This document shows positions 1 through 64,000 of a stretch of DNA of 64,000 nt, one piece after another; positions within the stretch are counted from its first letter, which is position 1, and the number at the start of each line of letters is the position of its first letter. The notes beneath the pieces are model-generated. The model searched no databases. It saw nothing but the letters and a program-made list of their open reading frames with translations, and was not told the DNA's origin. This DNA comes from Flectonema sp. DT1601 (taxonomy: Eukaryota): positions 744,001 to 808,000 of the forward strand of contig OZ025805.1 in assembly GCA_964019425.1 (NCBI GenBank). The letters are read 5' to 3'. Made by a program: the position numbers and the translations under genes.

Positions 1-792
1 CGTTACTTCCCACTTTATCGAAATTCACCGTGTGTGGAACTGGCAGGTTTTTAAAAAATTTGCGTGGAGTTGGCAAGTTTTTTGAAAGTTTACGTGTGGA
101 GCTGGCAGGTTTTTAAAAAATTGCGTGGAGTTGACAGGTTTTTTGAAACTTTGTGTGTGGGCTGACGAATTTTGCAAACTTTGCGTGTGGAGTTGGCAGG
201 TTTTTTGAAACTTTGTGTGTGGAACTGGCAGGTTTTTAAAAAATTTGCGTGGAGTTGGCAAGTTTTTTGAAAGTTTGCGTGTGGAGCTGGCAGGTTTTTA
301 AAAAAATTGTGTGTGGGCTGACGAATTTTGCAAACTTTGCGTGTGGAGCTGGCACGTTTTTAAAAAATTTGCGTGGAGTTGAGGTTTTTTGAAACTTTGC
401 GTGTGGGCTGACGAATTTTGCAAACTTTGCGTGTGGAGCTGGCACGTTTTTAAAAAAATTGCGTGGAGTTGGCAGGTTTTTTGAAACTTTGTGTGTGGAG
501 CTAGCAAGTTTTTAAAAAATTTGCGTGGAATTGACAGGTTTTTTGAAACTTTGCGTGTGGGCTGACGAATTTTGCAAACTTTGCGTGTGGAGCTGGCAGG
601 TTTTTAAAAAATTTGCGTGGAGTTGGCAGGTTTTTTGAAACTTTGTGTGTGGGCCGACGAATTTTGCAAACTTTGCGTGTGGAGCTGGCAGGTTTTCGAA
701 AAAATTGCGTGGAGTTGGCAAGTTTTTTAAAACTTTGTGTGTGGGCTGACGAATTTTGCAAACTTTGCGTGTGGAGTTGGCAGGTTTTTTGA

Positions 793-1003
793 TTTTTTTT
801 TTTTTCATGTTTGATTATTTCCTCTTAATTCTGTTCGTTTCTTTGAAACGAAAATTCATTTGAATATTATTACTTGGTCAGCAACCATCATTGTCGCCCT
901 TTGGGCCTGTTAAAAAAAATAAAAAATAAAAAGAAAGTTTACATCGGGAATAGGGCAGGAGCCAAAAGCTCCCAGTCCGTTACTTCCCACTTTATCGAAA
1001 TTC
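793..1003 (+). mobile_element. 211 bp 3'-tip fragment with a 63 bp internal deletion (short form)
   Basis: Same as the long form but joined across a ctctt microhomology (atttcctctt|aattc). Also at 3319-3529, 4313-4523 and 8115-8325. Confidence 0.93.
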
Positions 1004-2278
1004 ACCGTGTGTGGAACTGGCAGGTTTTTAAAAAATTTGCGTGGAGTTGGCAAGTTTTTTGAAAGTTTACGTGTGGAGCTGGCAGGTTTTTAAAAAATTT
1101 GCATGGAGTTGGCAGGTTTTTTGAAACTTTGTGTGTGGGCCGACGAATTTTGCAAACTTTGCGTGTGGAGCTGGCAGGTTTTTAAAAATTTGCGTGGAGT
1201 TGTCAGGTTTTTTGAAACTTTGCGTGTGGGCTGACGAATGTTGCAAACTTTGCGTGTGGAGCTGGCAAAATTTGCGTGGAATTGGCAAGTTTTTCGAAAG
1301 TTTGTGTGTGGAATTGGCAGGTTTTTAAAAAAATTGCGTGGAGTTGGCAGGTTTTTTAAAACTTTGTGTGGGCTGACGAATTTTGCAAACTTTGCGTGTA
1401 GATGGCAGGTTTTGCAAAATTTGCATGGAGTTGGCAGGTTTTTTGAAACTTTGTGTGTGGAACTGGCAGGTTTTTAAAAAATTTGCGTTGAGTTGACAGG
1501 TTTTTTGAAACTTTGTGTGTGGGCTGACGAATGTTGCAAACTTTGTGTGTGGAGCTGGCAGGTTTTTAAAAACTTTGCGTGTGGAGCTGGCAGGTTTTTA
1601 AAAAAATTGCGTGGAGTTGACAGGTTTTTTGAAACTTTGTGTGTGGGCTGACGAATTTTGCAAACTTTGCGTGTGGAGTTGGCAGGTTTTTTGAAACTTT
1701 GTGTGTGGAACTGGCAGGTTTTTAAAAAATTTGCGTGGAGTTGGCAAGTTTTTTGAAAGTTTGCGTGTGGAGCTGGCAGGTTTTTAAAAAAATTGTGTGT
1801 GGGCTGACGAATTTTGCAAACTTTGCGTGTGGAGCTGGCACGTTTTTAAAAAATTTGCGTGGAGTTGAGGTTTTTTGAAACTTTGCGTGTGGGCTGACGA
1901 ATTTTGCAAACTTTGCGTGTGGAGCTGGCACGTTTTTAAAAAAATTGCGTGGAGTTGGCAGGTTTTTTGAAACTTTGTGTGTGGAGCTAGCAAGTTTTTA
2001 AAAAATTTGCGTGGAATTGACAGGTTTTTTGAAACTTTGCGTGTGGGCTGACGAATTTTGCAAACTTTGCGTGTGGAGCTGGCAGGTTTTTAAAAATTTT
2101 GCGTGGAGTTGGCAGGTTTTTTGAAACTTTGTGTGTGGGCCGACGAATTTTGCAAACTTTGCGTGTGGAGCTGGCAGGTTTTCGAAAAAATTGCGTGGAG
2201 TTGGCAAGTTTTTTAAAACTTTGTGTGTGGGCTGACGAATTTTGCAAACTTTGCGTGTGGAGTTGGCAGGTTTTTTGA

Positions 2279-2328
2279 TTTTTTTTTTTTTCATGTTTGA
2301 TTATTTCCTCTTCATATTTTTTTTTTTC

Positions 2329-2360
<32 letters not shown>

Positions 2361-2552
2361 CTCTGCCTCTCTCTTAATTCTGTTCGTTTCTTTGAAACGA
2401 AAATTCATTTGAATATTATTACTTGGTCAGCAACCATCATTGTCGCCCTTTGGGCCTGTTAAAAAAAATAAAAAATAAAAAGAAAGTTTACATCGGGAAT
2501 AGGGCAGGAGCCAAAAGCTCCCAGTCCGTTACTTCCCACTTTATCGAAATTC
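2279..2552 (+). mobile_element. 274 bp 3'-terminal fragment of the retrotransposon embedded in the satellite HOR (representative long form)
   Basis: Matches the element 3' end (~17172-17443) ending ...ttatcgaaattc. Other long copies: 5526-5799, 7075-7348, 18661-18850 (interrupted), 30417-30690, 31718-31991, 33113-33386, 43722-43995, 45271-45543, 46819-47092, 48400-48673, 49949-50222, 51498-51771, 53109-53382; partial copy at 1-26. Confidence 0.95.
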
Positions 2553-5500
2553 ACCGTGTGTGGAACTGGCAGGTTTTTAAAAAATTTGCGTGGAGTTGGC
2601 AAGTTTTTTGAAAGTTTACGTGTGGAGCTGGCAGGTTTTTAAAAAATTGCGTGGAGTTGACAGGTTTTTTGAAACTTTGTGTGTGGGCTGACGAATTTTG
2701 CAAACTTTGCGTGTGGAGTTGGCAGGTTTTTTGAAACTTTGTGTGTGGAACTGGCAGGTTTTTAAAAAATTTGCGTGGAGTTGGCAAGTTTTTTGAAAGT
2801 TTGCGTGTGGAGCTGGCAGGTTTTTAAAAAAATTGTGTGTGGGCTGACGAATTTTGCAAACTTTGCGTGTGGAGCTGGCACGTTTTTAAAAAATTTGCGT
2901 GGAGTTGAGGTTTTTTGAAACTTTGCGTGTGGGCTGACGAATTTTGCAAACTTTGCGTGTGGAGCTGGCACGTTTTTAAAAAAATTGCGTGGAGTTGGCA
3001 GGTTTTTTGAAACTTTGTGTGTGGAGCTAGCAAGTTTTTAAAAAATTTGCGTGGAATTGACAGGTTTTTTGAAACTTTGCGTGTGGGCTGACGAATTTTG
3101 CAAACTTTGCGTGTGGAGCTGGCAGGTTTTTAAAAAATTTGCGTGGAGTTGGCAGGTTTTTTGAAACTTTGTGTGTGGGCCGACGAATTTTGCAAACTTT
3201 GCGTGTGGAGCTGGCAGGTTTTCGAAAAAATTGCGTGGAGTTGGCAAGTTGTTTAAAACTTTGTGTGTGGGCTGACGAATTTTGCAAACTTTGCGTGTGG
3301 AGTTGGCAGGTTTTTTGATTTTTTTTTTTTTCATGTTTGATTATTTCCTCTTAATTCTGTTCGTTTCTTTGAAACGAAAATTCATTTGAATATTATTACT
3401 TGGTCAGCAACCATCATTGTCGCCCTTTGGGCCTGTTAAAAAAAATAAAAAATAAAAAGAAAGTTTACATCGGGAATAGGGCAGGAGCCAAAAGCTCCCA
3501 GTCCGTTACTTCCCACTTTATCGAAATTCACCGTGTGTGGAACTGGCAGGTTTTTAAAAAATTTGCGTGGAGTTGGCAAGTTTTTTGAAAGTTTACGTGT
3601 GGAGCTGGCAGGTTTTTAAAAAATTTGCATGGAGTTGGCAGGTTTTTTGAAACTTTGTGTGTGGGCCGACGAATTTTGCAAACTTTGCGTGTGGAGCTGG
3701 CAGGTTTTTAAAAATTTGCGTGGAGTTGTCAGGTTTTTTGAAACTTTGCGTGTGGGCTGACGAATGTTGCAAACTTTGCGTGTGGAGCTGGCAAAATTTG
3801 CGTGGAATTGGCAAGTTTTTCGAAAGTTTGTGTGTGGAATTGGCAGGTTTTTAAAAAAATTGCGTGGAGTTGGCAGGTTTTTTAAAACTTTGTGTGGGCT
3901 GACGAATTTTGCAAACTTTGCGTGTAGATGGCAGGTTTTGCAAAATTTGCATGGAGTTGGCAGGTTTTTTGAAACTTTGTGTGTGGAACTGGCAGGTTTT
4001 TAAAAAATTTGCGTTGAGTTGACAGGTTTTTTGAAACTTTGTGTGTGGGCTGACGAATGTTGCAAACTTTGTGTGTGGAGCTGGCAGGTTTTTAAAAACT
4101 TTGCGTGTGGAGCTGGCAGGTTTTTAAAAAAATTGCGTGGAGTTGACAGGTTTTTTGAAACTTTGTGTGTGGGCCGACGAATTTTGCAAACTTTGCGTGT
4201 GGAGCTGGCAGGTTTTCGAAAAAATTGCGTGGAGTTGGCAAGTTGTTTAAAACTTTGTGTGTGGGCTGACGAATTTTGCAAACTTTGCGTGTGGAGTTGG
4301 CAGGTTTTTTGATTTTTTTTTTTTTCATGTTTGATTATTTCCTCTTAATTCTGTTCGTTTCTTTGAAACGAAAATTCATTTGAATATTATTACTTGGTCA
4401 GCAACCATCATTGTCGCCCTTTGGGCCTGTTAAAAAAAATAAAAAATAAAAAGAAAGTTTACATCGGGAATAGGGCAGGAGCCAAAAGCTCCCAGTCCGT
4501 TACTTCCCACTTTATCGAAATTCACCGTGTGTGGAACTGGCAGGTTTTTAAAAAATTTGCGTGGAGTTGGCAAGTTTTTTGAAAGTTTACGTGTGGAGCT
4601 GGCAGGTTTTTAAAAAATTTGCATGGAGTTGGCAGGTTTTTTGAAACTTTGTGTGTGGGCCGACGAATTTTGCAAACTTTGCGTGTGGAGCTGGCAGGTT
4701 TTTAAAAATTTGCGTGGAGTTGTCAGGTTTTTTGAAACTTTGCGTGTGGGCTGACGAATGTTGCAAACTTTGCGTGTGGAGCTGGCAAAATTTGCGTGGA
4801 ATTGGCAAGTTTTTCGAAAGTTTGTGTGTGGAATTGGCAGGTTTTTAAAAAAATTGCGTGGAGTTGACAGGTTTTTTGAAACTTTGTGTGTGGGCTGACG
4901 AATTTTGCAAACTTTGCGTGTGGAGTTGGCAGGTTTTTTGAAACTTTGTGTGTGGAACTGGCAGGTTTTTAAAAAATTTGCGTGGAGTTGGCAAGTTTTT
5001 TGAAAGTTTGCGTGTGGAGCTGGCAGGTTTTTAAAAAAATTGTGTGTGGGCTGACGAATTTTGCAAACTTTGCGTGTGGAGCTGGCACGTTTTTAAAAAA
5101 TTTGCGTGGAGTTGAGGTTTTTTGAAACTTTGCGTGTGGGCTGACGAATTTTGCAAACTTTGCGTGTGGAGCTGGCACGTTTTTAAAAAAATTGCGTGGA
5201 GTTGGCAGGTTTTTTGAAACTTTGTGTGTGGAGCTAGCAAGTTTTTAAAAAATTTGCGTGGAATTGACAGGTTTTTTGAAACTTTGCGTGTGGGCTGACG
5301 AATTTTGCAAACTTTGCGTGTGGAGCTGGCAGGTTTTTAAAAATTTTGCGTGGAGTTGGCAGGTTTTTTGAAACTTTGTGTGTGGGCCGACGAATTTTGC
5401 AAACTTTGCGTGTGGAGCTGGCAGGTTTTCGAAAAAATTGCGTGGAGTTGGCAAGTTTTTTAAAACTTTGTGTGTGGGCTGACGAATTTTGCAAACTTTG

Positions 5501-5575
5501 CGTGTGGAGTTGGCAGGTTTTTTGATTTTTTTTTTTTTCATGTTTGATTATTTCCTCTTCATATTTTTATTTTTC

Positions 5576-5607
<32 letters not shown>

Positions 5608-7124
5608 CTCTGCCTCTCTCTTAATTCTGTTCGTTTCTTTGAAACGAAAATTCATTTGAATATTATTACTTGGTCAGCAACCATCATTGTCGCCCTTTGG
5701 GCCTGTTAAAAAAAATAAAAAATAAAAAGAAAGTTTACATCGGGAATAGGGCAGGAGCCAAAAGCTCCCAGTCCGTTACTTCCCACTTTATCGAAATTCA
5801 CCGTGTGTGGAACTGGCAGGTTTTTAAAAAATTTGCGTGGAGTTGGCAAGTTTTTTGAAAGTTTACGTGTGGAGCTGGCAGGTTTTTAAAAAATTTGCAT
5901 GGAGTTGGCAGGTTTTTTGAAACTTTGTGTGTGGGCCGACGAATTTTGCAAACTTTGCGTGTGGAGCTGGCAGGTTTTTAAAAATTTGCGTGGAGTTGTC
6001 AGGTTTTTTGAAACTTTGCGTGTGGGCTGACGAATGTTGCAAACTTTGCGTGTGGAGCTGGCAAAATTTGCGTGGAATTGGCAAGTTTTTCGAAAGTTTG
6101 TGTGTGGAATTGGCAGGTTTTTAAAAAAATTGCGTGGAGTTGGCAGGTTTTTTAAAACTTTGTGTGGGCTGACGAATTTTGCAAACTTTGCGTGTAGATG
6201 GCAGGTTTTGCAAAATTTGCATGGAGTTGGCAGGTTTTTTGAAACTTTGTGTGTGGAACTGGCAGGTTTTTAAAAAATTTGCGTTGAGTTGACAGGTTTT
6301 TTGAAACTTTGTGTGTGGGCTGACGAATGTTGCAAACTTTGTGTGTGGAGCTGGCAGGTTTTTAAAAACTTTGCGTGTGGAGCTGGCAGGTTTTTAAAAA
6401 AATTGCGTGGAGTTGACAGGTTTTTTGAAACTTTGTGTGTGGGCTGACGAATTTTGCAAACTTTGCGTGTGGAGTTGGCAGGTTTTTTGAAACTTTGTGT
6501 GTGGAACTGGCAGGTTTTTAAAAAATTTGCGTGGAGTTGGCAAGTTTTTTGAAAGTTTGCGTGTGGAGCTGGCAGGTTTTTAAAAAAATTGTGTGTGGGC
6601 TGACGAATTTTGCAAACTTTGCGTGTGGAGCTGGCACGTTTTTAAAAAATTTGCGTGGAGTTGAGGTTTTTTGAAACTTTGCGTGTGGGCTGACGAATTT
6701 TGCAAACTTTGCGTGTGGAGCTGGCACGTTTTTAAAAAAATTGCGTGGAGTTGGCAGGTTTTTTGAAACTTTGTGTGTGGAGCTAGCAAGTTTTTAAAAA
6801 ATTTGCGTGGAATTGACAGGTTTTTTGAAACTTTGCGTGTGGGCTGACGAATTTTGCAAACTTTGCGTGTGGAGCTGGCAGGTTTTTAAAAATTTTGCGT
6901 GGAGTTGGCAGGTTTTTTGAAACTTTGTGTGTGGGCCGACGAATTTTGCAAACTTTGCGTGTGGAGCTGGCAGGTTTTCGAAAAAATTGCGTGGAGTTGG
7001 CAAGTTTTTTAAAACTTTGTGTGTGGGCTGACGAATTTTGCAAACTTTGCGTGTGGAGTTGGCAGGTTTTTTGATTTTTTTTTTTTTCATGTTTGATTAT
7101 TTCCTCTTCATATTTTTTTTTTTC

Positions 7125-7156
<32 letters not shown>

Positions 7157-9332
7157 CTCTGCCTCTCTCTTAATTCTGTTCGTTTCTTTGAAACGAAAAT
7201 TCATTTGAATATTATTACTTGGTCAGCAACCATCATTGTCGCCCTTTGGGCCTGTTAAAAAAAATAAAAAATAAAAAGAAAGTTTACATCGGGAATAGGG
7301 CAGGAGCCAAAAGCTCCCAGTCCGTTACTTCCCACTTTATCGAAATTCACCGTGTGTGGAACTGGCAGGTTTTTAAAAAATTTGCGTGGAGTTGGCAAGT
7401 TTTTTGAAAGTTTACGTGTGGAGCTGGCAGGTTTTTAAAAAATTGCGTGGAGTTGACAGGTTTTTTGAAACTTTGTGTGTGGGCTGACGAATTTTGCAAA
7501 CTTTGCGTGTGGAGTTGGCAGGTTTTTTGAAACTTTGTGTGTGGAACTGGCAGGTTTTTAAAAAATTTGCGTGGAGTTGGCAAGTTTTTTGAAAGTTTGC
7601 GTGTGGAGCTGGCAGGTTTTTAAAAAAATTGTGTGTGGGCTGACGAATTTTGCAAACTTTGCGTGTGGAGCTGGCACGTTTTTAAAAAATTTGCGTGGAG
7701 TTGAGGTTTTTTGAAACTTTGCGTGTGGGCTGACGAATTTTGCAAACTTTGCGTGTGGAGCTGGCACGTTTTTAAAAAAATTGCGTGGAGTTGGCAGGTT
7801 TTTTGAAACTTTGTGTGTGGAGCTAGCAAGTTTTTAAAAAATTTGCGTGGAATTGACAGGTTTTTTGAAACTTTGCGTGTGGGCTGACGAATTTTGCAAA
7901 CTTTGCGTGTGGAGCTGGCAGGTTTTTAAAAAATTTGCGTGGAGTTGGCAGGTTTTTTGAAACTTTGTGTGTGGGCCGACGAATTTTGCAAACTTTGCGT
8001 GTGGAGCTGGCAGGTTTTCGAAAAAATTGCGTGGAGTTGGCAAGTTTTTTAAAACTTTGTGTGTGGGCTGACGAATTTTGCAAACTTTGCGTGTGGAGTT
8101 GGCAGGTTTTTTGATTTTTTTTTTTTTCATGTTTGATTATTTCCTCTTAATTCTGTTCGTTTCTTTGAAACGAAAATTCATTTGAATATTATTACTTGGT
8201 CAGCAACCATCATTGTCGCCCTTTGGGCCTGTTAAAAAAAATAAAAAATAAAAAGAAAGTTTACATCGGGAATAGGGCAGGAGCCAAAAGCTCCCAGTCC
8301 GTTACTTCCCACTTTATCGAAATTCACCGTGTGTGGAACTGGCAGGTTTTTAAAAAATTTGCGTGGAGTTGGCAAGTTTTTTGAAAGTTTACGTGTGGAG
8401 CTGGCAGGTTTTTAAAAAATTTGCATGGAGTTGGCAGGTTTTTTGAAACTTTGTGTGTGGGCCGACGAATTTTGCAAACTTTGCGTGTGGAGCTGGCAGG
8501 TTTTTAAAAATTTGCGTGGAGTTGTCAGGTTTTTTGAAACTTTGCGTGTGGGCTGACGAATGTTGCAAACTTTGCGTGTGGAGCTGGCAAAATTTGCGTG
8601 GAATTGGCAAGTTTTTCGAAAGTTTGTGTGTGGAATTGGCAGGTTTTTAAAAAAATTGCGTGGAGTTGGCAGGTTTTTTAAAACTTTGTGTGGGCTGACG
8701 AATTTTGCAAACTTTGCGTGTAGATGGCAGGTTTTGCAAAATTTGCATGGAGTTGGCAGGTTTTTTGAAACTTTGTGTGTGGAACTGGCAGGTTTTTAAA
8801 AAATTTGCGTTGAGTTGACAGGTTTTTTGAAACTTTGTGTGTGGGCTGACGAATGTTGCAAACTTTGTGTGTGGAGCTGGCAGGTTTTTAAAAACTTTGC
8901 GTGTGGAGCTGGCAGGTTTTTAAAAAAATTGCGTGGAGTTGACAGGTTTTTTGAAACTTTGTGTGTGGGCTGACGAATTTTGCAAACTTTGCGTGTGGAG
9001 TTGGCAGGTTTTTTGAAACTTTGTGTGTGGAACTGGCAGGTTTTTAAAAAATTTGCGTGGAGTTGGCAAGTTTTTTGAAAGTTTGCGTGTGGAGCTGGCA
9101 GGTTTTTAAAAAAATTGTGTGTGGGCTGACGAATTTTGCAAACTTTGCGTGTGGAGCTGGCACGTTTTTAAAAAATTTGCGTGGAGTTGAGGTTTTTTGA
9201 AACTTTGCGTGTGGGCTGACGAATTTTGCAAACTTTGCGTGTGGAGCTGGCACGTTTTTAAAAAAATTGCGTGGAGTTGGCAGGTATTTTGAAACTTTGT
9301 GTGTGGAGCTAGCAAGTTTTTAAAAAATTTGC

Positions 9333-12300
9333 GTGGAATTGACAGGTTTTTTGATTTTCGTTCCTTATAACTCTACAACACCCACTTTTACCCCGTTACA
9401 CCCGTCTCGTCTCAAATTCCGATCTTTTGGAACTAAATGGAAGGACATCGACGTTTCTGCTGCAGAAAAACTTCAAACTTTCACCGTCGAAACAGAAAAC
9501 TCTTCAAAACCTGCCGACCAACTTGATAAACTACTCAAAACGGTTTATCAAATATGTAGCGGTTTCTTTGAAGAAACAAAGCGGAATTTACCCCGCAAAC
9601 AGAAATCAAGGGAAGAGGTCATCCTCGACCAAGAAAAACTTGAATGTCGTCTGGAAATGAAACAGCTAAGACAGGAGCTCCGCAAATCCGGGCCTTCTAT
9701 AGAGAACGCTGTCAAATGGAAAGAGGCAAGAACGAGAATGAAAAGGATTTTCCGAATGTATCGGAATTTAGAAAAGAAAAATTTATTCAAAAAATTACAA
9801 GATAAATTTCGTCAAAATCCGTTTACTGCCATAAAAGAAGAACTCCAAAAAGAAGATCCTCAACCCCCCTCCCTTGATATTCCAGAGGAAAAAATAATTG
9901 AACATTTTAAAAACAATTATTGTGACAATGAAAAAAAAAAAACTGATTTCACCCATCCCTCTTTTTTACCTAAGTCTGACTACAAGACAATGGATGATAT
10001 CCAGTTCCCGAGCTTCGAACAGTTTGGTATTCTCTTATCAAAGAAAAAAAACAAATGTGCCCCTGGTCCCAATTGCATACCTTATGTTGTATGGAAAAAG
10101 GTCCCAACTTTTATGGAAGCACTTTACAAGGTATTAAAGAGAATTTTCGAACTCAAGGCCTATCCGGATAGTTGGGGCTTAGCATTTGTAACAATGCTCC
10201 CAAAGCCCAACTCCGATGGGAAAGACATCTCGAAAACGAGACCGATAGCTGTGGGCAACTGCGACGGGAAAATTTTTAATACGGTTATTCAGGAAGCCGT
10301 CGCAAACCACACTCTTTCTAAATTTAATTTTCAAAAAGGCTTTAGGAAAGGTGTCTCTGGGTGTATCGAACATGCCACGATCACCTCAGAGATTTTTAAA
10401 GAAGTGAAAGCTCTCCGGAAAAACCTAACAATTGTCTGGGTGGATTTGGCAGATGCTTTCGGCTCAGTCAAACATCAATTAATTTTCTTTGCTTTAAAAT
10501 ATTTCGGAATTCACGAAAGAATAATCGGTTTCTATAAAAGGTATTATTCCTCCATGCGCGTCCAAATCAGAGTTGGAGAAGGCCTGACGCCCACTATCCC
10601 TTTTGAAGTTGGTGTCTTTCAAGGCTGCGTTTCCTCCCCAACCCTTTTTAATTTGGTATTCCAACTACTGCTCTTTTCCTTAGCAGTTCATCAACAGGAA
10701 GCCTACGAGTTTAACAATAAATCCCTCCAACTATTAGTTGCAGCTTTTGCTGATGATTTACAACTTACCACGTCATCAAAGGCGGGGGCAAAATTGCTAA
10801 TCAAGTCGCTCGAACAGTTTCTTTCCTGGTCTCGTGGTATGAAAGCGAAACCCCAGAAATGCATTGCCCACAGCTTTGTACAAGGGAAACCAGCTAACCC
10901 GGACCTGAAGATTAACAATGTTCCGATTACGAATCTCCAGGAAGCTGGAGAGTTCAAATACCTCGGGCGTTGGTTTGAGCCGAACGCCAAAGAACAGAAA
11001 TTACGAGAGCGCCTGACCACTTTTACCAGGAATTTTTTAAAAAAAGTCGACGCCATGCCACTATATGGGTCTCAGAAGGCTTGGTCTGTCCAACACTTGT
11101 TATTGTCAAGGTTAACATGGAGTTTAATGATCCATGACTTATCTCTCCCTTTTGCCAAAAAAATGGACAAAATTATTAAACCTTTTTTGAAGAAATGGTG
11201 GGGATTTGTCCGCTCTGCGAACACAGTCATCCTTTTTACCGGTTCAAAGAACACTGTTGGTCTCAGACACAAAAGAGTTGAGACGCTATATAAACAAGCG
11301 CAATCAATTAAACTAGACATCCTCAGATCCTCACAAGACTCTGACATGCACGGTGTCTACAATGTTATTATGGAGAAATCGTCCAACTGGTCGAAAAAGT
11401 TTTCAGCTTCTGCTGAGTGGGAGCGCCTTATTAAGTTTTTTTCTTACCGTTCTCTTGCGAAGCAATCAGCTGGTCTTGGTCACCGATTGCGCGATCTACG
11501 TACTACTCGCCCCGATCTCCTTAAGCGTTTTGAAGTGGAAGCCACAGATGAACTACTGAACTCTTTGAATAAATTACAAGTCCAAGGTCAGTGGAAGGAG
11601 TGGTCTAAATGTATGATAAACGACTTCACCTGGAATAAGGTACTTAGGGAGGGAAATCCTGCCTATATCTCATTTCAACTGAAAGCGGTTACAAACACCC
11701 TCCCCTCACAAGATAATTTAAAGAGGTGGAACATCACCAATGTGGACCAAAATTGTGTTTTGTGTGGCAAAGTGAATCCTACCCTCAGGCATGTCTTAAC
11801 AGGCTGTCCTGTCTCTTTAACACAAGGGAGGTTCACGTGGCGTCACGACAGCGTTCTAAAACGCATTGTTATCTTCTTGGAAGAGTTGATAATAAAAGCC
11901 AACAAAAGAAAAGAAAACCTCCCGCCTCCCTCTCAAACTTTTTTAAAAACAGGGGAAAATAAACCCCTAGAAAGAATTTCTAAAGAGACAGGCGAACTTT
12001 CACTAGCGAATGATTGGGTCATCCTCGACGATGTCGGTGATAACCGCCTAATTGTTCCTCTTGAAGTGTGCCATGTCTCGTCCTCTCTAAGACCAGACAT
12101 TTTTATTTATTCTTTTTTTGCGAAAAGAGCACTGATTCTGGAGCTGACGTGTCCAAATGAAGATCGTTTCGAAACCTCTCATGTCTTAAAGGAAAAGAAA
12201 TACCTAAAGCTAAGAGACTCGATCATCGCTAATGGCTTCGACTGTAACATTTTTACTATTGAAGTTGGCGTACGAGGAAACATCTGCATGGACCAGCTGA

Positions 12301-14117
12301 ACATCTGGACACGTCACATCGGTTCACCTTTAGCACCAACAAAAGCTTTATTTTGTGAATGCACCAGAATCGCCAGACAGTGCTCATATGTTCTGTTCCA
12401 GACGAGGAACCTCCCCACGTGGCATTCAAGACCACTAATGCGCAGCATTAAAGAAGAACCTGCCACTGCAAGTTTTATAAAAGATGGTAAAGAAATCTTC
12501 CCTGTGGAAGAAGTCAAAATCCACAAAGTAACAAAACTGAAAACGATCGAAAAGCTCACCATTGAAAGATCGTGGCTTGAGAAATGTTTTATCTGGCAAA
12601 CTTGTTACGCATCGGCTCTTTCTATTCTACTTATTGCCAATGGTTCTTCCTCCCCGGCCCCTTCTGTTTTGTTAGATGAGGATGAGCTCACTGGACTCTC
12701 CTTGTCATTCTCTTCTATTTCTTCCATCTCTTTCCAGACTCCCCCACCTGAACTCATGTCAACGGGATCGCAAACACTTCTTACTGATTTTGCTATGGTG
12801 ATAAGAACTCAATCTGACATGGGTTCTCAAACCCCCTTGTACAAAAAAAAAGAAGGAAAATTAAGGCTGAAACTTTCCTTGAAATGCCAGATTTTAGAAA
12901 ACGAATTAGAGCAAATGAAAGAACGAATTTTTTATGTTCTATTTTTATTTTACTTTAATGCGATGTCAGCCTCCCTCGAGAAAGACAAGCAGTTACTAAA
13001 TGGATTACCTGTTGAGATCAAAGCTACCAATCAGGATCCATCCTCACTTCCTCCTGCGCCCCCTGTTTTAATTATTGAAAAAGATAGAAAAGAATATGAA
13101 CTTCTGGAAGGAGTAATTCAACGGTTAACAGCAGAACGCGATGAATCGAAGACTTCTCTTTCTGCACTAGTTCGACAATATGACTTAGTGGAAGATTACA
13201 GGAAACGTGAGCTCGCAAATCTGACTCAGAGAGCAGACCTATCGGAAATGGCGCTCTTTAATTACCATCAAAGGTTTGTTCTTCTGTCGAACGAATTGGA
13301 GACCAAATGTAATGAGGAAAGAGAAAGTAAAATAAGACTTTTCTATACTCAACAGGAGGTCGAGAGTTTGCGTGCCGCGCGTCCCCGCATGACCCACTTT
13401 AGTCAACAAGTTTCCCCCCGAACCCCCGTTTTGTATGAATCTGTTGCTATGATGAAGATAGCAAAGAACTACCTCTCGCTCTTTACAACTACGAGTAGTC
13501 TTTTTACTCCTCTTATTAAACCCCTTATCCCTACCCTTAATTATATCACCCCTCTTTGTCCTCTAGCCTCAATTCCTCCGACAATGCCGCGGAGTGAAGC
13601 TCTCGACCGCACGCCGACCAAGATTTTACGACAAGAGAGTCACGTTATCTCCGTTAAAGAGAATACACCTATTGCGAGACAATGGTCCGAGGGTAGGATT
13701 GACTTACTCGAGAATTACTGTCGAGCAGTAGATGACTCTCTCGAAACAAACGAGAAAGCGGCAGAGCTCTCAGAACAACTTTTGGATGCCCAACTTCGCC
13801 TCTCGGAGCTGAATCACCAACGGTGTACAACTCACGCAGAGCAGCTTGAGCAATCCATGATGTTAACGGGACTGGCGAGCGATTTAAATGCTCAACTCGC
13901 CTTGGCACGGTCTCAAATTGCGGCCCTGAAGTTCCAATTAGCTTCATGGGCAGAAGGTTTGAGTCCGCCAGACACAGAAGAACATGAGGAAAATGAAACT
14001 CCGCCGAGAAAGTCTGAGCGTTCAACTCTGAAAAAACGGACCCCTCCATCAAGATATCGTTACAATCGAAGGAGATGTTCTGCTGATGACGTTCACGGTG
14101 ACTCCACCCCCTTGTAA
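9333..14117 (+). CDS. RT-CCHC-RLE polyprotein with long C-terminal extension; N-terminal zinc fingers lost by 5' truncation
   Basis: RT motifs APGPN, RPIAV, QKGF, DLADAFGSV, GVFQGCVSSPTLFN, FADD and FKYLG; knuckle CVLC..HVLTGC; RFTWRHD; RLE motif RPDI..ELTCP..KEKKY..EVGVRG. The first 8 codons are satellite/junction-derived, so element-derived frame starts at ~9357 and the first ATG is at 9657. Confidence 0.93.
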   Translation: MELTGFLIFVPYNSTTPTFTPLHPSRLKFRSFGTKWKDIDVSAAEKLQTFTVETENSSKPADQLDKLLKTVYQICSGFFEETKRNLPRKQKSREEVILDQEKLECRLEMKQLRQELRKSGPSIENAVKWKEARTRMKRIFRMYRNLEKKNLFKKLQDKFRQNPFTAIKEELQKEDPQPPSLDIPEEKIIEHFKNNYCDNEKKKTDFTHPSFLPKSDYKTMDDIQFPSFEQFGILLSKKKNKCAPGPNCIPYVVWKKVPTFMEALYKVLKRIFELKAYPDSWGLAFVTMLPKPNSDGKDISKTRPIAVGNCDGKIFNTVIQEAVANHTLSKFNFQKGFRKGVSGCIEHATITSEIFKEVKALRKNLTIVWVDLADAFGSVKHQLIFFALKYFGIHERIIGFYKRYYSSMRVQIRVGEGLTPTIPFEVGVFQGCVSSPTLFNLVFQLLLFSLAVHQQEAYEFNNKSLQLLVAAFADDLQLTTSSKAGAKLLIKSLEQFLSWSRGMKAKPQKCIAHSFVQGKPANPDLKINNVPITNLQEAGEFKYLGRWFEPNAKEQKLRERLTTFTRNFLKKVDAMPLYGSQKAWSVQHLLLSRLTWSLMIHDLSLPFAKKMDKIIKPFLKKWWGFVRSANTVILFTGSKNTVGLRHKRVETLYKQAQSIKLDILRSSQDSDMHGVYNVIMEKSSNWSKKFSASAEWERLIKFFSYRSLAKQSAGLGHRLRDLRTTRPDLLKRFEVEATDELLNSLNKLQVQGQWKEWSKCMINDFTWNKVLREGNPAYISFQLKAVTNTLPSQDNLKRWNITNVDQNCVLCGKVNPTLRHVLTGCPVSLTQGRFTWRHDSVLKRIVIFLEELIIKANKRKENLPPPSQTFLKTGENKPLERISKETGELSLANDWVILDDVGDNRLIVPLEVCHVSSSLRPDIFIYSFFAKRALILELTCPNEDRFETSHVLKEKKYLKLRDSIIANGFDCNIFTIEVGVRGNICMDQLNIWTRHIGSPLAPTKALFCECTRIARQCSYVLFQTRNLPTWHSRPLMRSIKEEPATASFIKDGKEIFPVEEVKIHKVTKLKTIEKLTIERSWLEKCFIWQTCYASALSILLIANGSSSPAPSVLLDEDELTGLSLSFSSISSISFQTPPPELMSTGSQTLLTDFAMVIRTQSDMGSQTPLYKKKEGKLRLKLSLKCQILENELEQMKERIFYVLFLFYFNAMSASLEKDKQLLNGLPVEIKATNQDPSSLPPAPPVLIIEKDRKEYELLEGVIQRLTAERDESKTSLSALVRQYDLVEDYRKRELANLTQRADLSEMALFNYHQRFVLLSNELETKCNEERESKIRLFYTQQEVESLRAARPRMTHFSQQVSPRTPVLYESVAMMKIAKNYLSLFTTTSSLFTPLIKPLIPTLNYITPLCPLASIPPTMPRSEALDRTPTKILRQESHVISVKENTPIARQWSEGRIDLLENYCRAVDDSLETNEKAAELSEQLLDAQLRLSELNHQRCTTHAEQLEQSMMLTGLASDLNAQLALARSQIAALKFQLASWAEGLSPPDTEEHEENETPPRKSERSTLKKRTPPSRYRYNRRRCSADDVHGDSTPL

Positions 14118-14289
14118 TTCTCTTTTTCCTTACTTTCACATCATTTTGTTTATTTAGTTTTTTTAGCTTATTTATTATTTATTGTTCGTTTTTGTTTGTA
14201 TTATTTTATCGATATGTTTATGTCCGTCAGATCATAACGTTAATCAGGTTAATTGTTAATTGTTAATTATAAATGGTCTAAACCCCAAT

Positions 14290-14535
14290 CCAAGTTCCCA
14301 AGGCTTGGCATAGATTTGAGTGACGCCTTACTGGCCTCCTCATCCTCTATGAGTGGTGAGGGGGCCAGCAATGGTTTTTTTTTTTTTTTTTTCTCTTATT
14401 TCTTTTTTTCTTTTTCTTTTACTCTAATATGAAATATTTTTGAACAAAATGTGATTATTAATTTAAAAAAAAAAAAAAAAATAAATAATGTAAATGAATA
14501 ATAAAAAAAAAAAAAAAAAAATTATGCCTTGGGAA
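14290..14535 (+). other. Putative structured RNA element at start of the 3' UTR
   Basis: Hairpin ctggcctcctca...tgagggggccag (14331-14368); ttcccaaggc (14295-14304) is the exact reverse complement of gccttgggaa (14526-14535). Both motifs are retained in the minus copy (~24343-24591). Confidence 0.5.
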
Positions 14536-14616
14536 TACAACCAAAGCCCCAATTAATCGGTCCTTTCTTTTTCCTTCTTGTCAAGTGATCGCTCCACTCG
14601 TCGATCACCAAAACCG

Positions 14617-15023
14617 ATTGTATTTATATCTGTTCTTTTCTCAACGATCGGCTATACCGATCATTTTTTTAAAATAATTGTTTTCTTCTTCTCGACGATC
14701 AGATCAAATTGATCGACCTTTTTTTTTTTTTTTTTTTCCTTTATTCCTTCCATCCCTCCCGCTCCCCTAATTTTAAATAAAAACAAGATCAGCTCAGCTT
14801 GATCGTTAATCTTTTTTTTCTTTTTTAATTTAAACTGATTGTATTTATATCTGTTTATTTTTCTCAACGATCGGCTATACCGATCAACCTTTAAAATAAT
14901 TTCTTCTTCTCGACGATCAGATCCAATTGATCAACCTTTTCTTTTTTTTTCCTCTATTCCTTCCATCCCTCCCGCTCCCCTATTTGTAATAAAAACAAGA
15001 TCAGCTCAGCTTGATCGTTAATT
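14617..15023 (+). repeat. Two diverged ~190 bp direct repeats in the retroelement 3' UTR
   Basis: gattgtatttatatctg...gatcagctcagcttgatcgttaat at ~14617 and ~14837. Also present in copy A' (+25061) and in the minus copy (~23840-24260). Confidence 0.85.
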
Positions 15024-15344
15024 TTTTTTCTTTCTTTTTTGTTGGTCCTAGTCAGGACCTTAAACTGACTAACCGGTCTTAATTTAAATAAGTGTTAACC
15101 TAGTTTCTCTTTTCCTTTTCATTTTCCTTTTAATACTCTCTATCTGGTCTGTTATGTCATATTTCTCAATTAATTTTATCATCCATTTTACTTTTCACTG
15201 TTTCCCATCTACATTTTATTTTCAAATAGTTACGGTCTGTTAAAAAAAAAAAAAGTTTAAATAAGTTAAATCGAACATGTTAACTCAATTCCTCAATTCT
15301 TCCGTCATGGTCATGACATTCTTTTTCGTTTTTCTAATGCACAA

Positions 15345-15439
15345 GAGATACCATCACTCATGAGATACCAACGCACATACGAGATACCAGCACTCCAGAG
15401 ATACCGACACGCTAGAGATACCAAGTCACTTGAGATACC
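15345..15439 (+). repeat. GAGATACC x6 mini-array with 9-11 nt variable spacers
   Basis: Motif starts at 15345, 15362, 15381, 15398, 15415 and 15432. Equivalent arrays at 40406-40500 and, inverted, at 23452-23546. Confidence 0.9.
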
Positions 15440-15689
15440 TCCTTGTAAATTAATTCCCGGTATTTCAAATTTGAATTGATAGTGTCAACTCTGCTTGCTG
15501 CTCTTGTTCATGTGTTGTCTCCTGAAAGTGATCTTAACTCCTATAAAAAGAAAAAAAAAAAAAAAGAAATCAAAAAAGAAGAATTTTCAAACGAAGTTAT
15601 AACAACCCCTACCACCCATTATGATCAATTCCGCTTGTTTTTTTTTTTTTTTTAAAAACAAATAAAACAAATAAAAAAAAAAAATTATA

Positions 15690-16995
15690 AAAGATCAAAC
15701 AATGTTATCATTGTTTTTTTTTATCGATCGACTCTGTCGACTAATTTCTATTTTCCGTTTTTTTTCTTTAAAAAATAAATAAAAAGAATTTAAAAAAAAA
15801 AAAAAAAAAAAGATTAAACAATGTTATCATTGTTTTTTTATCGATCGACTATGTCGATTACTTTCTATTTTCCGTCCTGGTCAAGACGCTAAACTGATTG
15901 TTTTTTTCAAAATTAATAAAAAAGAATATAAAAAAAAAAAAAAAAAAGAATAAACAATGTTATCATTATTTTTTCTATCGTTCGACTTTGTCGACTAATT
16001 TCTATTTTCCGTTTTTTTTCTTTAAAAATAAATAAAAAGAATTTAAAAAACAAAAAAAGAATAAACAATGTTATCATTTTTTTTTTTATCGATCGACTAT
16101 GTCGATCACTTTCTATTTTCCGTCCTGGTCAAGACGCTAAACTGATTGTTTTTTTTTTCAAAATTAAAAAAGAATATAAAAAAGAAAAAATAAAAAAAAA
16201 AAAAGAATAAACAATGTTATCATTGTTTTTTTTATCGATCGACTCTGTCGACTAATTTCTATTTTCTTTTTTTTCTTTAAAAAATAAATAAAAAGAATTT
16301 AAAAAAAAAAAAAAAAAAAGAAATAAACAATGTTATCATTGTTTTTTTTATCGATCGACTTTGTCGATTACTGTCTACTTTCCGTCCTGGTCAAGACGCT
16401 AAACTGATTTTTTTTTTTTTTTAAAAATTAATAAAAAGAATATAAAAAAAAAAAAAAAAAAAAATGAATAAACAATGTTATCATTGTTTCTTATCGATCG
16501 ACTTTGTCGACTAATTTCTATTTTCCGTCCTGGTCAGGACGCTAAACTGATTGTTTTTTCTTTAAGAAATAAATAAAAAGATAAATAAAAAAAAAAAAAA
16601 AAAAAAGGAATAAACAATGTTATCATTGTTTTTTTTATCGATCGACTATGTCGATTACTTTCTATTTTCCGTCCTGGTCAGGACGCTAAACTGATTGTTT
16701 TTTCTTTAAGAAATAAATAAAAAGTTAAAAAAAAAAAAAAAAAAAAAAAAGGAATAAACAATGTTATCATTGTTTTTTTTTTATCGATCGACTATGTCGA
16801 TTACTTTCTATTTTCTGTCCTGGTCAAGACGCTAAACGGTAGTTTTTTCTTTAAAATAATTAAAAGGATTTAAAAAAAAAAAAAAAAAAAAAAAAGAATA
16901 AACAATGTTATCATTGTTTTTTTTTCTATCGATCGACTATGTCGATTAATTTCTATTTTCCGTCCTGATCGAGACACTAAACTGATTGTTTCCTT
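15690..16995 (+). repeat. 3' UTR tandem array, 10 units of ~110-145 bp with palindromic cores
   Basis: Each unit has aaacaatg-ttat-cattgttt plus atcgatcgactatgtcgat, with or without ccgtcctggtcaagacgctaaactgattg, separated by poly-A tracts. Confidence 0.92.
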
Positions 16996-17443
16996 TTTTT
17001 TTAAATAATAAATAAAAAAAAAAAATAAAAAAAAAAAAAAAAAAGAGCATCTCCCTGCTATCCCTCATATCCCCACAATAATATTATACCTTTTCATTTT
17101 CTCTTTCCTTTTCTGGTCTTTATTTTTTTTTTTTCCTTTTTCATACAACGTTTTTTTATTTATATATTTTTTTTTTTTTTTTTTCATGTTTGATTATTTC
17201 CTCTTCATATTTTTTTTCTTTTTTCTTTTCTTTCTTTTTTTTCTTTTTTTTCTCTGCCTCTCTCTTAATTCTGTTCGTTTCTTTGAAACGAAAATTCATT
17301 TGAATATTATTCCTTGGTCAGCAACCATCATTGTCGCCCTTTGGGCCTGTTAAAAAAAATAAAAAATAAAAAGAAAGTTTACATCGGGAATAGGGCAGGA
17401 GCCAAAAGCTCCCAGTCCGTTACTTCCCACTTTATCGAAATTC

Positions 17444-18710
17444 AAAGTTTACGTGTGGAGCTGGCAGGTTTTTAAAAAATTTGCATGGAGTTGGCAGGTT
17501 TTTTGAAACTTTGTGTGTGGGCCGACGAATTTTGCAAACTTTGCGTGTGGAGCTGGCAGGTTTTTAAAAATTTGCGTGGAGTTGTCAGGTTTTTTGAAAC
17601 TTTGCGTGTGGGCTGACGAATGTTGCAAACTTTGCGTGTGGAGCTGGCAAAATTTGCGTGGAATTGGCAAGTTTTTCGAAAGTTTGTGTGTGGAATTGGC
17701 AGGTTTTTAAAAAAATTGCGTGGAGTTGGCAGGTTTTTTAAAACTTTGTGTGGGCTGACGAATTTTGCAAACTTTGCGTGTAGATGGCAGGTTTTGCAAA
17801 ATTTGCATGGAGTTGGCAGGTTTTTTGAAACTTTGTGTGTGGAACTGGCAGGTTTTTAAAAAATTTGCGTTGAGTTGACAGGTTTTTTGAAACTTTGTGT
17901 GTGGGCTGACGAATGTTGCAAACTTTGTGTGTGGAGCTGGCAGGTTTTTAAAAACTTTGCGTGTGGAGCTGGCAGGTTTTTAAAAAAATTGCGTGGAGTT
18001 GACAGGTTTTTTGAAACTTTGTGTGTGGGCTGACGAATTTTGCAAACTTTGCGTGTGGAGTTGGCAGGTTTTTTGAAACTTTGTGTGTGGAACTGGCAGG
18101 TTTTTAAAAAATTTGCGTGGAGTTGGCAAGTTTTTTGAAAGTTTGCGTGTGGAGCTGGCAGGTTTTTAAAAAAATTGTGTGTGGGCTGACGAATTTTGCA
18201 AACTTTGCGTGTGGAGCTGGCACGTTTTTAAAAAATTTGCGTGGAGTTGAGGTTTTTTGAAACTTTGCGTGTGGGCTGACGAATTTTGCAAACTTTGCGT
18301 GTGGAGCTGGCACGTTTTTAAAAAAATTGCGTGGAGTTGGCAGGTTTTTTGAAACTTTGTGTGTGGAGCTAGCAAGTTTTTAAAAAATTTGCGTGGAATT
18401 GACAGGTTTTTTGAAACTTTGCGTGTGGGCTGACGAATTTTGCAAACTTTGCGTGTGGAGCTGGCAGGTTTTTAAAAATTTTGCGTGGAGTTGGCAGGTT
18501 TTTTGAAACTTTGTGTGTGGGCCGACGAATTTTGCAAACTTTGCGTGTGGAGCTGGCAGGTTTTCGAAAAAATTGCGTGGAGTTGGCAAGTTTTTTAAAA
18601 CTTTGTGTGTGGGCTGACGAATTTTGCAAACTTTGCGTGTGGAGTTGGCAGGTTTTTTGATTTTTTTTTTTTTCATGTTTGATTATTTCCTCTTCATATT
18701 TTTATTTTTC

Positions 18711-18742
<32 letters not shown>

Positions 18743-18850
18743 CTCTGCCTCTCTCTTAATTCTGTTCGTTTCTTTGAAACGAAAATTCATTTGAATATTA
18801 TTACTTGGTCAGCAACCATCATTGTCGCCCTTTGGGCCTGTTAAAAAAAA
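17444..18850. repeat. Satellite block 2 (one HOR unit; its 3'-tip fragment is cut by the minus-strand insertion)
   Basis: Same monomers; the tip fragment runs 18661-18850 and stops at gggcctgttaaaaaaaa. Confidence 0.95.
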
Positions 18851-19043
18851 GAATTTCGATAAAGTGGGAAGTAACGGACTGGGAGCTTTTGGCTCCTGCC
18901 CTATTCCCGATGTAAACTTTCTTTTTATTTTTATTTTTTTTTAACAGGCCCAAAGGGCGACAATGATGGTTGCTGACCAAGGAATAATATTCAAATGAAT
19001 TTTCGTTTCAAAGAAACGAACAGAATTAAGAGAGAGGCAGAGG

Positions 19044-19074
<31 letters not shown>

Positions 19075-19309
19075 GAAAAAAAAAAATGAAGAGGAAATAA
19101 TCAAACATGAAAAAAAAAAAAAAAAAAAAAATATATATATATAAATAAAAAACGTTGTATGAAAAAGGAAAAAAAAGAAAAAAAAAAGACCAGAAAAGGA
19201 AAGAGAAAATGAAAAGGTATAATATTATTGTGGGGATATGAGGGATAGCAGGGAGATGCTCTTTTTTTTTTTTTTTTTTTTTTTTTCTTATTTATTATTT
19301 AAAAAAAGG

Positions 19310-22300
19310 AAACAATCAGTTTAGCGTCTTGATCAGGACGGAAAATAGAAATTAATCGACATAGTTGATCGATAGAAAAAAAAACAATGATAACATTGTT
19401 TATTCATTTTTTTTTTTTTTTTTTTTTTTTAAATCTTTTTAATTATTTTAAAGAAAAAACAATCAGTTTAGCGTCTTGACCAGGACGGAAAATAGTAAGT
19501 AATCGACATAGTCGATCGATAAAAAAAAACAATGATAACATTGTTTATTCCTTTTTTTTTTTTTTTATTCTTTTTATTTATTTTTAAAGAAAAAACAATC
19601 AGTTTAGCGTCCTGACCAGGACGGAAAATAGAAAGTAATCGACATAGTCGATCGATAAAAAAAAACAATGATAACATTGTTTATTCTTTTTTTTTTTTTT
19701 TATTTTAATTCTTTTTATTTATTTTTTAAAAAGAAAAAAATGGAAAATAGAAATTAGTCAACAAAGTCGAACGATAAAAAAAAACAATGATAACATTGTT
19801 TATTCTTTTTTTTTTTATTTTTTTTATATTCTTTTTTATTAATTTTGAAAAAAAAAACAATCAGTTTAGCGTCTTGACCAGGACGGAAAATAGAAAGTAA
19901 TCGACATAGTCGATCGATAAAAAAAACAATGATAACATTGTTTATTCTTTTTTTTTTTTATTTTAAATTCTTTTTATTTATTTTTTAAAGAAAAAAAACG
20001 GAAAATAGAAATTAGTCGACAAAGTCGAACGATAAAAAAAAACAATGATAACATTGTTTATTCTTTTTTTTGTATTTTTTTATATTCTTTTTTATTAATT
20101 TTGAAAAAAAAACAATCAGTTTAGCGTCTTGACCAGGACGGAAAATAGAAAGTAATCGACATAGTCGATCGATAAAAAAAACAATGATAACATTGTTTAT
20201 TCTTTTTTTTTTTTTTTTTTTTAAATTCTTTTTATTAATTTTTTAAAGAAAAAAACGGAAAATAGAAATTAGTCAACAAAGTCGAACGATAAAAAAAAAC
20301 AATGATAACATTGTTTATTCTTTTTTTTTATTTTATTTTTTTTAATATTTTTTTTTATTTTGAAAAAAAAAACAATCAGTTTAGCGTCTTGACCAGGACG
20401 GAAAATAGAAAGTAATCGACATAGTCGATCGATAAAAAAAAACAATGATAACATTGTTTATTCTTTTTTTTTATTTTAAATTCTTTTTATTTATTTTTTA
20501 AAGAAAAAAAACGGAAAATAGAAATTAGTCGACAAAGTCGAACGATAAAAAAAAAACAATGATAACATTGTTTATTCTTTTTTTTTTTGTATTTTTTTTT
20601 ATATTCTTTTTTATTAATTTTGAAAAAAAAAACAATCAGTTTAGCGTCTTGACCAGGACGGAAAATAGAAAGTGATCGACATAGTCGATCGATAAAAAAA
20701 CAATGATAACATTGTTTATTCTTTTTTTTTATTTTAAATTCTTTTTATTTATTTTTTAAAGAAAAAAAAAAGGAAAATAGAAATTAGTCGACAAAGTCGA
20801 ACGATAAAAAAAACAATGATAACATTGTTTATTCTTTTTTTTGTATTTTTTTATATTCTTTTTTATTAATTTTGAAAAAAAAAAAACAATCAGTTTAGCG
20901 TCTTGACCAGGACGGAAAATAGAAAGTGATCGACATAGTCGATCGATAAAAAAAAACAATGATAACATTGTTTATTCTTTTTTTTTATTTTGAATTCTTT
21001 TTATTTATTCTTTAAAGAAAAGAAACGGAAAATAGAAATTAGTCGACAAAGTCGAACGATAAAAAAAAACAGTGATAACATTGTTTTTCCTTTTTTTTTT
21101 TTTTTTTTATATTCTTTTTTATTAATTTTGAAAAAAAAAAAACAATCAGTTTAGCGTCTTGACCAGGACGGAAAATAGAAAGTGATCGACATAGTCGATC
21201 GATAAAAAAACAATGATAACATTGTTTATTCTTTTTTTTTATTTTAAATTCTTTTTATTTATTCTTTAAAGAAAAGAAACGGAAAATAGAAATTAGTCGA
21301 CAAAGTCGAACGATAAAAAAAAAACAATGATAACATTGTTTATTCTTTTTTTTTTTTTTTTTTTTTTATATTCTTTTTTATTAATTTTGAAAAAAAAAAA
21401 CAATCAGTTTAGCGTCTTGACCAGGACGGAAAATAGAAAGTGATCGACATAGTCGATCGATAAAAAAACAATGATAACATTGTTTATTCTTTTTTTTTAT
21501 TTTAAATTCTTTTTATTTATTTTTTAAAGAAAAAAAACGGAAAATAGAAATTAGTCAACAAAGTCGAACGATAAAAAAAACAATGATAACATTGTTTATT
21601 CTTTTTTTTTTTTTTTTTTTTATTCTTTTTTATTAATTTTGAAAAAAAAACAATCAGTTTAGCGTCTTGACCAGGACGGAAAATAGAAAGTGATCGACAT
21701 AGTCGATCGATAAAAAAACAATGATAACATTGTTTATTCTTTTTTTTTATTTTAAATTCTTTTTATTTATTTTTTAAAGAAAAAAAACGGAAAATAGAAA
21801 TTAGTCGACAAAGTCGAACGATAAAAAAAACAATGATAACATTGTTTATTCTTTTTTTTGTATTTTTTTATATTCTTTTTTATTAATTTTGAAAAAAAAA
21901 AACAATCAGTTTAGCGTCTTGACCAGGACGGAAAATAGAAAGTGATCGACATAGTCGATCGATAAAAAAAAACAATGATAACATTGTTTATTCTTTTTTT
22001 TTATTTTAAATTCTTTTTATTTATTCTTTAAAGAAAAGAAACGGAAAATAGAAATTAGTCGACAAAGTCGAACGATAAAAAAAAAACAATGATAACATTG
22101 TTTATTCTTTTTTTTTTTTTTTTTTATATTCTTTTTTATTAATTTTGAAAAAAAAACAATCAGTTTAGCGTCTTGACCAGGACGGAAAATAGAAAGTGAT
22201 CGACATAGTCGATCGATAAAAAAACAATGATAACATTGTTTATTCTTTTTTTTTTATTTTAAATTCTTTTTATTTATTTTTTAAAGAAAAAAAACGGAAA

Positions 22301-23135
22301 ATAGAAATTAGTCGACAAAGTCGAACGATAGAAAAAACAATGATAACATTGTTTATTCTTTTTTATTTATTTTAAATTCTTTTTATTTATTTTTTAAAGA
22401 AAAAAAACGGAAAATAGAAATTAGTCAACAAAGTCGAACAATAAAAAAAAACAATGATAACATTGTTTATTCTTTTTTTTTTTTTTTTTTTTTATATTCT
22501 TTTTTATTAATTTTGAAAAAAAAAAACAATCAGTTTAGCGTCTTGACCAGGACGGAAAATAGAAAGTAATCGACATAGTCGATCGATAAAAAAACAATGA
22601 TAACATTGTTTATTCTTTTTTTTTATTTTAAATTCTTTTTATTTATTATTAAAAGAAAAGAAACGGAAAATAGAAATTAGTCGACAAAGTCGAACGATAA
22701 AAAAAAAACAATGATAACATTGTTTATTCTTTTTTTTTTTTTTTTATATTCTTTTTATTAATTTTTTAAAAAAAAAAAAAAAAACAATCAGTTTAGCGTC
22801 TTGACCAGGACGGAAAATAGAAAGTAATCGACATAGTCGATCGATAAAAAAACAATGATAACATTGTTTATTCTTTTTTTTTATTTTAAATTCTTTTTAT
22901 TTATTATTAAAAGAAAAGAAACGGAAAATAGAAATTAGTCGACAAAGTCGAACGATAAAAAAAAAACAATGATAACATTGTTTATTCTTTTTTTTTTTTT
23001 TTTATATTCTTTTTATTAATTTTTTAAAAAAAAAAAAAAAAACAATCAGTTTAGCGTCTTGACCAGGACGGAAAACTGGAAGTAATCGACATAGTCGATC
23101 GATAAAAAAAACAATGATAACATTGTTTCATCTTT
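19310..23135 (-). repeat. Expanded 3' UTR palindromic array, about 30 units, mostly alternating A/B dimers
   Basis: About 30 occurrences of aacaatgataacattgttt. Units with cagtttagcgtcttgaccaggacgg + gacatagtcgatcgat mostly alternate with units carrying gacaaagtcgaacgat. Confidence 0.92.
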
Positions 23136-24384
23136 TATATTTTTTAATTTTTTTTTTATATTTGAAGAAAAGAAAGAAGAAAAAAAAAAAAAAAAAAAAA
23201 AAAAAAACAAGCGGAATTGATCATAATGGGTGGCAGGGGTTGATATAACTTCATTTGAAAATTCTTCTTTTTTAATTTCTTTTTTTTTGAAATTTTTTTT
23301 TTTTTATTTAACAGGAGTTAAGATCACTTACATGAGTTAACACAACACAGATACGAGAGTAGCAAAATGAGGTAACACTACCAATTCAACAAAAAATAAT
23401 CAGGATCGGACACAAGGAGGAGAGTTCATTCTACCTCTCACTGTCCTTGCTGGTATCTTAAGTGTCTTGGTATCTCTTGTGTGTCGGTATCTCGGAAGTG
23501 CTGGTATCTCGTATGTGCGTTGGTATCTCTTGCGTGTTGGTATCTCTTGCACATAATAAAAAAAAAAATATTGAGTTAACATGATCAGTTTTATTTATCA
23601 TCAGAGACAGACCGGAACTATTTGAAAATAAAATGTAGATGGGAAACAGTGAAAATTAAAATGAATGATAAAATTAAATGAGATTTATGACATAACAGAC
23701 CAGATAGGGAGTAATAAAGGGAAAAGGAAAACGGAAAGGGTTCATTCACTTAGTTAAAGTTAAGACCGATTAGTCAGTTTAAGGTCTTGACTAGGACCAA
23801 CAAAAAAAAAAAAAATATAAATAAATAAATAAATAAATAAATAACGATCAAGCTGAGCTGATCTTGTTTTTATTAAAATAAGGGGAGCGGGAGGGATGGA
23901 AGGAATAAAGGAAAAAAAAAGAAAAGGTCGATCAATTGGATCTGGTCGTCGAGAAGAAGAAGACAATTATTTTAAAGGTCGATCGGCATAGCCGATCGTT
24001 GAGAAAAATAACCAGATATAAATACAATCAGTTTAAATAAAAAAAAAAAAAAATAAATAAATAAAAAAAGTTTAACGATCAAGCTGAGCTGATCTTGTTT
24101 TTATTAAAATAAGGGGAGCGGGAGGGATGGAAGGAATAAAGGAAAAAAAAAGAAAAGGTCGATCAATTGGATCTGATCGTCGAGAAGAAGAAAACAATTA
24201 TTTTTAAAAAAAATGATCGGTATAGCCGATCGTTGAGAAAAGAACAGATATAAATACAATCGGTTTTGGTGATCGACGAGTGGAGCGATCACTTGACAAG
24301 AAGGAAAAAAGAAAGGACCGATTAATTGGGGCTTTGGTTGTATTCCCAAGGCATGTTTTTTTTTTTTTTTTTTTATTATTCATT

Positions 24385-24419
<35 letters not shown>

Positions 24420-24593
24420 TAATCACATTTTGTTCAAAAATATTTCATATTAGAGTAAAAGAAAAAGAAAAAAAGAAATAAGAGAAAAAAAAAAAAACCA
24501 TTGCTGGCCCCCTCACCACTCATAGAGGATGAGGAGGCCAGTAAGGCGTCACTCAAATCTATGCCAAGCCTTGGGAACTTGGATTGGGGTTTA

Positions 24594-24981
24594 GACCATT
24601 TACAATTAACAGTTGACAATTAACCTGATTAACGTTATGATCTGACGGACATAAACATATCGACAAAATAATACAAATAAATAAATACTAATAGAAACTA
24701 GAACTTAGCAATCGTCATCTAAAAAGATTCTTCTGCGATCATGAAAGTTCGTTGAGGTTGGAGTTCGCTTTTTTTTTTTTTTGATAAGCGCTCAAACCAA
24801 TTACAATTAACAATTAATCTGATTGACGTTATGATCGGACAGACATAAACATATCGACAAAATAATACAAATAATTTAATACTAATAGAAACTAGAACTT
24901 AGCAATCGTCATCTAAAAAGATTCTTCTGCGATCATGAGGATTCGTTGAGGGTGGAGTTCGCTTTTTTTGTGATAGGCGCT
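24594..24981 (-). repeat. ~190 bp tandem duplication spanning the ORF stop codon (copy B only)
   Basis: 24594-24793 repeats 24794-24981 (acataaacatatcgacaaaataatac...gaacttagcaatcgtcatctaaaaagattcttctgcgatcatga) with several mismatches. Confidence 0.85.
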
Positions 24982-27900
24982 CCCTCGGACGCTTTGGGGT
25001 CTCATTTTCTTCTTGCGCTTCCTTTTCGGGTGGGTTAAAACCATTTGCCCATGTTTGTAACTGAAATTTGAGAGCTCTGTTTTGGTCTTTTGCCAAATAG
25101 AGTTGCTCAGAGAGCTCACTGGCCATCTCCATCAACAACATGGAATGATCCAGTTGTTCTTTATGGATAGTCTTCTGTTGATAGCTCAACTCGGAGCATC
25201 GACGTTGCTCTTCCACTAGTTTTTCCGAGAGCAGCGCCACTTTCTCATTTGTCTGGAGAGAGTCACTTACCGCTTGACAGTAGTTGTCCAGTAAATCGAG
25301 TCTACCTTCGGACCATTGCCTCGCAATAGGTGAATCTTCCGTCGATGAGGTCGCCGCACTGTCTTTTTCTTGTTCCGTTTGAGCAGAAGACGATACCAGT
25401 AGTCTACTTTGAGACAGTTCAGAAGGGAACGTGATCAATAGAGAATGAGGTTTAAAAAAAAAGGAAAGACGGGGTTTGGGAGTCCAGGAGTAATAGGTTG
25501 TTGCGATGAGAGGGAGTCGATAATTCTTTACCGTGGACGTTGATTCGAATAAAAAAGGGGGTGTTGGGGAAAATTGTTGGGAAAAATGGGACAGTTGAGG
25601 GCCAGCACGCAATGTTGCGACCTCTTGTTGAGACAAATAGAGTTGAATTTTTGTTCCAGTTTCATCCCTACACTTAGATTCTAATTCATTGTTTAATAGA
25701 ATGAACCTTTGTTGTAAGTTGAAATAAAACATTTCAGCGTGGTCCGCTCTTTGTGATTGTCGCGCCAGCTCGCTCGTCCTTTTTTCCTCCAGAGAGTTAG
25801 TTCTTTGAACTAATGAGAGAAGAGAACTTTTCACTAAATCACATTCAGCGATCAGGTGTTGATTCTCTTTTTCCAATAGTTCACGTTTTTTCTGTTCCGT
25901 TTCTACGTTAAAGACAGATGGGGGTGCGGATAGATTTAAAGGGAGTGGGCTGTGAGATACACTCTCGGCGGCCCGTTGTTTGGATGCTTTGTTCTCAATA
26001 GACAATCCATTCAGTAGCTGCTTGTCATTCTCAAGGGAGGCTGACATCGCATTAAAGTAAAATAAAAATAGAACATAAAACATTCGTTCTTTCATTTGTT
26101 CTAGTTCGTTTTCTAAAATCTGGCATTTCAAGGAAAGTTTCAGCCTTAATCTTCCTTCTTTTTTATTGTACAAGGGGGTTTGGGAACCCATGTCAGATTG
26201 ACTTCTTATCACTATAGCGAAATCAGCAGGAAGTGTTTGCGATCCCGTTGACATGAGTTCAGGTGGGGAATTCTGGAGAGAGATGGAAGAAATAGAAGAG
26301 AATGACAAGGAGAGTCCAGTGAGCTCATCCTCATCTAACAAAAAAGAAAAAACCGGGGAGGAAGAAGAACCATTGGCAATGAGTAGAATAGAAAGAGCCG
26401 ATGCGTAACAAGTTTGCCAGATAAAACATTTCTCAAGCCACGATCTTTCAATGGTGAGCTTTTCGATCGTTTTCAGTTTTGTTACTTTGTGGATTTTGAC
26501 TTCTTCCACAGGGAAGATTTCTTTACCATCTTTTATAAAACTTGCGGTGGCAGGTTCTTCTTTAATGCTGCGCATTAGTGGTCTTGAATGCCACGTGGGG
26601 AGGTTCCTCGTCTGGAACAGAACATATGAGCACTGTCTGGCGATTCTGGTGCATTCACAAAATAAAGCTTTTGTTGGTGCTAAAGGTGAACCGATGTGAC
26701 GTGTCCAGATGTTCAGCTGGTCCATGCAGATGTTTCCTCGTACGCCAACTTCAATAGTAAAAATGTTACAGTCGAAGCCATTAGCGATGATCGAGTCTCT
26801 TAGCTTTAGGTATTTCTTTTCCTTTAAGACATGAGAGGTTTCGAAACGATCTTCATTTGGACACGTCAGCTCCAGAATCAGTGCTCTTTTCGCAAAAAAA
26901 GAATAAATAAAAATGTCTGGTCTTAGAGAGGACGAGACATGGCACACTTCAAGAGGAACAATTAGGCGGTTATCACCGACATCGTCGAGGATGACCCAAT
27001 CATTCGCTAGTGAGAGTTCGCCTGTCTCTTTAGAAATTCTTTCTAGGGGTTTATTTTCCCCTGTTTTTAAAAAAGTTTGAGAGGGAGGCGGGAGGTTTTC
27101 TTTTCTTTTGTTGGCTTTTATTATCAACTCTTCCAAGAAGATAACAATGCGTTTTAGAACGCTGTCGTGACGCCACGTGAACCTCCCTTGTGTTAAAGAG
27201 ACAGGACAGCCTGTTAAGACATGCCTGAGGGTAGGATTCACTTTGCCACACAAAACACAATTTTGGTCCACATTGGTGATGTTCCACCTCTTTAAATTAT
27301 CTTGTGAGGGGAGGGTGTTTGTAACCGCTTTCAGTTGAAATGAGATATAGGCAGGATTTCCCTCCCTAAGTACCTTATTCCAGGTGAAATCGTTTATCAT
27401 ACATTTAGACCACTCCTTCCACTGACCTTGGACTTGTAAATTATTCAAAGAGTTCAGTAGTTCATCTGTGGCTTCCACTTCAAAACGCTTAAGGAGATCG
27501 GGGCGAGTAGTACGTAGATCGCGCAATCGGTGACCAAGACCAGCTGATTGCTTCGCAAGAGAACGGTAAGAAAAAAACTTAATAAGGCGCTCCCACTCAG
27601 CAGAAGCTGAAAACTTTTTCGACCAATTGGACGATTTCTCCATAATAACATTGTAGACACCGTGCATGTCAGAGTCCTGTGAGGATCTGAGGATGTCTAG
27701 TTTAATTGATTGCGCTTGTTTATATAGCGTCTCAACTCTTTTGTGTCTGAGACCAACAGTGTTCTTTGAACCGGTAAAAAGGATGACTGTGTTCGCAGAG
27801 CGGACAAATCCCCACCATTTCTTCAAAAAAGGTTTAATAATTTTGTCCAATTTTTTGGCAAAAGGGAGAGATAAGTCATGGATCATTAAACTCCATGTTA

Positions 27901-30163
27901 ACCTTGACAGTAACAAGTGTTGGACAGACCAAGCCTTCTGAGACCCATATAGTGGCATGGCGTCGACTTTTTTTAAAAAATTCCTGGTAAAAGTGGTCAG
28001 GCGCTCTCGCAGTTTCTGTTCTTTGGCGTTCGGCTCAAACCAACGCCCGAGGTATTTGAACTCTCCAGCTTCCTGGAGATTCGTAATCGGAACATTGTTA
28101 ATCTTCAGGTCCGGGTTAGCTGGTTTCCCTTGTACAAAGCTGTGGGCAATGCATTTCTGGGGTTTCGCTTTCATACCACGAGACCAGGAAAGAAACTGTT
28201 CGAGCGACTTGATTAGCAATTTTGCCCCCGCCTTTGATGACGTGGTAAGTTGTAAATCATCAGCAAAAGCTGCAACTAATAGTTGGAGGGATTTATTGTT
28301 AAACTCGTAGGCTTCCTGTTGATGAACTGCTAAGGAAAAGAGCAGTAGTTGGAATACCAAATTAAAAAGGGTTGGGGAGGAAACGCAGCCTTGAAAGACA
28401 CCAACTTCAAAAGGGATAGTGGGCGTCAGGCCTTCTCCAACTCTGATTTGGACGCGCATGGAGGAATAATACCTTTTATAGAAACCGATTATTCTTTCGT
28501 GAATTCCGAAATATTTTAAAGCAAAGAAAATTAATTGATGTTTGACTGAGCCGAAAGCATCTGCCAAATCCACCCAGACAATTGTTAGGTTTTTCCGGAG
28601 AGCTTTCACTTCTTTAAAAATCTCTGAGGTGATCGTGGCATGTTCGATACACCCAGAGACACCTTTCCTAAAGCCTTTTTGAAAATTAAATTTAGAAAGA
28701 GTGTGGTTTGCGACGGCTTCCTGAATAACCGTATTAAAAATTTTCCCGTCGCAGTTGCCCACAGCTATCGGTCTCGTTTTCGAGATGTCTTTCCCATCGG
28801 AGTTGGGCTTTGGGAGCATTGTTACAAATGCTAAGCCCCAACTATCCGGATAGGCCTTGAGTTCGAAAATTCTCTTTAATACCTTGTAAAGTGCTTCCAT
28901 AAAAGTTGGGACCTTTTTCCATACAACATAAGGTATGCAATTGGGACCAGGGGCACATTTGTTTTTTTTCTTTGATAAGAGAATACCAAACTGTTCGAAG
29001 CTCGGGAACTGGATATCATCCATTGTCTTGTAGTCAGACTTAGGTAAAAAAGAGGGATGGGTGAAATCAGTTTTTTTTTTTTCATTGTCACAATAATTGT
29101 TTTTAAAATGTTCAATTATTTTTTCCTCTGGAATATCAAGGGAGGGGGGTTGAGGATCTTCTTTTTGGAGTTCTTCTTTTATGGCAGTAAACGGATTTTG
29201 ACGAAATTTATCTTGTAATTTTTTGAATAAATTTTTCTTTTCTAAATTCCGATACATTCGGAAAATCCTTTTCATTCTCGTTCTTGCCTCTTTCCATTTG
29301 ACAGCGTTCTCTATAGAAGGCCCAGATTTGCGGAGCTCCTGTCTTAGCTGTTTCATTTCCAGACGACATTCAAGTTTTTCTTGGTCGAGGATGACCTCTT
29401 CCCTTGATTTCTGTTTGCGGGGTAAATTCCGCTTTGTTTCTTCAAAGAAACCGCTACATATTTGATAAACCGTTTTGAGTAGTTTATCAAGTTGGTCGGC
29501 AGGTTTTGAAGAGTTTTCTGTTTCGACGGAGAAAGTTTGAAGTTTTTCTGCAGCAGAAACGTCGATGTCCTTCCATTCAGTTCCAAAAGATCGGAATTTG
29601 AGACGAGACGGGTGTAACGGGGTAAAAGTGGGTGTTGTAGAGTTATAAGGAACGAAAGCTGTTTGTGAAGTTTTAAAATCTACAGATTCTCCTACAAAGG
29701 GAGGTTCCAGGTCTGAATTATTCCCTGTGAGGGGAGACAGAGGTGTACCTTTACATGTACCGTTAACACAGTGTTTCGCTCTCGTAGCGATACTTTTGAA
29801 AAGCTTACCACAATCTGGACAAGGTAAGTGGTAACAATCTTTAACTTGGGAGTGGGTAGATGGGGGAAAACGTGACTTATAGTCCTTAAATTCCTTACTA
29901 AACTTACAGTTACGTCTAAAATGCGCAACTGGACCTTTGAGGTATGTCTCAAAACATAAAGGACATTTGGCTACTAAAGTTTTATCCCCATCCAGAGCCG
30001 ATCTCGAAATAGCCTCTTGCAAAGCCTCGGGGGCTGGGTTGGCTGAGAGATGGTTGCCAGTATCTTTATGACACCGCCGGCCCGGTGTTTCTTTTTTTTT
30101 TTGTTGTGAAGTAGCAATAATAAAAAAAAAAAAAAAATAGAAAAGAGAATGGCTCAGAAACAA
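24899..30163 (-). CDS. Full-length polyprotein: 2 N-terminal zinc fingers, RT, CCHC, RLE endonuclease, C-terminal extension
   Basis: CPLC..H....C and CPDC..H.....C fingers (~29753-29965), then the same RT/RLE motifs as copy A. The frame is uninterrupted. The called start is TTG and the true start is unknown. Confidence 0.93.
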   Translation of the reverse strand: MFLSHSLFYFFFFFIIATSQQKKKETPGRRCHKDTGNHLSANPAPEALQEAISRSALDGDKTLVAKCPLCFETYLKGPVAHFRRNCKFSKEFKDYKSRFPPSTHSQVKDCYHLPCPDCGKLFKSIATRAKHCVNGTCKGTPLSPLTGNNSDLEPPFVGESVDFKTSQTAFVPYNSTTPTFTPLHPSRLKFRSFGTEWKDIDVSAAEKLQTFSVETENSSKPADQLDKLLKTVYQICSGFFEETKRNLPRKQKSREEVILDQEKLECRLEMKQLRQELRKSGPSIENAVKWKEARTRMKRIFRMYRNLEKKNLFKKLQDKFRQNPFTAIKEELQKEDPQPPSLDIPEEKIIEHFKNNYCDNEKKKTDFTHPSFLPKSDYKTMDDIQFPSFEQFGILLSKKKNKCAPGPNCIPYVVWKKVPTFMEALYKVLKRIFELKAYPDSWGLAFVTMLPKPNSDGKDISKTRPIAVGNCDGKIFNTVIQEAVANHTLSKFNFQKGFRKGVSGCIEHATITSEIFKEVKALRKNLTIVWVDLADAFGSVKHQLIFFALKYFGIHERIIGFYKRYYSSMRVQIRVGEGLTPTIPFEVGVFQGCVSSPTLFNLVFQLLLFSLAVHQQEAYEFNNKSLQLLVAAFADDLQLTTSSKAGAKLLIKSLEQFLSWSRGMKAKPQKCIAHSFVQGKPANPDLKINNVPITNLQEAGEFKYLGRWFEPNAKEQKLRERLTTFTRNFLKKVDAMPLYGSQKAWSVQHLLLSRLTWSLMIHDLSLPFAKKLDKIIKPFLKKWWGFVRSANTVILFTGSKNTVGLRHKRVETLYKQAQSIKLDILRSSQDSDMHGVYNVIMEKSSNWSKKFSASAEWERLIKFFSYRSLAKQSAGLGHRLRDLRTTRPDLLKRFEVEATDELLNSLNNLQVQGQWKEWSKCMINDFTWNKVLREGNPAYISFQLKAVTNTLPSQDNLKRWNITNVDQNCVLCGKVNPTLRHVLTGCPVSLTQGRFTWRHDSVLKRIVIFLEELIIKANKRKENLPPPSQTFLKTGENKPLERISKETGELSLANDWVILDDVGDNRLIVPLEVCHVSSSLRPDIFIYSFFAKRALILELTCPNEDRFETSHVLKEKKYLKLRDSIIANGFDCNIFTIEVGVRGNICMDQLNIWTRHIGSPLAPTKALFCECTRIARQCSYVLFQTRNLPTWHSRPLMRSIKEEPATASFIKDGKEIFPVEEVKIHKVTKLKTIEKLTIERSWLEKCFIWQTCYASALSILLIANGSSSSPVFSFLLDEDELTGLSLSFSSISSISLQNSPPELMSTGSQTLPADFAIVIRSQSDMGSQTPLYNKKEGRLRLKLSLKCQILENELEQMKERMFYVLFLFYFNAMSASLENDKQLLNGLSIENKASKQRAAESVSHSPLPLNLSAPPSVFNVETEQKKRELLEKENQHLIAECDLVKSSLLSLVQRTNSLEEKRTSELARQSQRADHAEMFYFNLQQRFILLNNELESKCRDETGTKIQLYLSQQEVATLRAGPQLSHFSQQFSPTPPFLFESTSTVKNYRLPLIATTYYSWTPKPRLSFFFKPHSLLITFPSELSQSRLLVSSSAQTEQEKDSAATSSTEDSPIARQWSEGRLDLLDNYCQAVSDSLQTNEKVALLSEKLVEEQRRCSELSYQQKTIHKEQLDHSMLLMEMASELSEQLYLAKDQNRALKFQLQTWANGFNPPEKEAQEENETPKRPRERLSQKKRTPPSTNPHDRRRIFLDDDC

Positions 30164-30387
30164 TATCGATGAGTTAAGATCTTTTTTTTTAAACTATTCC
30201 TTTTTTTTTTAATTTCGGGCAGCTAACCCTAGAGTTTTTTTTTGGTAAATACTGTTTAAAGGAAAACGAGCTACGCTCTAAAACAGAAAAATCGGAGTAA
30301 CTACTTGTTTATAATATATATTTTGATAAATAATGTGGTTGGCAAATGAATGCCGAAGAGGCAACTTGAGAAAAGCAATTGAACAAT

Positions 30388-30466
30388 TTTGCGTGTGGAG
30401 TTGGCAGGTTTTTTGATTTTTTTTTTTTTCATGTTTGATTATTTCCTCTTCATATTTTTTTTTTTC

Positions 30467-30498
<32 letters not shown>

Positions 30499-31767
30499 CT
30501 CTGCCTCTCTCTTAATTCTGTTCGTTTCTTTGAAACGAAAATTCATTTGAATATTATTACTTGGTCAGCAACCATCATTGTCGCCCTTTGGGCCTGTTAA
30601 AAAAAATAAAAAATAAAAAGAAAGTTTACATCGGGAATAGGGCAGGAGCCAAAAGCTCCCAGTCCGTTACTTCCCACTTTATCGAAATTCACCGTGTGTG
30701 GAACTGGCAGGTTTTTAAAAAATTTGCGTGGAGTTGGCAAGTTTTTTGAAAGTTTACGTGTGGAGCTGGCAGGTTTTTAAAAAATTTGCATGGAGTTGGC
30801 AGGTTTTTTGAAACTTTGTGTGTGGGCCGACGAATTTTGCAAACTTTGCGTGTGGAGCTGGCAGGTTTTTAAAAATTTGCGTGGAGTTGTCAGGTTTTTT
30901 GAAACTTTGCGTGTGGGCTGACGAATGTTGCAAACTTTGCGTGTGGAGCTGGCAAAATTTGCGTGGAATTGGCAAGTTTTTCGAAAGTTTGTGTGTGGAA
31001 TTGGCAGGTTTTTAAAAAAATTGCGTGGAGTTGGCAGGTTTTTTAAAACTTTGTGTGGGCTGACGAATTTTGCAAACTTTGCGTGTAGATGGCAGGTTTT
31101 GCAAAATTTGCATGGAGTTGGCAGGTTTTTTGAAACTTTGTGTGTGGAACTGGCAGGTTTTTAAAAAATTTGCGTGGAGTTGGCAAGTTTTTTGAAAGTT
31201 TGCGTGTGGAGCTGGCAGGTTTTTAAAAAAATTGTGTGTGGGCTGACGAATTTTGCAAACTTTGCGTGTGGAGCTGGCACGTTTTTAAAAAATTTGCGTG
31301 GAGTTGAGGTTTTTTGAAACTTTGCGTGTGGGCTGACGAATTTTGCAAACTTTGCGTGTGGAGCTGGCACGTTTTTAAAAAAATTGCGTGGAGTTGGCAG
31401 GTTTTTTGAAACTTTGTGTGTGGAGCTAGCAAGTTTTTAAAAAATTTGCGTGGAATTGACAGGTTTTTTGAAACTTTGCGTGTGGGCTGACGAATTTTGC
31501 AAACTTTGCGTGTGGAGCTGGCAGGTTTTTAAAAATTTTGCGTGGAGTTGGCAGGTTTTTTGAAACTTTGTGTGTGGGCCGACGAATTTTGCAAACTTTG
31601 CGTGTGGAGCTGGCAGGTTTTCGAAAAAATTGCGTGGAGTTGGCAAGTTTTTTAAAACTTTGTGTGTGGGCTGACGAATTTTGCAAACTTTGCGTGTGGA
31701 GTTGGCAGGTTTTTTGATTTTTTTTTTTTTCATGTTTGATTATTTCCTCTTCATATTTTTTTTTTTC

Positions 31768-31799
<32 letters not shown>

Positions 31800-33162
31800 C
31801 TCTGCCTCTCTCTTAATTCTGTTCGTTTCTTTGAAACGAAAATTCATTTGAATATTATTACTTGGTCAGCAACCATCATTGTCGCCCTTTGGGCCTGTTA
31901 AAAAAAATAAAAAATAAAAAGAAAGTTTACATCGGGAATAGGGCAGGAGCCAAAAGCTCCCAGTCCGTTACTTCCCACTTTATCGAAATTCACCGTGTGT
32001 GGAACTGGCAGGTTTTTAAAAAATTTGCGTGGAGTTGGCAAGTTTTTTGAAAGTTTACGTGTGGAGCTGGCAGGTTTTTAAAAAATTTGCATGGAGTTGG
32101 CAGGTTTTTTGAAACTTTGTGTGTGGGCCGACGAATTTTGCAAACTTTGCGTGTGGAGCTGGCAGGTTTTTAAAAATTTGCGTGGAGTTGTCAGGTTTTT
32201 TGAAACTTTGCGTGTGGGCTGACGAATGTTGCAAACTTTGCGTGTGGAGCTGGCAAAATTTGCGTGGAATTGGCAAGTTTTTCGAAAGTTTGTGTGTGGA
32301 ATTGGCAGGTTTTTAAAAAAATTGCGTGGAGTTGGCAGGTTTTTTAAAACTTTGTGTGGGCTGACGAATTTTGCAAACTTTGCGTGTAGATGGCAGGTTT
32401 TGCAAAATTTGCATGGAGTTGGCAGGTTTTTTGAAACTTTGTGTGTGGAACTGGCAGGTTTTTAAAAAATTTGCGTTGAGTTGACAGGTTTTTTGAAACT
32501 TTGTGTGTGGGCTGACGAATGTTGCAAACTTTGTGTGTGGAGCTGGCAGGTTTTTAAAAACTTTGCGTGTGGAGCTGGCAGGTTTTTAAAAAAATTGCGT
32601 GGAGTTGACAGGTTTTTTGAAACTTTGTGTGTGGGCTGACGAATTTTGCAAACTTTGCGTGTGGAGTTGGCAGGTTTTTTGAAACTTTGTGTGTGGAACT
32701 GGCAGGTTTTTAAAAAATTTGCGTGGAGTTGGCAAGTTTTTTGAAAGTTTGCGTGTGGAGCTGGCAGGTTTTTAAAAAAATTGTGTGTGGGCTGACGAAT
32801 TTTGCAAACTTTGCGTGTGGAGCTGGCACGTTTTTAAAAAATTTGCGTGGAGTTGAGGTTTTTTGAAACTTTGCGTGTGGGCTGACGAATTTTGCAAACT
32901 TTGCGTGTGGAGCTGGCAGGTTTTTAAAAATTTTGCGTGGAGTTGGCAGGTTTTTTGAAACTTTGTGTGTGGGCCGACGAATTTTGCAAACTTTGCGTGT
33001 GGAGCTGGCAGGTTTTCGAAAAAATTGCGTGGAGTTGGCAAGTTTTTTAAAACTTTGTGTGTGGGCTGACGAATTTTGCAAACTTTGCGTGTGGAGTTGG
33101 CAGGTTTTTTGATTTTTTTTTTTTTCATGTTTGATTATTTCCTCTTCATATTTTTTTTTTTC

Positions 33163-33194
<32 letters not shown>

Positions 33195-34415
33195 CTCTGC
33201 CTCTCTCTTAATTCTGTTCGTTTCTTTGAAACGAAAATTCATTTGAATATTATTACTTGGTCAGCAACCATCATTGTCGCCCTTTGGGCCTGTTAAAAAA
33301 AATAAAAAATAAAAAGAAAGTTTACATCGGGAATAGGGCAGGAGCCAAAAGCTCCCAGTCCGTTACTTCCCACTTTATCGAAATTCACCGTGTGTGGAAC
33401 TGGCAGGTTTTTAAAAAATTTGCGTGGAGTTGGCAAGTTTTTTGAAAGTTTACGTGTGGAGCTGGCAGGTTTTTAAAAAATTTGCATGGAGTTGGCAGGT
33501 TTTTTGAAACTTTGTGTGTGGGCCGACGAATTTTGCAAACTTTGCGTGTGGAGCTGGCAGGTTTTTAAAAATTTGCGTGGAGTTGTCAGGTTTTTTGAAA
33601 CTTTGCGTGTGGGCTGACGAATGTTGCAAACTTTGCGTGTGGAGCTGGCAAAATTTGCGTGGAATTGGCAAGTTTTTCGAAAGTTTGTGTGTGGAATTGG
33701 CAGGTTTTTAAAAAAATTGCGTGGAGTTGGCAGGTTTTTTAAAACTTTGTGTGGGCTGACGAATTTTGCAAACTTTGCGTGTAGATGGCAGGTTTTGCAA
33801 AATTTGCATGGAGTTGGCAGGTTTTTTGAAACTTTGTGTGTGGAACTGGCAGGTTTTTAAAAAATTTGCGTTGAGTTGACAGGTTTTTTGAAACTTTGTG
33901 TGTGGGCTGACGAATGTTGCAAACTTTGTGTGTGGAGCTGGCAGGTTTTTAAAAACTTTGCGTGTGGAGCTGGCAGGTTTTTAAAAAAATTGCGTGGAGT
34001 TGACAGGTTTTTTGAAACTTTGTGTGTGGGCTGACGAATTTTGCAAACTTTGCGTGTGGAGTTGGCAGGTTTTTTGAAACTTTGTGTGTGGAACTGGCAG
34101 GTTTTTAAAAAATTTGCGTGGAGTTGGCAAGTTTTTTGAAAGTTTGCGTGTGGAGCTGGCAGGTTTTTAAAAAAATTGTGTGTGGGCTGACGAATTTTGC
34201 AAACTTTGCGTGTGGAGCTGGCACGTTTTTAAAAAATTTGCGTGGAGTTGAGGTTTTTTGAAACTTTGCGTGTGGGCTGACGAATTTTGCAAACTTTGCG
34301 TGTGGAGCTGGCACGTTTTTAAAAAAATTGCGTGGAGTTGGCAGGTTTTTTGAAACTTTGTGTGTGGAGCTAGCAAGTTTTTAAAAAATTTGCGTGGAAT
34401 TGACAGGTTTTTTGA
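30388..34415. repeat. Satellite block 3 with three tip fragments
   Basis: Tips at 30417, 31718 and 33113 (spacings 1301 and 1395). Confidence 0.97.
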
Positions 34416-37400
34416 TTTTCGTTCCTTATAACTCTACAACACCCACTTTTACCCCGTTACACCCGTCTCGTCTCAAATTCCGATCTTTTGGAACTAAATG
34501 GAAGGACATCGACGTTTCTGCTGCAGAAAAACTTCAAACTTTCACCGTCGAAACAGAAAACTCTTCAAAACCTGCCGACCAACTTGATAAACTACTCAAA
34601 ACGGTTTATCAAATATGTAGCGGTTTCTTTGAAGAAACAAAGCGGAATTTACCCCGCAAACAGAAATCAAGGGAAGAGGTCATCCTCGACCAAGAAAAAC
34701 TTGAATGTCGTCTGGAAATGAAACAGCTAAGACAGGAGCTCCGCAAATCCGGGCCTTCTATAGAGAACGCTGTCAAATGGAAAGAGGCAAGAACGAGAAT
34801 GAAAAGGATTTTCCGAATGTATCGGAATTTAGAAAAGAAAAATTTATTCAAAAAATTACAAGATAAATTTCGTCAAAATCCGTTTACTGCCATAAAAGAA
34901 GAACTCCAAAAAGAAGATCCTCAACCCCCCTCCCTTGATATTCCAGAGGAAAAAATAATTGAACATTTTAAAAACAATTATTGTGACAATGAAAAAAAAA
35001 AAACTGATTTCACCCATCCCTCTTTTTTACCTAAGTCTGACTACAAGACAATGGATGATATCCAGTTCCCGAGCTTCGAACAGTTTGGTATTCTCTTATC
35101 AAAGAAAAAAAACAAATGTGCCCCTGGTCCCAATTGCATACCTTATGTTGTATGGAAAAAGGTCCCAACTTTTATGGAAGCACTTTACAAGGTATTAAAG
35201 AGAATTTTCGAACTCAAGGCCTATCCGGATAGTTGGGGCTTAGCATTTGTAACAATGCTCCCAAAGCCCAACTCCGATGGGAAAGACATCTCGAAAACGA
35301 GACCGATAGCTGTGGGCAACTGCGACGGGAAAATTTTTAATACGGTTATTCAGGAAGCCGTCGCAAACCACACTCTTTCTAAATTTAATTTTCAAAAAGG
35401 CTTTAGGAAAGGTGTCTCTGGGTGTATCGAACATGCCACGATCACCTCAGAGATTTTTAAAGAAGTGAAAGCTCTCCGGAAAAACCTAACAATTGTCTGG
35501 GTGGATTTGGCAGATGCTTTCGGCTCAGTCAAACATCAATTAATTTTCTTTGCTTTAAAATATTTCGGAATTCACGAAAGAATAATCGGTTTCTATAAAA
35601 GGTATTATTCCTCCATGCGCGTCCAAATCAGAGTTGGAGAAGGCCTGACGCCCACTATCCCTTTTGAAGTTGGTGTCTTTCAAGGCTGCGTTTCCTCCCC
35701 AACCCTTTTTAATTTGGTATTCCAACTACTGCTCTTTTCCTTAGCAGTTCATCAACAGGAAGCCTACGAGTTTAACAATAAATCCCTCCAACTATTAGTT
35801 GCAGCTTTTGCTGATGATTTACAACTTACCACGTCATCAAAGGCGGGGGCAAAATTGCTAATCAAGTCGCTCGAACAGTTTCTTTCCTGGTCTCGTGGTA
35901 TGAAAGCGAAACCCCAGAAATGCATTGCCCACAGCTTTGTACAAGGGAAACCAGCTAACCCGGACCTGAAGATTAACAATGTTCCGATTACGAATCTCCA
36001 GGAAGCTGGAGAGTTCAAATACCTCGGGCGTTGGTTTGAGCCGAACGCCAAAGAACAGAAATTACGAGAGCGCCTGACCACTTTTACCAGGAATTTTTTA
36101 AAAAAAGTCGACGCCATGCCACTATATGGGTCTCAGAAGGCTTGGTCTGTCCAACACTTGTTATTGTCAAGGTTAACATGGAGTTTAATGATCCATGACT
36201 TATCTCTCCCTTTTGCCAAAAAAATGGACAAAATTATTAAACCTTTTTTGAAGAAATGGTGGGGATTTGTCCGCTCTGCGAACACAGTCATCCTTTTTAC
36301 CGGTTCAAAGAACACTGTTGGTCTCAGACACAAAAGAGTTGAGACGCTATATAAACAAGCGCAATCAATTAAACTAGACATCCTCAGATCCTCACAAGAC
36401 TCTGACATGCACGGTGTCTACAATGTTATTATGGAGAAATCGTCCAACTGGTCGAAAAAGTTTTCAGCTTCTGCTGAGTGGGAGCGCCTTATTAAGTTTT
36501 TTTCTTACCGTTCTCTTGCGAAGCAATCAGCTGGTCTTGGTCACCGATTGCGCGATCTACGTACTACTCGCCCCGATCTCCTTAAGCGTTTTGAAGTGGA
36601 AGCCACAGATGAACTACTGAACTCTTTGAATAAATTACAAGTCCAAGGTCAGTGGAAGGAGTGGTCTAAATGTATGATAAACGACTTCACCTGGAATAAG
36701 GTACTTAGGGAGGGAAATCCTGCCTATATCTCATTTCAACTGAAAGCGGTTACAAACACCCTCCCCTCACAAGATAATTTAAAGAGGTGGAACATCACCA
36801 ATGTGGACCAAAATTGTGTTTTGTGTGGCAAAGTGAATCCTACCCTCAGGCATGTCTTAACAGGCTGTCCTGTCTCTTTAACACAAGGGAGGTTCACGTG
36901 GCGTCACGACAGCGTTCTAAAACGCATTGTTATCTTCTTGGAAGAGTTGATAATAAAAGCCAACAAAAGAAAAGAAAACCTCCCGCCTCCCTCTCAAACT
37001 TTTTTAAAAACAGGGGAAAATAAACCCCTAGAAAGAATTTCTAAAGAGACAGGCGAACTTTCACTAGCGAATGATTGGGTCATCCTCGACGATGTCGGTG
37101 ATAACCGCCTAATTGTTCCTCTTGAAGTGTGCCATGTCTCGTCCTCTCTAAGACCAGACATTTTTATTTATTCTTTTTTTGCGAAAAGAGCACTGATTCT
37201 GGAGCTGACGTGTCCAAATGAAGATCGTTTCGAAACCTCTCATGTCTTAAAGGAAAAGAAATACCTAAAGCTAAGAGACTCGATCATCGCTAATGGCTTC
37301 GACTGTAACATTTTTACTATTGAAGTTGGCGTACGAGGAAACATCTGCATGGACCAGCTGAACATCTGGACACGTCACATCGGTTCACCTTTAGCACCAA

Positions 37401-39178
37401 CAAAAGCTTTATTTTGTGAATGCACCAGAATCGCCAGACAGTGCTCATATGTTCTGTTCCAGACGAGGAACCTCCCCACGTGGCATTCAAGACCACTAAT
37501 GCGCAGCATTAAAGAAGAACCTGCCACTGCAAGTTTTATAAAAGATGGTAAAGAAATCTTCCCTGTGGAAGAAGTCAAAATCCACAAAGTAACAAAACTG
37601 AAAACGATCGAAAAGCTCACCATTGAAAGATCGTGGCTTGAGAAATGTTTTATCTGGCAAACTTGTTACGCATCGGCTCTTTCTATTCTACTTATTGCCA
37701 ATGGTTCTTCCTCCCCGGCCCCTTCTGTTTTGTTAGATGAGGATGAGCTCACTGGACTCTCCTTGTCATTCTCTTCTATTTCTTCCATCTCTTTCCAGAC
37801 TCCCCCACCTGAACTCATGTCAACGGGATCGCAAACACTTCTTACTGATTTTGCTATGGTGATAAGAACTCAATCTGACATGGGTTCTCAAACCCCCTTG
37901 TACAAAAAAAAAGAAGGAAAATTAAGGCTGAAACTTTCCTTGAAATGCCAGATTTTAGAAAACGAATTAGAGCAAATGAAAGAACGAATTTTTTATGTTC
38001 TATTTTTATTTTACTTTAATGCGATGTCAGCCTCCCTCGAGAAAGACAAGCAGTTACTAAATGGATTACCTGTTGAGATCAAAGCTACCAATCAGGATCC
38101 ATCCTCACTTCCTCCTGCGCCCCCTGTTTTAATTATTGAAAAAGATAGAAAAGAATATGAACTTCTGGAAGGAGTAATTCAACGGTTAACAGCAGAACGC
38201 GATGAATCGAAGACTTCTCTTTCTGCACTAGTTCGACAATATGACTTAGTGGAAGATTACAGGAAACGTGAGCTCGCAAATCTGACTCAGAGAGCAGACC
38301 TATCGGAAATGGCGCTCTTTAATTACCATCAAAGGTTTGTTCTTCTGTCGAACGAATTGGAGACCAAATGTAATGAGGAAAGAGAAAGTAAAATAAGACT
38401 TTTCTATACTCAACAGGAGGTCGAGAGTTTGCGTGCCGCGCGTCCCCGCATGACCCACTTTAGTCAACAAGTTTCCCCCCGAACCCCCGTTTTGTATGAA
38501 TCTGTTGCTATGATGAAGATAGCAAAGAACTACCTCTCGCTCTTTACAACTACGAGTAGTCTTTTTACTCCTCTTATTAAACCCCTTATCCCTACCCTTA
38601 ATTATATCACCCCTCTTTGTCCTCTAGCCTCAATTCCTCCGACAATGCCGCGGAGTGAAGCTCTCGACCGCACGCCGACCAAGATTTTACGACAAGAGAG
38701 TCACGTTATCTCCGTTAAAGAGAATACACCTATTGCGAGACAATGGTCCGAGGGTAGGATTGACTTACTCGAGAATTACTGTCGAGCAGTAGATGACTCT
38801 CTCGAAACAAACGAGAAAGCGGCAGAGCTCTCAGAACAACTTTTGGATGCCCAACTTCGCCTCTCGGAGCTGAATCACCAACGGTGTACAACTCACGCAG
38901 AGCAGCTTGAGCAATCCATGATGTTAACGGGACTGGCGAGCGATTTAAATGCTCAACTCGCCTTGGCACGGTCTCAAATTGCGGCCCTGAAGTTCCAATT
39001 AGCTTCATGGGCAGAAGGTTTGAGTCCGCCAGACACAGAAGAACATGAGGAAAATGAAACTCCGCCGAGAAAGTCTGAGCGTTCAACTCTGAAAAAACGG
39101 ACCCCTCCATCAAGATATCGTTACAATCGAAGGAGATGTTCTGCTGATGACGTTCACGGTGACTCCACCCCCTTGTAA
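34394..39178 (+). CDS. RT-CCHC-RLE polyprotein with C-terminal extension, same translation as 9333-14117
   Basis: 1594 aa translation appears identical to copy A. Confidence 0.93.
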   Translation: MELTGFLIFVPYNSTTPTFTPLHPSRLKFRSFGTKWKDIDVSAAEKLQTFTVETENSSKPADQLDKLLKTVYQICSGFFEETKRNLPRKQKSREEVILDQEKLECRLEMKQLRQELRKSGPSIENAVKWKEARTRMKRIFRMYRNLEKKNLFKKLQDKFRQNPFTAIKEELQKEDPQPPSLDIPEEKIIEHFKNNYCDNEKKKTDFTHPSFLPKSDYKTMDDIQFPSFEQFGILLSKKKNKCAPGPNCIPYVVWKKVPTFMEALYKVLKRIFELKAYPDSWGLAFVTMLPKPNSDGKDISKTRPIAVGNCDGKIFNTVIQEAVANHTLSKFNFQKGFRKGVSGCIEHATITSEIFKEVKALRKNLTIVWVDLADAFGSVKHQLIFFALKYFGIHERIIGFYKRYYSSMRVQIRVGEGLTPTIPFEVGVFQGCVSSPTLFNLVFQLLLFSLAVHQQEAYEFNNKSLQLLVAAFADDLQLTTSSKAGAKLLIKSLEQFLSWSRGMKAKPQKCIAHSFVQGKPANPDLKINNVPITNLQEAGEFKYLGRWFEPNAKEQKLRERLTTFTRNFLKKVDAMPLYGSQKAWSVQHLLLSRLTWSLMIHDLSLPFAKKMDKIIKPFLKKWWGFVRSANTVILFTGSKNTVGLRHKRVETLYKQAQSIKLDILRSSQDSDMHGVYNVIMEKSSNWSKKFSASAEWERLIKFFSYRSLAKQSAGLGHRLRDLRTTRPDLLKRFEVEATDELLNSLNKLQVQGQWKEWSKCMINDFTWNKVLREGNPAYISFQLKAVTNTLPSQDNLKRWNITNVDQNCVLCGKVNPTLRHVLTGCPVSLTQGRFTWRHDSVLKRIVIFLEELIIKANKRKENLPPPSQTFLKTGENKPLERISKETGELSLANDWVILDDVGDNRLIVPLEVCHVSSSLRPDIFIYSFFAKRALILELTCPNEDRFETSHVLKEKKYLKLRDSIIANGFDCNIFTIEVGVRGNICMDQLNIWTRHIGSPLAPTKALFCECTRIARQCSYVLFQTRNLPTWHSRPLMRSIKEEPATASFIKDGKEIFPVEEVKIHKVTKLKTIEKLTIERSWLEKCFIWQTCYASALSILLIANGSSSPAPSVLLDEDELTGLSLSFSSISSISFQTPPPELMSTGSQTLLTDFAMVIRTQSDMGSQTPLYKKKEGKLRLKLSLKCQILENELEQMKERIFYVLFLFYFNAMSASLEKDKQLLNGLPVEIKATNQDPSSLPPAPPVLIIEKDRKEYELLEGVIQRLTAERDESKTSLSALVRQYDLVEDYRKRELANLTQRADLSEMALFNYHQRFVLLSNELETKCNEERESKIRLFYTQQEVESLRAARPRMTHFSQQVSPRTPVLYESVAMMKIAKNYLSLFTTTSSLFTPLIKPLIPTLNYITPLCPLASIPPTMPRSEALDRTPTKILRQESHVISVKENTPIARQWSEGRIDLLENYCRAVDDSLETNEKAAELSEQLLDAQLRLSELNHQRCTTHAEQLEQSMMLTGLASDLNAQLALARSQIAALKFQLASWAEGLSPPDTEEHEENETPPRKSERSTLKKRTPPSRYRYNRRRCSADDVHGDSTPL

Positions 39179-42100
39179 TTCTCTTTTTCCTTACTTTCAC
39201 ATCATTTTGTTTATTTAGTTTTTTTAGCTTATTTATTATTTATTGTTCGTTTTTGTTTGTATTATTTTATCGATATGTTTATGTCCGTCAGATCATAACG
39301 TTAATCAGGTTAATTGTTAATTGTTAATTATAAATGGTCTAAACCCCAATCCAAGTTCCCAAGGCTTGGCATAGATTTGAGTGACGCCTTACTGGCCTCC
39401 TCATCCTCTATGAGTGGTGAGGGGGCCAGCAATGGTTTTTTTTTTTTTTTTTTCTCTTATTTCTTTTTTTCTTTTTCTTTTACTCTAATATGAAATATTT
39501 TTGAACAAAATGTGATTATTAATTTAAAAAAAAAAAAAAAAATAAATAATGTAAATGAATAATAAAAAAAAAAAAAAAAAAATTATGCCTTGGGAATACA
39601 ACCAAAGCCCCAATTAATCGGTCCTTTCTTTTTCCTTCTTGTCAAGTGATCGCTCCACTCGTCGATCACCAAAACCGATTGTATTTATATCTGTTCTTTT
39701 CTCAACGATCGGCTATACCGATCATTTTTTTAAAATAATTGTTTTCTTCTTCTCGACGATCAGATCAAATTGATCGACCTTTTTTTTTTTTTTTTTTTCC
39801 TTTATTCCTTCCATCCCTCCCGCTCCCCTAATTTTAAATAAAAACAAGATCAGCTCAGCTTGATCGTTAATCTTTTTTTTCTTTTTTAATTTAAACTGAT
39901 TGTATTTATATCTGTTTATTTTTCTCAACGATCGGCTATACCGATCAACCTTTAAAATAATTTCTTCTTCTCGACGATCAGATCCAATTGATCAACCTTT
40001 TCTTTTTTTTTCCTCTATTCCTTCCATCCCTCCCGCTCCCCTATTTGTAATAAAAACAAGATCAGCTCAGCTTGATCGTTAATTTTTTTTCTTTCTTTTT
40101 TGTTGGTCCTAGTCAGGACCTTAAACTGACTAACCGGTCTTAATTTAAATAAGTGTTAACCTAGTTTCTCTTTTCCTTTTCATTTTCCTTTTAATACTCT
40201 CTATCTGGTCTGTTATGTCATATTTCTCAATTAATTTTATCATCCATTTTACTTTTCACTGTTTCCCATCTACATTTTATTTTCAAATAGTTACGGTCTG
40301 TTAAAAAAAAAAAAAGTTTAAATAAGTTAAATCGAACATGTTAACTCAATTCCTCAATTCTTCCGTCATGGTCATGACATTCTTTTTCGTTTTTCTAATG
40401 CACAAGAGATACCATCACTCATGAGATACCAACGCACATACGAGATACCAGCACTCCAGAGATACCGACACGCTAGAGATACCAAGTCACTTGAGATACC
40501 TCCTTGTAAATTAATTCCCGGTATTTCAAATTTGAATTGATAGTGTCAACTCTGCTTGCTGCTCTTGTTCATGTGTTGTCTCCTGAAAGTGATCTTAACT
40601 CCTATAAAAAGAAAAAAAAAAAAAAAGAAATCAAAAAAGAAGAATTTTCAAACGAAGTTATAACAACCCCTACCACCCATTATGATCAATTCCGCTTGTT
40701 TTTTTTTTTTTTTTAAAAACAAATAAAACAAATAAAAAAAAAAAATTATAAAAGATCAAACAATGTTATCATTGTTTTTTTTTATCGATCGACTCTGTCG
40801 ACTAATTTCTATTTTCCGTTTTTTTTCTTTAAAAAATAAATAAAAAGAATTTAAAAAAAAAAAAAAAAAAAAGATTAAACAATGTTATCATTGTTTTTTT
40901 ATCGATCGACTATGTCGATTACTTTCTATTTTCCGTCCTGGTCAAGACGCTAAACTGATTGTTTTTTTCAAAATTAATAAAAAAGAATATAAAAAAAAAA
41001 AAAAAAAAGAATAAACAATGTTATCATTATTTTTTCTATCGTTCGACTTTGTCGACTAATTTCTATTTTCCGTTTTTTTTCTTTAAAAATAAATAAAAAG
41101 AATTTAAAAAACAAAAAAAGAATAAACAATGTTATCATTTTTTTTTTTATCGATCGACTATGTCGATCACTTTCTATTTTCCGTCCTGGTCAAGACGCTA
41201 AACTGATTGTTTTTTTTTTCAAAATTAAAAAAGAATATAAAAAAGAAAAAATAAAAAAAAAAAAAGAATAAACAATGTTATCATTGTTTTTTTTATCGAT
41301 CGACTCTGTCGACTAATTTCTATTTTCTTTTTTTTCTTTAAAAAATAAATAAAAAGAATTTAAAAAAAAAAAAAAAAAAAGAAATAAACAATGTTATCAT
41401 TGTTTTTTTTATCGATCGACTTTGTCGATTACTGTCTACTTTCCGTCCTGGTCAAGACGCTAAACTGATTTTTTTTTTTTTTTAAAAATTAATAAAAAGA
41501 ATATAAAAAAAAAAAAAAAAAAAAATGAATAAACAATGTTATCATTGTTTCTTATCGATCGACTTTGTCGACTAATTTCTATTTTCCGTCCTGGTCAGGA
41601 CGCTAAACTGATTGTTTTTTCTTTAAGAAATAAATAAAAAGATAAATAAAAAAAAAAAAAAAAAAAAGGAATAAACAATGTTATCATTGTTTTTTTTATC
41701 GATCGACTATGTCGATTACTTTCTATTTTCCGTCCTGGTCAGGACGCTAAACTGATTGTTTTTTCTTTAAGAAATAAATAAAAAGTTAAAAAAAAAAAAA
41801 AAAAAAAAAAAGGAATAAACAATGTTATCATTGTTTTTTTTTTATCGATCGACTATGTCGATTACTTTCTATTTTCTGTCCTGGTCAAGACGCTAAACGG
41901 TAGTTTTTTCTTTAAAATAATTAAAAGGATTTAAAAAAAAAAAAAAAAAAAAAAAAGAATAAACAATGTTATCATTGTTTTTTTTTCTATCGATCGACTA
42001 TGTCGATTAATTTCTATTTTCCGTCCTGATCGAGACACTAAACTGATTGTTTCCTTTTTTTTTAAATAATAAATAAAAAAAAAAAATAAAAAAAAAAAAA

Positions 42101-42504
42101 AAAAAGAGCATCTCCCTGCTATCCCTCATATCCCCACAATAATATTATACCTTTTCATTTTCTCTTTCCTTTTCTGGTCTTTATTTTTTTTTTTTCCTTT
42201 TTCATACAACGTTTTTTTATTTATATATTTTTTTTTTTTTTTTTTCATGTTTGATTATTTCCTCTTCATATTTTTTTTCTTTTTTCTTTTCTTTCTTTTT
42301 TTTCTTTTTTTTCTCTGCCTCTCTCTTAATTCTGTTCGTTTCTTTGAAACGAAAATTCATTTGAATATTATTCCTTGGTCAGCAACCATCATTGTCGCCC
42401 TTTGGGCCTGTTAAAAAAAATAAAAAATAAAAAGAAAGTTTACATCGGGAATAGGGCAGGAGCCAAAAGCTCCCAGTCCGTTACTTCCCACTTTATCGAA
42501 ATTC
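34416..42504 (+). mobile_element. 5'-truncated retrotransposon copy A' (duplicate of copy A)
   Basis: Same truncation and 3' junctions as copy A; every ORF-track landmark is offset by exactly 25,061 bp. Confidence 0.95.
40751..42056 (+). repeat. 3' UTR palindromic array of copy A' (10 units)
   Basis: Matches 15690-16995 shifted by 25,061. Confidence 0.9.
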
Positions 42505-43771
42505 AAAGTTTACGTGTGGAGCTGGCAGGTTTTTAAAAAATTTGCATGGAGTTGGCAGGTTTTTTGAAACTTTGTGTGTGGGCCGACGAATTTTGCAAAC
42601 TTTGCGTGTGGAGCTGGCAGGTTTTTAAAAATTTGCGTGGAGTTGTCAGGTTTTTTGAAACTTTGCGTGTGGGCTGACGAATGTTGCAAACTTTGCGTGT
42701 GGAGCTGGCAAAATTTGCGTGGAATTGGCAAGTTTTTCGAAAGTTTGTGTGTGGAATTGGCAGGTTTTTAAAAAAATTGCGTGGAGTTGGCAGGTTTTTT
42801 AAAACTTTGTGTGGGCTGACGAATTTTGCAAACTTTGCGTGTAGATGGCAGGTTTTGCAAAATTTGCATGGAGTTGGCAGGTTTTTTGAAACTTTGTGTG
42901 TGGAACTGGCAGGTTTTTAAAAAATTTGCGTTGAGTTGACAGGTTTTTTGAAACTTTGTGTGTGGGCTGACGAATGTTGCAAACTTTGTGTGTGGAGCTG
43001 GCAGGTTTTTAAAAACTTTGCGTGTGGAGCTGGCAGGTTTTTAAAAAAATTGCGTGGAGTTGACAGGTTTTTTGAAACTTTGTGTGTGGGCTGACGAATT
43101 TTGCAAACTTTGCGTGTGGAGTTGGCAGGTTTTTTGAAACTTTGTGTGTGGAACTGGCAGGTTTTTAAAAAATTTGCGTGGAGTTGGCAAGTTTTTTGAA
43201 AGTTTGCGTGTGGAGCTGGCAGGTTTTTAAAAAAATTGTGTGTGGGCTGACGAATTTTGCAAACTTTGCGTGTGGAGCTGGCACGTTTTTAAAAAATTTG
43301 CGTGGAGTTGAGGTTTTTTGAAACTTTGCGTGTGGGCTGACGAATTTTGCAAACTTTGCGTGTGGAGCTGGCACGTTTTTAAAAAAATTGCGTGGAGTTG
43401 GCAGGTTTTTTGAAACTTTGTGTGTGGAGCTAGCAAGTTTTTAAAAAATTTGCGTGGAATTGACAGGTTTTTTGAAACTTTGCGTGTGGGCTGACGAATT
43501 TTGCAAACTTTGCGTGTGGAGCTGGCAGGTTTTTAAAAATTTTGCGTGGAGTTGGCAGGTTTTTTGAAACTTTGTGTGTGGGCCGACGAATTTTGCAAAC
43601 TTTGCGTGTGGAGCTGGCAGGTTTTCGAAAAAATTGCGTGGAGTTGGCAAGTTTTTTAAAACTTTGTGTGTGGGCTGACGAATTTTGCAAACTTTGCGTG
43701 TGGAGTTGGCAGGTTTTTTGATTTTTTTTTTTTTCATGTTTGATTATTTCCTCTTCATATTTTTATTTTTC

Positions 43772-43803
<32 letters not shown>

Positions 43804-45320
43804 CTCTGCCTCTCTCTTAATTCTGTTCGTTTCTTTGAAACGAAAATTCATTTGAATATTATTACTTGGTCAGCAACCATCATTGTCGCCCTTTGGGCCT
43901 GTTAAAAAAAATAAAAAATAAAAAGAAAGTTTACATCGGGAATAGGGCAGGAGCCAAAAGCTCCCAGTCCGTTACTTCCCACTTTATCGAAATTCACCGT
44001 GTGTGGAACTGGCAGGTTTTTAAAAAATTTGCGTGGAGTTGGCAAGTTTTTTGAAAGTTTACGTGTGGAGCTGGCAGGTTTTTAAAAAATTTGCATGGAG
44101 TTGGCAGGTTTTTTGAAACTTTGTGTGTGGGCCGACGAATTTTGCAAACTTTGCGTGTGGAGCTGGCAGGTTTTTAAAAATTTGCGTGGAGTTGTCAGGT
44201 TTTTTGAAACTTTGCGTGTGGGCTGACGAATGTTGCAAACTTTGCGTGTGGAGCTGGCAAAATTTGCGTGGAATTGGCAAGTTTTTCGAAAGTTTGTGTG
44301 TGGAATTGGCAGGTTTTTAAAAAAATTGCGTGGAGTTGGCAGGTTTTTTAAAACTTTGTGTGGGCTGACGAATTTTGCAAACTTTGCGTGTAGATGGCAG
44401 GTTTTGCAAAATTTGCATGGAGTTGGCAGGTTTTTTGAAACTTTGTGTGTGGAACTGGCAGGTTTTTAAAAAATTTGCGTTGAGTTGACAGGTTTTTTGA
44501 AACTTTGTGTGTGGGCTGACGAATGTTGCAAACTTTGTGTGTGGAGCTGGCAGGTTTTTAAAAACTTTGCGTGTGGAGCTGGCAGGTTTTTAAAAAAATT
44601 GCGTGGAGTTGACAGGTTTTTTGAAACTTTGTGTGTGGGCTGACGAATTTTGCAAACTTTGCGTGTGGAGTTGGCAGGTTTTTTGAAACTTTGTGTGTGG
44701 AACTGGCAGGTTTTTAAAAAATTTGCGTGGAGTTGGCAAGTTTTTTGAAAGTTTGCGTGTGGAGCTGGCAGGTTTTTAAAAAAATTGTGTGTGGGCTGAC
44801 GAATTTTGCAAACTTTGCGTGTGGAGCTGGCACGTTTTTAAAAAATTTGCGTGGAGTTGAGGTTTTTTGAAACTTTGCGTGTGGGCTGACGAATTTTGCA
44901 AACTTTGCGTGTGGAGCTGGCACGTTTTTAAAAAAATTGCGTGGAGTTGGCAGGTTTTTTGAAACTTTGTGTGTGGAGCTAGCAAGTTTTTAAAAAATTT
45001 GCGTGGAATTGACAGGTTTTTTGAAACTTTGCGTGTGGGCTGACGAATTTTGCAAACTTTGCGTGTGGAGCTGGCAGGTTTTTAAAAATTTTGCGTGGAG
45101 TTGGCAGGTTTTTTGAAACTTTGTGTGTGGGCCGACGAATTTTGCAAACTTTGCGTGTGGAGCTGGCAGGTTTTCGAAAAAATTGCGTGGAGTTGGCAAG
45201 TTTTTTAAAACTTTGTGTGTGGGCTGACGAATTTTGCAAACTTTGCGTGTGGAGTTGGCAGGTTTTTTGATTTTTTTTTTTTTCATGTTTGATTATTTCC
45301 TCTTCATATTTTTTTTTTTC

Positions 45321-45351
<31 letters not shown>

Positions 45352-46868
45352 CTCTGCCTCTCTCTTAATTCTGTTCGTTTCTTTGAAACGAAAATTCATT
45401 TGAATATTATTACTTGGTCAGCAACCATCATTGTCGCCCTTTGGGCCTGTTAAAAAAAATAAAAAATAAAAAGAAAGTTTACATCGGGAATAGGGCAGGA
45501 GCCAAAAGCTCCCAGTCCGTTACTTCCCACTTTATCGAAATTCACCGTGTGTGGAACTGGCAGGTTTTTAAAAAATTTGCGTGGAGTTGGCAAGTTTTTT
45601 GAAAGTTTACGTGTGGAGCTGGCAGGTTTTTAAAAAATTTGCATGGAGTTGGCAGGTTTTTTGAAACTTTGTGTGTGGGCCGACGAATTTTGCAAACTTT
45701 GCGTGTGGAGCTGGCAGGTTTTTAAAAATTTGCGTGGAGTTGTCAGGTTTTTTGAAACTTTGCGTGTGGGCTGACGAATGTTGCAAACTTTGCGTGTGGA
45801 GCTGGCAAAATTTGCGTGGAATTGGCAAGTTTTTCGAAAGTTTGTGTGTGGAATTGGCAGGTTTTTAAAAAAATTGCGTGGAGTTGGCAGGTTTTTTAAA
45901 ACTTTGTGTGGGCTGACGAATTTTGCAAACTTTGCGTGTAGATGGCAGGTTTTGCAAAATTTGCATGGAGTTGGCAGGTTTTTTGAAACTTTGTGTGTGG
46001 AACTGGCAGGTTTTTAAAAAATTTGCGTTGAGTTGACAGGTTTTTTGAAACTTTGTGTGTGGGCTGACGAATGTTGCAAACTTTGTGTGTGGAGCTGGCA
46101 GGTTTTTAAAAACTTTGCGTGTGGAGCTGGCAGGTTTTTAAAAAAATTGCGTGGAGTTGACAGGTTTTTTGAAACTTTGTGTGTGGGCTGACGAATTTTG
46201 CAAACTTTGCGTGTGGAGTTGGCAGGTTTTTTGAAACTTTGTGTGTGGAACTGGCAGGTTTTTAAAAAATTTGCGTGGAGTTGGCAAGTTTTTTGAAAGT
46301 TTGCGTGTGGAGCTGGCAGGTTTTTAAAAAAATTGTGTGTGGGCTGACGAATTTTGCAAACTTTGCGTGTGGAGCTGGCACGTTTTTAAAAAATTTGCGT
46401 GGAGTTGAGGTTTTTTGAAACTTTGCGTGTGGGCTGACGAATTTTGCAAACTTTGCGTGTGGAGCTGGCACGTTTTTAAAAAAATTGCGTGGAGTTGGCA
46501 GGTTTTTTGAAACTTTGTGTGTGGAGCTAGCAAGTTTTTAAAAAATTTGCGTGGAATTGACAGGTTTTTTGAAACTTTGCGTGTGGGCTGACGAATTTTG
46601 CAAACTTTGCGTGTGGAGCTGGCAGGTTTTTAAAAATTTTGCGTGGAGTTGGCAGGTTTTTTGAAACTTTGTGTGTGGGCCGACGAATTTTGCAAACTTT
46701 GCGTGTGGAGCTGGCAGGTTTTCGAAAAAATTGCGTGGAGTTGGCAAGTTTTTTAAAACTTTGTGTGTGGGCTGACGAATTTTGCAAACTTTGCGTGTGG
46801 AGTTGGCAGGTTTTTTGATTTTTTTTTTTTTCATGTTTGATTATTTCCTCTTCATATTTTTTTTTTTC

Positions 46869-46900
<32 letters not shown>

Positions 46901-48449
46901 CTCTGCCTCTCTCTTAATTCTGTTCGTTTCTTTGAAACGAAAATTCATTTGAATATTATTACTTGGTCAGCAACCATCATTGTCGCCCTTTGGGCCTGTT
47001 AAAAAAAATAAAAAATAAAAAGAAAGTTTACATCGGGAATAGGGCAGGAGCCAAAAGCTCCCAGTCCGTTACTTCCCACTTTATCGAAATTCACCGTGTG
47101 TGGAACTGGCAGGTTTTTAAAAAATTTGCGTGGAGTTGGCAAGTTTTTTGAAAGTTTACGTGTGGAGCTGGCAGGTTTTTAAAAAATTTGCATGGAGTTG
47201 GCAGGTTTTTTGAAACTTTGTGTGTGGGCCGACGAATTTTGCAAACTTTGCGTGTGGAGCTGGCAGGTTTTTAAAAATTTGCGTGGAGTTGTCAGGTTTT
47301 TTGAAACTTTGCGTGTGGGCTGACGAATGTTGCAAACTTTGCGTGTGGAGCTGGCAAAATTTGCGTGGAATTGGCAAGTTTTTCGAAAGTTTGTGTGTGG
47401 AATTGGCAGGTTTTTAAAAAAATTGCGTGGAGTTGGCAGGTTTTTTAAAACTTTGTGTGGGCTGACGAATTTTGCAAACTTTGCGTGTAGATGGCAGGTT
47501 TTGCAAAATTTGCATGGAGTTGGCAGGTTTTTTGAAACTTTGTGTGTGGAACTGGCAGGTTTTTAAAAAATTTGCGTTGAGTTGACAGGTTTTTTGAAAC
47601 TTTGTGTGTGGGCTGACGAATGTTGCAAACTTTGTGTGTGGAGCTGGCAGGTTTTTAAAAACTTTGCGTGTGGAGCTGGCAGGTTTTTAAAAAAATTGCG
47701 TGGAGTTGACAGGTTTTTTGAAACTTTGTGTGTGGGCTGACGAATTTTGCAAACTTTGCGTGTGGAGTTGGCAGGTTTTTTGAAACTTTGTGTGTGGAAC
47801 TGGCAGGTTTTTAAAAAATTTGCGTGGAGTTGGCAAGTTTTTTGAAAGTTTGCGTGTGGAGCTGGCAGGTTTTTAAAAAAATTGTGTGTGGGCTGACGAA
47901 TTTTGCAAACTTTGCGTGTGGAGCTGGCACGTTTTTAAAAAAATTGCGTGGAGTTGGCAGGTTTTTTGAAACTTTGTGTGTGGAGCTAGCAAGTTTTTAA
48001 AAAATTTGCGTGGAGTTGAGGTTTTTTGAAACTTTGCGTGTGGGCTGACGAATTTTGCAAACTTTGCGTGTGGAGCTGGCACGTTTTTAAAAAAATTGCG
48101 TGGAGTTGGCAGGTTTTTTGAAACTTTGTGTGTGGAGCTAGCAAGTTTTTAAAAAATTTGCGTGGAATTGACAGGTTTTTTGAAACTTTGCGTGTGGAGC
48201 TGGCAGGTTTTTAAAAATTTTGCGTGGAGTTGGCAGGTTTTTTGAAACTTTGTGTGTGGGCCGACGAATTTTGCAAACTTTGCGTGTGGAGCTGGCAGGT
48301 TTTCGAAAAAATTGCGTGGAGTTGGCAAGTTTTTTAAAACTTTGTGTGTGGGCTGACGAATTTTGCAAACTTTGCGTGTGGAGTTGGCAGGTTTTTTGAT
48401 TTTTTTTTTTTTCATGTTTGATTATTTCCTCTTCATATTTTTTTTTTTC

Positions 48450-48481
<32 letters not shown>

Positions 48482-49998
48482 CTCTGCCTCTCTCTTAATT
48501 CTGTTCGTTTCTTTGAAACGAAAATTCATTTGAATATTATTACTTGGTCAGCAACCATCATTGTCGCCCTTTGGGCCTGTTAAAAAAAATAAAAAATAAA
48601 AAGAAAGTTTACATCGGGAATAGGGCAGGAGCCAAAAGCTCCCAGTCCGTTACTTCCCACTTTATCGAAATTCACCGTGTGTGGAACTGGCAGGTTTTTA
48701 AAAAATTTGCGTGGAGTTGGCAAGTTTTTTGAAAGTTTACGTGTGGAGCTGGCAGGTTTTTAAAAAATTTGCATGGAGTTGGCAGGTTTTTTGAAACTTT
48801 GTGTGTGGGCCGACGAATTTTGCAAACTTTGCGTGTGGAGCTGGCAGGTTTTTAAAAATTTGCGTGGAGTTGTCAGGTTTTTTGAAACTTTGCGTGTGGG
48901 CTGACGAATGTTGCAAACTTTGCGTGTGGAGCTGGCAAAATTTGCGTGGAATTGGCAAGTTTTTCGAAAGTTTGTGTGTGGAATTGGCAGGTTTTTAAAA
49001 AAATTGCGTGGAGTTGGCAGGTTTTTTAAAACTTTGTGTGGGCTGACGAATTTTGCAAACTTTGGGTGTAGATGGCAGGTTTTGCAAAATTTGCATGGAG
49101 TTGGCAGGTTTTTTGAAACTTTGTGTGTGGAACTGGCAGGTTTTTAAAAAATTTGCGTTGAGTTGACAGGTTTTTTGAAACTTTGTGTGTGGGCTGACGA
49201 ATGTTGCAAACTTTGTGTGTGGAGCTGGCAGGTTTTTAAAAACTTTGCGTGTGGAGCTGGCAGGTTTTTAAAAAAATTGCGTGGAGTTGACAGGTTTTTT
49301 GAAACTTTGTGTGTGGGCTGACGAATTTTGCAAACTTTGCGTGTGGAGTTGGCAGGTTTTTTGAAACTTTGTGTGTGGAACTGGCAGGTTTTTAAAAAAT
49401 TTGCGTGGAGTTGGCAAGTTTTTTGAAAGTTTGCGTGTGGAGCTGGCAGGTTTTTAAAAAAATTGTGTGTGGGCTGACGAATTTTGCAAACTTTGCGTGT
49501 GGAGCTGGCACGTTTTTAAAAAATTTGCGTGGAGTTGAGGTTTTTTGAAACTTTGCGTGTGGGCTGACGAATTTTGCAAACTTTGCGTGTGGAGCTGGCA
49601 CGTTTTTAAAAAAATTGCGTGGAGTTGGCAGGTTTTTTGAAACTTTGTGTGTGGAGCTAGCAAGTTTTTAAAAAATTTGCGTGGAATTGACAGGTTTTTT
49701 GAAACTTTGCGTGTGGGCTGACGAATTTTGCAAACTTTGCGTGTGGAGCTGGCAGGTTTTTAAAAATTTTGCGTGGAGTTGGCAGGTTTTTTGAAACTTT
49801 GTGTGTGGGCCGACGAATTTTGCAAACTTTGCGTGTGGAGCTGGCAGGTTTTCGAAAAAATTGCGTGGAGTTGGCAAGTTTTTTAAAACTTTGTGTGTGG
49901 GCTGACGAATTTTGCAAACTTTGCGTGTGGAGTTGGCAGGTTTTTTGATTTTTTTTTTTTTCATGTTTGATTATTTCCTCTTCATATTTTTATTTTTC

Positions 49999-50030
<32 letters not shown>

Positions 50031-51547
50031 CTCTGCCTCTCTCTTAATTCTGTTCGTTTCTTTGAAACGAAAATTCATTTGAATATTATTACTTGGTCAG
50101 CAACCATCATTGTCGCCCTTTGGGCCTGTTAAAAAAAATAAAAAATAAAAAGAAAGTTTACATCGGGAATAGGGCAGGAGCCAAAAGCTCCCAGTCCGTT
50201 ACTTCCCACTTTATCGAAATTCACCGTGTGTGGAACTGGCAGGTTTTTAAAAAATTTGCGTGGAGTTGGCAAGTTTTTTGAAAGTTTACGTGTGGAGCTG
50301 GCAGGTTTTTAAAAAATTTGCATGGAGTTGGCAGGTTTTTTGAAACTTTGTGTGTGGGCCGACGAATTTTGCAAACTTTGCGTGTGGAGCTGGCAGGTTT
50401 TTAAAAATTTGCGTGGAGTTGTCAGGTTTTTTGAAACTTTGCGTGTGGGCTGACGAATGTTGCAAACTTTGCGTGTGGAGCTGGCAAAATTTGCGTGGAA
50501 TTGGCAAGTTTTTCGAAAGTTTGTGTGTGGAATTGGCAGGTTTTTAAAAAAATTGCGTGGAGTTGGCAGGTTTTTTAAAACTTTGTGTGGGCTGACGAAT
50601 TTTGCAAACTTTGCGTGTAGATGGCAGGTTTTGCAAAATTTGCATGGAGTTGGCAGGTTTTTTGAAACTTTGTGTGTGGAACTGGCAGGTTTTTAAAAAA
50701 TTTGCGTTGAGTTGACAGGTTTTTTGAAACTTTGTGTGTGGGCTGACGAATGTTGCAAACTTTGTGTGTGGAGCTGGCAGGTTTTTAAAAACTTTGCGTG
50801 TGGAGCTGGCAGGTTTTTAAAAAAATTGCGTGGAGTTGACAGGTTTTTTGAAACTTTGTGTGTGGGCTGACGAATTTTGCAAACTTTGCGTGTGGAGTTG
50901 GCAGGTTTTTTGAAACTTTGTGTGTGGAACTGGCAGGTTTTTAAAAAATTTGCGTGGAGTTGGCAAGTTTTTTGAAAGTTTGCGTGTGGAGCTGGCAGGT
51001 TTTTAAAAAAATTGTGTGTGGGCTGACGAATTTTGCAAACTTTGCGTGTGGAGCTGGCACGTTTTTAAAAAATTTGCGTGGAGTTGAGGTTTTTTGAAAC
51101 TTTGCGTGTGGGCTGACGAATTTTGCAAACTTTGCGTGTGGAGCTGGCACGTTTTTAAAAAAATTGCGTGGAGTTGGCAGGTTTTTTGAAACTTTGTGTG
51201 TGGAGCTAGCAAGTTTTTAAAAAATTTGCGTGGAATTGACAGGTTTTTTGAAACTTTGCGTGTGGGCTGACGAATTTTGCAAACTTTGCGTGTGGAGCTG
51301 GCAGGTTTTTAAAAATTTTGCGTGGAGTTGGCAGGTTTTTTGAAACTTTGTGTGTGGGCCGACGAATTTTGCAAACTTTGCGTGTGGAGCTGGCAGGTTT
51401 TCGAAAAAATTGCGTGGAGTTGGCAAGTTTTTTAAAACTTTGTGTGTGGGCTGACGAATTTTGCAAACTTTGCGTGTGGAGTTGGCAGGTTTTTTGATTT
51501 TTTTTTTTTTCATGTTTGATTATTTCCTCTTCATATTTTTTTTTTTC

Positions 51548-51579
<32 letters not shown>

Positions 51580-53158
51580 CTCTGCCTCTCTCTTAATTCT
51601 GTTCGTTTCTTTGAAACGAAAATTCATTTGAATATTATTACTTGGTCAGCAACCATCATTGTCGCCCTTTGGGCCTGTTAAAAAAAATAAAAAATAAAAA
51701 GAAAGTTTACATCGGGAATAGGGCAGGAGCCAAAAGCTCCCAGTCCGTTACTTCCCACTTTATCGAAATTCACCGTGTGTGGAACTGGCAGGTTTTTAAA
51801 AAATTTGCGTGGAGTTGGCAAGTTTTTTGAAAGTTTACGTGTGGAGCTGGCAGGTTTTTAAAAAATTTGCATGGAGTTGGCAGGTTTTTTGAAACTTTGT
51901 GTGTGGGCCGACGAATTTTGCAAACTTTGCGTGTGGAGCTGGCAGGTTTTTAAAAATTTGCGTGGAGTTGTCAGGTTTTTTGAAACTTTGCGTGTGGGCT
52001 GACGAATGTTGCAAACTTTGCGTGTGGAGCTGGCAAAATTTGCGTGGAATTGGCAAGTTTTTCGAAAGTTTGTGTGTGGAATTGGCAGGTTTTTAAAAAA
52101 ATTGCGTGGAGTTGGCAGGTTTTTTAAAACTTTGTGTGGGCTGACGAATTTTGCAAACTTTGCGTGTAGATGGCAGGTTTTGCAAAATTTGCATGGAGTT
52201 GGCAGGTTTTTTGAAACTTTGTGTGTGGAACTGGCAGGTTTTTAAAAAATTTGCGTTGAGTTGACAGGTTTTTTGAAACTTTGTGTGTGGGCTGACGAAT
52301 GTTGCAAACTTTGTGTGTGGAGCTGGCAGGTTTTTAAAAACTTTGCGTGTGGAGCTGGCAGGTTTTTAAAAAAATTGCGTGGAGTTGACAGGTTTTTTGA
52401 AACTTTGTGTGTGGGCTGACGAATTTTGCAAACTTTGCGTGTGGAGTTGGCAGGTTTTTTGAAACTTTGTGTGTGGAACTGGCAGGTTTTTAAAAAATTT
52501 GCGTGGAGTTGGCAAGTTTTTTGAAAGTTTGCGTGTGGAGCTGGCAGGTTTTTAAAAAAATTGTGTGTGGGCTGACGAATTTTGCAAACTTTGCGTGTGG
52601 AGCTGGCACGTTTTTAAAAAAATTGCGTGGAGTTGGCAGGTTTTTTGAAACTTTGTGTGTGGAGCTAGCAAGTTTTTAAAAAATTTGCGTGGAGTTGAGG
52701 TTTTTTGAAACTTTGCGTGTGGGCTGACGAATTTTGCAAACTTTGCGTGTGGAGCTGGCACGTTTTTAAAAAAATTGCGTGGAGTTGGCAGGTTTTTTGA
52801 AACTTTGTGTGTGGAGCTAGCAAGTTTTTAAAAAATTTGCGTGGAATTGACAGGTTTTTTGAAACTTTGCGTGTGGGCTGACGAATTTTGCAAACTTTGC
52901 GTGTGGAGCTGGCAGGTTTTTAAAAATTTTGCGTGGAGTTGGCAGGTTTTTTGAAACTTTGTGTGTGGGCCGACGAATTTTGCAAACTTTGCGTGTGGAG
53001 CTGGCAGGTTTTCGAAAAAATTGCGTGGAGTTGGCAAGTTTTTTAAAACTTTGTGTGTGGGCTGACGAATTTTGCAAACTTTGCGTGTGGAGTTGGCAGG
53101 TTTTTTGATTTTTTTTTTTTTCATGTTTGATTATTTCCTCTTCATATTTTTTTTTTTC

Positions 53159-53190
<32 letters not shown>

Positions 53191-55330
53191 CTCTGCCTCT
53201 CTCTTAATTCTGTTCGTTTCTTTGAAACGAAAATTCATTTGAATATTATTACTTGGTCAGCAACCATCATTGTCGCCCTTTGGGCCTGTTAAAAAAAATA
53301 AAAAATAAAAAGAAAGTTTACATCGGGAATAGGGCAGGAGCCAAAAGCTCCCAGTCCGTTACTTCCCACTTTATCGAAATTCACCGTGTGTGGAACTGGC
53401 AGGTTTTTAAAAAATTTGCGTGGAGTTGGCAAGTTTTTTGAAAGTTTACGTGTGGAGCTGGCAGGTTTTTAAAAAATTTGCATGGAGTTGGCAGGTTTTT
53501 TGAAACTTTGTGTGTGGGCCGACGAATTTTGCAAACTTTGCGTGTGGAGCTGGCAGGTTTTTAAAAATTTGCGTGGAGTTGTCAGGTTTTTTGAAACTTT
53601 GCGTGTGGGCTGACGAATGTTGCAAACTTTGCGTGTGGAGCTGGCACGTTTTTAAAAAATTTGCGTGGAGTTGGCAGGTTTTTTGAAACTTTGTGTGGGC
53701 CGACGAATTTTGCAAACTTTGCGTGTGGAGCTGGCAGGTTTTTAAAAATTTGCGTGGAGTTGTCAGGTTTTTTGAAACTTTGCGTGTGGGCTGACGAATG
53801 TTGCAAACTTTGCGTGTGGAGCTGGCAAAATTTGCGTGGAATTGGCAAGTTTTTCGAAAGTTTGTGTGTGGAATTGGCAGGTTTTTAAAAAAATTGCGTG
53901 GAGTTGGCAGGTTTTTTAAAACTTTGTGTGGGCTGACGAATTTTGCAAACTTTGCGTGTAGATGGCAGGTTTTGCAAAATTTGCATGGAGTTGGCAGGTT
54001 TTTTGAAACTTTGTGTGTGGGCCGACGAATTTTGCAAACTTTGCGTGTGGAGCTGGCAGGTTTTGCAAAATTTGCATGGAGTTGGCAGGTTTTTTGAAAC
54101 TTTGTGTGTGGAACTGGCAGGTTTTTAAAAAATTTGCGTTGAGTTGACAGGTTTTTTGAAACTTTGTGTGTGGGCTGACGAATGTTGCAAACTTTGTGTG
54201 TGGAGCTGGCAGGTTTTTAAAAACTTTGCGTGTGGAGCTGGCAGGTTTTTAAAAAAATTGCGTGGAGTTGACAGGTTTTTTGAAACTTTGTGTGTGGGCT
54301 GACGAATTTTGCAAACTTTGCGTGTGGAGTTGGCAGGTTTTTTGAAACTTTGTGTGTGGAACTGGCAGGTTTTTAAAAAATTTGCGTGGAGTTGGCAAGT
54401 TTTTTGAAAGTTTGCGTGTGGAGCTGGCAGGTTTTTAAAAAAATTGTGTGTGGGCTGACGAATTTTGCAAACTTTGCGTGTGGAGCTGGCAGGTTTTGCA
54501 AAATTTGCATGGAGTTGGCAGGTTTTTTGAAACTTTGTGTGTGGAGCTGGCAGGTTTTGAAAAAATTGCGTGGAGTTGACAGGTTTTTTGAAACTTTGCG
54601 TGTGGAGCTGGCAGGTTTTAAAAAAATTGCGTGGAGTTGACAGGTTTTTTGAAACTTTGCGTGTGGAGTTGGCAGGTTTTTCGAAACTTTGTGTGTGGAG
54701 CTGGCAAGTTTTTAAAAAAATTGCGTGGAGTTGACAGGTTTTTTGAAACTTTGCGTGTGGGCTGACGAATTTTGCAAACTTTGCGTGTGGAGCTGGCAGG
54801 TTTTTAAAAATTTGCGTGGAGTTGGCAGGTTTTTTGAAACTTTGTGTGTGGGCCGACGAATTTTGCAAACTTTGCGTGTAGATGGCAGGTTTTGCAAAAT
54901 TTGCATGGAGTTGGCAAGTTTTTTGAAAGTTTGCTTGTTGAGCTGACGAATTTTGCAAACTTTGCTTGTGGAGCTGGCAGGTTTTGCAAAATTTGCGTGG
55001 AGTTGGCAGGTTTTTTGAAAGTTTGCGTGTGGAGCTGGCAGGTTTTTAAAAAAATTGTGTGTGGGCTGACGAATTTTGCAAACTTTGCGTGTGGAGCTGG
55101 CAGGTTTTGCAAAATTTGCATGGAGTTGGCAGGTTTTTTGAAACTTTGTGTGTGGAGCTGGCAGGTTTTTAAAAAATTTGCGTAGAGTTGACAGGTTTTT
55201 TGAAACTTTGTGTGTGGGCTGACGAATGTTGCAAACTTTGCGTGTGGAGCTGGCAGGTTTTTTGATACTTTGTGTGTAGAGCTGGCAGGTTTTTAAAATT
55301 TTGTGGAGCTGGCAGTTTTTTCAAACTTGG
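42505..55330. repeat. Satellite block 4: regular ~1549 bp HOR, then tip-free degenerating edge
   Basis: Tip spacings 1548, 1549, 1581, 1549, 1549 and 1611. No tip after 53382; monomers decay by ~55260-55330. Confidence 0.97.
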
Positions 55331-55583
55331 TGTTGAAATCCAGTTGATGATTTCAAATCAATATTATTATTAACTGACTAAAGTTGAAGATCCCATGTTG
55401 GCCAAGAAAGAGGTTTGCTATTCCTAGAATTCATTCAGGTAATTTTCCACCAAGCTTAGCACCGGAAAGAAATAATCAAAGGAATCAGACAGAAAAGTGT
55501 ATGATTCCGAAGTTGGAAAAATGAACAAAACAACAGACATTTTTTATATATTCTTTAGCCTTCTATTTTTCAAAAGAAATTCT

Positions 55584-56144
55584 TTATACAGCTCGATCAC
55601 TTCTTTCTCTCACACTCACGTTTTCGAACTCCGTCCAACCTGGGACTGTACAGGAACGCGAATCAATTACAAGTCGATCTGTCAGTGGGAACTCCGTCCG
55701 ACCTGGGACTGTACAGGAACGCAAAAATACTACAAGCCGATTCCCCAAGGAGAACGGTGTCCAACCTGGGGCTGTGCAGGAACGCAAATCAATTGAAAGT
55801 CGATATGTCAACGAGAAGTCCGTCCGACCTGGGACTGTACAGGGGTGTAAATTTAAATCTACAGCAAGCCGATCTGTCAATGGGAAAGGTGTCCGACCTG
55901 GGACGGTACAGGAACGCAATTCATCCTCGAGAAGATCCATCAACTGTCAGTCAGTTAGTTTGAAATACACAACAACACCTTTATTACCTACAGGACCTGC
56001 TCCCCAAGTACTGTGAATTGTTGCGATACATCCATTACAAGGTGTTGTTGTTTTTAATATAAAATTACATCCAATTACCGTTCGGCCATCAACTTCTAAT
56101 AAACTGGTGTGAGCTTTGTGCGGATAAAGTAGTTCTAATCCTTC
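55584..56144 (-). CDS. Last two exons of an unknown minus-strand gene ending in five 21 aa repeats (LRSCTVPGxTxFxL)
   Basis: 63 bp period (55626, 55689, 55752, 55815, then 69 bp to 55884, all multiples of 3). A putative 48 bp intron at 55944-55991 (gtaggt...ctaac...acag) joins EGLELLY...WGAGP in frame to LMDLLEDE. Confidence 0.55.
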
Positions 56145-56694
56145 CTATAAGGGACCTTCGCATAGTGTCGGATTTGAACGTCCACACCCAGTAATAGTGA
56201 TAGCAATAGTAGTAGCTGAAACATTTTGAGATGGAAATATGTGTAGTACGTTTTGGTCATTGTTGTGTCTCAATGGATGGGCTTTGTAGAACGTCGTTCT
56301 TTAGCAAACCAAGTATCTACCCAGTCTGACCTTCTCCTGTTTTTAAATAAAAGAAAGAAGAAAGAAGTACGTGTTAAAAGAAATGCAGGATATTAATCCT
56401 TGAGTGATTGGTCATCCTATGTACTGTGCGAACTCATACTTTTCTTTCCTTACAGATTTACAGTTATGTGATTGTGGATGGCAAATCCCGACTGACGGGT
56501 TATCACCCAATCCACTTGAAGTCGCATTGCATAGTAAGATCATATTACACGTGTTCTAATTCTGTAACAACCTTTCAGAGATCATAAGACACATGTTCTG
56601 AACATGTTTTAATTCAGGTCATACAAAAAAAGAAAATGGATGTCCGGTTTCTTTGCATGAAGTAAAGGAAATTATTAATACGAACGTACCTTTC

Positions 56695-59371
56695 TGAGGC
56701 GATCGGCAGGGGTGGAGGTTTCACGAATTTTCACGATCCTTCACGGTTTGTCACGAGTTGTCACTACCTATCACGAAAATTCACGAAAATTCACTGCCAA
56801 AAAGCATGGTGAAAAATCGTGAATTTTCGTGAATAATCGTGAATTTTCGTGAATTTTGATATTGAGATTTGTGGTTTGTTAAAAAAAACTACTCAGGGGG
56901 GGCCTGAACTGCACTGCTTCGTAGTTGTCATCGGTGCTTGTTAATCCTATCGTTCTCTACAGTTTATTGTTAATACTACTTCTCTTTAATCCAGCTCTTG
57001 TTACAGTTTCATGTGGTTGCTGAACTATTCTAGCACAGGTGGGTTGATAGGCATGTGTGGTGATTGTTGAAGTGGTGGTGCTTGTTAATCCTATCGTTCT
57101 CTAAAGTTTATTGTGGTAATGCATTCACATGGCTCTCGTAAGAGTAACAGTGCAACTTCGCGATTCCTTGCCAGCAGAGATCTTGCTGTATGTGAATAGC
57201 AGATCAAAGCTGTTAGATGTATTGGGTGGTATGGGACTAGCAGATCAAAGCTGTTAGATGTATTGGGTGGTATGGGACTAGAAGTTGAAGATGACTTGGA
57301 GGTTAGGGCTCGTGTTGCTGGCACGGATGGCATGCTGATCTGGTGCGATGAGAAGATTGGTGAGGTTGACGGTGTATCGCAATACACTGTTGCTGGGACC
57401 CTGCATCTCCGCCCACAGCCACCAAGTACAGTTGTCCCGATCCTCTTGCACATCGCCATGCGCCGCATTCCGCAGTTTACCCGCCAGCTTCATGGTCTTG
57501 ACTCCGTCAGTTATTGGGCTGCACGAAGAGAGATGATCCGGTGGTTGTATGTGCAGGATTGTGTGTTTCTCATTCGCAACCGGGAGAGTACTTTTTGCCT
57601 AGTAAGTGACGCAACATCTGTGACAGAAAACTCGTCAGCGCTACACATCACTGCTGCTACAGCTACGACTGCATGCTATAGTCTTGCATGCAGACTAACA
57701 CAGAGCCACCAAGCTCAATCATTCTGTGACACACTACGACGTGCGCTGCACCACTTCCAGCAGCTCGGAATCTTAATCACTGATCCGGCACCACCACCTC
57801 TGTCAACCTGCACGATTACCTGCGCTCAGTGATCGGGGTGGATCAGAATACAGGGGGTTTAAATTATTTGACCAAGATGGCAATATCTGCCTCATCCCGG
57901 AGCCTACACACCGAGTTCATTGCATTGCCTCCTGGATTGCGAAGTACTTTGGCCTCAGTGACTTCCTCCGTTCAATAGTAACGCTGTGCTTCTTCATACG
58001 TGGGAATCGGTCGTTTGCTTACTGGCTTCGCAAGAAGCACCGCATCTCTTTTAGGGCGTGCCCATTTAAAGAGAAGGTTACGAATGGGCGCTTCGGCAGA
58101 AAGTTCAGGACAGCCAGGCCAGAAGATCAGGCCACTGTCACCTCGATTATTTGGAAAAGATTTTTGCATTGCTCGATACCGAGCTTCCAGGTAGATGGTT
58201 CTACATGCTGGAACCCTTGGGGGGAAAGGGCATTTTTCGTTGCTGCTATTGCGGTGACACAGTCTCCCCTCACCACGCCCGCCTGCTGGAAGTCAATAGG
58301 CAGGTCAACCACGCCCTCTCCCATGTGAACCACATTCAGGTCTCTAAGCTGAAGAGCGATGTCCCCGATGACCCCATGCTCACCAAGCCTGATGCCAGCA
58401 TCATCCCGGTGGACGCGCCATCCCTACCTAACCCCCCAACCAAGTCCCAGCGCGGGGCATTCATTTTCTCTGTTGTTGAATGCTTTGCGCTGGAGCTCCC
58501 CACAAAGCTAAAGTTGCGTGACCCCCCTCTCCCTCCCGGTGCCCCAGCAGTCCGCCACACTGACCCAAGCGAAAGCAGCGAAAGCAGCAGAAAATGCTGC
58601 TGCCAGGAAAGTTGCACAAGAAAAAACTGCTCAGCGAAGAGAGGAGGCAAGAAAGGAGAAGGCGGCTGCCAAGAAGGCGAAGGAGGAAGCAAGGGATGCA
58701 GCCAGGAAGAAGGCTGCAGAGGCGAAGAAAAAGAAGGCTGCAGAACCGGCACGCAAGAATCCCAAGGTTGAGCAATGACAACAGTTGCTCTTTGGATTTT
58801 TTATTTATTTAACCAAAAAAATTATCATCAGCTTGGAACCCAATGATTACACTCACTTGTTTCTACCCCAATGAATTACCTCTCATTGTCTCTCAAGCAA
58901 TATCAATATGGTTGTCAGGCTGTCTCCTGGCAGAGATGGGAGGAGTAATGGAAAGACACCACAGAACAGAACAGTGTGAACGAGAATGAGCCCCCTCAGT
59001 GATTAAACCCACCGCACACGCGATGCGCCGGTCCAAAGTCCGGAACCTCACCACAAGCGATGGTCAGGAAGGGTGATGGGTCACTGGGCACAAGCGATGC
59101 CCATTTAGTTGTCAAAGTGACATGACGTATGGCAAACTGAACAGGTTTGACATCGCACAGCACACCAGCACCAACGGTACCATCTGGATATCACTCACTT
59201 TTTTCACTAGAATTCACACATTTTCACACATTTTCACACATTTTCACACATTTTCACAGGATTTCACTACCAAAAAGCAGCAAAAAATTAAGTGAAAAAT
59301 CGTGAAAAATCGTGAATTTTCGTGTAGCAAAGTGAAAAATCGTGAACACCTCCACCCTGCCGATCGCCTCA
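56695..59371. mobile_element. TIR DNA transposon, TG..CA ends, 5 bp TSD (ctttc)
   Basis: tgaggcgatcggcagggg at 56695 and ccctgccgatcgcctca ending at 59371; ctttc on both flanks (56690-56694, 59372-59376); subterminal ttcac(g/a)/gtgaa repeats at both ends. Confidence 0.9.
57263..58778 (+). pseudogene. Frameshifted DDE transposase remnant, hAT-like, followed by a zinc-finger-like segment and a Lys/Ala-rich tail
   Basis: FCLVSDATS (first Asp) and SHQAQSF..L; after a frameshift near 57825 my manual translation gives LSDRGGSE (second Asp), IPEPTHRVH (C/DxxH-like) and TNGRF. Later CCYC..H...H and an AK-rich frame. Confidence 0.55.
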
Positions 59372-60389
59372 CTTTCTTGAAATTAAAAAAAGCTTATGTA
59401 TGCTATGATTGTATTTTCTTCAGCCATGTAATTTCTCAACCAAATGTCGGAACAGAGTATTGGTGTTTGTCGGTTCTAACCAACACTAACATGTACATGA
59501 TCGAAAGAAGTTTCGCGTGAAATATATGAACTTGCACATCACTTAGCTGACCACTCGCTATGTTGACACTCCGGAAGCTGTAATTGTATTGTTATCACCA
59601 GTCATTATATGTTAATTGTGAAAAGAAATTTGATTACCTTCCATATGTTTTCTTTCAGTTAAGATCTTCAGCCCAAATGTTGGAACAGAGAGAGCATGTG
59701 TGTAGCTTTGTCTAACGGGTTCAGATTGGTAGGATCTACGGCATGTCTGATATTCCCCTTTATGAGTTTGATATCACCTTTGTGCTTCTGTATCTCAGAA
59801 CTAATGTTAAATATTATCGTTATGTTGTTTATGATACAATACATTTGTGTTTTACGTACAATCGAACAGTTAATCCTCCCACAGTCCCTTTCAGCCCCAT
59901 TGTATTGTTTACATTTGGGTCTCTGTGTGAAGATAATATTGTTATAACATGGTGTTTAAGAATGATACCAATTAAAATAATTTGTCAATCAGGTACCAAA
60001 ATGTTCACTACCCCGTTGCCAGTACTTCCGGTGGGGCTTCGTTTGCCTGGGGAGCAGTCGTTGAAGCTGCTGAATTTCATTGTCGGTATTTCGGTTATCG
60101 TGTGTGCATTGATATCCTTGACTATCATAACAAAAAGAGCTGAAAAAACTACTGACGTATGTAAATTACTTATTCCCTCACTAAATCGATAAAGGTCCTT
60201 TATAAGACAAACACTTTACGCCTTTGAAAACCCCTTTTACTGTTGAGGATAGGTATCACACCTCGCAACATCATCTGCCCATCGCTTCATATTGATTTTC
60301 TTTATGTACCTTTAGCAGTTCGTTCGATGGCGGGGAATTATCGGGGATGGCCATCTTCTCGATGCCTTCACGACAAACTACAGGGCAAC

Positions 60390-60895
60390 TGAGGCGATCG
60401 GCAGGGTGGAGGTGTTCACGATTTTTCACTTAATTTTTTGCTGCTTTCTGGTAGTGAAATTCCGTGAAAATGTGTGAATTCTAGTGAAAAAAGTGAGTGA
60501 TATCTACTGCTTTTGGATCTCTATGTGTCTTTGTTGCAATCTCTGCTGTCTCCTATTGCATCTTCGATCAGATTTAGAACAGCTTGCTAATTGAGGTGCA
60601 CCTCTGTACCCCATCAGCAGACGTCATCCGTTAGATCTTCTTGTCTACTCGAAAAGAGAACAACGGTCTAATTCTTTCAGGAATCGGGAATTGAAAAAAA
60701 TACGATGTGATCCAGGAGACAGCCTGACAACCCATATTGATATTGCTTGAGAGACAATGAGAGGTAATTCATTGGGGTAGAAACAAGTGAGTGTAATCAT
60801 TGGGTTCCAAGCTGATGATAGGTTTTTTTGTTAAATAAATAAAAAGTCCAAAGAGCAACTGTTGTCGTTGCTCAACCTTGGGATTCTTGCGTGCC
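60390..60895 (-). mobile_element. One-ended inverted partial copy of the same DNA transposon
   Basis: 60390-60505 is the reverse complement of ~59188-59371 with fewer subterminal repeats; 60712-60895 is the reverse complement of ~58748-58930. No second TIR or TSD was found. Confidence 0.85.
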
Positions 60896-61120
60896 AACCT
60901 CTCTTGAATATGTAAGTATTTCTTTTATTCCAACTAAAATTGCATGGCTGGCGTTTTTTTTTTTTTTTTTTTTTTTTTTTGTACCTACAAACCCATTGTT
61001 CGGTAGAAAGAGAATTGTGGCAGCGTAACTAACCTATTCCTATTCCTTTATTAGGATTTTGTACCGGTTTGCGCACAAACAAATTAAAAGTGTGAGTGAG
61101 TTAAGCAAAAAAAGTGAAGT

Positions 61121-61909
61121 TTGCTGATTTTTTCCCCCTTCTTTTTTATAGCAAAACAAAAATGTTCAATAAAACAGGATTTTTGGAAAATTGCTGGAAC
61201 AACTTACACACTTTCGAATCAACTATTGCGCACTCTACGGGAAGACTGTCAGGTAGAGACTAGACTCCAAATTGGGGAGTACAACGTTCATTATAAGATT
61301 ACAGCAAGTAGTAGGTTAATGCTGATGGCCCATGTAACTGGATTAATCAAAACTGGAATATTTGTTTCATTTACAGCGATATTTCTAACGTGTCTTAATA
61401 AAGTGTTATTCAACTACAACATCCACAGTTTTTATGGAATAAGAAAAGGATACTTGCTGTTCTTGGAATTGGTTTTCATAGTTTGGGCTATCGTGGCAAT
61501 AACACACCCACAAGTGCTTGCTGAAAAACTTGATGACTACATCCAAGCGTGTTCGTCATCTCCTTTTAACGATCATTTGTTTAGAGAACCTCATTGGAGG
61601 ACCAGTTTATATGTCGGTCACGGTATCACTTTGATTGCGTACTTTTTCAATTTGTTGGTTCTTTTTAATAACAACGCCCGTAGCTTTCCCAAGAACCTAT
61701 TCGTGGAATGGCAGGAAATAGAATCATTATTGGCAGGGAGGGAGTATCGAGATCCTATATTTGTTGAAGTTGCTGACAAAATGAGGAGAGAGATTGACGG
61801 TAACGATACTGATATTGGGATCAAGCACCTCCTAGCTGAAGAATATGGTCTTATGGAGCCTGTTGTACCCCAAGGTGTTGGTATTGATGATGATATGGAG
61901 GAATACTAG
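61121..61909 (+). CDS. Probable terminal exon of a multi-pass membrane protein of unknown function
   Basis: 262-codon frame with about three hydrophobic stretches and an acidic tail. A likely intron at 61092-61151 (gtgagt...tag) puts the exon start at ~61152. Confidence 0.55.
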   Translation: MLIFSPFFFIAKQKCSIKQDFWKIAGTTYTLSNQLLRTLREDCQVETRLQIGEYNVHYKITASSRLMLMAHVTGLIKTGIFVSFTAIFLTCLNKVLFNYNIHSFYGIRKGYLLFLELVFIVWAIVAITHPQVLAEKLDDYIQACSSSPFNDHLFREPHWRTSLYVGHGITLIAYFFNLLVLFNNNARSFPKNLFVEWQEIESLLAGREYRDPIFVEVADKMRREIDGNDTDIGIKHLLAEEYGLMEPVVPQGVGIDDDMEEY

Positions 61910-62443
61910 CCAAGCCGTAACATAAAATATGGTCTTAGCCACACACATGTTCTTAATCGCTATGTGCTAAAAGCTCGTTAGTGATAAAATTTAAAAAGTA
62001 AAAAAAAAACCAAACGAAACAACGAAAGTATCAACTGGAATAACCATTTATACTTCGCTAGACAAGTAGAGTCGTCATACTTGTTAAAATATTAAGCCAT
62101 GAGTCAACGTGAGTTAGGAGGCCATGCGAACTCTTAATAAATAATCTTCTAGAATGCATTTCTGCATGTAATTGTTTGTAGCCCCTTGATGGTAAATAGA
62201 CAAGTAAATAGATCATGCTGGCTTCCCGCTTTCAATAGTTTATTAGTTTTCGTCGATTCGGTCCTTTTAGGCATACCAGTTTGTAGCATTTATTAAGAGT
62301 TAGATATTATGAAGTTCGTTGTATTGTGTTGTCTTATATATTTTATTTTCTCAGTGATGATGGTGTTCAATGAAGAGTTACTGTATTGTTGATTTCATAA
62401 AAGACTGTAATTAATTACTTTTTTTTCGTTTGTAGGTTTTGAG

Positions 62444-62836
62444 ATGGTGCCAAGGGCACAGCAGTACCAGCATATTGATTTAAAGAACGTCTGTGATGAG
62501 ATGTTTGGAAACGACGTCCATCTTGACAAGCGATCACCATCGTTATTGTGTGAGACAGACGGAGCTTCTTTGATGTCTTCAATGCCAGCAACTCCACCTC
62601 ATGGAGTACTCGGAGATAGCTTTGAGTTGATAACTCCCTCTAAGAATATAATATTTGATAAGAAAGACTTTTCAACACCTGAAACAACTCCAATCAATGC
62701 AACATATCGCATGTGTCGACAAAAGAAGCAGAACGGCATTGCCACCCGTTCAGTTTCTTCTTTTGGTGGAGACTATTATGTATGTGTTTATTCTAATGGT
62801 ATTAGTGTTGGTATTCATTTGAGAAAAATGTTATAA
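62444..62836 (+). CDS. Hypothetical protein or exon
   Basis: 130-codon frame just after a polypyrimidine-tag acceptor-like site; no recognisable motif. Confidence 0.3.
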   Translation: MVPRAQQYQHIDLKNVCDEMFGNDVHLDKRSPSLLCETDGASLMSSMPATPPHGVLGDSFELITPSKNIIFDKKDFSTPETTPINATYRMCRQKKQNGIATRSVSSFGGDYYVCVYSNGISVGIHLRKML

Positions 62837-63650
62837 ATTATAAACCACAGCAACTTGATAGACAGACGCTTGATAGGCTTACAGAAATAGAAATACATTT
62901 ATCATCGTTGTCAGCACATGGAGTAGTTGCAAGACAATCTACAGACAATTGTGAAACACCACTGGTGTGCTCAACAGATACTGATAAAAATCTTTCACAG
63001 CTAAAGTGGAGACTGTTATTTTCAATTATTGCTATATCGTTATCAACAATACGAATACAACTTGGAAATGGTATTCGGCTTCGGTTGTCGCAAGTTGCTT
63101 TATCTTTATCACTAGCCTGTATAATTGCTCGTCCTCATTCTCTTCAGAAAGCAGCTTCCTCTTTATCTTCGGCTCTTCTCTTTGTTTTTATGACGCTCGA
63201 TACTTTTCCTGCGAAATTACCACTCGCGATTTCTCTGACTTCTTTCATTTCAATTCTTGAGGAAGTTTAAGTATTTTATTTATATTTTTTTTTTTAAAAG
63301 GTGTCACTTCAAACTTCGTGAATTGATAAATATATCACTCTCTTGGAAGGAGTGACATTTACCTATTTCACTTCACTTTATCGTGTCGCTATGCGACATT
63401 CAAAATGATAATACGAGCCGCAATATTTACAATTTGTGTCTCTTTAGCACACTTTAGAAGGTAAAGACTGGTCAATTATTTATTTTTAGTATTTGACACT
63501 TTTCTCACTGTGCTGAATAGTTTTCTTACAAAAAAAAATAGCACTTTGTTGTTTGTTGTTTCTACGTCCGCTACTTTTTAAAACAACCCTTTCATTACTT
63601 TTGGGATTGGGTTTAGGTGATTGTGATTCGTATTTATTTATTTATTTATT

Positions 63651-64000
63651 TATTTTCCGCACTCAGGTATCAATCTGCACTCATGACGTGATGAGTTTTA
63701 ATATCTCATATTAGTGATGTTGTTTTTAAGTGAAGATATACTGCAATTTATAACTTACAGGCAAAGACTCAAAACAATGGAGACTGCGAAAAAGCAAAAA
63801 AACGTTTTGTGTGTATTCGTAAAGGGTTTTTCTGATTTCCGACTAGCAGCGCCAAGCCCTATGCAAGTGATTCTTTAACCCTGCATTATACTTCACCCCC
63901 TCAGGAATTACCGAACAAGATCAAAGGCTCAATTATATTTTCCACACTCAGGTATCAATCTGCACTCATGACGTGATGAGTTTTAATATCTCATATTAGT
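63651..64000. repeat. Direct repeat with 285 bp offset running off the right edge
   Basis: tattttcc(g/a)cactcaggtatcaatctgcactcatgacgtgatgagttttaatatctcatattagt at 63651 and 63936. Confidence 0.85.

Follow-up and report, generated by a model that had tools for sequence, protein, structure and literature searches.

Zepp of Coccomyxa forms one cluster per chromosome (PMC3446292), and ZeppL of Chlamydomonas is bound by CENH3 (10.1101/2025.03.28.645958). As in these clusters of green algae, young LINE copies are nested in one another in the window studied here, a stretch of 64,000 nucleotides on contig OZ025805.1 of Flectonema sp. DT1601. ZeppL is an L1-class LINE and itself the main repeat, whereas here an RLE element and the higher-order repeat (HOR) of a 30-bp satellite share the region. 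Cnl1 of Cryptococcus is presumably of the RLE/CRE type. It also occurs in nested arrays of full-length and 5'-truncated non-LTR copies; as far as PMC9942834 describes it, it is a subtelomeric element of 3.4 kb, with neither a satellite HOR nor a long tail.

R9 of Adineta vaga is rDNA-specific. At the insertions studied here, the duplications are not the same from copy to copy (219 and 971 bp), and as they are set in tandem DNA, they could also be mimicked by unequal recombination. The endonuclease of Drosophila Jockey-3 is of the APE type, unlike the RLE here. G2/Jockey-3 is comparable in that it, too, is a LINE that has recently inserted into a region associated with satellite DNA, and its preference for CENP-A chromatin has been shown, as reported in PMC11575011. 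Transposon-satellite mosaics of a similar kind are already published: in the Porphyrio LINE in bPorHoc1.190, the Athila arrays of Rosa and maize CRM1TR/CRM4TR, one insertion or sub-sequence is described as copied by recombination with identical flanks (10.64898/2026.09.17.752431; PMC3648361). Unlike in these cases, the copied piece here comes from an RLE LINE and is a 274-bp 3' tip that forms a fixed component of every HOR unit. The element resembles the HERO-like RLE elements (R2 group) in that one ORF encodes zinc fingers at the N terminus, an RT, a CCHC knuckle and an RLE. It differs from them by its tail of 560 aa, of which two versions occur, and by a 3' UTR of 3-6 kb with internal tandem repeats.

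The satellite array and its 3' tips

Matches to the satellite core number 492 on the plus strand and 0 on the minus strand, with the G-rich strand oriented toward the flank that has no satellite. ORFs on the minus strand were rejected as genes, as they are translations of the repeat. The HOR unit of 1,549 bp comprises about 42 monomers (1272 bp) and 277 bp of tip and junction. Among 15 uninterrupted tip-to-tip intervals, five measure 1549 bp, three 977 bp and one 1548 bp; the others, one each, are 994, 1276, 1301, 1395, 1581 and 1611 bp long. The length variants change by whole monomers. Any two of the five 1549-bp units differ at just 0-2 bases, hence the periodicity is far beyond chance. As monomers inside a single HOR share a mean identity of only 77%, the array has the two levels of divergence that define a HOR. 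Its final 1.9 kb is without tips and holds rarer monomer variants.

Table 1 Features of the window (positions on the forward strand)
Feature	Position	Strand	Remarks
Satellite array	34..55325	+	~30-bp G/T-skewed monomers, broken up by element copies
Complete HOR unit, example	45547..47095	+	1549 bp, monomers then tip; identical to units at 1007, 5803, 50226
274-bp tip, example	2279..2552	+	
Tip starts, 211-bp deletion form	793, 3319, 4313, 8115		
Tip start, tip broken by E2	18661		
Remaining tip starts	5526, 7075, 30417, 31718, 33113, 43722, 45271, 46819, 48400, 49949, 51498, 53109		
E1	9356..17443	+	5'-truncated RLE LINE, start corresponds to E2 nt 731; tail type 1
E2	18851..30387	-	longest copy, 11,537 bp; inverted, within HOR tip; tail type 2
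E3	34417..42504	+	inside second copy of 10.7-kb block
10.7-kb block, second copy	33205..43911	+	repeats 8144-18850 at +25061, one mismatch, flanking satellite included
Satellite stretch duplicated around E1	8384..9354 and 17444-18414	+	971 bp; mismatches: 1 at E1, 0 at E3
Stretch duplicated around E2	18632..18850 and 30388-30606	+	219 bp, monomer end and tip start; 1 mismatch
E2 open frame	24899..30193	-	1764 codons; first Met ~aa 280
E2 C-terminal tail, type 2	24902..26581	-	560 aa, downstream of RLE
E1 C-terminal tail, type 1	12432..14114	+	
TIR-bounded element, likely DNA transposon	56696..59370	.	in flank; second copy from 60391

The array contains 19 tips, of which 18 have their 5' end inside the window and one is cut at bases 1-26. 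Twelve of the 18 are 274 bp long, one is 273 bp, four are 211 bp and one is broken by E2. These counts and the modal interval agree with the initial annotation, which had reported about 19 tips of 274/211 bp with a modal period of 1549 bp. It had also regarded the HOR as built from a retrotransposon 3' tip. The tips are indeed the 3' end of the element, which supplied the punctuation of the HOR, but tip and junction amount to only about 18% of the unit (277/1549 bp). The monomers do not resemble the element significantly (best match 13 nt, E 0.31); hence, a derivation of the satellite from the element was rejected.

The 5' junction is identical in 18/18 tips, and at the intact 3' ends of the HOR the same satellite sequence comes next in 18/18. 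Independent insertions of the tips were rejected because the junctions are identical throughout, which points to one insertion that was passively amplified. As one tip was amplified, the tips and long copies share their orientation in 21 of 22 cases. All 18 tips carry an A at a base where all three long copies have C. The insertion site is also found 18 times in the window in uninterrupted form, as an empty-site look-alike within the same HOR. A 20-nt tip pattern had no match in metagenome_contigs or viral_contigs, and contigs bridging the tip-satellite junction numbered 0 in runs X2, X3 and X4, a count that does not show absence.

Beyond position 55330 of the window, no tips or monomers were found, barring one 27-nt T-run match. 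This part, 8.7 kb long, had been described as a unique flank without element copies. It is free of tips, but it is not unique because it holds a TIR element and a second copy of it, with recurrences elsewhere: the same TIR adjoins element ORFs in 5 of 78 family proteins from other contigs. Positions 55426-55521 are fused to an element ORF elsewhere (P0024, 32/32 aa). ORFs of the flank gave no Pfam match above the cutoff.

Long copies and the encoded protein

The three long copies that had been annotated in the array were found as E1, E2 and E3. However, E1 and E3 lie within one 10.7-kb duplication with one mismatch, which is possibly a misassembly, and are not independent. Three independent long insertions were therefore rejected, and the window records three insertion events. 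All copies end at the same base, show variable 5' truncation and have no LTRs, as non-LTR elements do. The 3' UTR is 3.3 kb long with 10 internal tandem units in E1 and 6.0 kb with 29 units in E2; no ribozyme turned up in an Rfam scan of 14000-31000, whose single match was weak (E 0.097). Synonymous divergence between E1 and E2 over RT-RLE is low (dS 0.014), as for young nested insertions. E1 sits among modern HOR monomers and E2 inside a HOR tip. Hence, the element re-inserted after the HOR had formed, in line with the re-invasion proposed earlier. The long flanking duplications (971 and 219 bp) at both long insertions are unusual.

The E2 protein has two N-terminal Cys/His zinc-finger-like motifs (read by eye), and its single ORF includes a non-LTR RT (PF00078, aa 461-716, E 4e-26). 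The knuckle CX2CX8HX4C at aa 979-996 falls within the spacing CX2-3CX7-8HX4C taken from PMC5678591. RLE motifs are predicted at PD (D1093), E1108 and KxxKY (1124-1128), and these columns are mostly conserved in an alignment with 22 relatives. The RPD...ELT...KxxKY motifs are presumably HERO-like. A Pfam search found no APE family. Judged from its sequence, the element is an RLE-type non-LTR retrotransposon (R2 group) with the predicted domain order ZnF-RT-CCHC-RLE, and R2 proteins are its best matches among solved structures (9nl2, E 2e-33). Close relatives share 30-37% identity and are without clade names; an initial search for homologues had recovered two distant RTs and otherwise just members of the family's own cluster.

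A 560-residue predicted-helical tail after the endonuclease, in two old versions on one RT body, is unusual: 75 of 98 relatives stop within 40 aa of the RLE. The two versions are 49% identical with a dN/dS of ~0.14 on a near-identical RT body. Both are old, and the tail is under purifying selection. Long helices are predicted for the E1 tail with low confidence (model pLDDT 44, pTM 0.20), and Foldseek with this poor model gave 0 matches at E 0.001. For the tail, no Pfam family, no homologue outside the element family and no recognisable chromatin-binding domain were found. It is a selected protein module that may serve in RNP oligomerisation or tethering.

The family on other contigs

The family was sampled as 78 ENA proteins from other contigs, perhaps of more than one assembly, and insertion junctions were read from the predicted proteins. 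Flank counts of this kind are biased toward junctions inside the ORF, and they miss satellite insertions because flanks shorter than about 6 residues cannot be classed. The proteins are spread over at least 55 contigs, told apart by their lengths (10 kb to 1.45 Mb), with at most 3 seen per contig, and the Chao estimate is ~120 contigs with family proteins.

An antisense 3' tip ends 10/78 proteins, at 10 different ORF positions. These antisense self-insertions share no target sequence, with 3/10 resting on a 3-residue match. Two of the 78 proteins begin directly after a sense 3' end, and three begin within another copy's 3' UTR or tip. Insertions thus occur at ten unrelated ORF sites, and others lie in a tip, a UTR or satellite DNA, with either orientation represented; there is no one fixed target as in R2, R4, NeSL, CRE and Utopia. 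By analogy, the locus resembles nested Zepp or Cnl1 clusters rather than an R2-type fixed target. The homing to the satellite proposed in the initial annotation is mostly not supported. In the window, only three insertion events are recorded, and the chance that three events all land in the array is ~0.44 (27.6 kb of satellite and tips vs 8.7 kb of flank); element copies elsewhere, whose flanks were the proposed check, have a satellite-like flank in only 1/78 proteins and varied self-insertion sites instead.

Another copy's 3' end bounds 7 of 46 cluster members, which were not chosen as chimeric (strict count 5), and 9/46 carry a self-nesting junction. The 3'-end-bounded members exceed uniform insertion in 11/12 assumed settings (9/12 with the strict count of 5). 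The test depends on values assumed for genome size and for copy number, and at the extreme setting it fails (P 0.3).

Origin of the array

We favour, with a probability of roughly 0.7, that a high-copy RLE LINE, likely without a fixed target, accumulates in repeat-rich refuges, and that the 274-bp tip, with its identical junctions in 19 units, probably goes back to one truncated insertion which host recombination then multiplied. As a parallel, recombination that multiplies a single insertion within a satellite array is reported in 10.64898/2026.09.17.752431, and HERO is described in PMC4640811 as mostly non-specific. The 30-bp satellite would have been present first. Target-primed reverse transcription would then have aborted after 274 nt with replacement of ~6 target bases, and unequal exchange or conversion would have amplified the tip with ~42 monomers to the 1549-bp HOR. 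The two long insertions would have followed, and the long duplication that flanks each of them may have arisen when the second strand was joined at an equivalent site further along the array; the E1 block would then have been duplicated. The clustering would mostly reflect retention in a gene-free, heterochromatin-like sink, with chromatin-guided insertion possibly helping. Through its readable junctions, the window would show how a LINE insertion that was aborted ends up as a permanent component of a HOR, a route of array turnover which is published but rarely resolved.

Some observations speak against this reading. One monomer motif, with 10 sites per 1272 bp, precedes the 5' junction in both the tip and E1; a coincidence of this kind, spotted post hoc, has a chance of ~0.008. 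The 3' junction of E1 has that register too. This hints at a local cleavage preference. All three events of the window also fell within the array.

It is possible, though unlikely, that the element homes to centromeric (CENH3) chromatin via its C-terminal tail and that the array is a regional centromere. The homogeneous HOR with rarer edge monomers, the young nested insertions and the self-nesting fit centromere patterns as published for Zepp (PMC3446292) and Jockey-3 (PMC11575011). The purifying selection on the tail and its two old versions would suit such a role, and a C-terminal targeting module is described for the Tal1 integrase in 10.64898/2026.09.17.752431. However, at least 55 contigs with family proteins is a high number if each chromosome has one cluster, barring a fragmented or pooled assembly; the unrelated TIR element adjoins the same copies (5/78), as expected of a general sink; and the tail offers no recognisable chromatin-binding domain. 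A bolder form, which we regard as a long shot, is an RLE LINE that homes to centromeric chromatin instead of a DNA sequence via a swappable coiled-coil tail, placed in the slot where relatives carry deubiquitinase/ADP-ribosyltransferase cargo. The two old tail alleles on one homogenised RT would then be reminiscent of an arms race against centromere proteins of the host, and the 3' tip would be fixed in a centromeric HOR. If the tail is a targeting module, R2-group elements can swap sequence for chromatin targeting via an added C-terminal domain, which would bear on centromere invasion and R2-based genome engineering. If it is not, the locus is an ordinary transposon sink that holds a good case study.

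It is improbable that the element built the array up as a subtelomere or chromosome end, in the manner of Cnl1 arrays or of HeT-A/TART in Drosophila. The window begins inside the array and 21/22 tips and long copies are co-oriented, but this orientation stems from the amplification of one tip. The G-rich strand points toward the non-satellite flank, opposite to the usual polarity of a left telomere, and no contig or chromosome end is seen in the window. E2 is inverted, and duplicated target DNA flanks both long insertions, as for internal insertion and not as for telomere retroelements; subtelomeric nested non-LTR arrays as such are known (PMC9942834).

Recognition of the satellite sequence by the RLE and N-terminal zinc fingers, as R2 recognises 28S rDNA, is more doubtful still. 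A satellite preference is known among RLE elements, as reported for YURE and U2-derived satellite in PMC4640811, and two 5' junctions and one 3' junction share a monomer register. However, E2 went into a tip in the opposite orientation, and the ten unrelated ORF sites and the single satellite-like flank on other contigs argue against it. Strict specificity for the satellite sequence is largely refuted.

Spread of the HOR unit as a SINE-like RNA of satellite and 3' tip, copied by the element RT, is the least likely reading. In its favour, the unit ends in the element 3' end, which the RT likely recognises. Against it, unit lengths change by whole monomers, and the 18/18 invariant 3' junctions, as opposed to the varied 3' flanks of true insertions, refute it for the window.

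Composition and age order of the array

The window holds a eukaryotic array of ~30-bp satellite monomers (Table), with 492 core matches on the plus strand and 0 on the minus strand. By monomer decomposition, the modal higher-order repeat (HOR) unit of 1549 bp consists of ~42 monomers (1272 bp) and 277 bp of non-satellite DNA. The uninterrupted tip-to-tip intervals (n = 15) measure 1549 bp in five cases, 1548 bp in one and 977 bp in three; the six other lengths differ by whole monomers. As the five 1549-bp units are 0–2 bases apart pairwise while monomers within a unit are on average ~77% identical, this is a true HOR. Its punctuation is the 3' end ("tip") of a LINE, found 18 times with the 5' end inside the window and once cut at base 1. 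The initial annotation, which described tip punctuation with a modal period of 1549 bp, is thus confirmed (19 tips; 5 of 15 intervals). Its proposal that the HOR was built from the tip holds for the punctuation but not for the monomers, which show no significant similarity to the element in a comparison within the window; hence, the element accounts for only ~18% of the HOR.

The 5' junction is identical in 18/18 tips, the same bases follow 18/18 intact HOR 3' ends, and 18/18 tips carry A where the long copies carry C. An uninterrupted version of the site, ~6 bases of which are replaced by the tip, occurs 18 times in the window. The common junctions, the shared A and the empty site argue for a single insertion copied along with the array. 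The long copies E1 and E3 belong to a single 10.7-kb block, which recurs at +25061 with one mismatch, so that three events remain: tip, E1 and E2. E2 sits in reverse orientation inside a HOR tip and is therefore younger than the HOR. Of the annotated re-invasion by three long copies, the three copies and the re-entry into the array stand, but E1 and E3 represent one duplicated block. Duplications flank both long insertions, 219 bp with 1 mismatch at E2 and 971 bp with 1 mismatch at E1 (0 at E3); in tandem DNA, such duplications cannot be told from unequal recombination. A long duplication is cited for R9 in PMC3636483.

Table. Features of the window
Feature	Position	Strand	Observation
Satellite array	34–55325		~30-bp monomers
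E1	9356–17443	+	5'-truncated, starting at nt 731 of E2
E2	18851–30387	−	11,537 bp; one open frame, 1764 codons
E3	34417–42504	+	5'-truncated, starting at nt 731 of E2
3' UTR repeat, E1	15696–16900	+	10 tandem units; units of 111–146 bp, short inverted repeat
3' UTR repeat, E2	~19400–23130	−	29 such units; alternating lengths give a ~255-bp dimer
E2 stop-codon region	24603–24969		tandemly duplicated, 194 bp
E2 frame before first Met	30193–29360	−	open for ~280 codons; contains both zinc-finger-like motifs
Flank stretch	55426–55521		fused to element ORF on another contig
Minisatellite	55626–55923		63-bp minisatellite inside an open frame
TIR-bounded element	56696–59370		broken, Cys-rich reading frames
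Second copy of TIR-bounded element	from 60391		
ORF	61118–61909	+	263 codons, hydrophobic stretches, no Pfam match
Direct repeat	63651–63715 and 63936–64000		65 bp

Insertion preference and origin of the array

We favour, with a probability of about 0.68, a LINE that would insert without a fixed target and collect in repeat-rich sinks; a single aborted insertion, the tip, would have been amplified into the HOR by host recombination, and two further insertions would have followed.

ENA assemblies contain the family in high copy number, with clusters of 235, 47, 14, 12, 9 and 6 proteins and smaller ones. With three proteins occurring on several contigs left out, 77 tallied proteins come from at least 55 contigs, counted by distinct lengths that sum to 27 Mb (Chao estimate ~120). 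Neighbours were read from gene calls running across junctions, for which 242 proteins yielded 80 past a k-mer filter and 78 after two distant relatives were dropped. An antisense 3' tip ends 10 of the 78, each at a different ORF position and without a target sequence common to them; three of these endings rest on a 3-residue match. Two proteins begin immediately behind a sense 3' end, three begin within the 3' UTR or tip of another copy, five adjoin the TIR element of the window's flank, and in one the 5' flank is satellite-like; several of the flanks fall outside any class. Another copy's 3' end bounds 7/46 non-representative members, more than uniform insertion would give under 11 of the 12 settings assumed (9 of 12 at a strict count of 5). 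Although this route is biased, seeing ORF junctions well and satellite flanks poorly, it does rule out strict sequence specificity. By arithmetic (27.6 kb of satellite and tips versus 8.7 kb of flank), three events would all hit the array with a chance of ~0.44. With this chance, the 10 ORF positions and 1/78 satellite-like flanks, the annotated homing to the satellite is not borne out. One and the same monomer motif precedes the 5' junctions of the tip and of E1 (chance ~0.008, post hoc); a weak local preference at this motif, which would count against our favoured reading, is possible.

Chromatin-guided homing to the centromere through the C-terminal tail would fit both the nesting and the selected tail, and we consider it unlikely, though the foremost alternative. 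Of the annotated claims, satellite homing is unsupported and the centromere-like role is a candidate one. A terminal array and strict targeting of the satellite both fit poorly and are very improbable, the latter slightly more so, and SINE-like spread, fitting equally poorly, is the most improbable.

On a 179-kb contig, a diverged 30-bp satellite variant flanks the N-terminus of P0222, a copy of the E2 type, so further satellite subfamilies exist. P0042, P0053, P0110, P0149, P0169 and P0191 represent related LINE subfamilies (~55–70% identity), some of them on contigs of the same lengths as the main family; P0149 continues into a weak match to a MULE transposase.

The element protein and its tail

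The E2 frame encodes a reverse transcriptase (PF00078, E 4e-26), two zinc-finger-like motifs read by eye, a CX2CX8HX4C knuckle, and RLE (endonuclease) motifs whose columns are largely conserved across 22 aligned relatives. Its best solved-structure matches are R2 proteins. By its motifs, the element is a candidate HERO-like one; no clade name is attached to any of the ten closest relatives inspected. The open stretch before the first Met suggests possible non-AUG initiation or splicing, and Rfam gave no ribozyme match over 14000–31000. The 3' UTR tandem array is an incipient second repeat of element origin. The knuckle spacing was taken from PMC5678591.

The tail comprises 560 residues beyond the RLE. 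It has no Pfam match, is modelled as long helices with low confidence, and matches its own family only (305–972-aa proteins, best 7997 candidates scored). Between E1 and E2, residues 180–1275 are near identical (10 silent and 4 replacement changes), whereas residues 1401–1764 are 49% identical (pS 0.73, pN 0.30) with both frames open; dN/dS in this tail region is ~0.14, a rough value as silent sites are near saturation. Two tail versions, both old and under selection, thus share a single homogenised catalytic body, and this would imply exchange between subfamilies.

Among the 150 relatives listed, 98 are <55% identical and reach the RLE end; 75 of these end ≤40 aa past it and 18 have tails >100 aa. 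Twelve long-tailed relatives, picked by eye, were scanned: nine carry a USP deubiquitinase and one a DarT-family domain; within the clade, the position thus serves as a cargo slot. P0061, P0065, P0075, P0129, P0133, P0140, P0141, P0156 and P0166 are RLE-type LINE proteins from other sources with USP/UCH (PF00443, above cutoff) after the endonuclease; in P0083, the C-terminal domain is a DarT-family ssDNA ADP-ribosyltransferase (PF14487, 89 bits, cutoff 22.5). The literature searched, which excludes Repbase Reports and most subscription journals, contains no evident description of ubiquitin-protease domains in RLE elements.

Known systems, sequencing runs and flank

The structure is real and a variant of a published type; the parts that merit further work are the tail and the long flanking duplications. 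According to PMC4640811, RLE clades are mostly target-specific, HERO for the most part is not, and YURE elements favour a satellite derived from U2; PMC9004415 states an RLE for Hero. Nested LINE clusters are described for Zepp (PMC3446292), Cnl1 (PMC9942834) and, with CENH3, ZeppL (10.1101/2025.03.28.645958). Jockey-3 prefers CENP-A chromatin (PMC11575011), and maize has tandem repeats derived from retrotransposons (PMC3648361). A 325-genome survey reports single insertions copied by recombination within satellite arrays, among them a Porphyrio case of 11 LINE copies; its main text makes no mention of "HERO" (10.64898/2026.09.17.752431). Within the same literature scope, which does not establish absence from print, only unrelated work came up for a HERO–centromere–satellite link.

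Parts of the element occur in seven sequencing runs with seven organism labels. Three of four runs examined (X1, X2 and X3) have low-depth coverage over much of the ORF, and the tail in them is mostly of the E1 type, which suggests a carrier present as a minor organism in samples of others. X1, possibly the source sample, has one contig that spans the 3' junction from tip to satellite with no mismatch (64 bases on one side and 33 on the other; depth 25.6, which does not equal copy number), so the junction exists in short-read contigs; the other three runs gave no bridging contig. The tip in this contig reads C, and the A may be specific to the window's array.

The flank (55330–64000) contains neither element nor monomer, as annotated for the element. 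The annotation of this flank as unique does not stand: it contains a TIR-bounded element with a second copy, and a stretch fused to the element ORF elsewhere.

Follow-up and report, generated by a model that had tools for sequence, protein, structure and literature searches.

What is the function of some 560 residues that follow the very domain at which a retrotransposon protein is expected to end? The restriction-like endonuclease (RLE) is described as the C-terminal domain of its protein in the review sections considered here (PMC4640811 section 9; PMC13708176; PMC13580325), and the extra domains of R2, HERO, NeSL, and CRE proteins are placed there N-terminal to the reverse transcriptase (RT). 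The window, by which we mean the whole 64-kb stretch of DNA that was analyzed, holds an element whose reading frame stays open far beyond the RLE. A previous sequence-only reading of this DNA had pointed out an open extension of about 560 residues with a similar length in two copies, and its extent is borne out in both (Table 1).

Three long open reading frames (ORFs) are present in the window under the standard code, namely A, B, and a duplicate of A. The duplicate is letter-identical to ORF A and sits in an exact duplication, so it is not independent and the independent variants number two. Copy A is a 5′-truncated element, and the opening ~11 codons of its ORF derive from satellite DNA. All 21 of the 3′ ends that were found are identical, and both A and the short copies of the family are 5′-truncated, which is a TPRT signature. 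Copy B carries two N-terminal zinc fingers of the type used in target choice, and similar N-terminal fingers are found in proteins P0001-P0005.

Table 1. Positions of the element copies, their coding features, and the surrounding repeats in the window.
Feature	Position	Strand	Remarks
ORF A	9324..14117	+	1597 codons stop to stop
RT domain (RVT_1) of A	10200..10967	+	E 5e-26, aa 293-548; catalytic FADD intact
CCHC zinc knuckle and RLE of A	11754..12422	+	RPD..ELT..K..Y; ends at conserved Trp
Proximal tail of A, common to A and B	12423..13024	+	93-100% DNA identity; low-confidence linker
C-terminal extension of A	12438..14117	+	559 aa from ATG
A-type cassette	13025..14193	+	1169 nt; boundaries approximate; bubble in run X3
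Predicted long helix 1 (tail 216-302)	13083..13343	+	AlphaFold2; leucine-zipper-like register by eye
Predicted long helix 2 (tail 412-505)	13671..13952	+	AlphaFold2
Bipartite NLS-like motif KKRTPPS...RRR	14031..14075	+	pattern match only; kept in B
3′ UTR of A	14118..17443	+	contains an internal tandem array; without poly(A) tail; ends straight in satellite
Copy B	18851..30386	-	probably near full length; inverted; 3′ end adjoins a short copy of its own family
ORF B	24899..30193	-	1764 codons from stop to stop; earliest Met at aa 280
C-terminal extension of B	24899..26575	-	558 aa
B-type cassette	24872..25985	-	1114 nt
Two N-terminal CCHC-type zinc fingers of B	29753..29965	-	seen in sequence; weak Pfam zf-C2H2 match, E 0.13
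Exact duplicate of 9287-18850 (9.56 kb)	34348..43911	+	includes second copy of A (ORF 34385-39178)
G-rich 30-bp satellite around the elements	30..55325	+	one-stranded; 18 amplified short 3′-end element fragments

Judged by their motifs, the RT and RLE of the element appear intact. Pfam matches to RVT_1 reach E 4e-26 to 5e-26 in A and B, and the FADD residues line up with those of relatives. In an alignment with these relatives, the knuckle and RLE columns C, C, H, C, PD, E, and K are nearly invariant. The sequence thus classes the element as an RLE-type non-LTR retrotransposon. Compared by eye with a published alignment (PMC5678591, supplement 6), its RT motifs are closer to the HERO rows than to those of CRE, Dong, NeSL, or Utopia. 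HERO-like is therefore the best fit by eye, and the named HERO elements enter through this comparison, the quick tree described below being built from unnamed relatives. The HERO-type traits of N-terminal zinc fingers, a single ORF, and no APE domain are present. As in HERO-1_PP, HERO-1_SP, HERO-2_DR, and HERO-1_BF (PMC5678591), the single ORF appears to encode N-terminal zinc fingers, an RT, a CCHC knuckle, and an RLE. Unlike the HERO elements, whose reference rows cover the RT only, the element continues for 563 further residues past the RLE, which come in two exchangeable forms, and has a 3′ UTR of 3.3 kb or longer. HERO elements are mostly non-specific, with some families targeting microsatellites, according to the part of one review considered here (PMC4640811).

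R2 elements (R2Tg 9dou, R2Pm 9nl2, R2Bm 8gh6) share RT similarity with the element at E 4e-33. The absence of a Met before the zinc fingers of B also recalls the non-canonical initiation described for R2p in the available portion of PMC13580325. In contrast to R2, the element lies outside rDNA, and its RLE is not the C-terminal domain. No Myb domain was detected in Pfam, the flanks are satellite or the family's own copies rather than 28S rDNA, and an Rfam search of positions 14100-31000 gave no match. Because RT phylogeny and domain content are what define RLE clades, an RLE that is not C-terminal does not exclude membership.

A query with the RT-RLE region returned 37 proteins, and the best 24 of these 37 were aligned. 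In this alignment, all 21 clade relatives stop 0-35 residues past the conserved Trp that closes the RLE, in agreement with the earlier statement that this enzyme normally ends the protein. The three aligned proteins from outside the clade end 3, 75, and 157 residues past it, and none of three short loci (1.1-1.4 kb) obtained with the same query extends beyond the RLE. In B, 563 residues follow the Trp, and the tail comprises about 563 codons in both variants. Since B nests inside the tailless clade of 21 relatives (SH-aLRT 99, quick tree), the tail represents a derived gain. In an alignment-based model of B residues 930-1330, the pLDDT is mostly 84-96 up to residue ~1209 and below 50 from residue 1214, and the knuckle-RLE portion finds R2Tg (9dou) as the best Foldseek match (E 1.4e-9). 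The confident model stops where the reported tail starts, and the RLE fold is thus modeled as complete before the tail.

Several lines of evidence bear on whether the tail is a genuine protein segment. Between A and B, dN/dS is 0.31 over the whole tail (CI 0.25-0.39) and below 1 in every tail segment. For residues 1233-1597 the ratio is 0.19 (pS 0.70, pN 0.30), an approximate value because synonymous sites are near saturation. All nine gaps in the alignment of the two tails are multiples of three. Neutral simulations left the frame open in 0 of 2000 trials at any of four divergence levels, with a mean of 9.3 stops at 0.3 substitutions per site. In six of six tail segments, codon use is more favorable in the ORF frame than in either of the two remaining sense frames. 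Variants within ORF A from other sequencing runs, which rest on single low-depth contigs, are synonymous in 15 of 18 cases, including all six A-type cassette variants from runs X1 and X4. The other three are non-synonymous and all fall in the linker that A and B have in common, a stretch for which X3 contains B-type sequence as well. In the B cassette, one X3 variant (position 25440) reads as non-synonymous.

The fusion is also widespread within the family. Public assemblies yielded 48 family fragments. The RLE end is covered by 19 of them, and in 18 the sequence continues into the tail; the remaining one passes into the 3′ UTR of its own family. Tail queries and their clusters were the source of these fragments, so a tailless subfamily could be under-sampled. 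Insertions or frameshifts disrupt many fragments, which is what one would expect of dead copies. The junction is bridged by contigs from X1 and X3, so the fusion does not stem from an error of assembly. The tail is a selected, protein-coding, in-frame fusion. The previous claim of selection on the frame is upheld in this respect, but the heavy divergence on which that claim was based is confined to residues ~1233-1597, residues 1039-1232 being 93-100% identical in their DNA.

This restricted divergence corresponds to a 1.1-kb cassette, from residue ~1233 to the end, in which A and B are about 60% identical at the DNA level. Identity is 99-100% through the endonuclease and the first tail residues, 93-96% up to position 13000, and 51-75% from 13000 to 14200, and it returns to 94-100% from 14200 to 15000. 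Independent run X3 contains both forms as a clean bubble of 1169 versus 1114 nt between common flanks, with depths of 9.3 and 2. The two cassettes are alternatives in one backbone, an exchange that the sequence-only reading had not recognized. Synonymous divergence (dS) is ~2 in the cassette versus 0.012 in the core, a difference of more than 100-fold, and each form is represented by many near-identical copies. A third tail variant, P0054, shows 36-39% identity over 120 residues.

The simplest origin for this arrangement, we infer, is recombination between old subfamilies, in which case the cassette would have moved from one subfamily to the other by recombination or template switching. A precedent exists in the coiled coil of ORF1, which was transferred between mouse L1 families according to the part of PMC3600994 considered here. 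There, as with the cassette, a long helical module was exchanged between co-existing families. L1 ORF1p differs in that it is encoded by a separate upstream ORF and includes an RRM and a CTD, whereas the tail is fused downstream and no RNA-binding domain was detected in it.

In the portions of the literature searched, a scope that lies outside Repbase and Fell et al. 2025, no RLE element turned up whose endonuclease is followed by a coiled-coil tail, and a term search of the accessible text of PMC13188248 gave no match. A natural fusion of 560 residues in many near-identical copies suggests that the enzyme's C-terminal end tolerates a large domain, and this tolerance bears on gene-insertion tools based on R2. 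Moreover, the enzyme is 99% identical between copies whose tail alleles have diverged deeply, which amounts to a natural swap experiment.

The composition of the tail largely matches the earlier description. Linkers rich in Ser, Thr, and Pro, previously noted as Ser-rich, occur in both variants, and the basic end takes the form of a bipartite NLS-like motif (a pattern match) in both. A CDK-consensus Thr-Pro site precedes this motif and is likewise kept in A and B. The single-sequence AlphaFold2 model of the tail, with a mean pLDDT of 43.6 and a pTM of 0.21, consists of disordered linkers and two long helices predicted at a pLDDT of about 50-74. These helices and the NLS-like motif are the best-kept parts of the tail. 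Values of dN/dS are 0.18 for residues 1255-1365 (helix 1 region) and 0.17 for residues 1451-1550 (helix 2 region), and the best-conserved block of the cassette, residues 1451-1500, lies in helix 2 (68% amino acid identity).

The helices had also been called heptad-like. The weak model does place two long helices in the tail, but support for heptad periodicity is slight. Helix 2 has a hydrophobic period of 3.50 (p=0.03) and helix 1 reaches p=0.12, while a control linker attained p=0.047 among the nine segments tested. A stricter scan of a/d positions gave four windows with p<0.05 in A and none in B. The models nevertheless suggest that the tail helices likely form coiled coils.

Searches with the tail produced matches only within its own family. 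Among 1.84 billion representatives there were 18 matches, all to the family, and no stand-alone or host homologue. Proteins of 306-979 aa gave four matches, again all to the family; none of 7986 scored full-length proteins of 970-3087 aa matched at E<=1, and JGI metagenome and viral contigs gave no match. The best scores were E 0.006 in Pfam (PPP1R21_C, below cut-off), E 0.36 against PDB sequences, and E 5.5 in Foldseek. Look-alikes in the ESM Atlas, among them the CENP-F C-terminus, Spindly, and CEP proteins, share 115-146 of 256 features with the tail and are read as generic eukaryotic coiled-coil proteins; Pfam did not confirm the CENP-F lead. The idea that the first 75 tail residues resemble a chromodomain was dropped, with 0 Pfam families at E<=10 and a low-confidence helix in both models. 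A transmembrane reading was also rejected, no 19-residue window exceeding 1.4 on the Kyte-Doolittle scale.

The genomic surroundings of the family provide a different kind of clue. The 18 short copies in the satellite share junctions, which indicates amplification of the array rather than independent targeting. At their 5′ junctions, the insertion of A and that of the short-copy ancestor share 12 nt of identical satellite sequence. The 39 family proteins that were looked up fall on contigs of 30 different lengths. Family fragments have 30 foreign flanks, of which 11 match the 3′ UTR of the family itself (E<1e-10) and two do so weakly, four are an unrelated DNA transposon, one is satellite, and 12 are unmatched. 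Six of the own-UTR flanks are unambiguous nested 3′ ends, and some others may be internal deletions. With one satellite, four transposon, and 12 unmatched flanks, a general graveyard of transposable elements explains the nesting too. Clustering fits regional targeting and, equally well, survival in gene-poor DNA.

Comparable distributions are known from other LINEs. Zepp/ZeppL (bioRxiv 10.1101/2025.03.28.645958) and Celine (PMC11288735) likewise have nested or centromere-clustered copies. ZeppL is of the L1 class and Celine is a two-ORF LINE, both come with CENH3 evidence, and the parts of these reports considered here mention no such tail. Tandem copying of LINEs within satellites has also been described (bioRxiv 10.64898/2026.09.17.752431, in the portion available). 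Target choice in RLE elements normally proceeds via N-terminal zinc fingers or Myb domains, as stated in the accessible part of PMC13708176.

How might these observations be combined? In our preferred reading, to which we assign a probability of roughly 0.42, the tail is a scaffold for self-association or binding of a host partner, for nuclear entry, and for a likely bias to repeat-rich chromatin. The RNA would be translated as one polypeptide that includes the tail, the long predicted helices would mediate self-association or host partner binding, and the basic NLS-like end would promote nuclear import of the RNP. Insertion would then likely be biased toward repeat-rich chromatin, and the clustering would be due to the tail and not to the N-terminal zinc fingers or to survival bias. 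Oligomerisation via the long helices is plausible from the models. The insertion bias is suggested by likeness to the Tal1/EVD integrases, where a swap of the variable C-terminus switches targeting (PMC11735389, in the part considered). As in the integrase C-terminus of Tal1/ALE4 and the chromodomain of CRM, a variable module follows a catalytic nuclease domain. This is an analogy only, with no similarity detected in sequence or fold, and the element instead has a long helical tail on a TPRT enzyme.

An earlier proposal of chromatin or kinetochore targeting fares unevenly against these data. Satellite residence and nested copies offer it circumstantial support, but homology of the tail to a chromodomain, an integrase C-terminal domain, or a kinetochore protein was not detected in Pfam, PDB, or Foldseek. 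A bolder form of the preferred reading, in which the tail docks on proteins of centromeres or heterochromatin and the two old cassettes act as interchangeable alleles for specificity, the first such case for an RLE retrotransposon, strikes us as unlikely. If docking were true, the element would be a LINE counterpart of the Tal1/EVD integrase switch. If the tail sets the insertion region, it would supply a testable mechanism for the clustering of LINEs in satellites and centromeres, which the cited work leaves open.

The same helices could serve packaging rather than placement. The tail may be an oligomerisation and RNP-packaging module resembling ORF1p, which raises efficiency and not site choice, with clustering explained by zinc-finger preference and survival. 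We consider this somewhat improbable. Coiled coils mediate the trimers of L1 ORF1p (PMC3600994, in the part considered here), and their transfer between mouse families parallels the cassette exchange. DNA transposons also accumulate in the same family copies, as the four of 30 flanks attest. However, Pfam detected no RRM, zinc knuckle, or other RNA-binding domain in the tail, and the 21 relatives manage without the tail.

Conflict with the host could instead account for the depth of the cassette divergence. Under this explanation, which seems decidedly unlikely, the tail is a counter-defence factor (for anti-silencing or escape from restriction), and its two old alleles evade different host factors. 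The contrast in dS between cassette and core, together with the abundance of both forms in near-identical copies, is expected if a successful backbone recruited an old allele, and an arms race has been proposed for the coiled coil of primate L1 (PMC3600994, same portion). Yet the dN/dS values give no sign of positive selection in any segment, and a single neutral recombination event yields the same pattern.

A somewhat less probable account still is that the tail arises as a product of its own, through internal initiation close to the ATG at 12438, splicing, or proteolysis, and perhaps comes from a captured host gene or a former downstream ORF, with the fusion reflecting a missing stop. The sequence-only reading had started the extension near this in-frame ATG, which does lie 6 codons past the RLE Trp, where most relatives end, but its context is unremarkable and nothing lends it special support. 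An RLE modeled as complete and followed by a low-confidence linker is compatible with two products. Near 12670 and 12970 there are pyrimidine-rich tracts that end in AG, and P0054, which lacks the hydrophobic stretch near those tracts, is called as a short separate ORF. Against such a product, the junction carries no stop or frameshift in 18 of 19 fragments, the tail contains no 2A-like motif, and the search of 1.84 billion representatives returned no stand-alone or host relative.

Neutral read-through into non-coding DNA, in our estimation very improbable as an account of the extension, is refuted for residues 1233-1597 by the simulations, the excess of pS over pN, and the in-frame gaps, and is possible for the proximal linker alone, where residues 1113-1232 seem to be of low complexity and under weak constraint (dN/dS 0.61, CI 0.24-1.70, which spans 1) and carry a short protein-like antisense frame. 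This antisense frame, at positions 12605-12808, comprises 67 codons with negative codon scores and is probably a shadow.

The 3' end of the retroelement folds into a terminal hairpin and carries no poly(A) tail. Upstream of it, the 3' UTR contains an internal tandem array, which extends over about 1.4 kb in A and about 3.9 kb in B, the two variants of this HERO-like element. In B, a 194-bp tandem duplication additionally covers the final codons of the ORF and the start of the 3' UTR. A search of window 14100-31000 against Rfam returned no match.

The first Met of ORF B is found only at residue 280, downstream of both zinc fingers. Translation may be initiated at a non-AUG codon, as it is in R2, or a splice acceptor may lie past the long T tract near 30140-30090.

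Within the linker, the proximal part of the C-terminal tail, a short Glu/Ser-rich antisense frame of 67-68 codons is open in both A and B. This frame is probably a shadow, and possibly a trace of how the linker arose. A third, strongly diverged variant of the tail (36-39% identity) is represented by P0054, on an ENA contig of 481,603 bp, and lacks the hydrophobic Phe/Tyr-rich stretch present in A and B.

Coordinates of features in the window
Feature	Positions	Strand	Remarks
3' UTR array, A	15640-17046		113-146 bp units
3' UTR array, B	19260-23175		113-146 bp units
Tandem duplication, B	24603-24969		
ORF B, Met-less part	29357-30193	-	
Antisense frame	12605-12808	-	
Exact duplication	9287-18850; 34348-43911		
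Satellite	30-55325		30-bp units
Dispersed repeats	55640-55920		units about 60 bp
Candidate DNA transposon	56696-59370; 60391		
ORFs with hydrophobic segments	61118-61909; 62411-63270	+	

The two copies of a 9.56-kb duplication are identical (0 mismatches), reflecting either an assembly artefact or a very recent event. The G-rich satellite is strictly one-stranded within the window, with 257 motif matches on the + strand and 0 on the - strand, and its higher-order units of ~1-1.6 kb each include one 220-280 bp fragment of the retroelement 3' end. The satellite borders unique DNA abruptly, and short dispersed repeats lie just past its edge.

Farther along, a region bounded by terminal inverted repeats is probably a DNA transposon. 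It contains an interrupted integrase-like frame, for which the rve match was weak (E 0.017), and sequence of this transposon also adjoins four fragments of the retroelement family. The two ORFs that follow, which had no Pfam match at E<=0.1, are probably intron-containing host genes.
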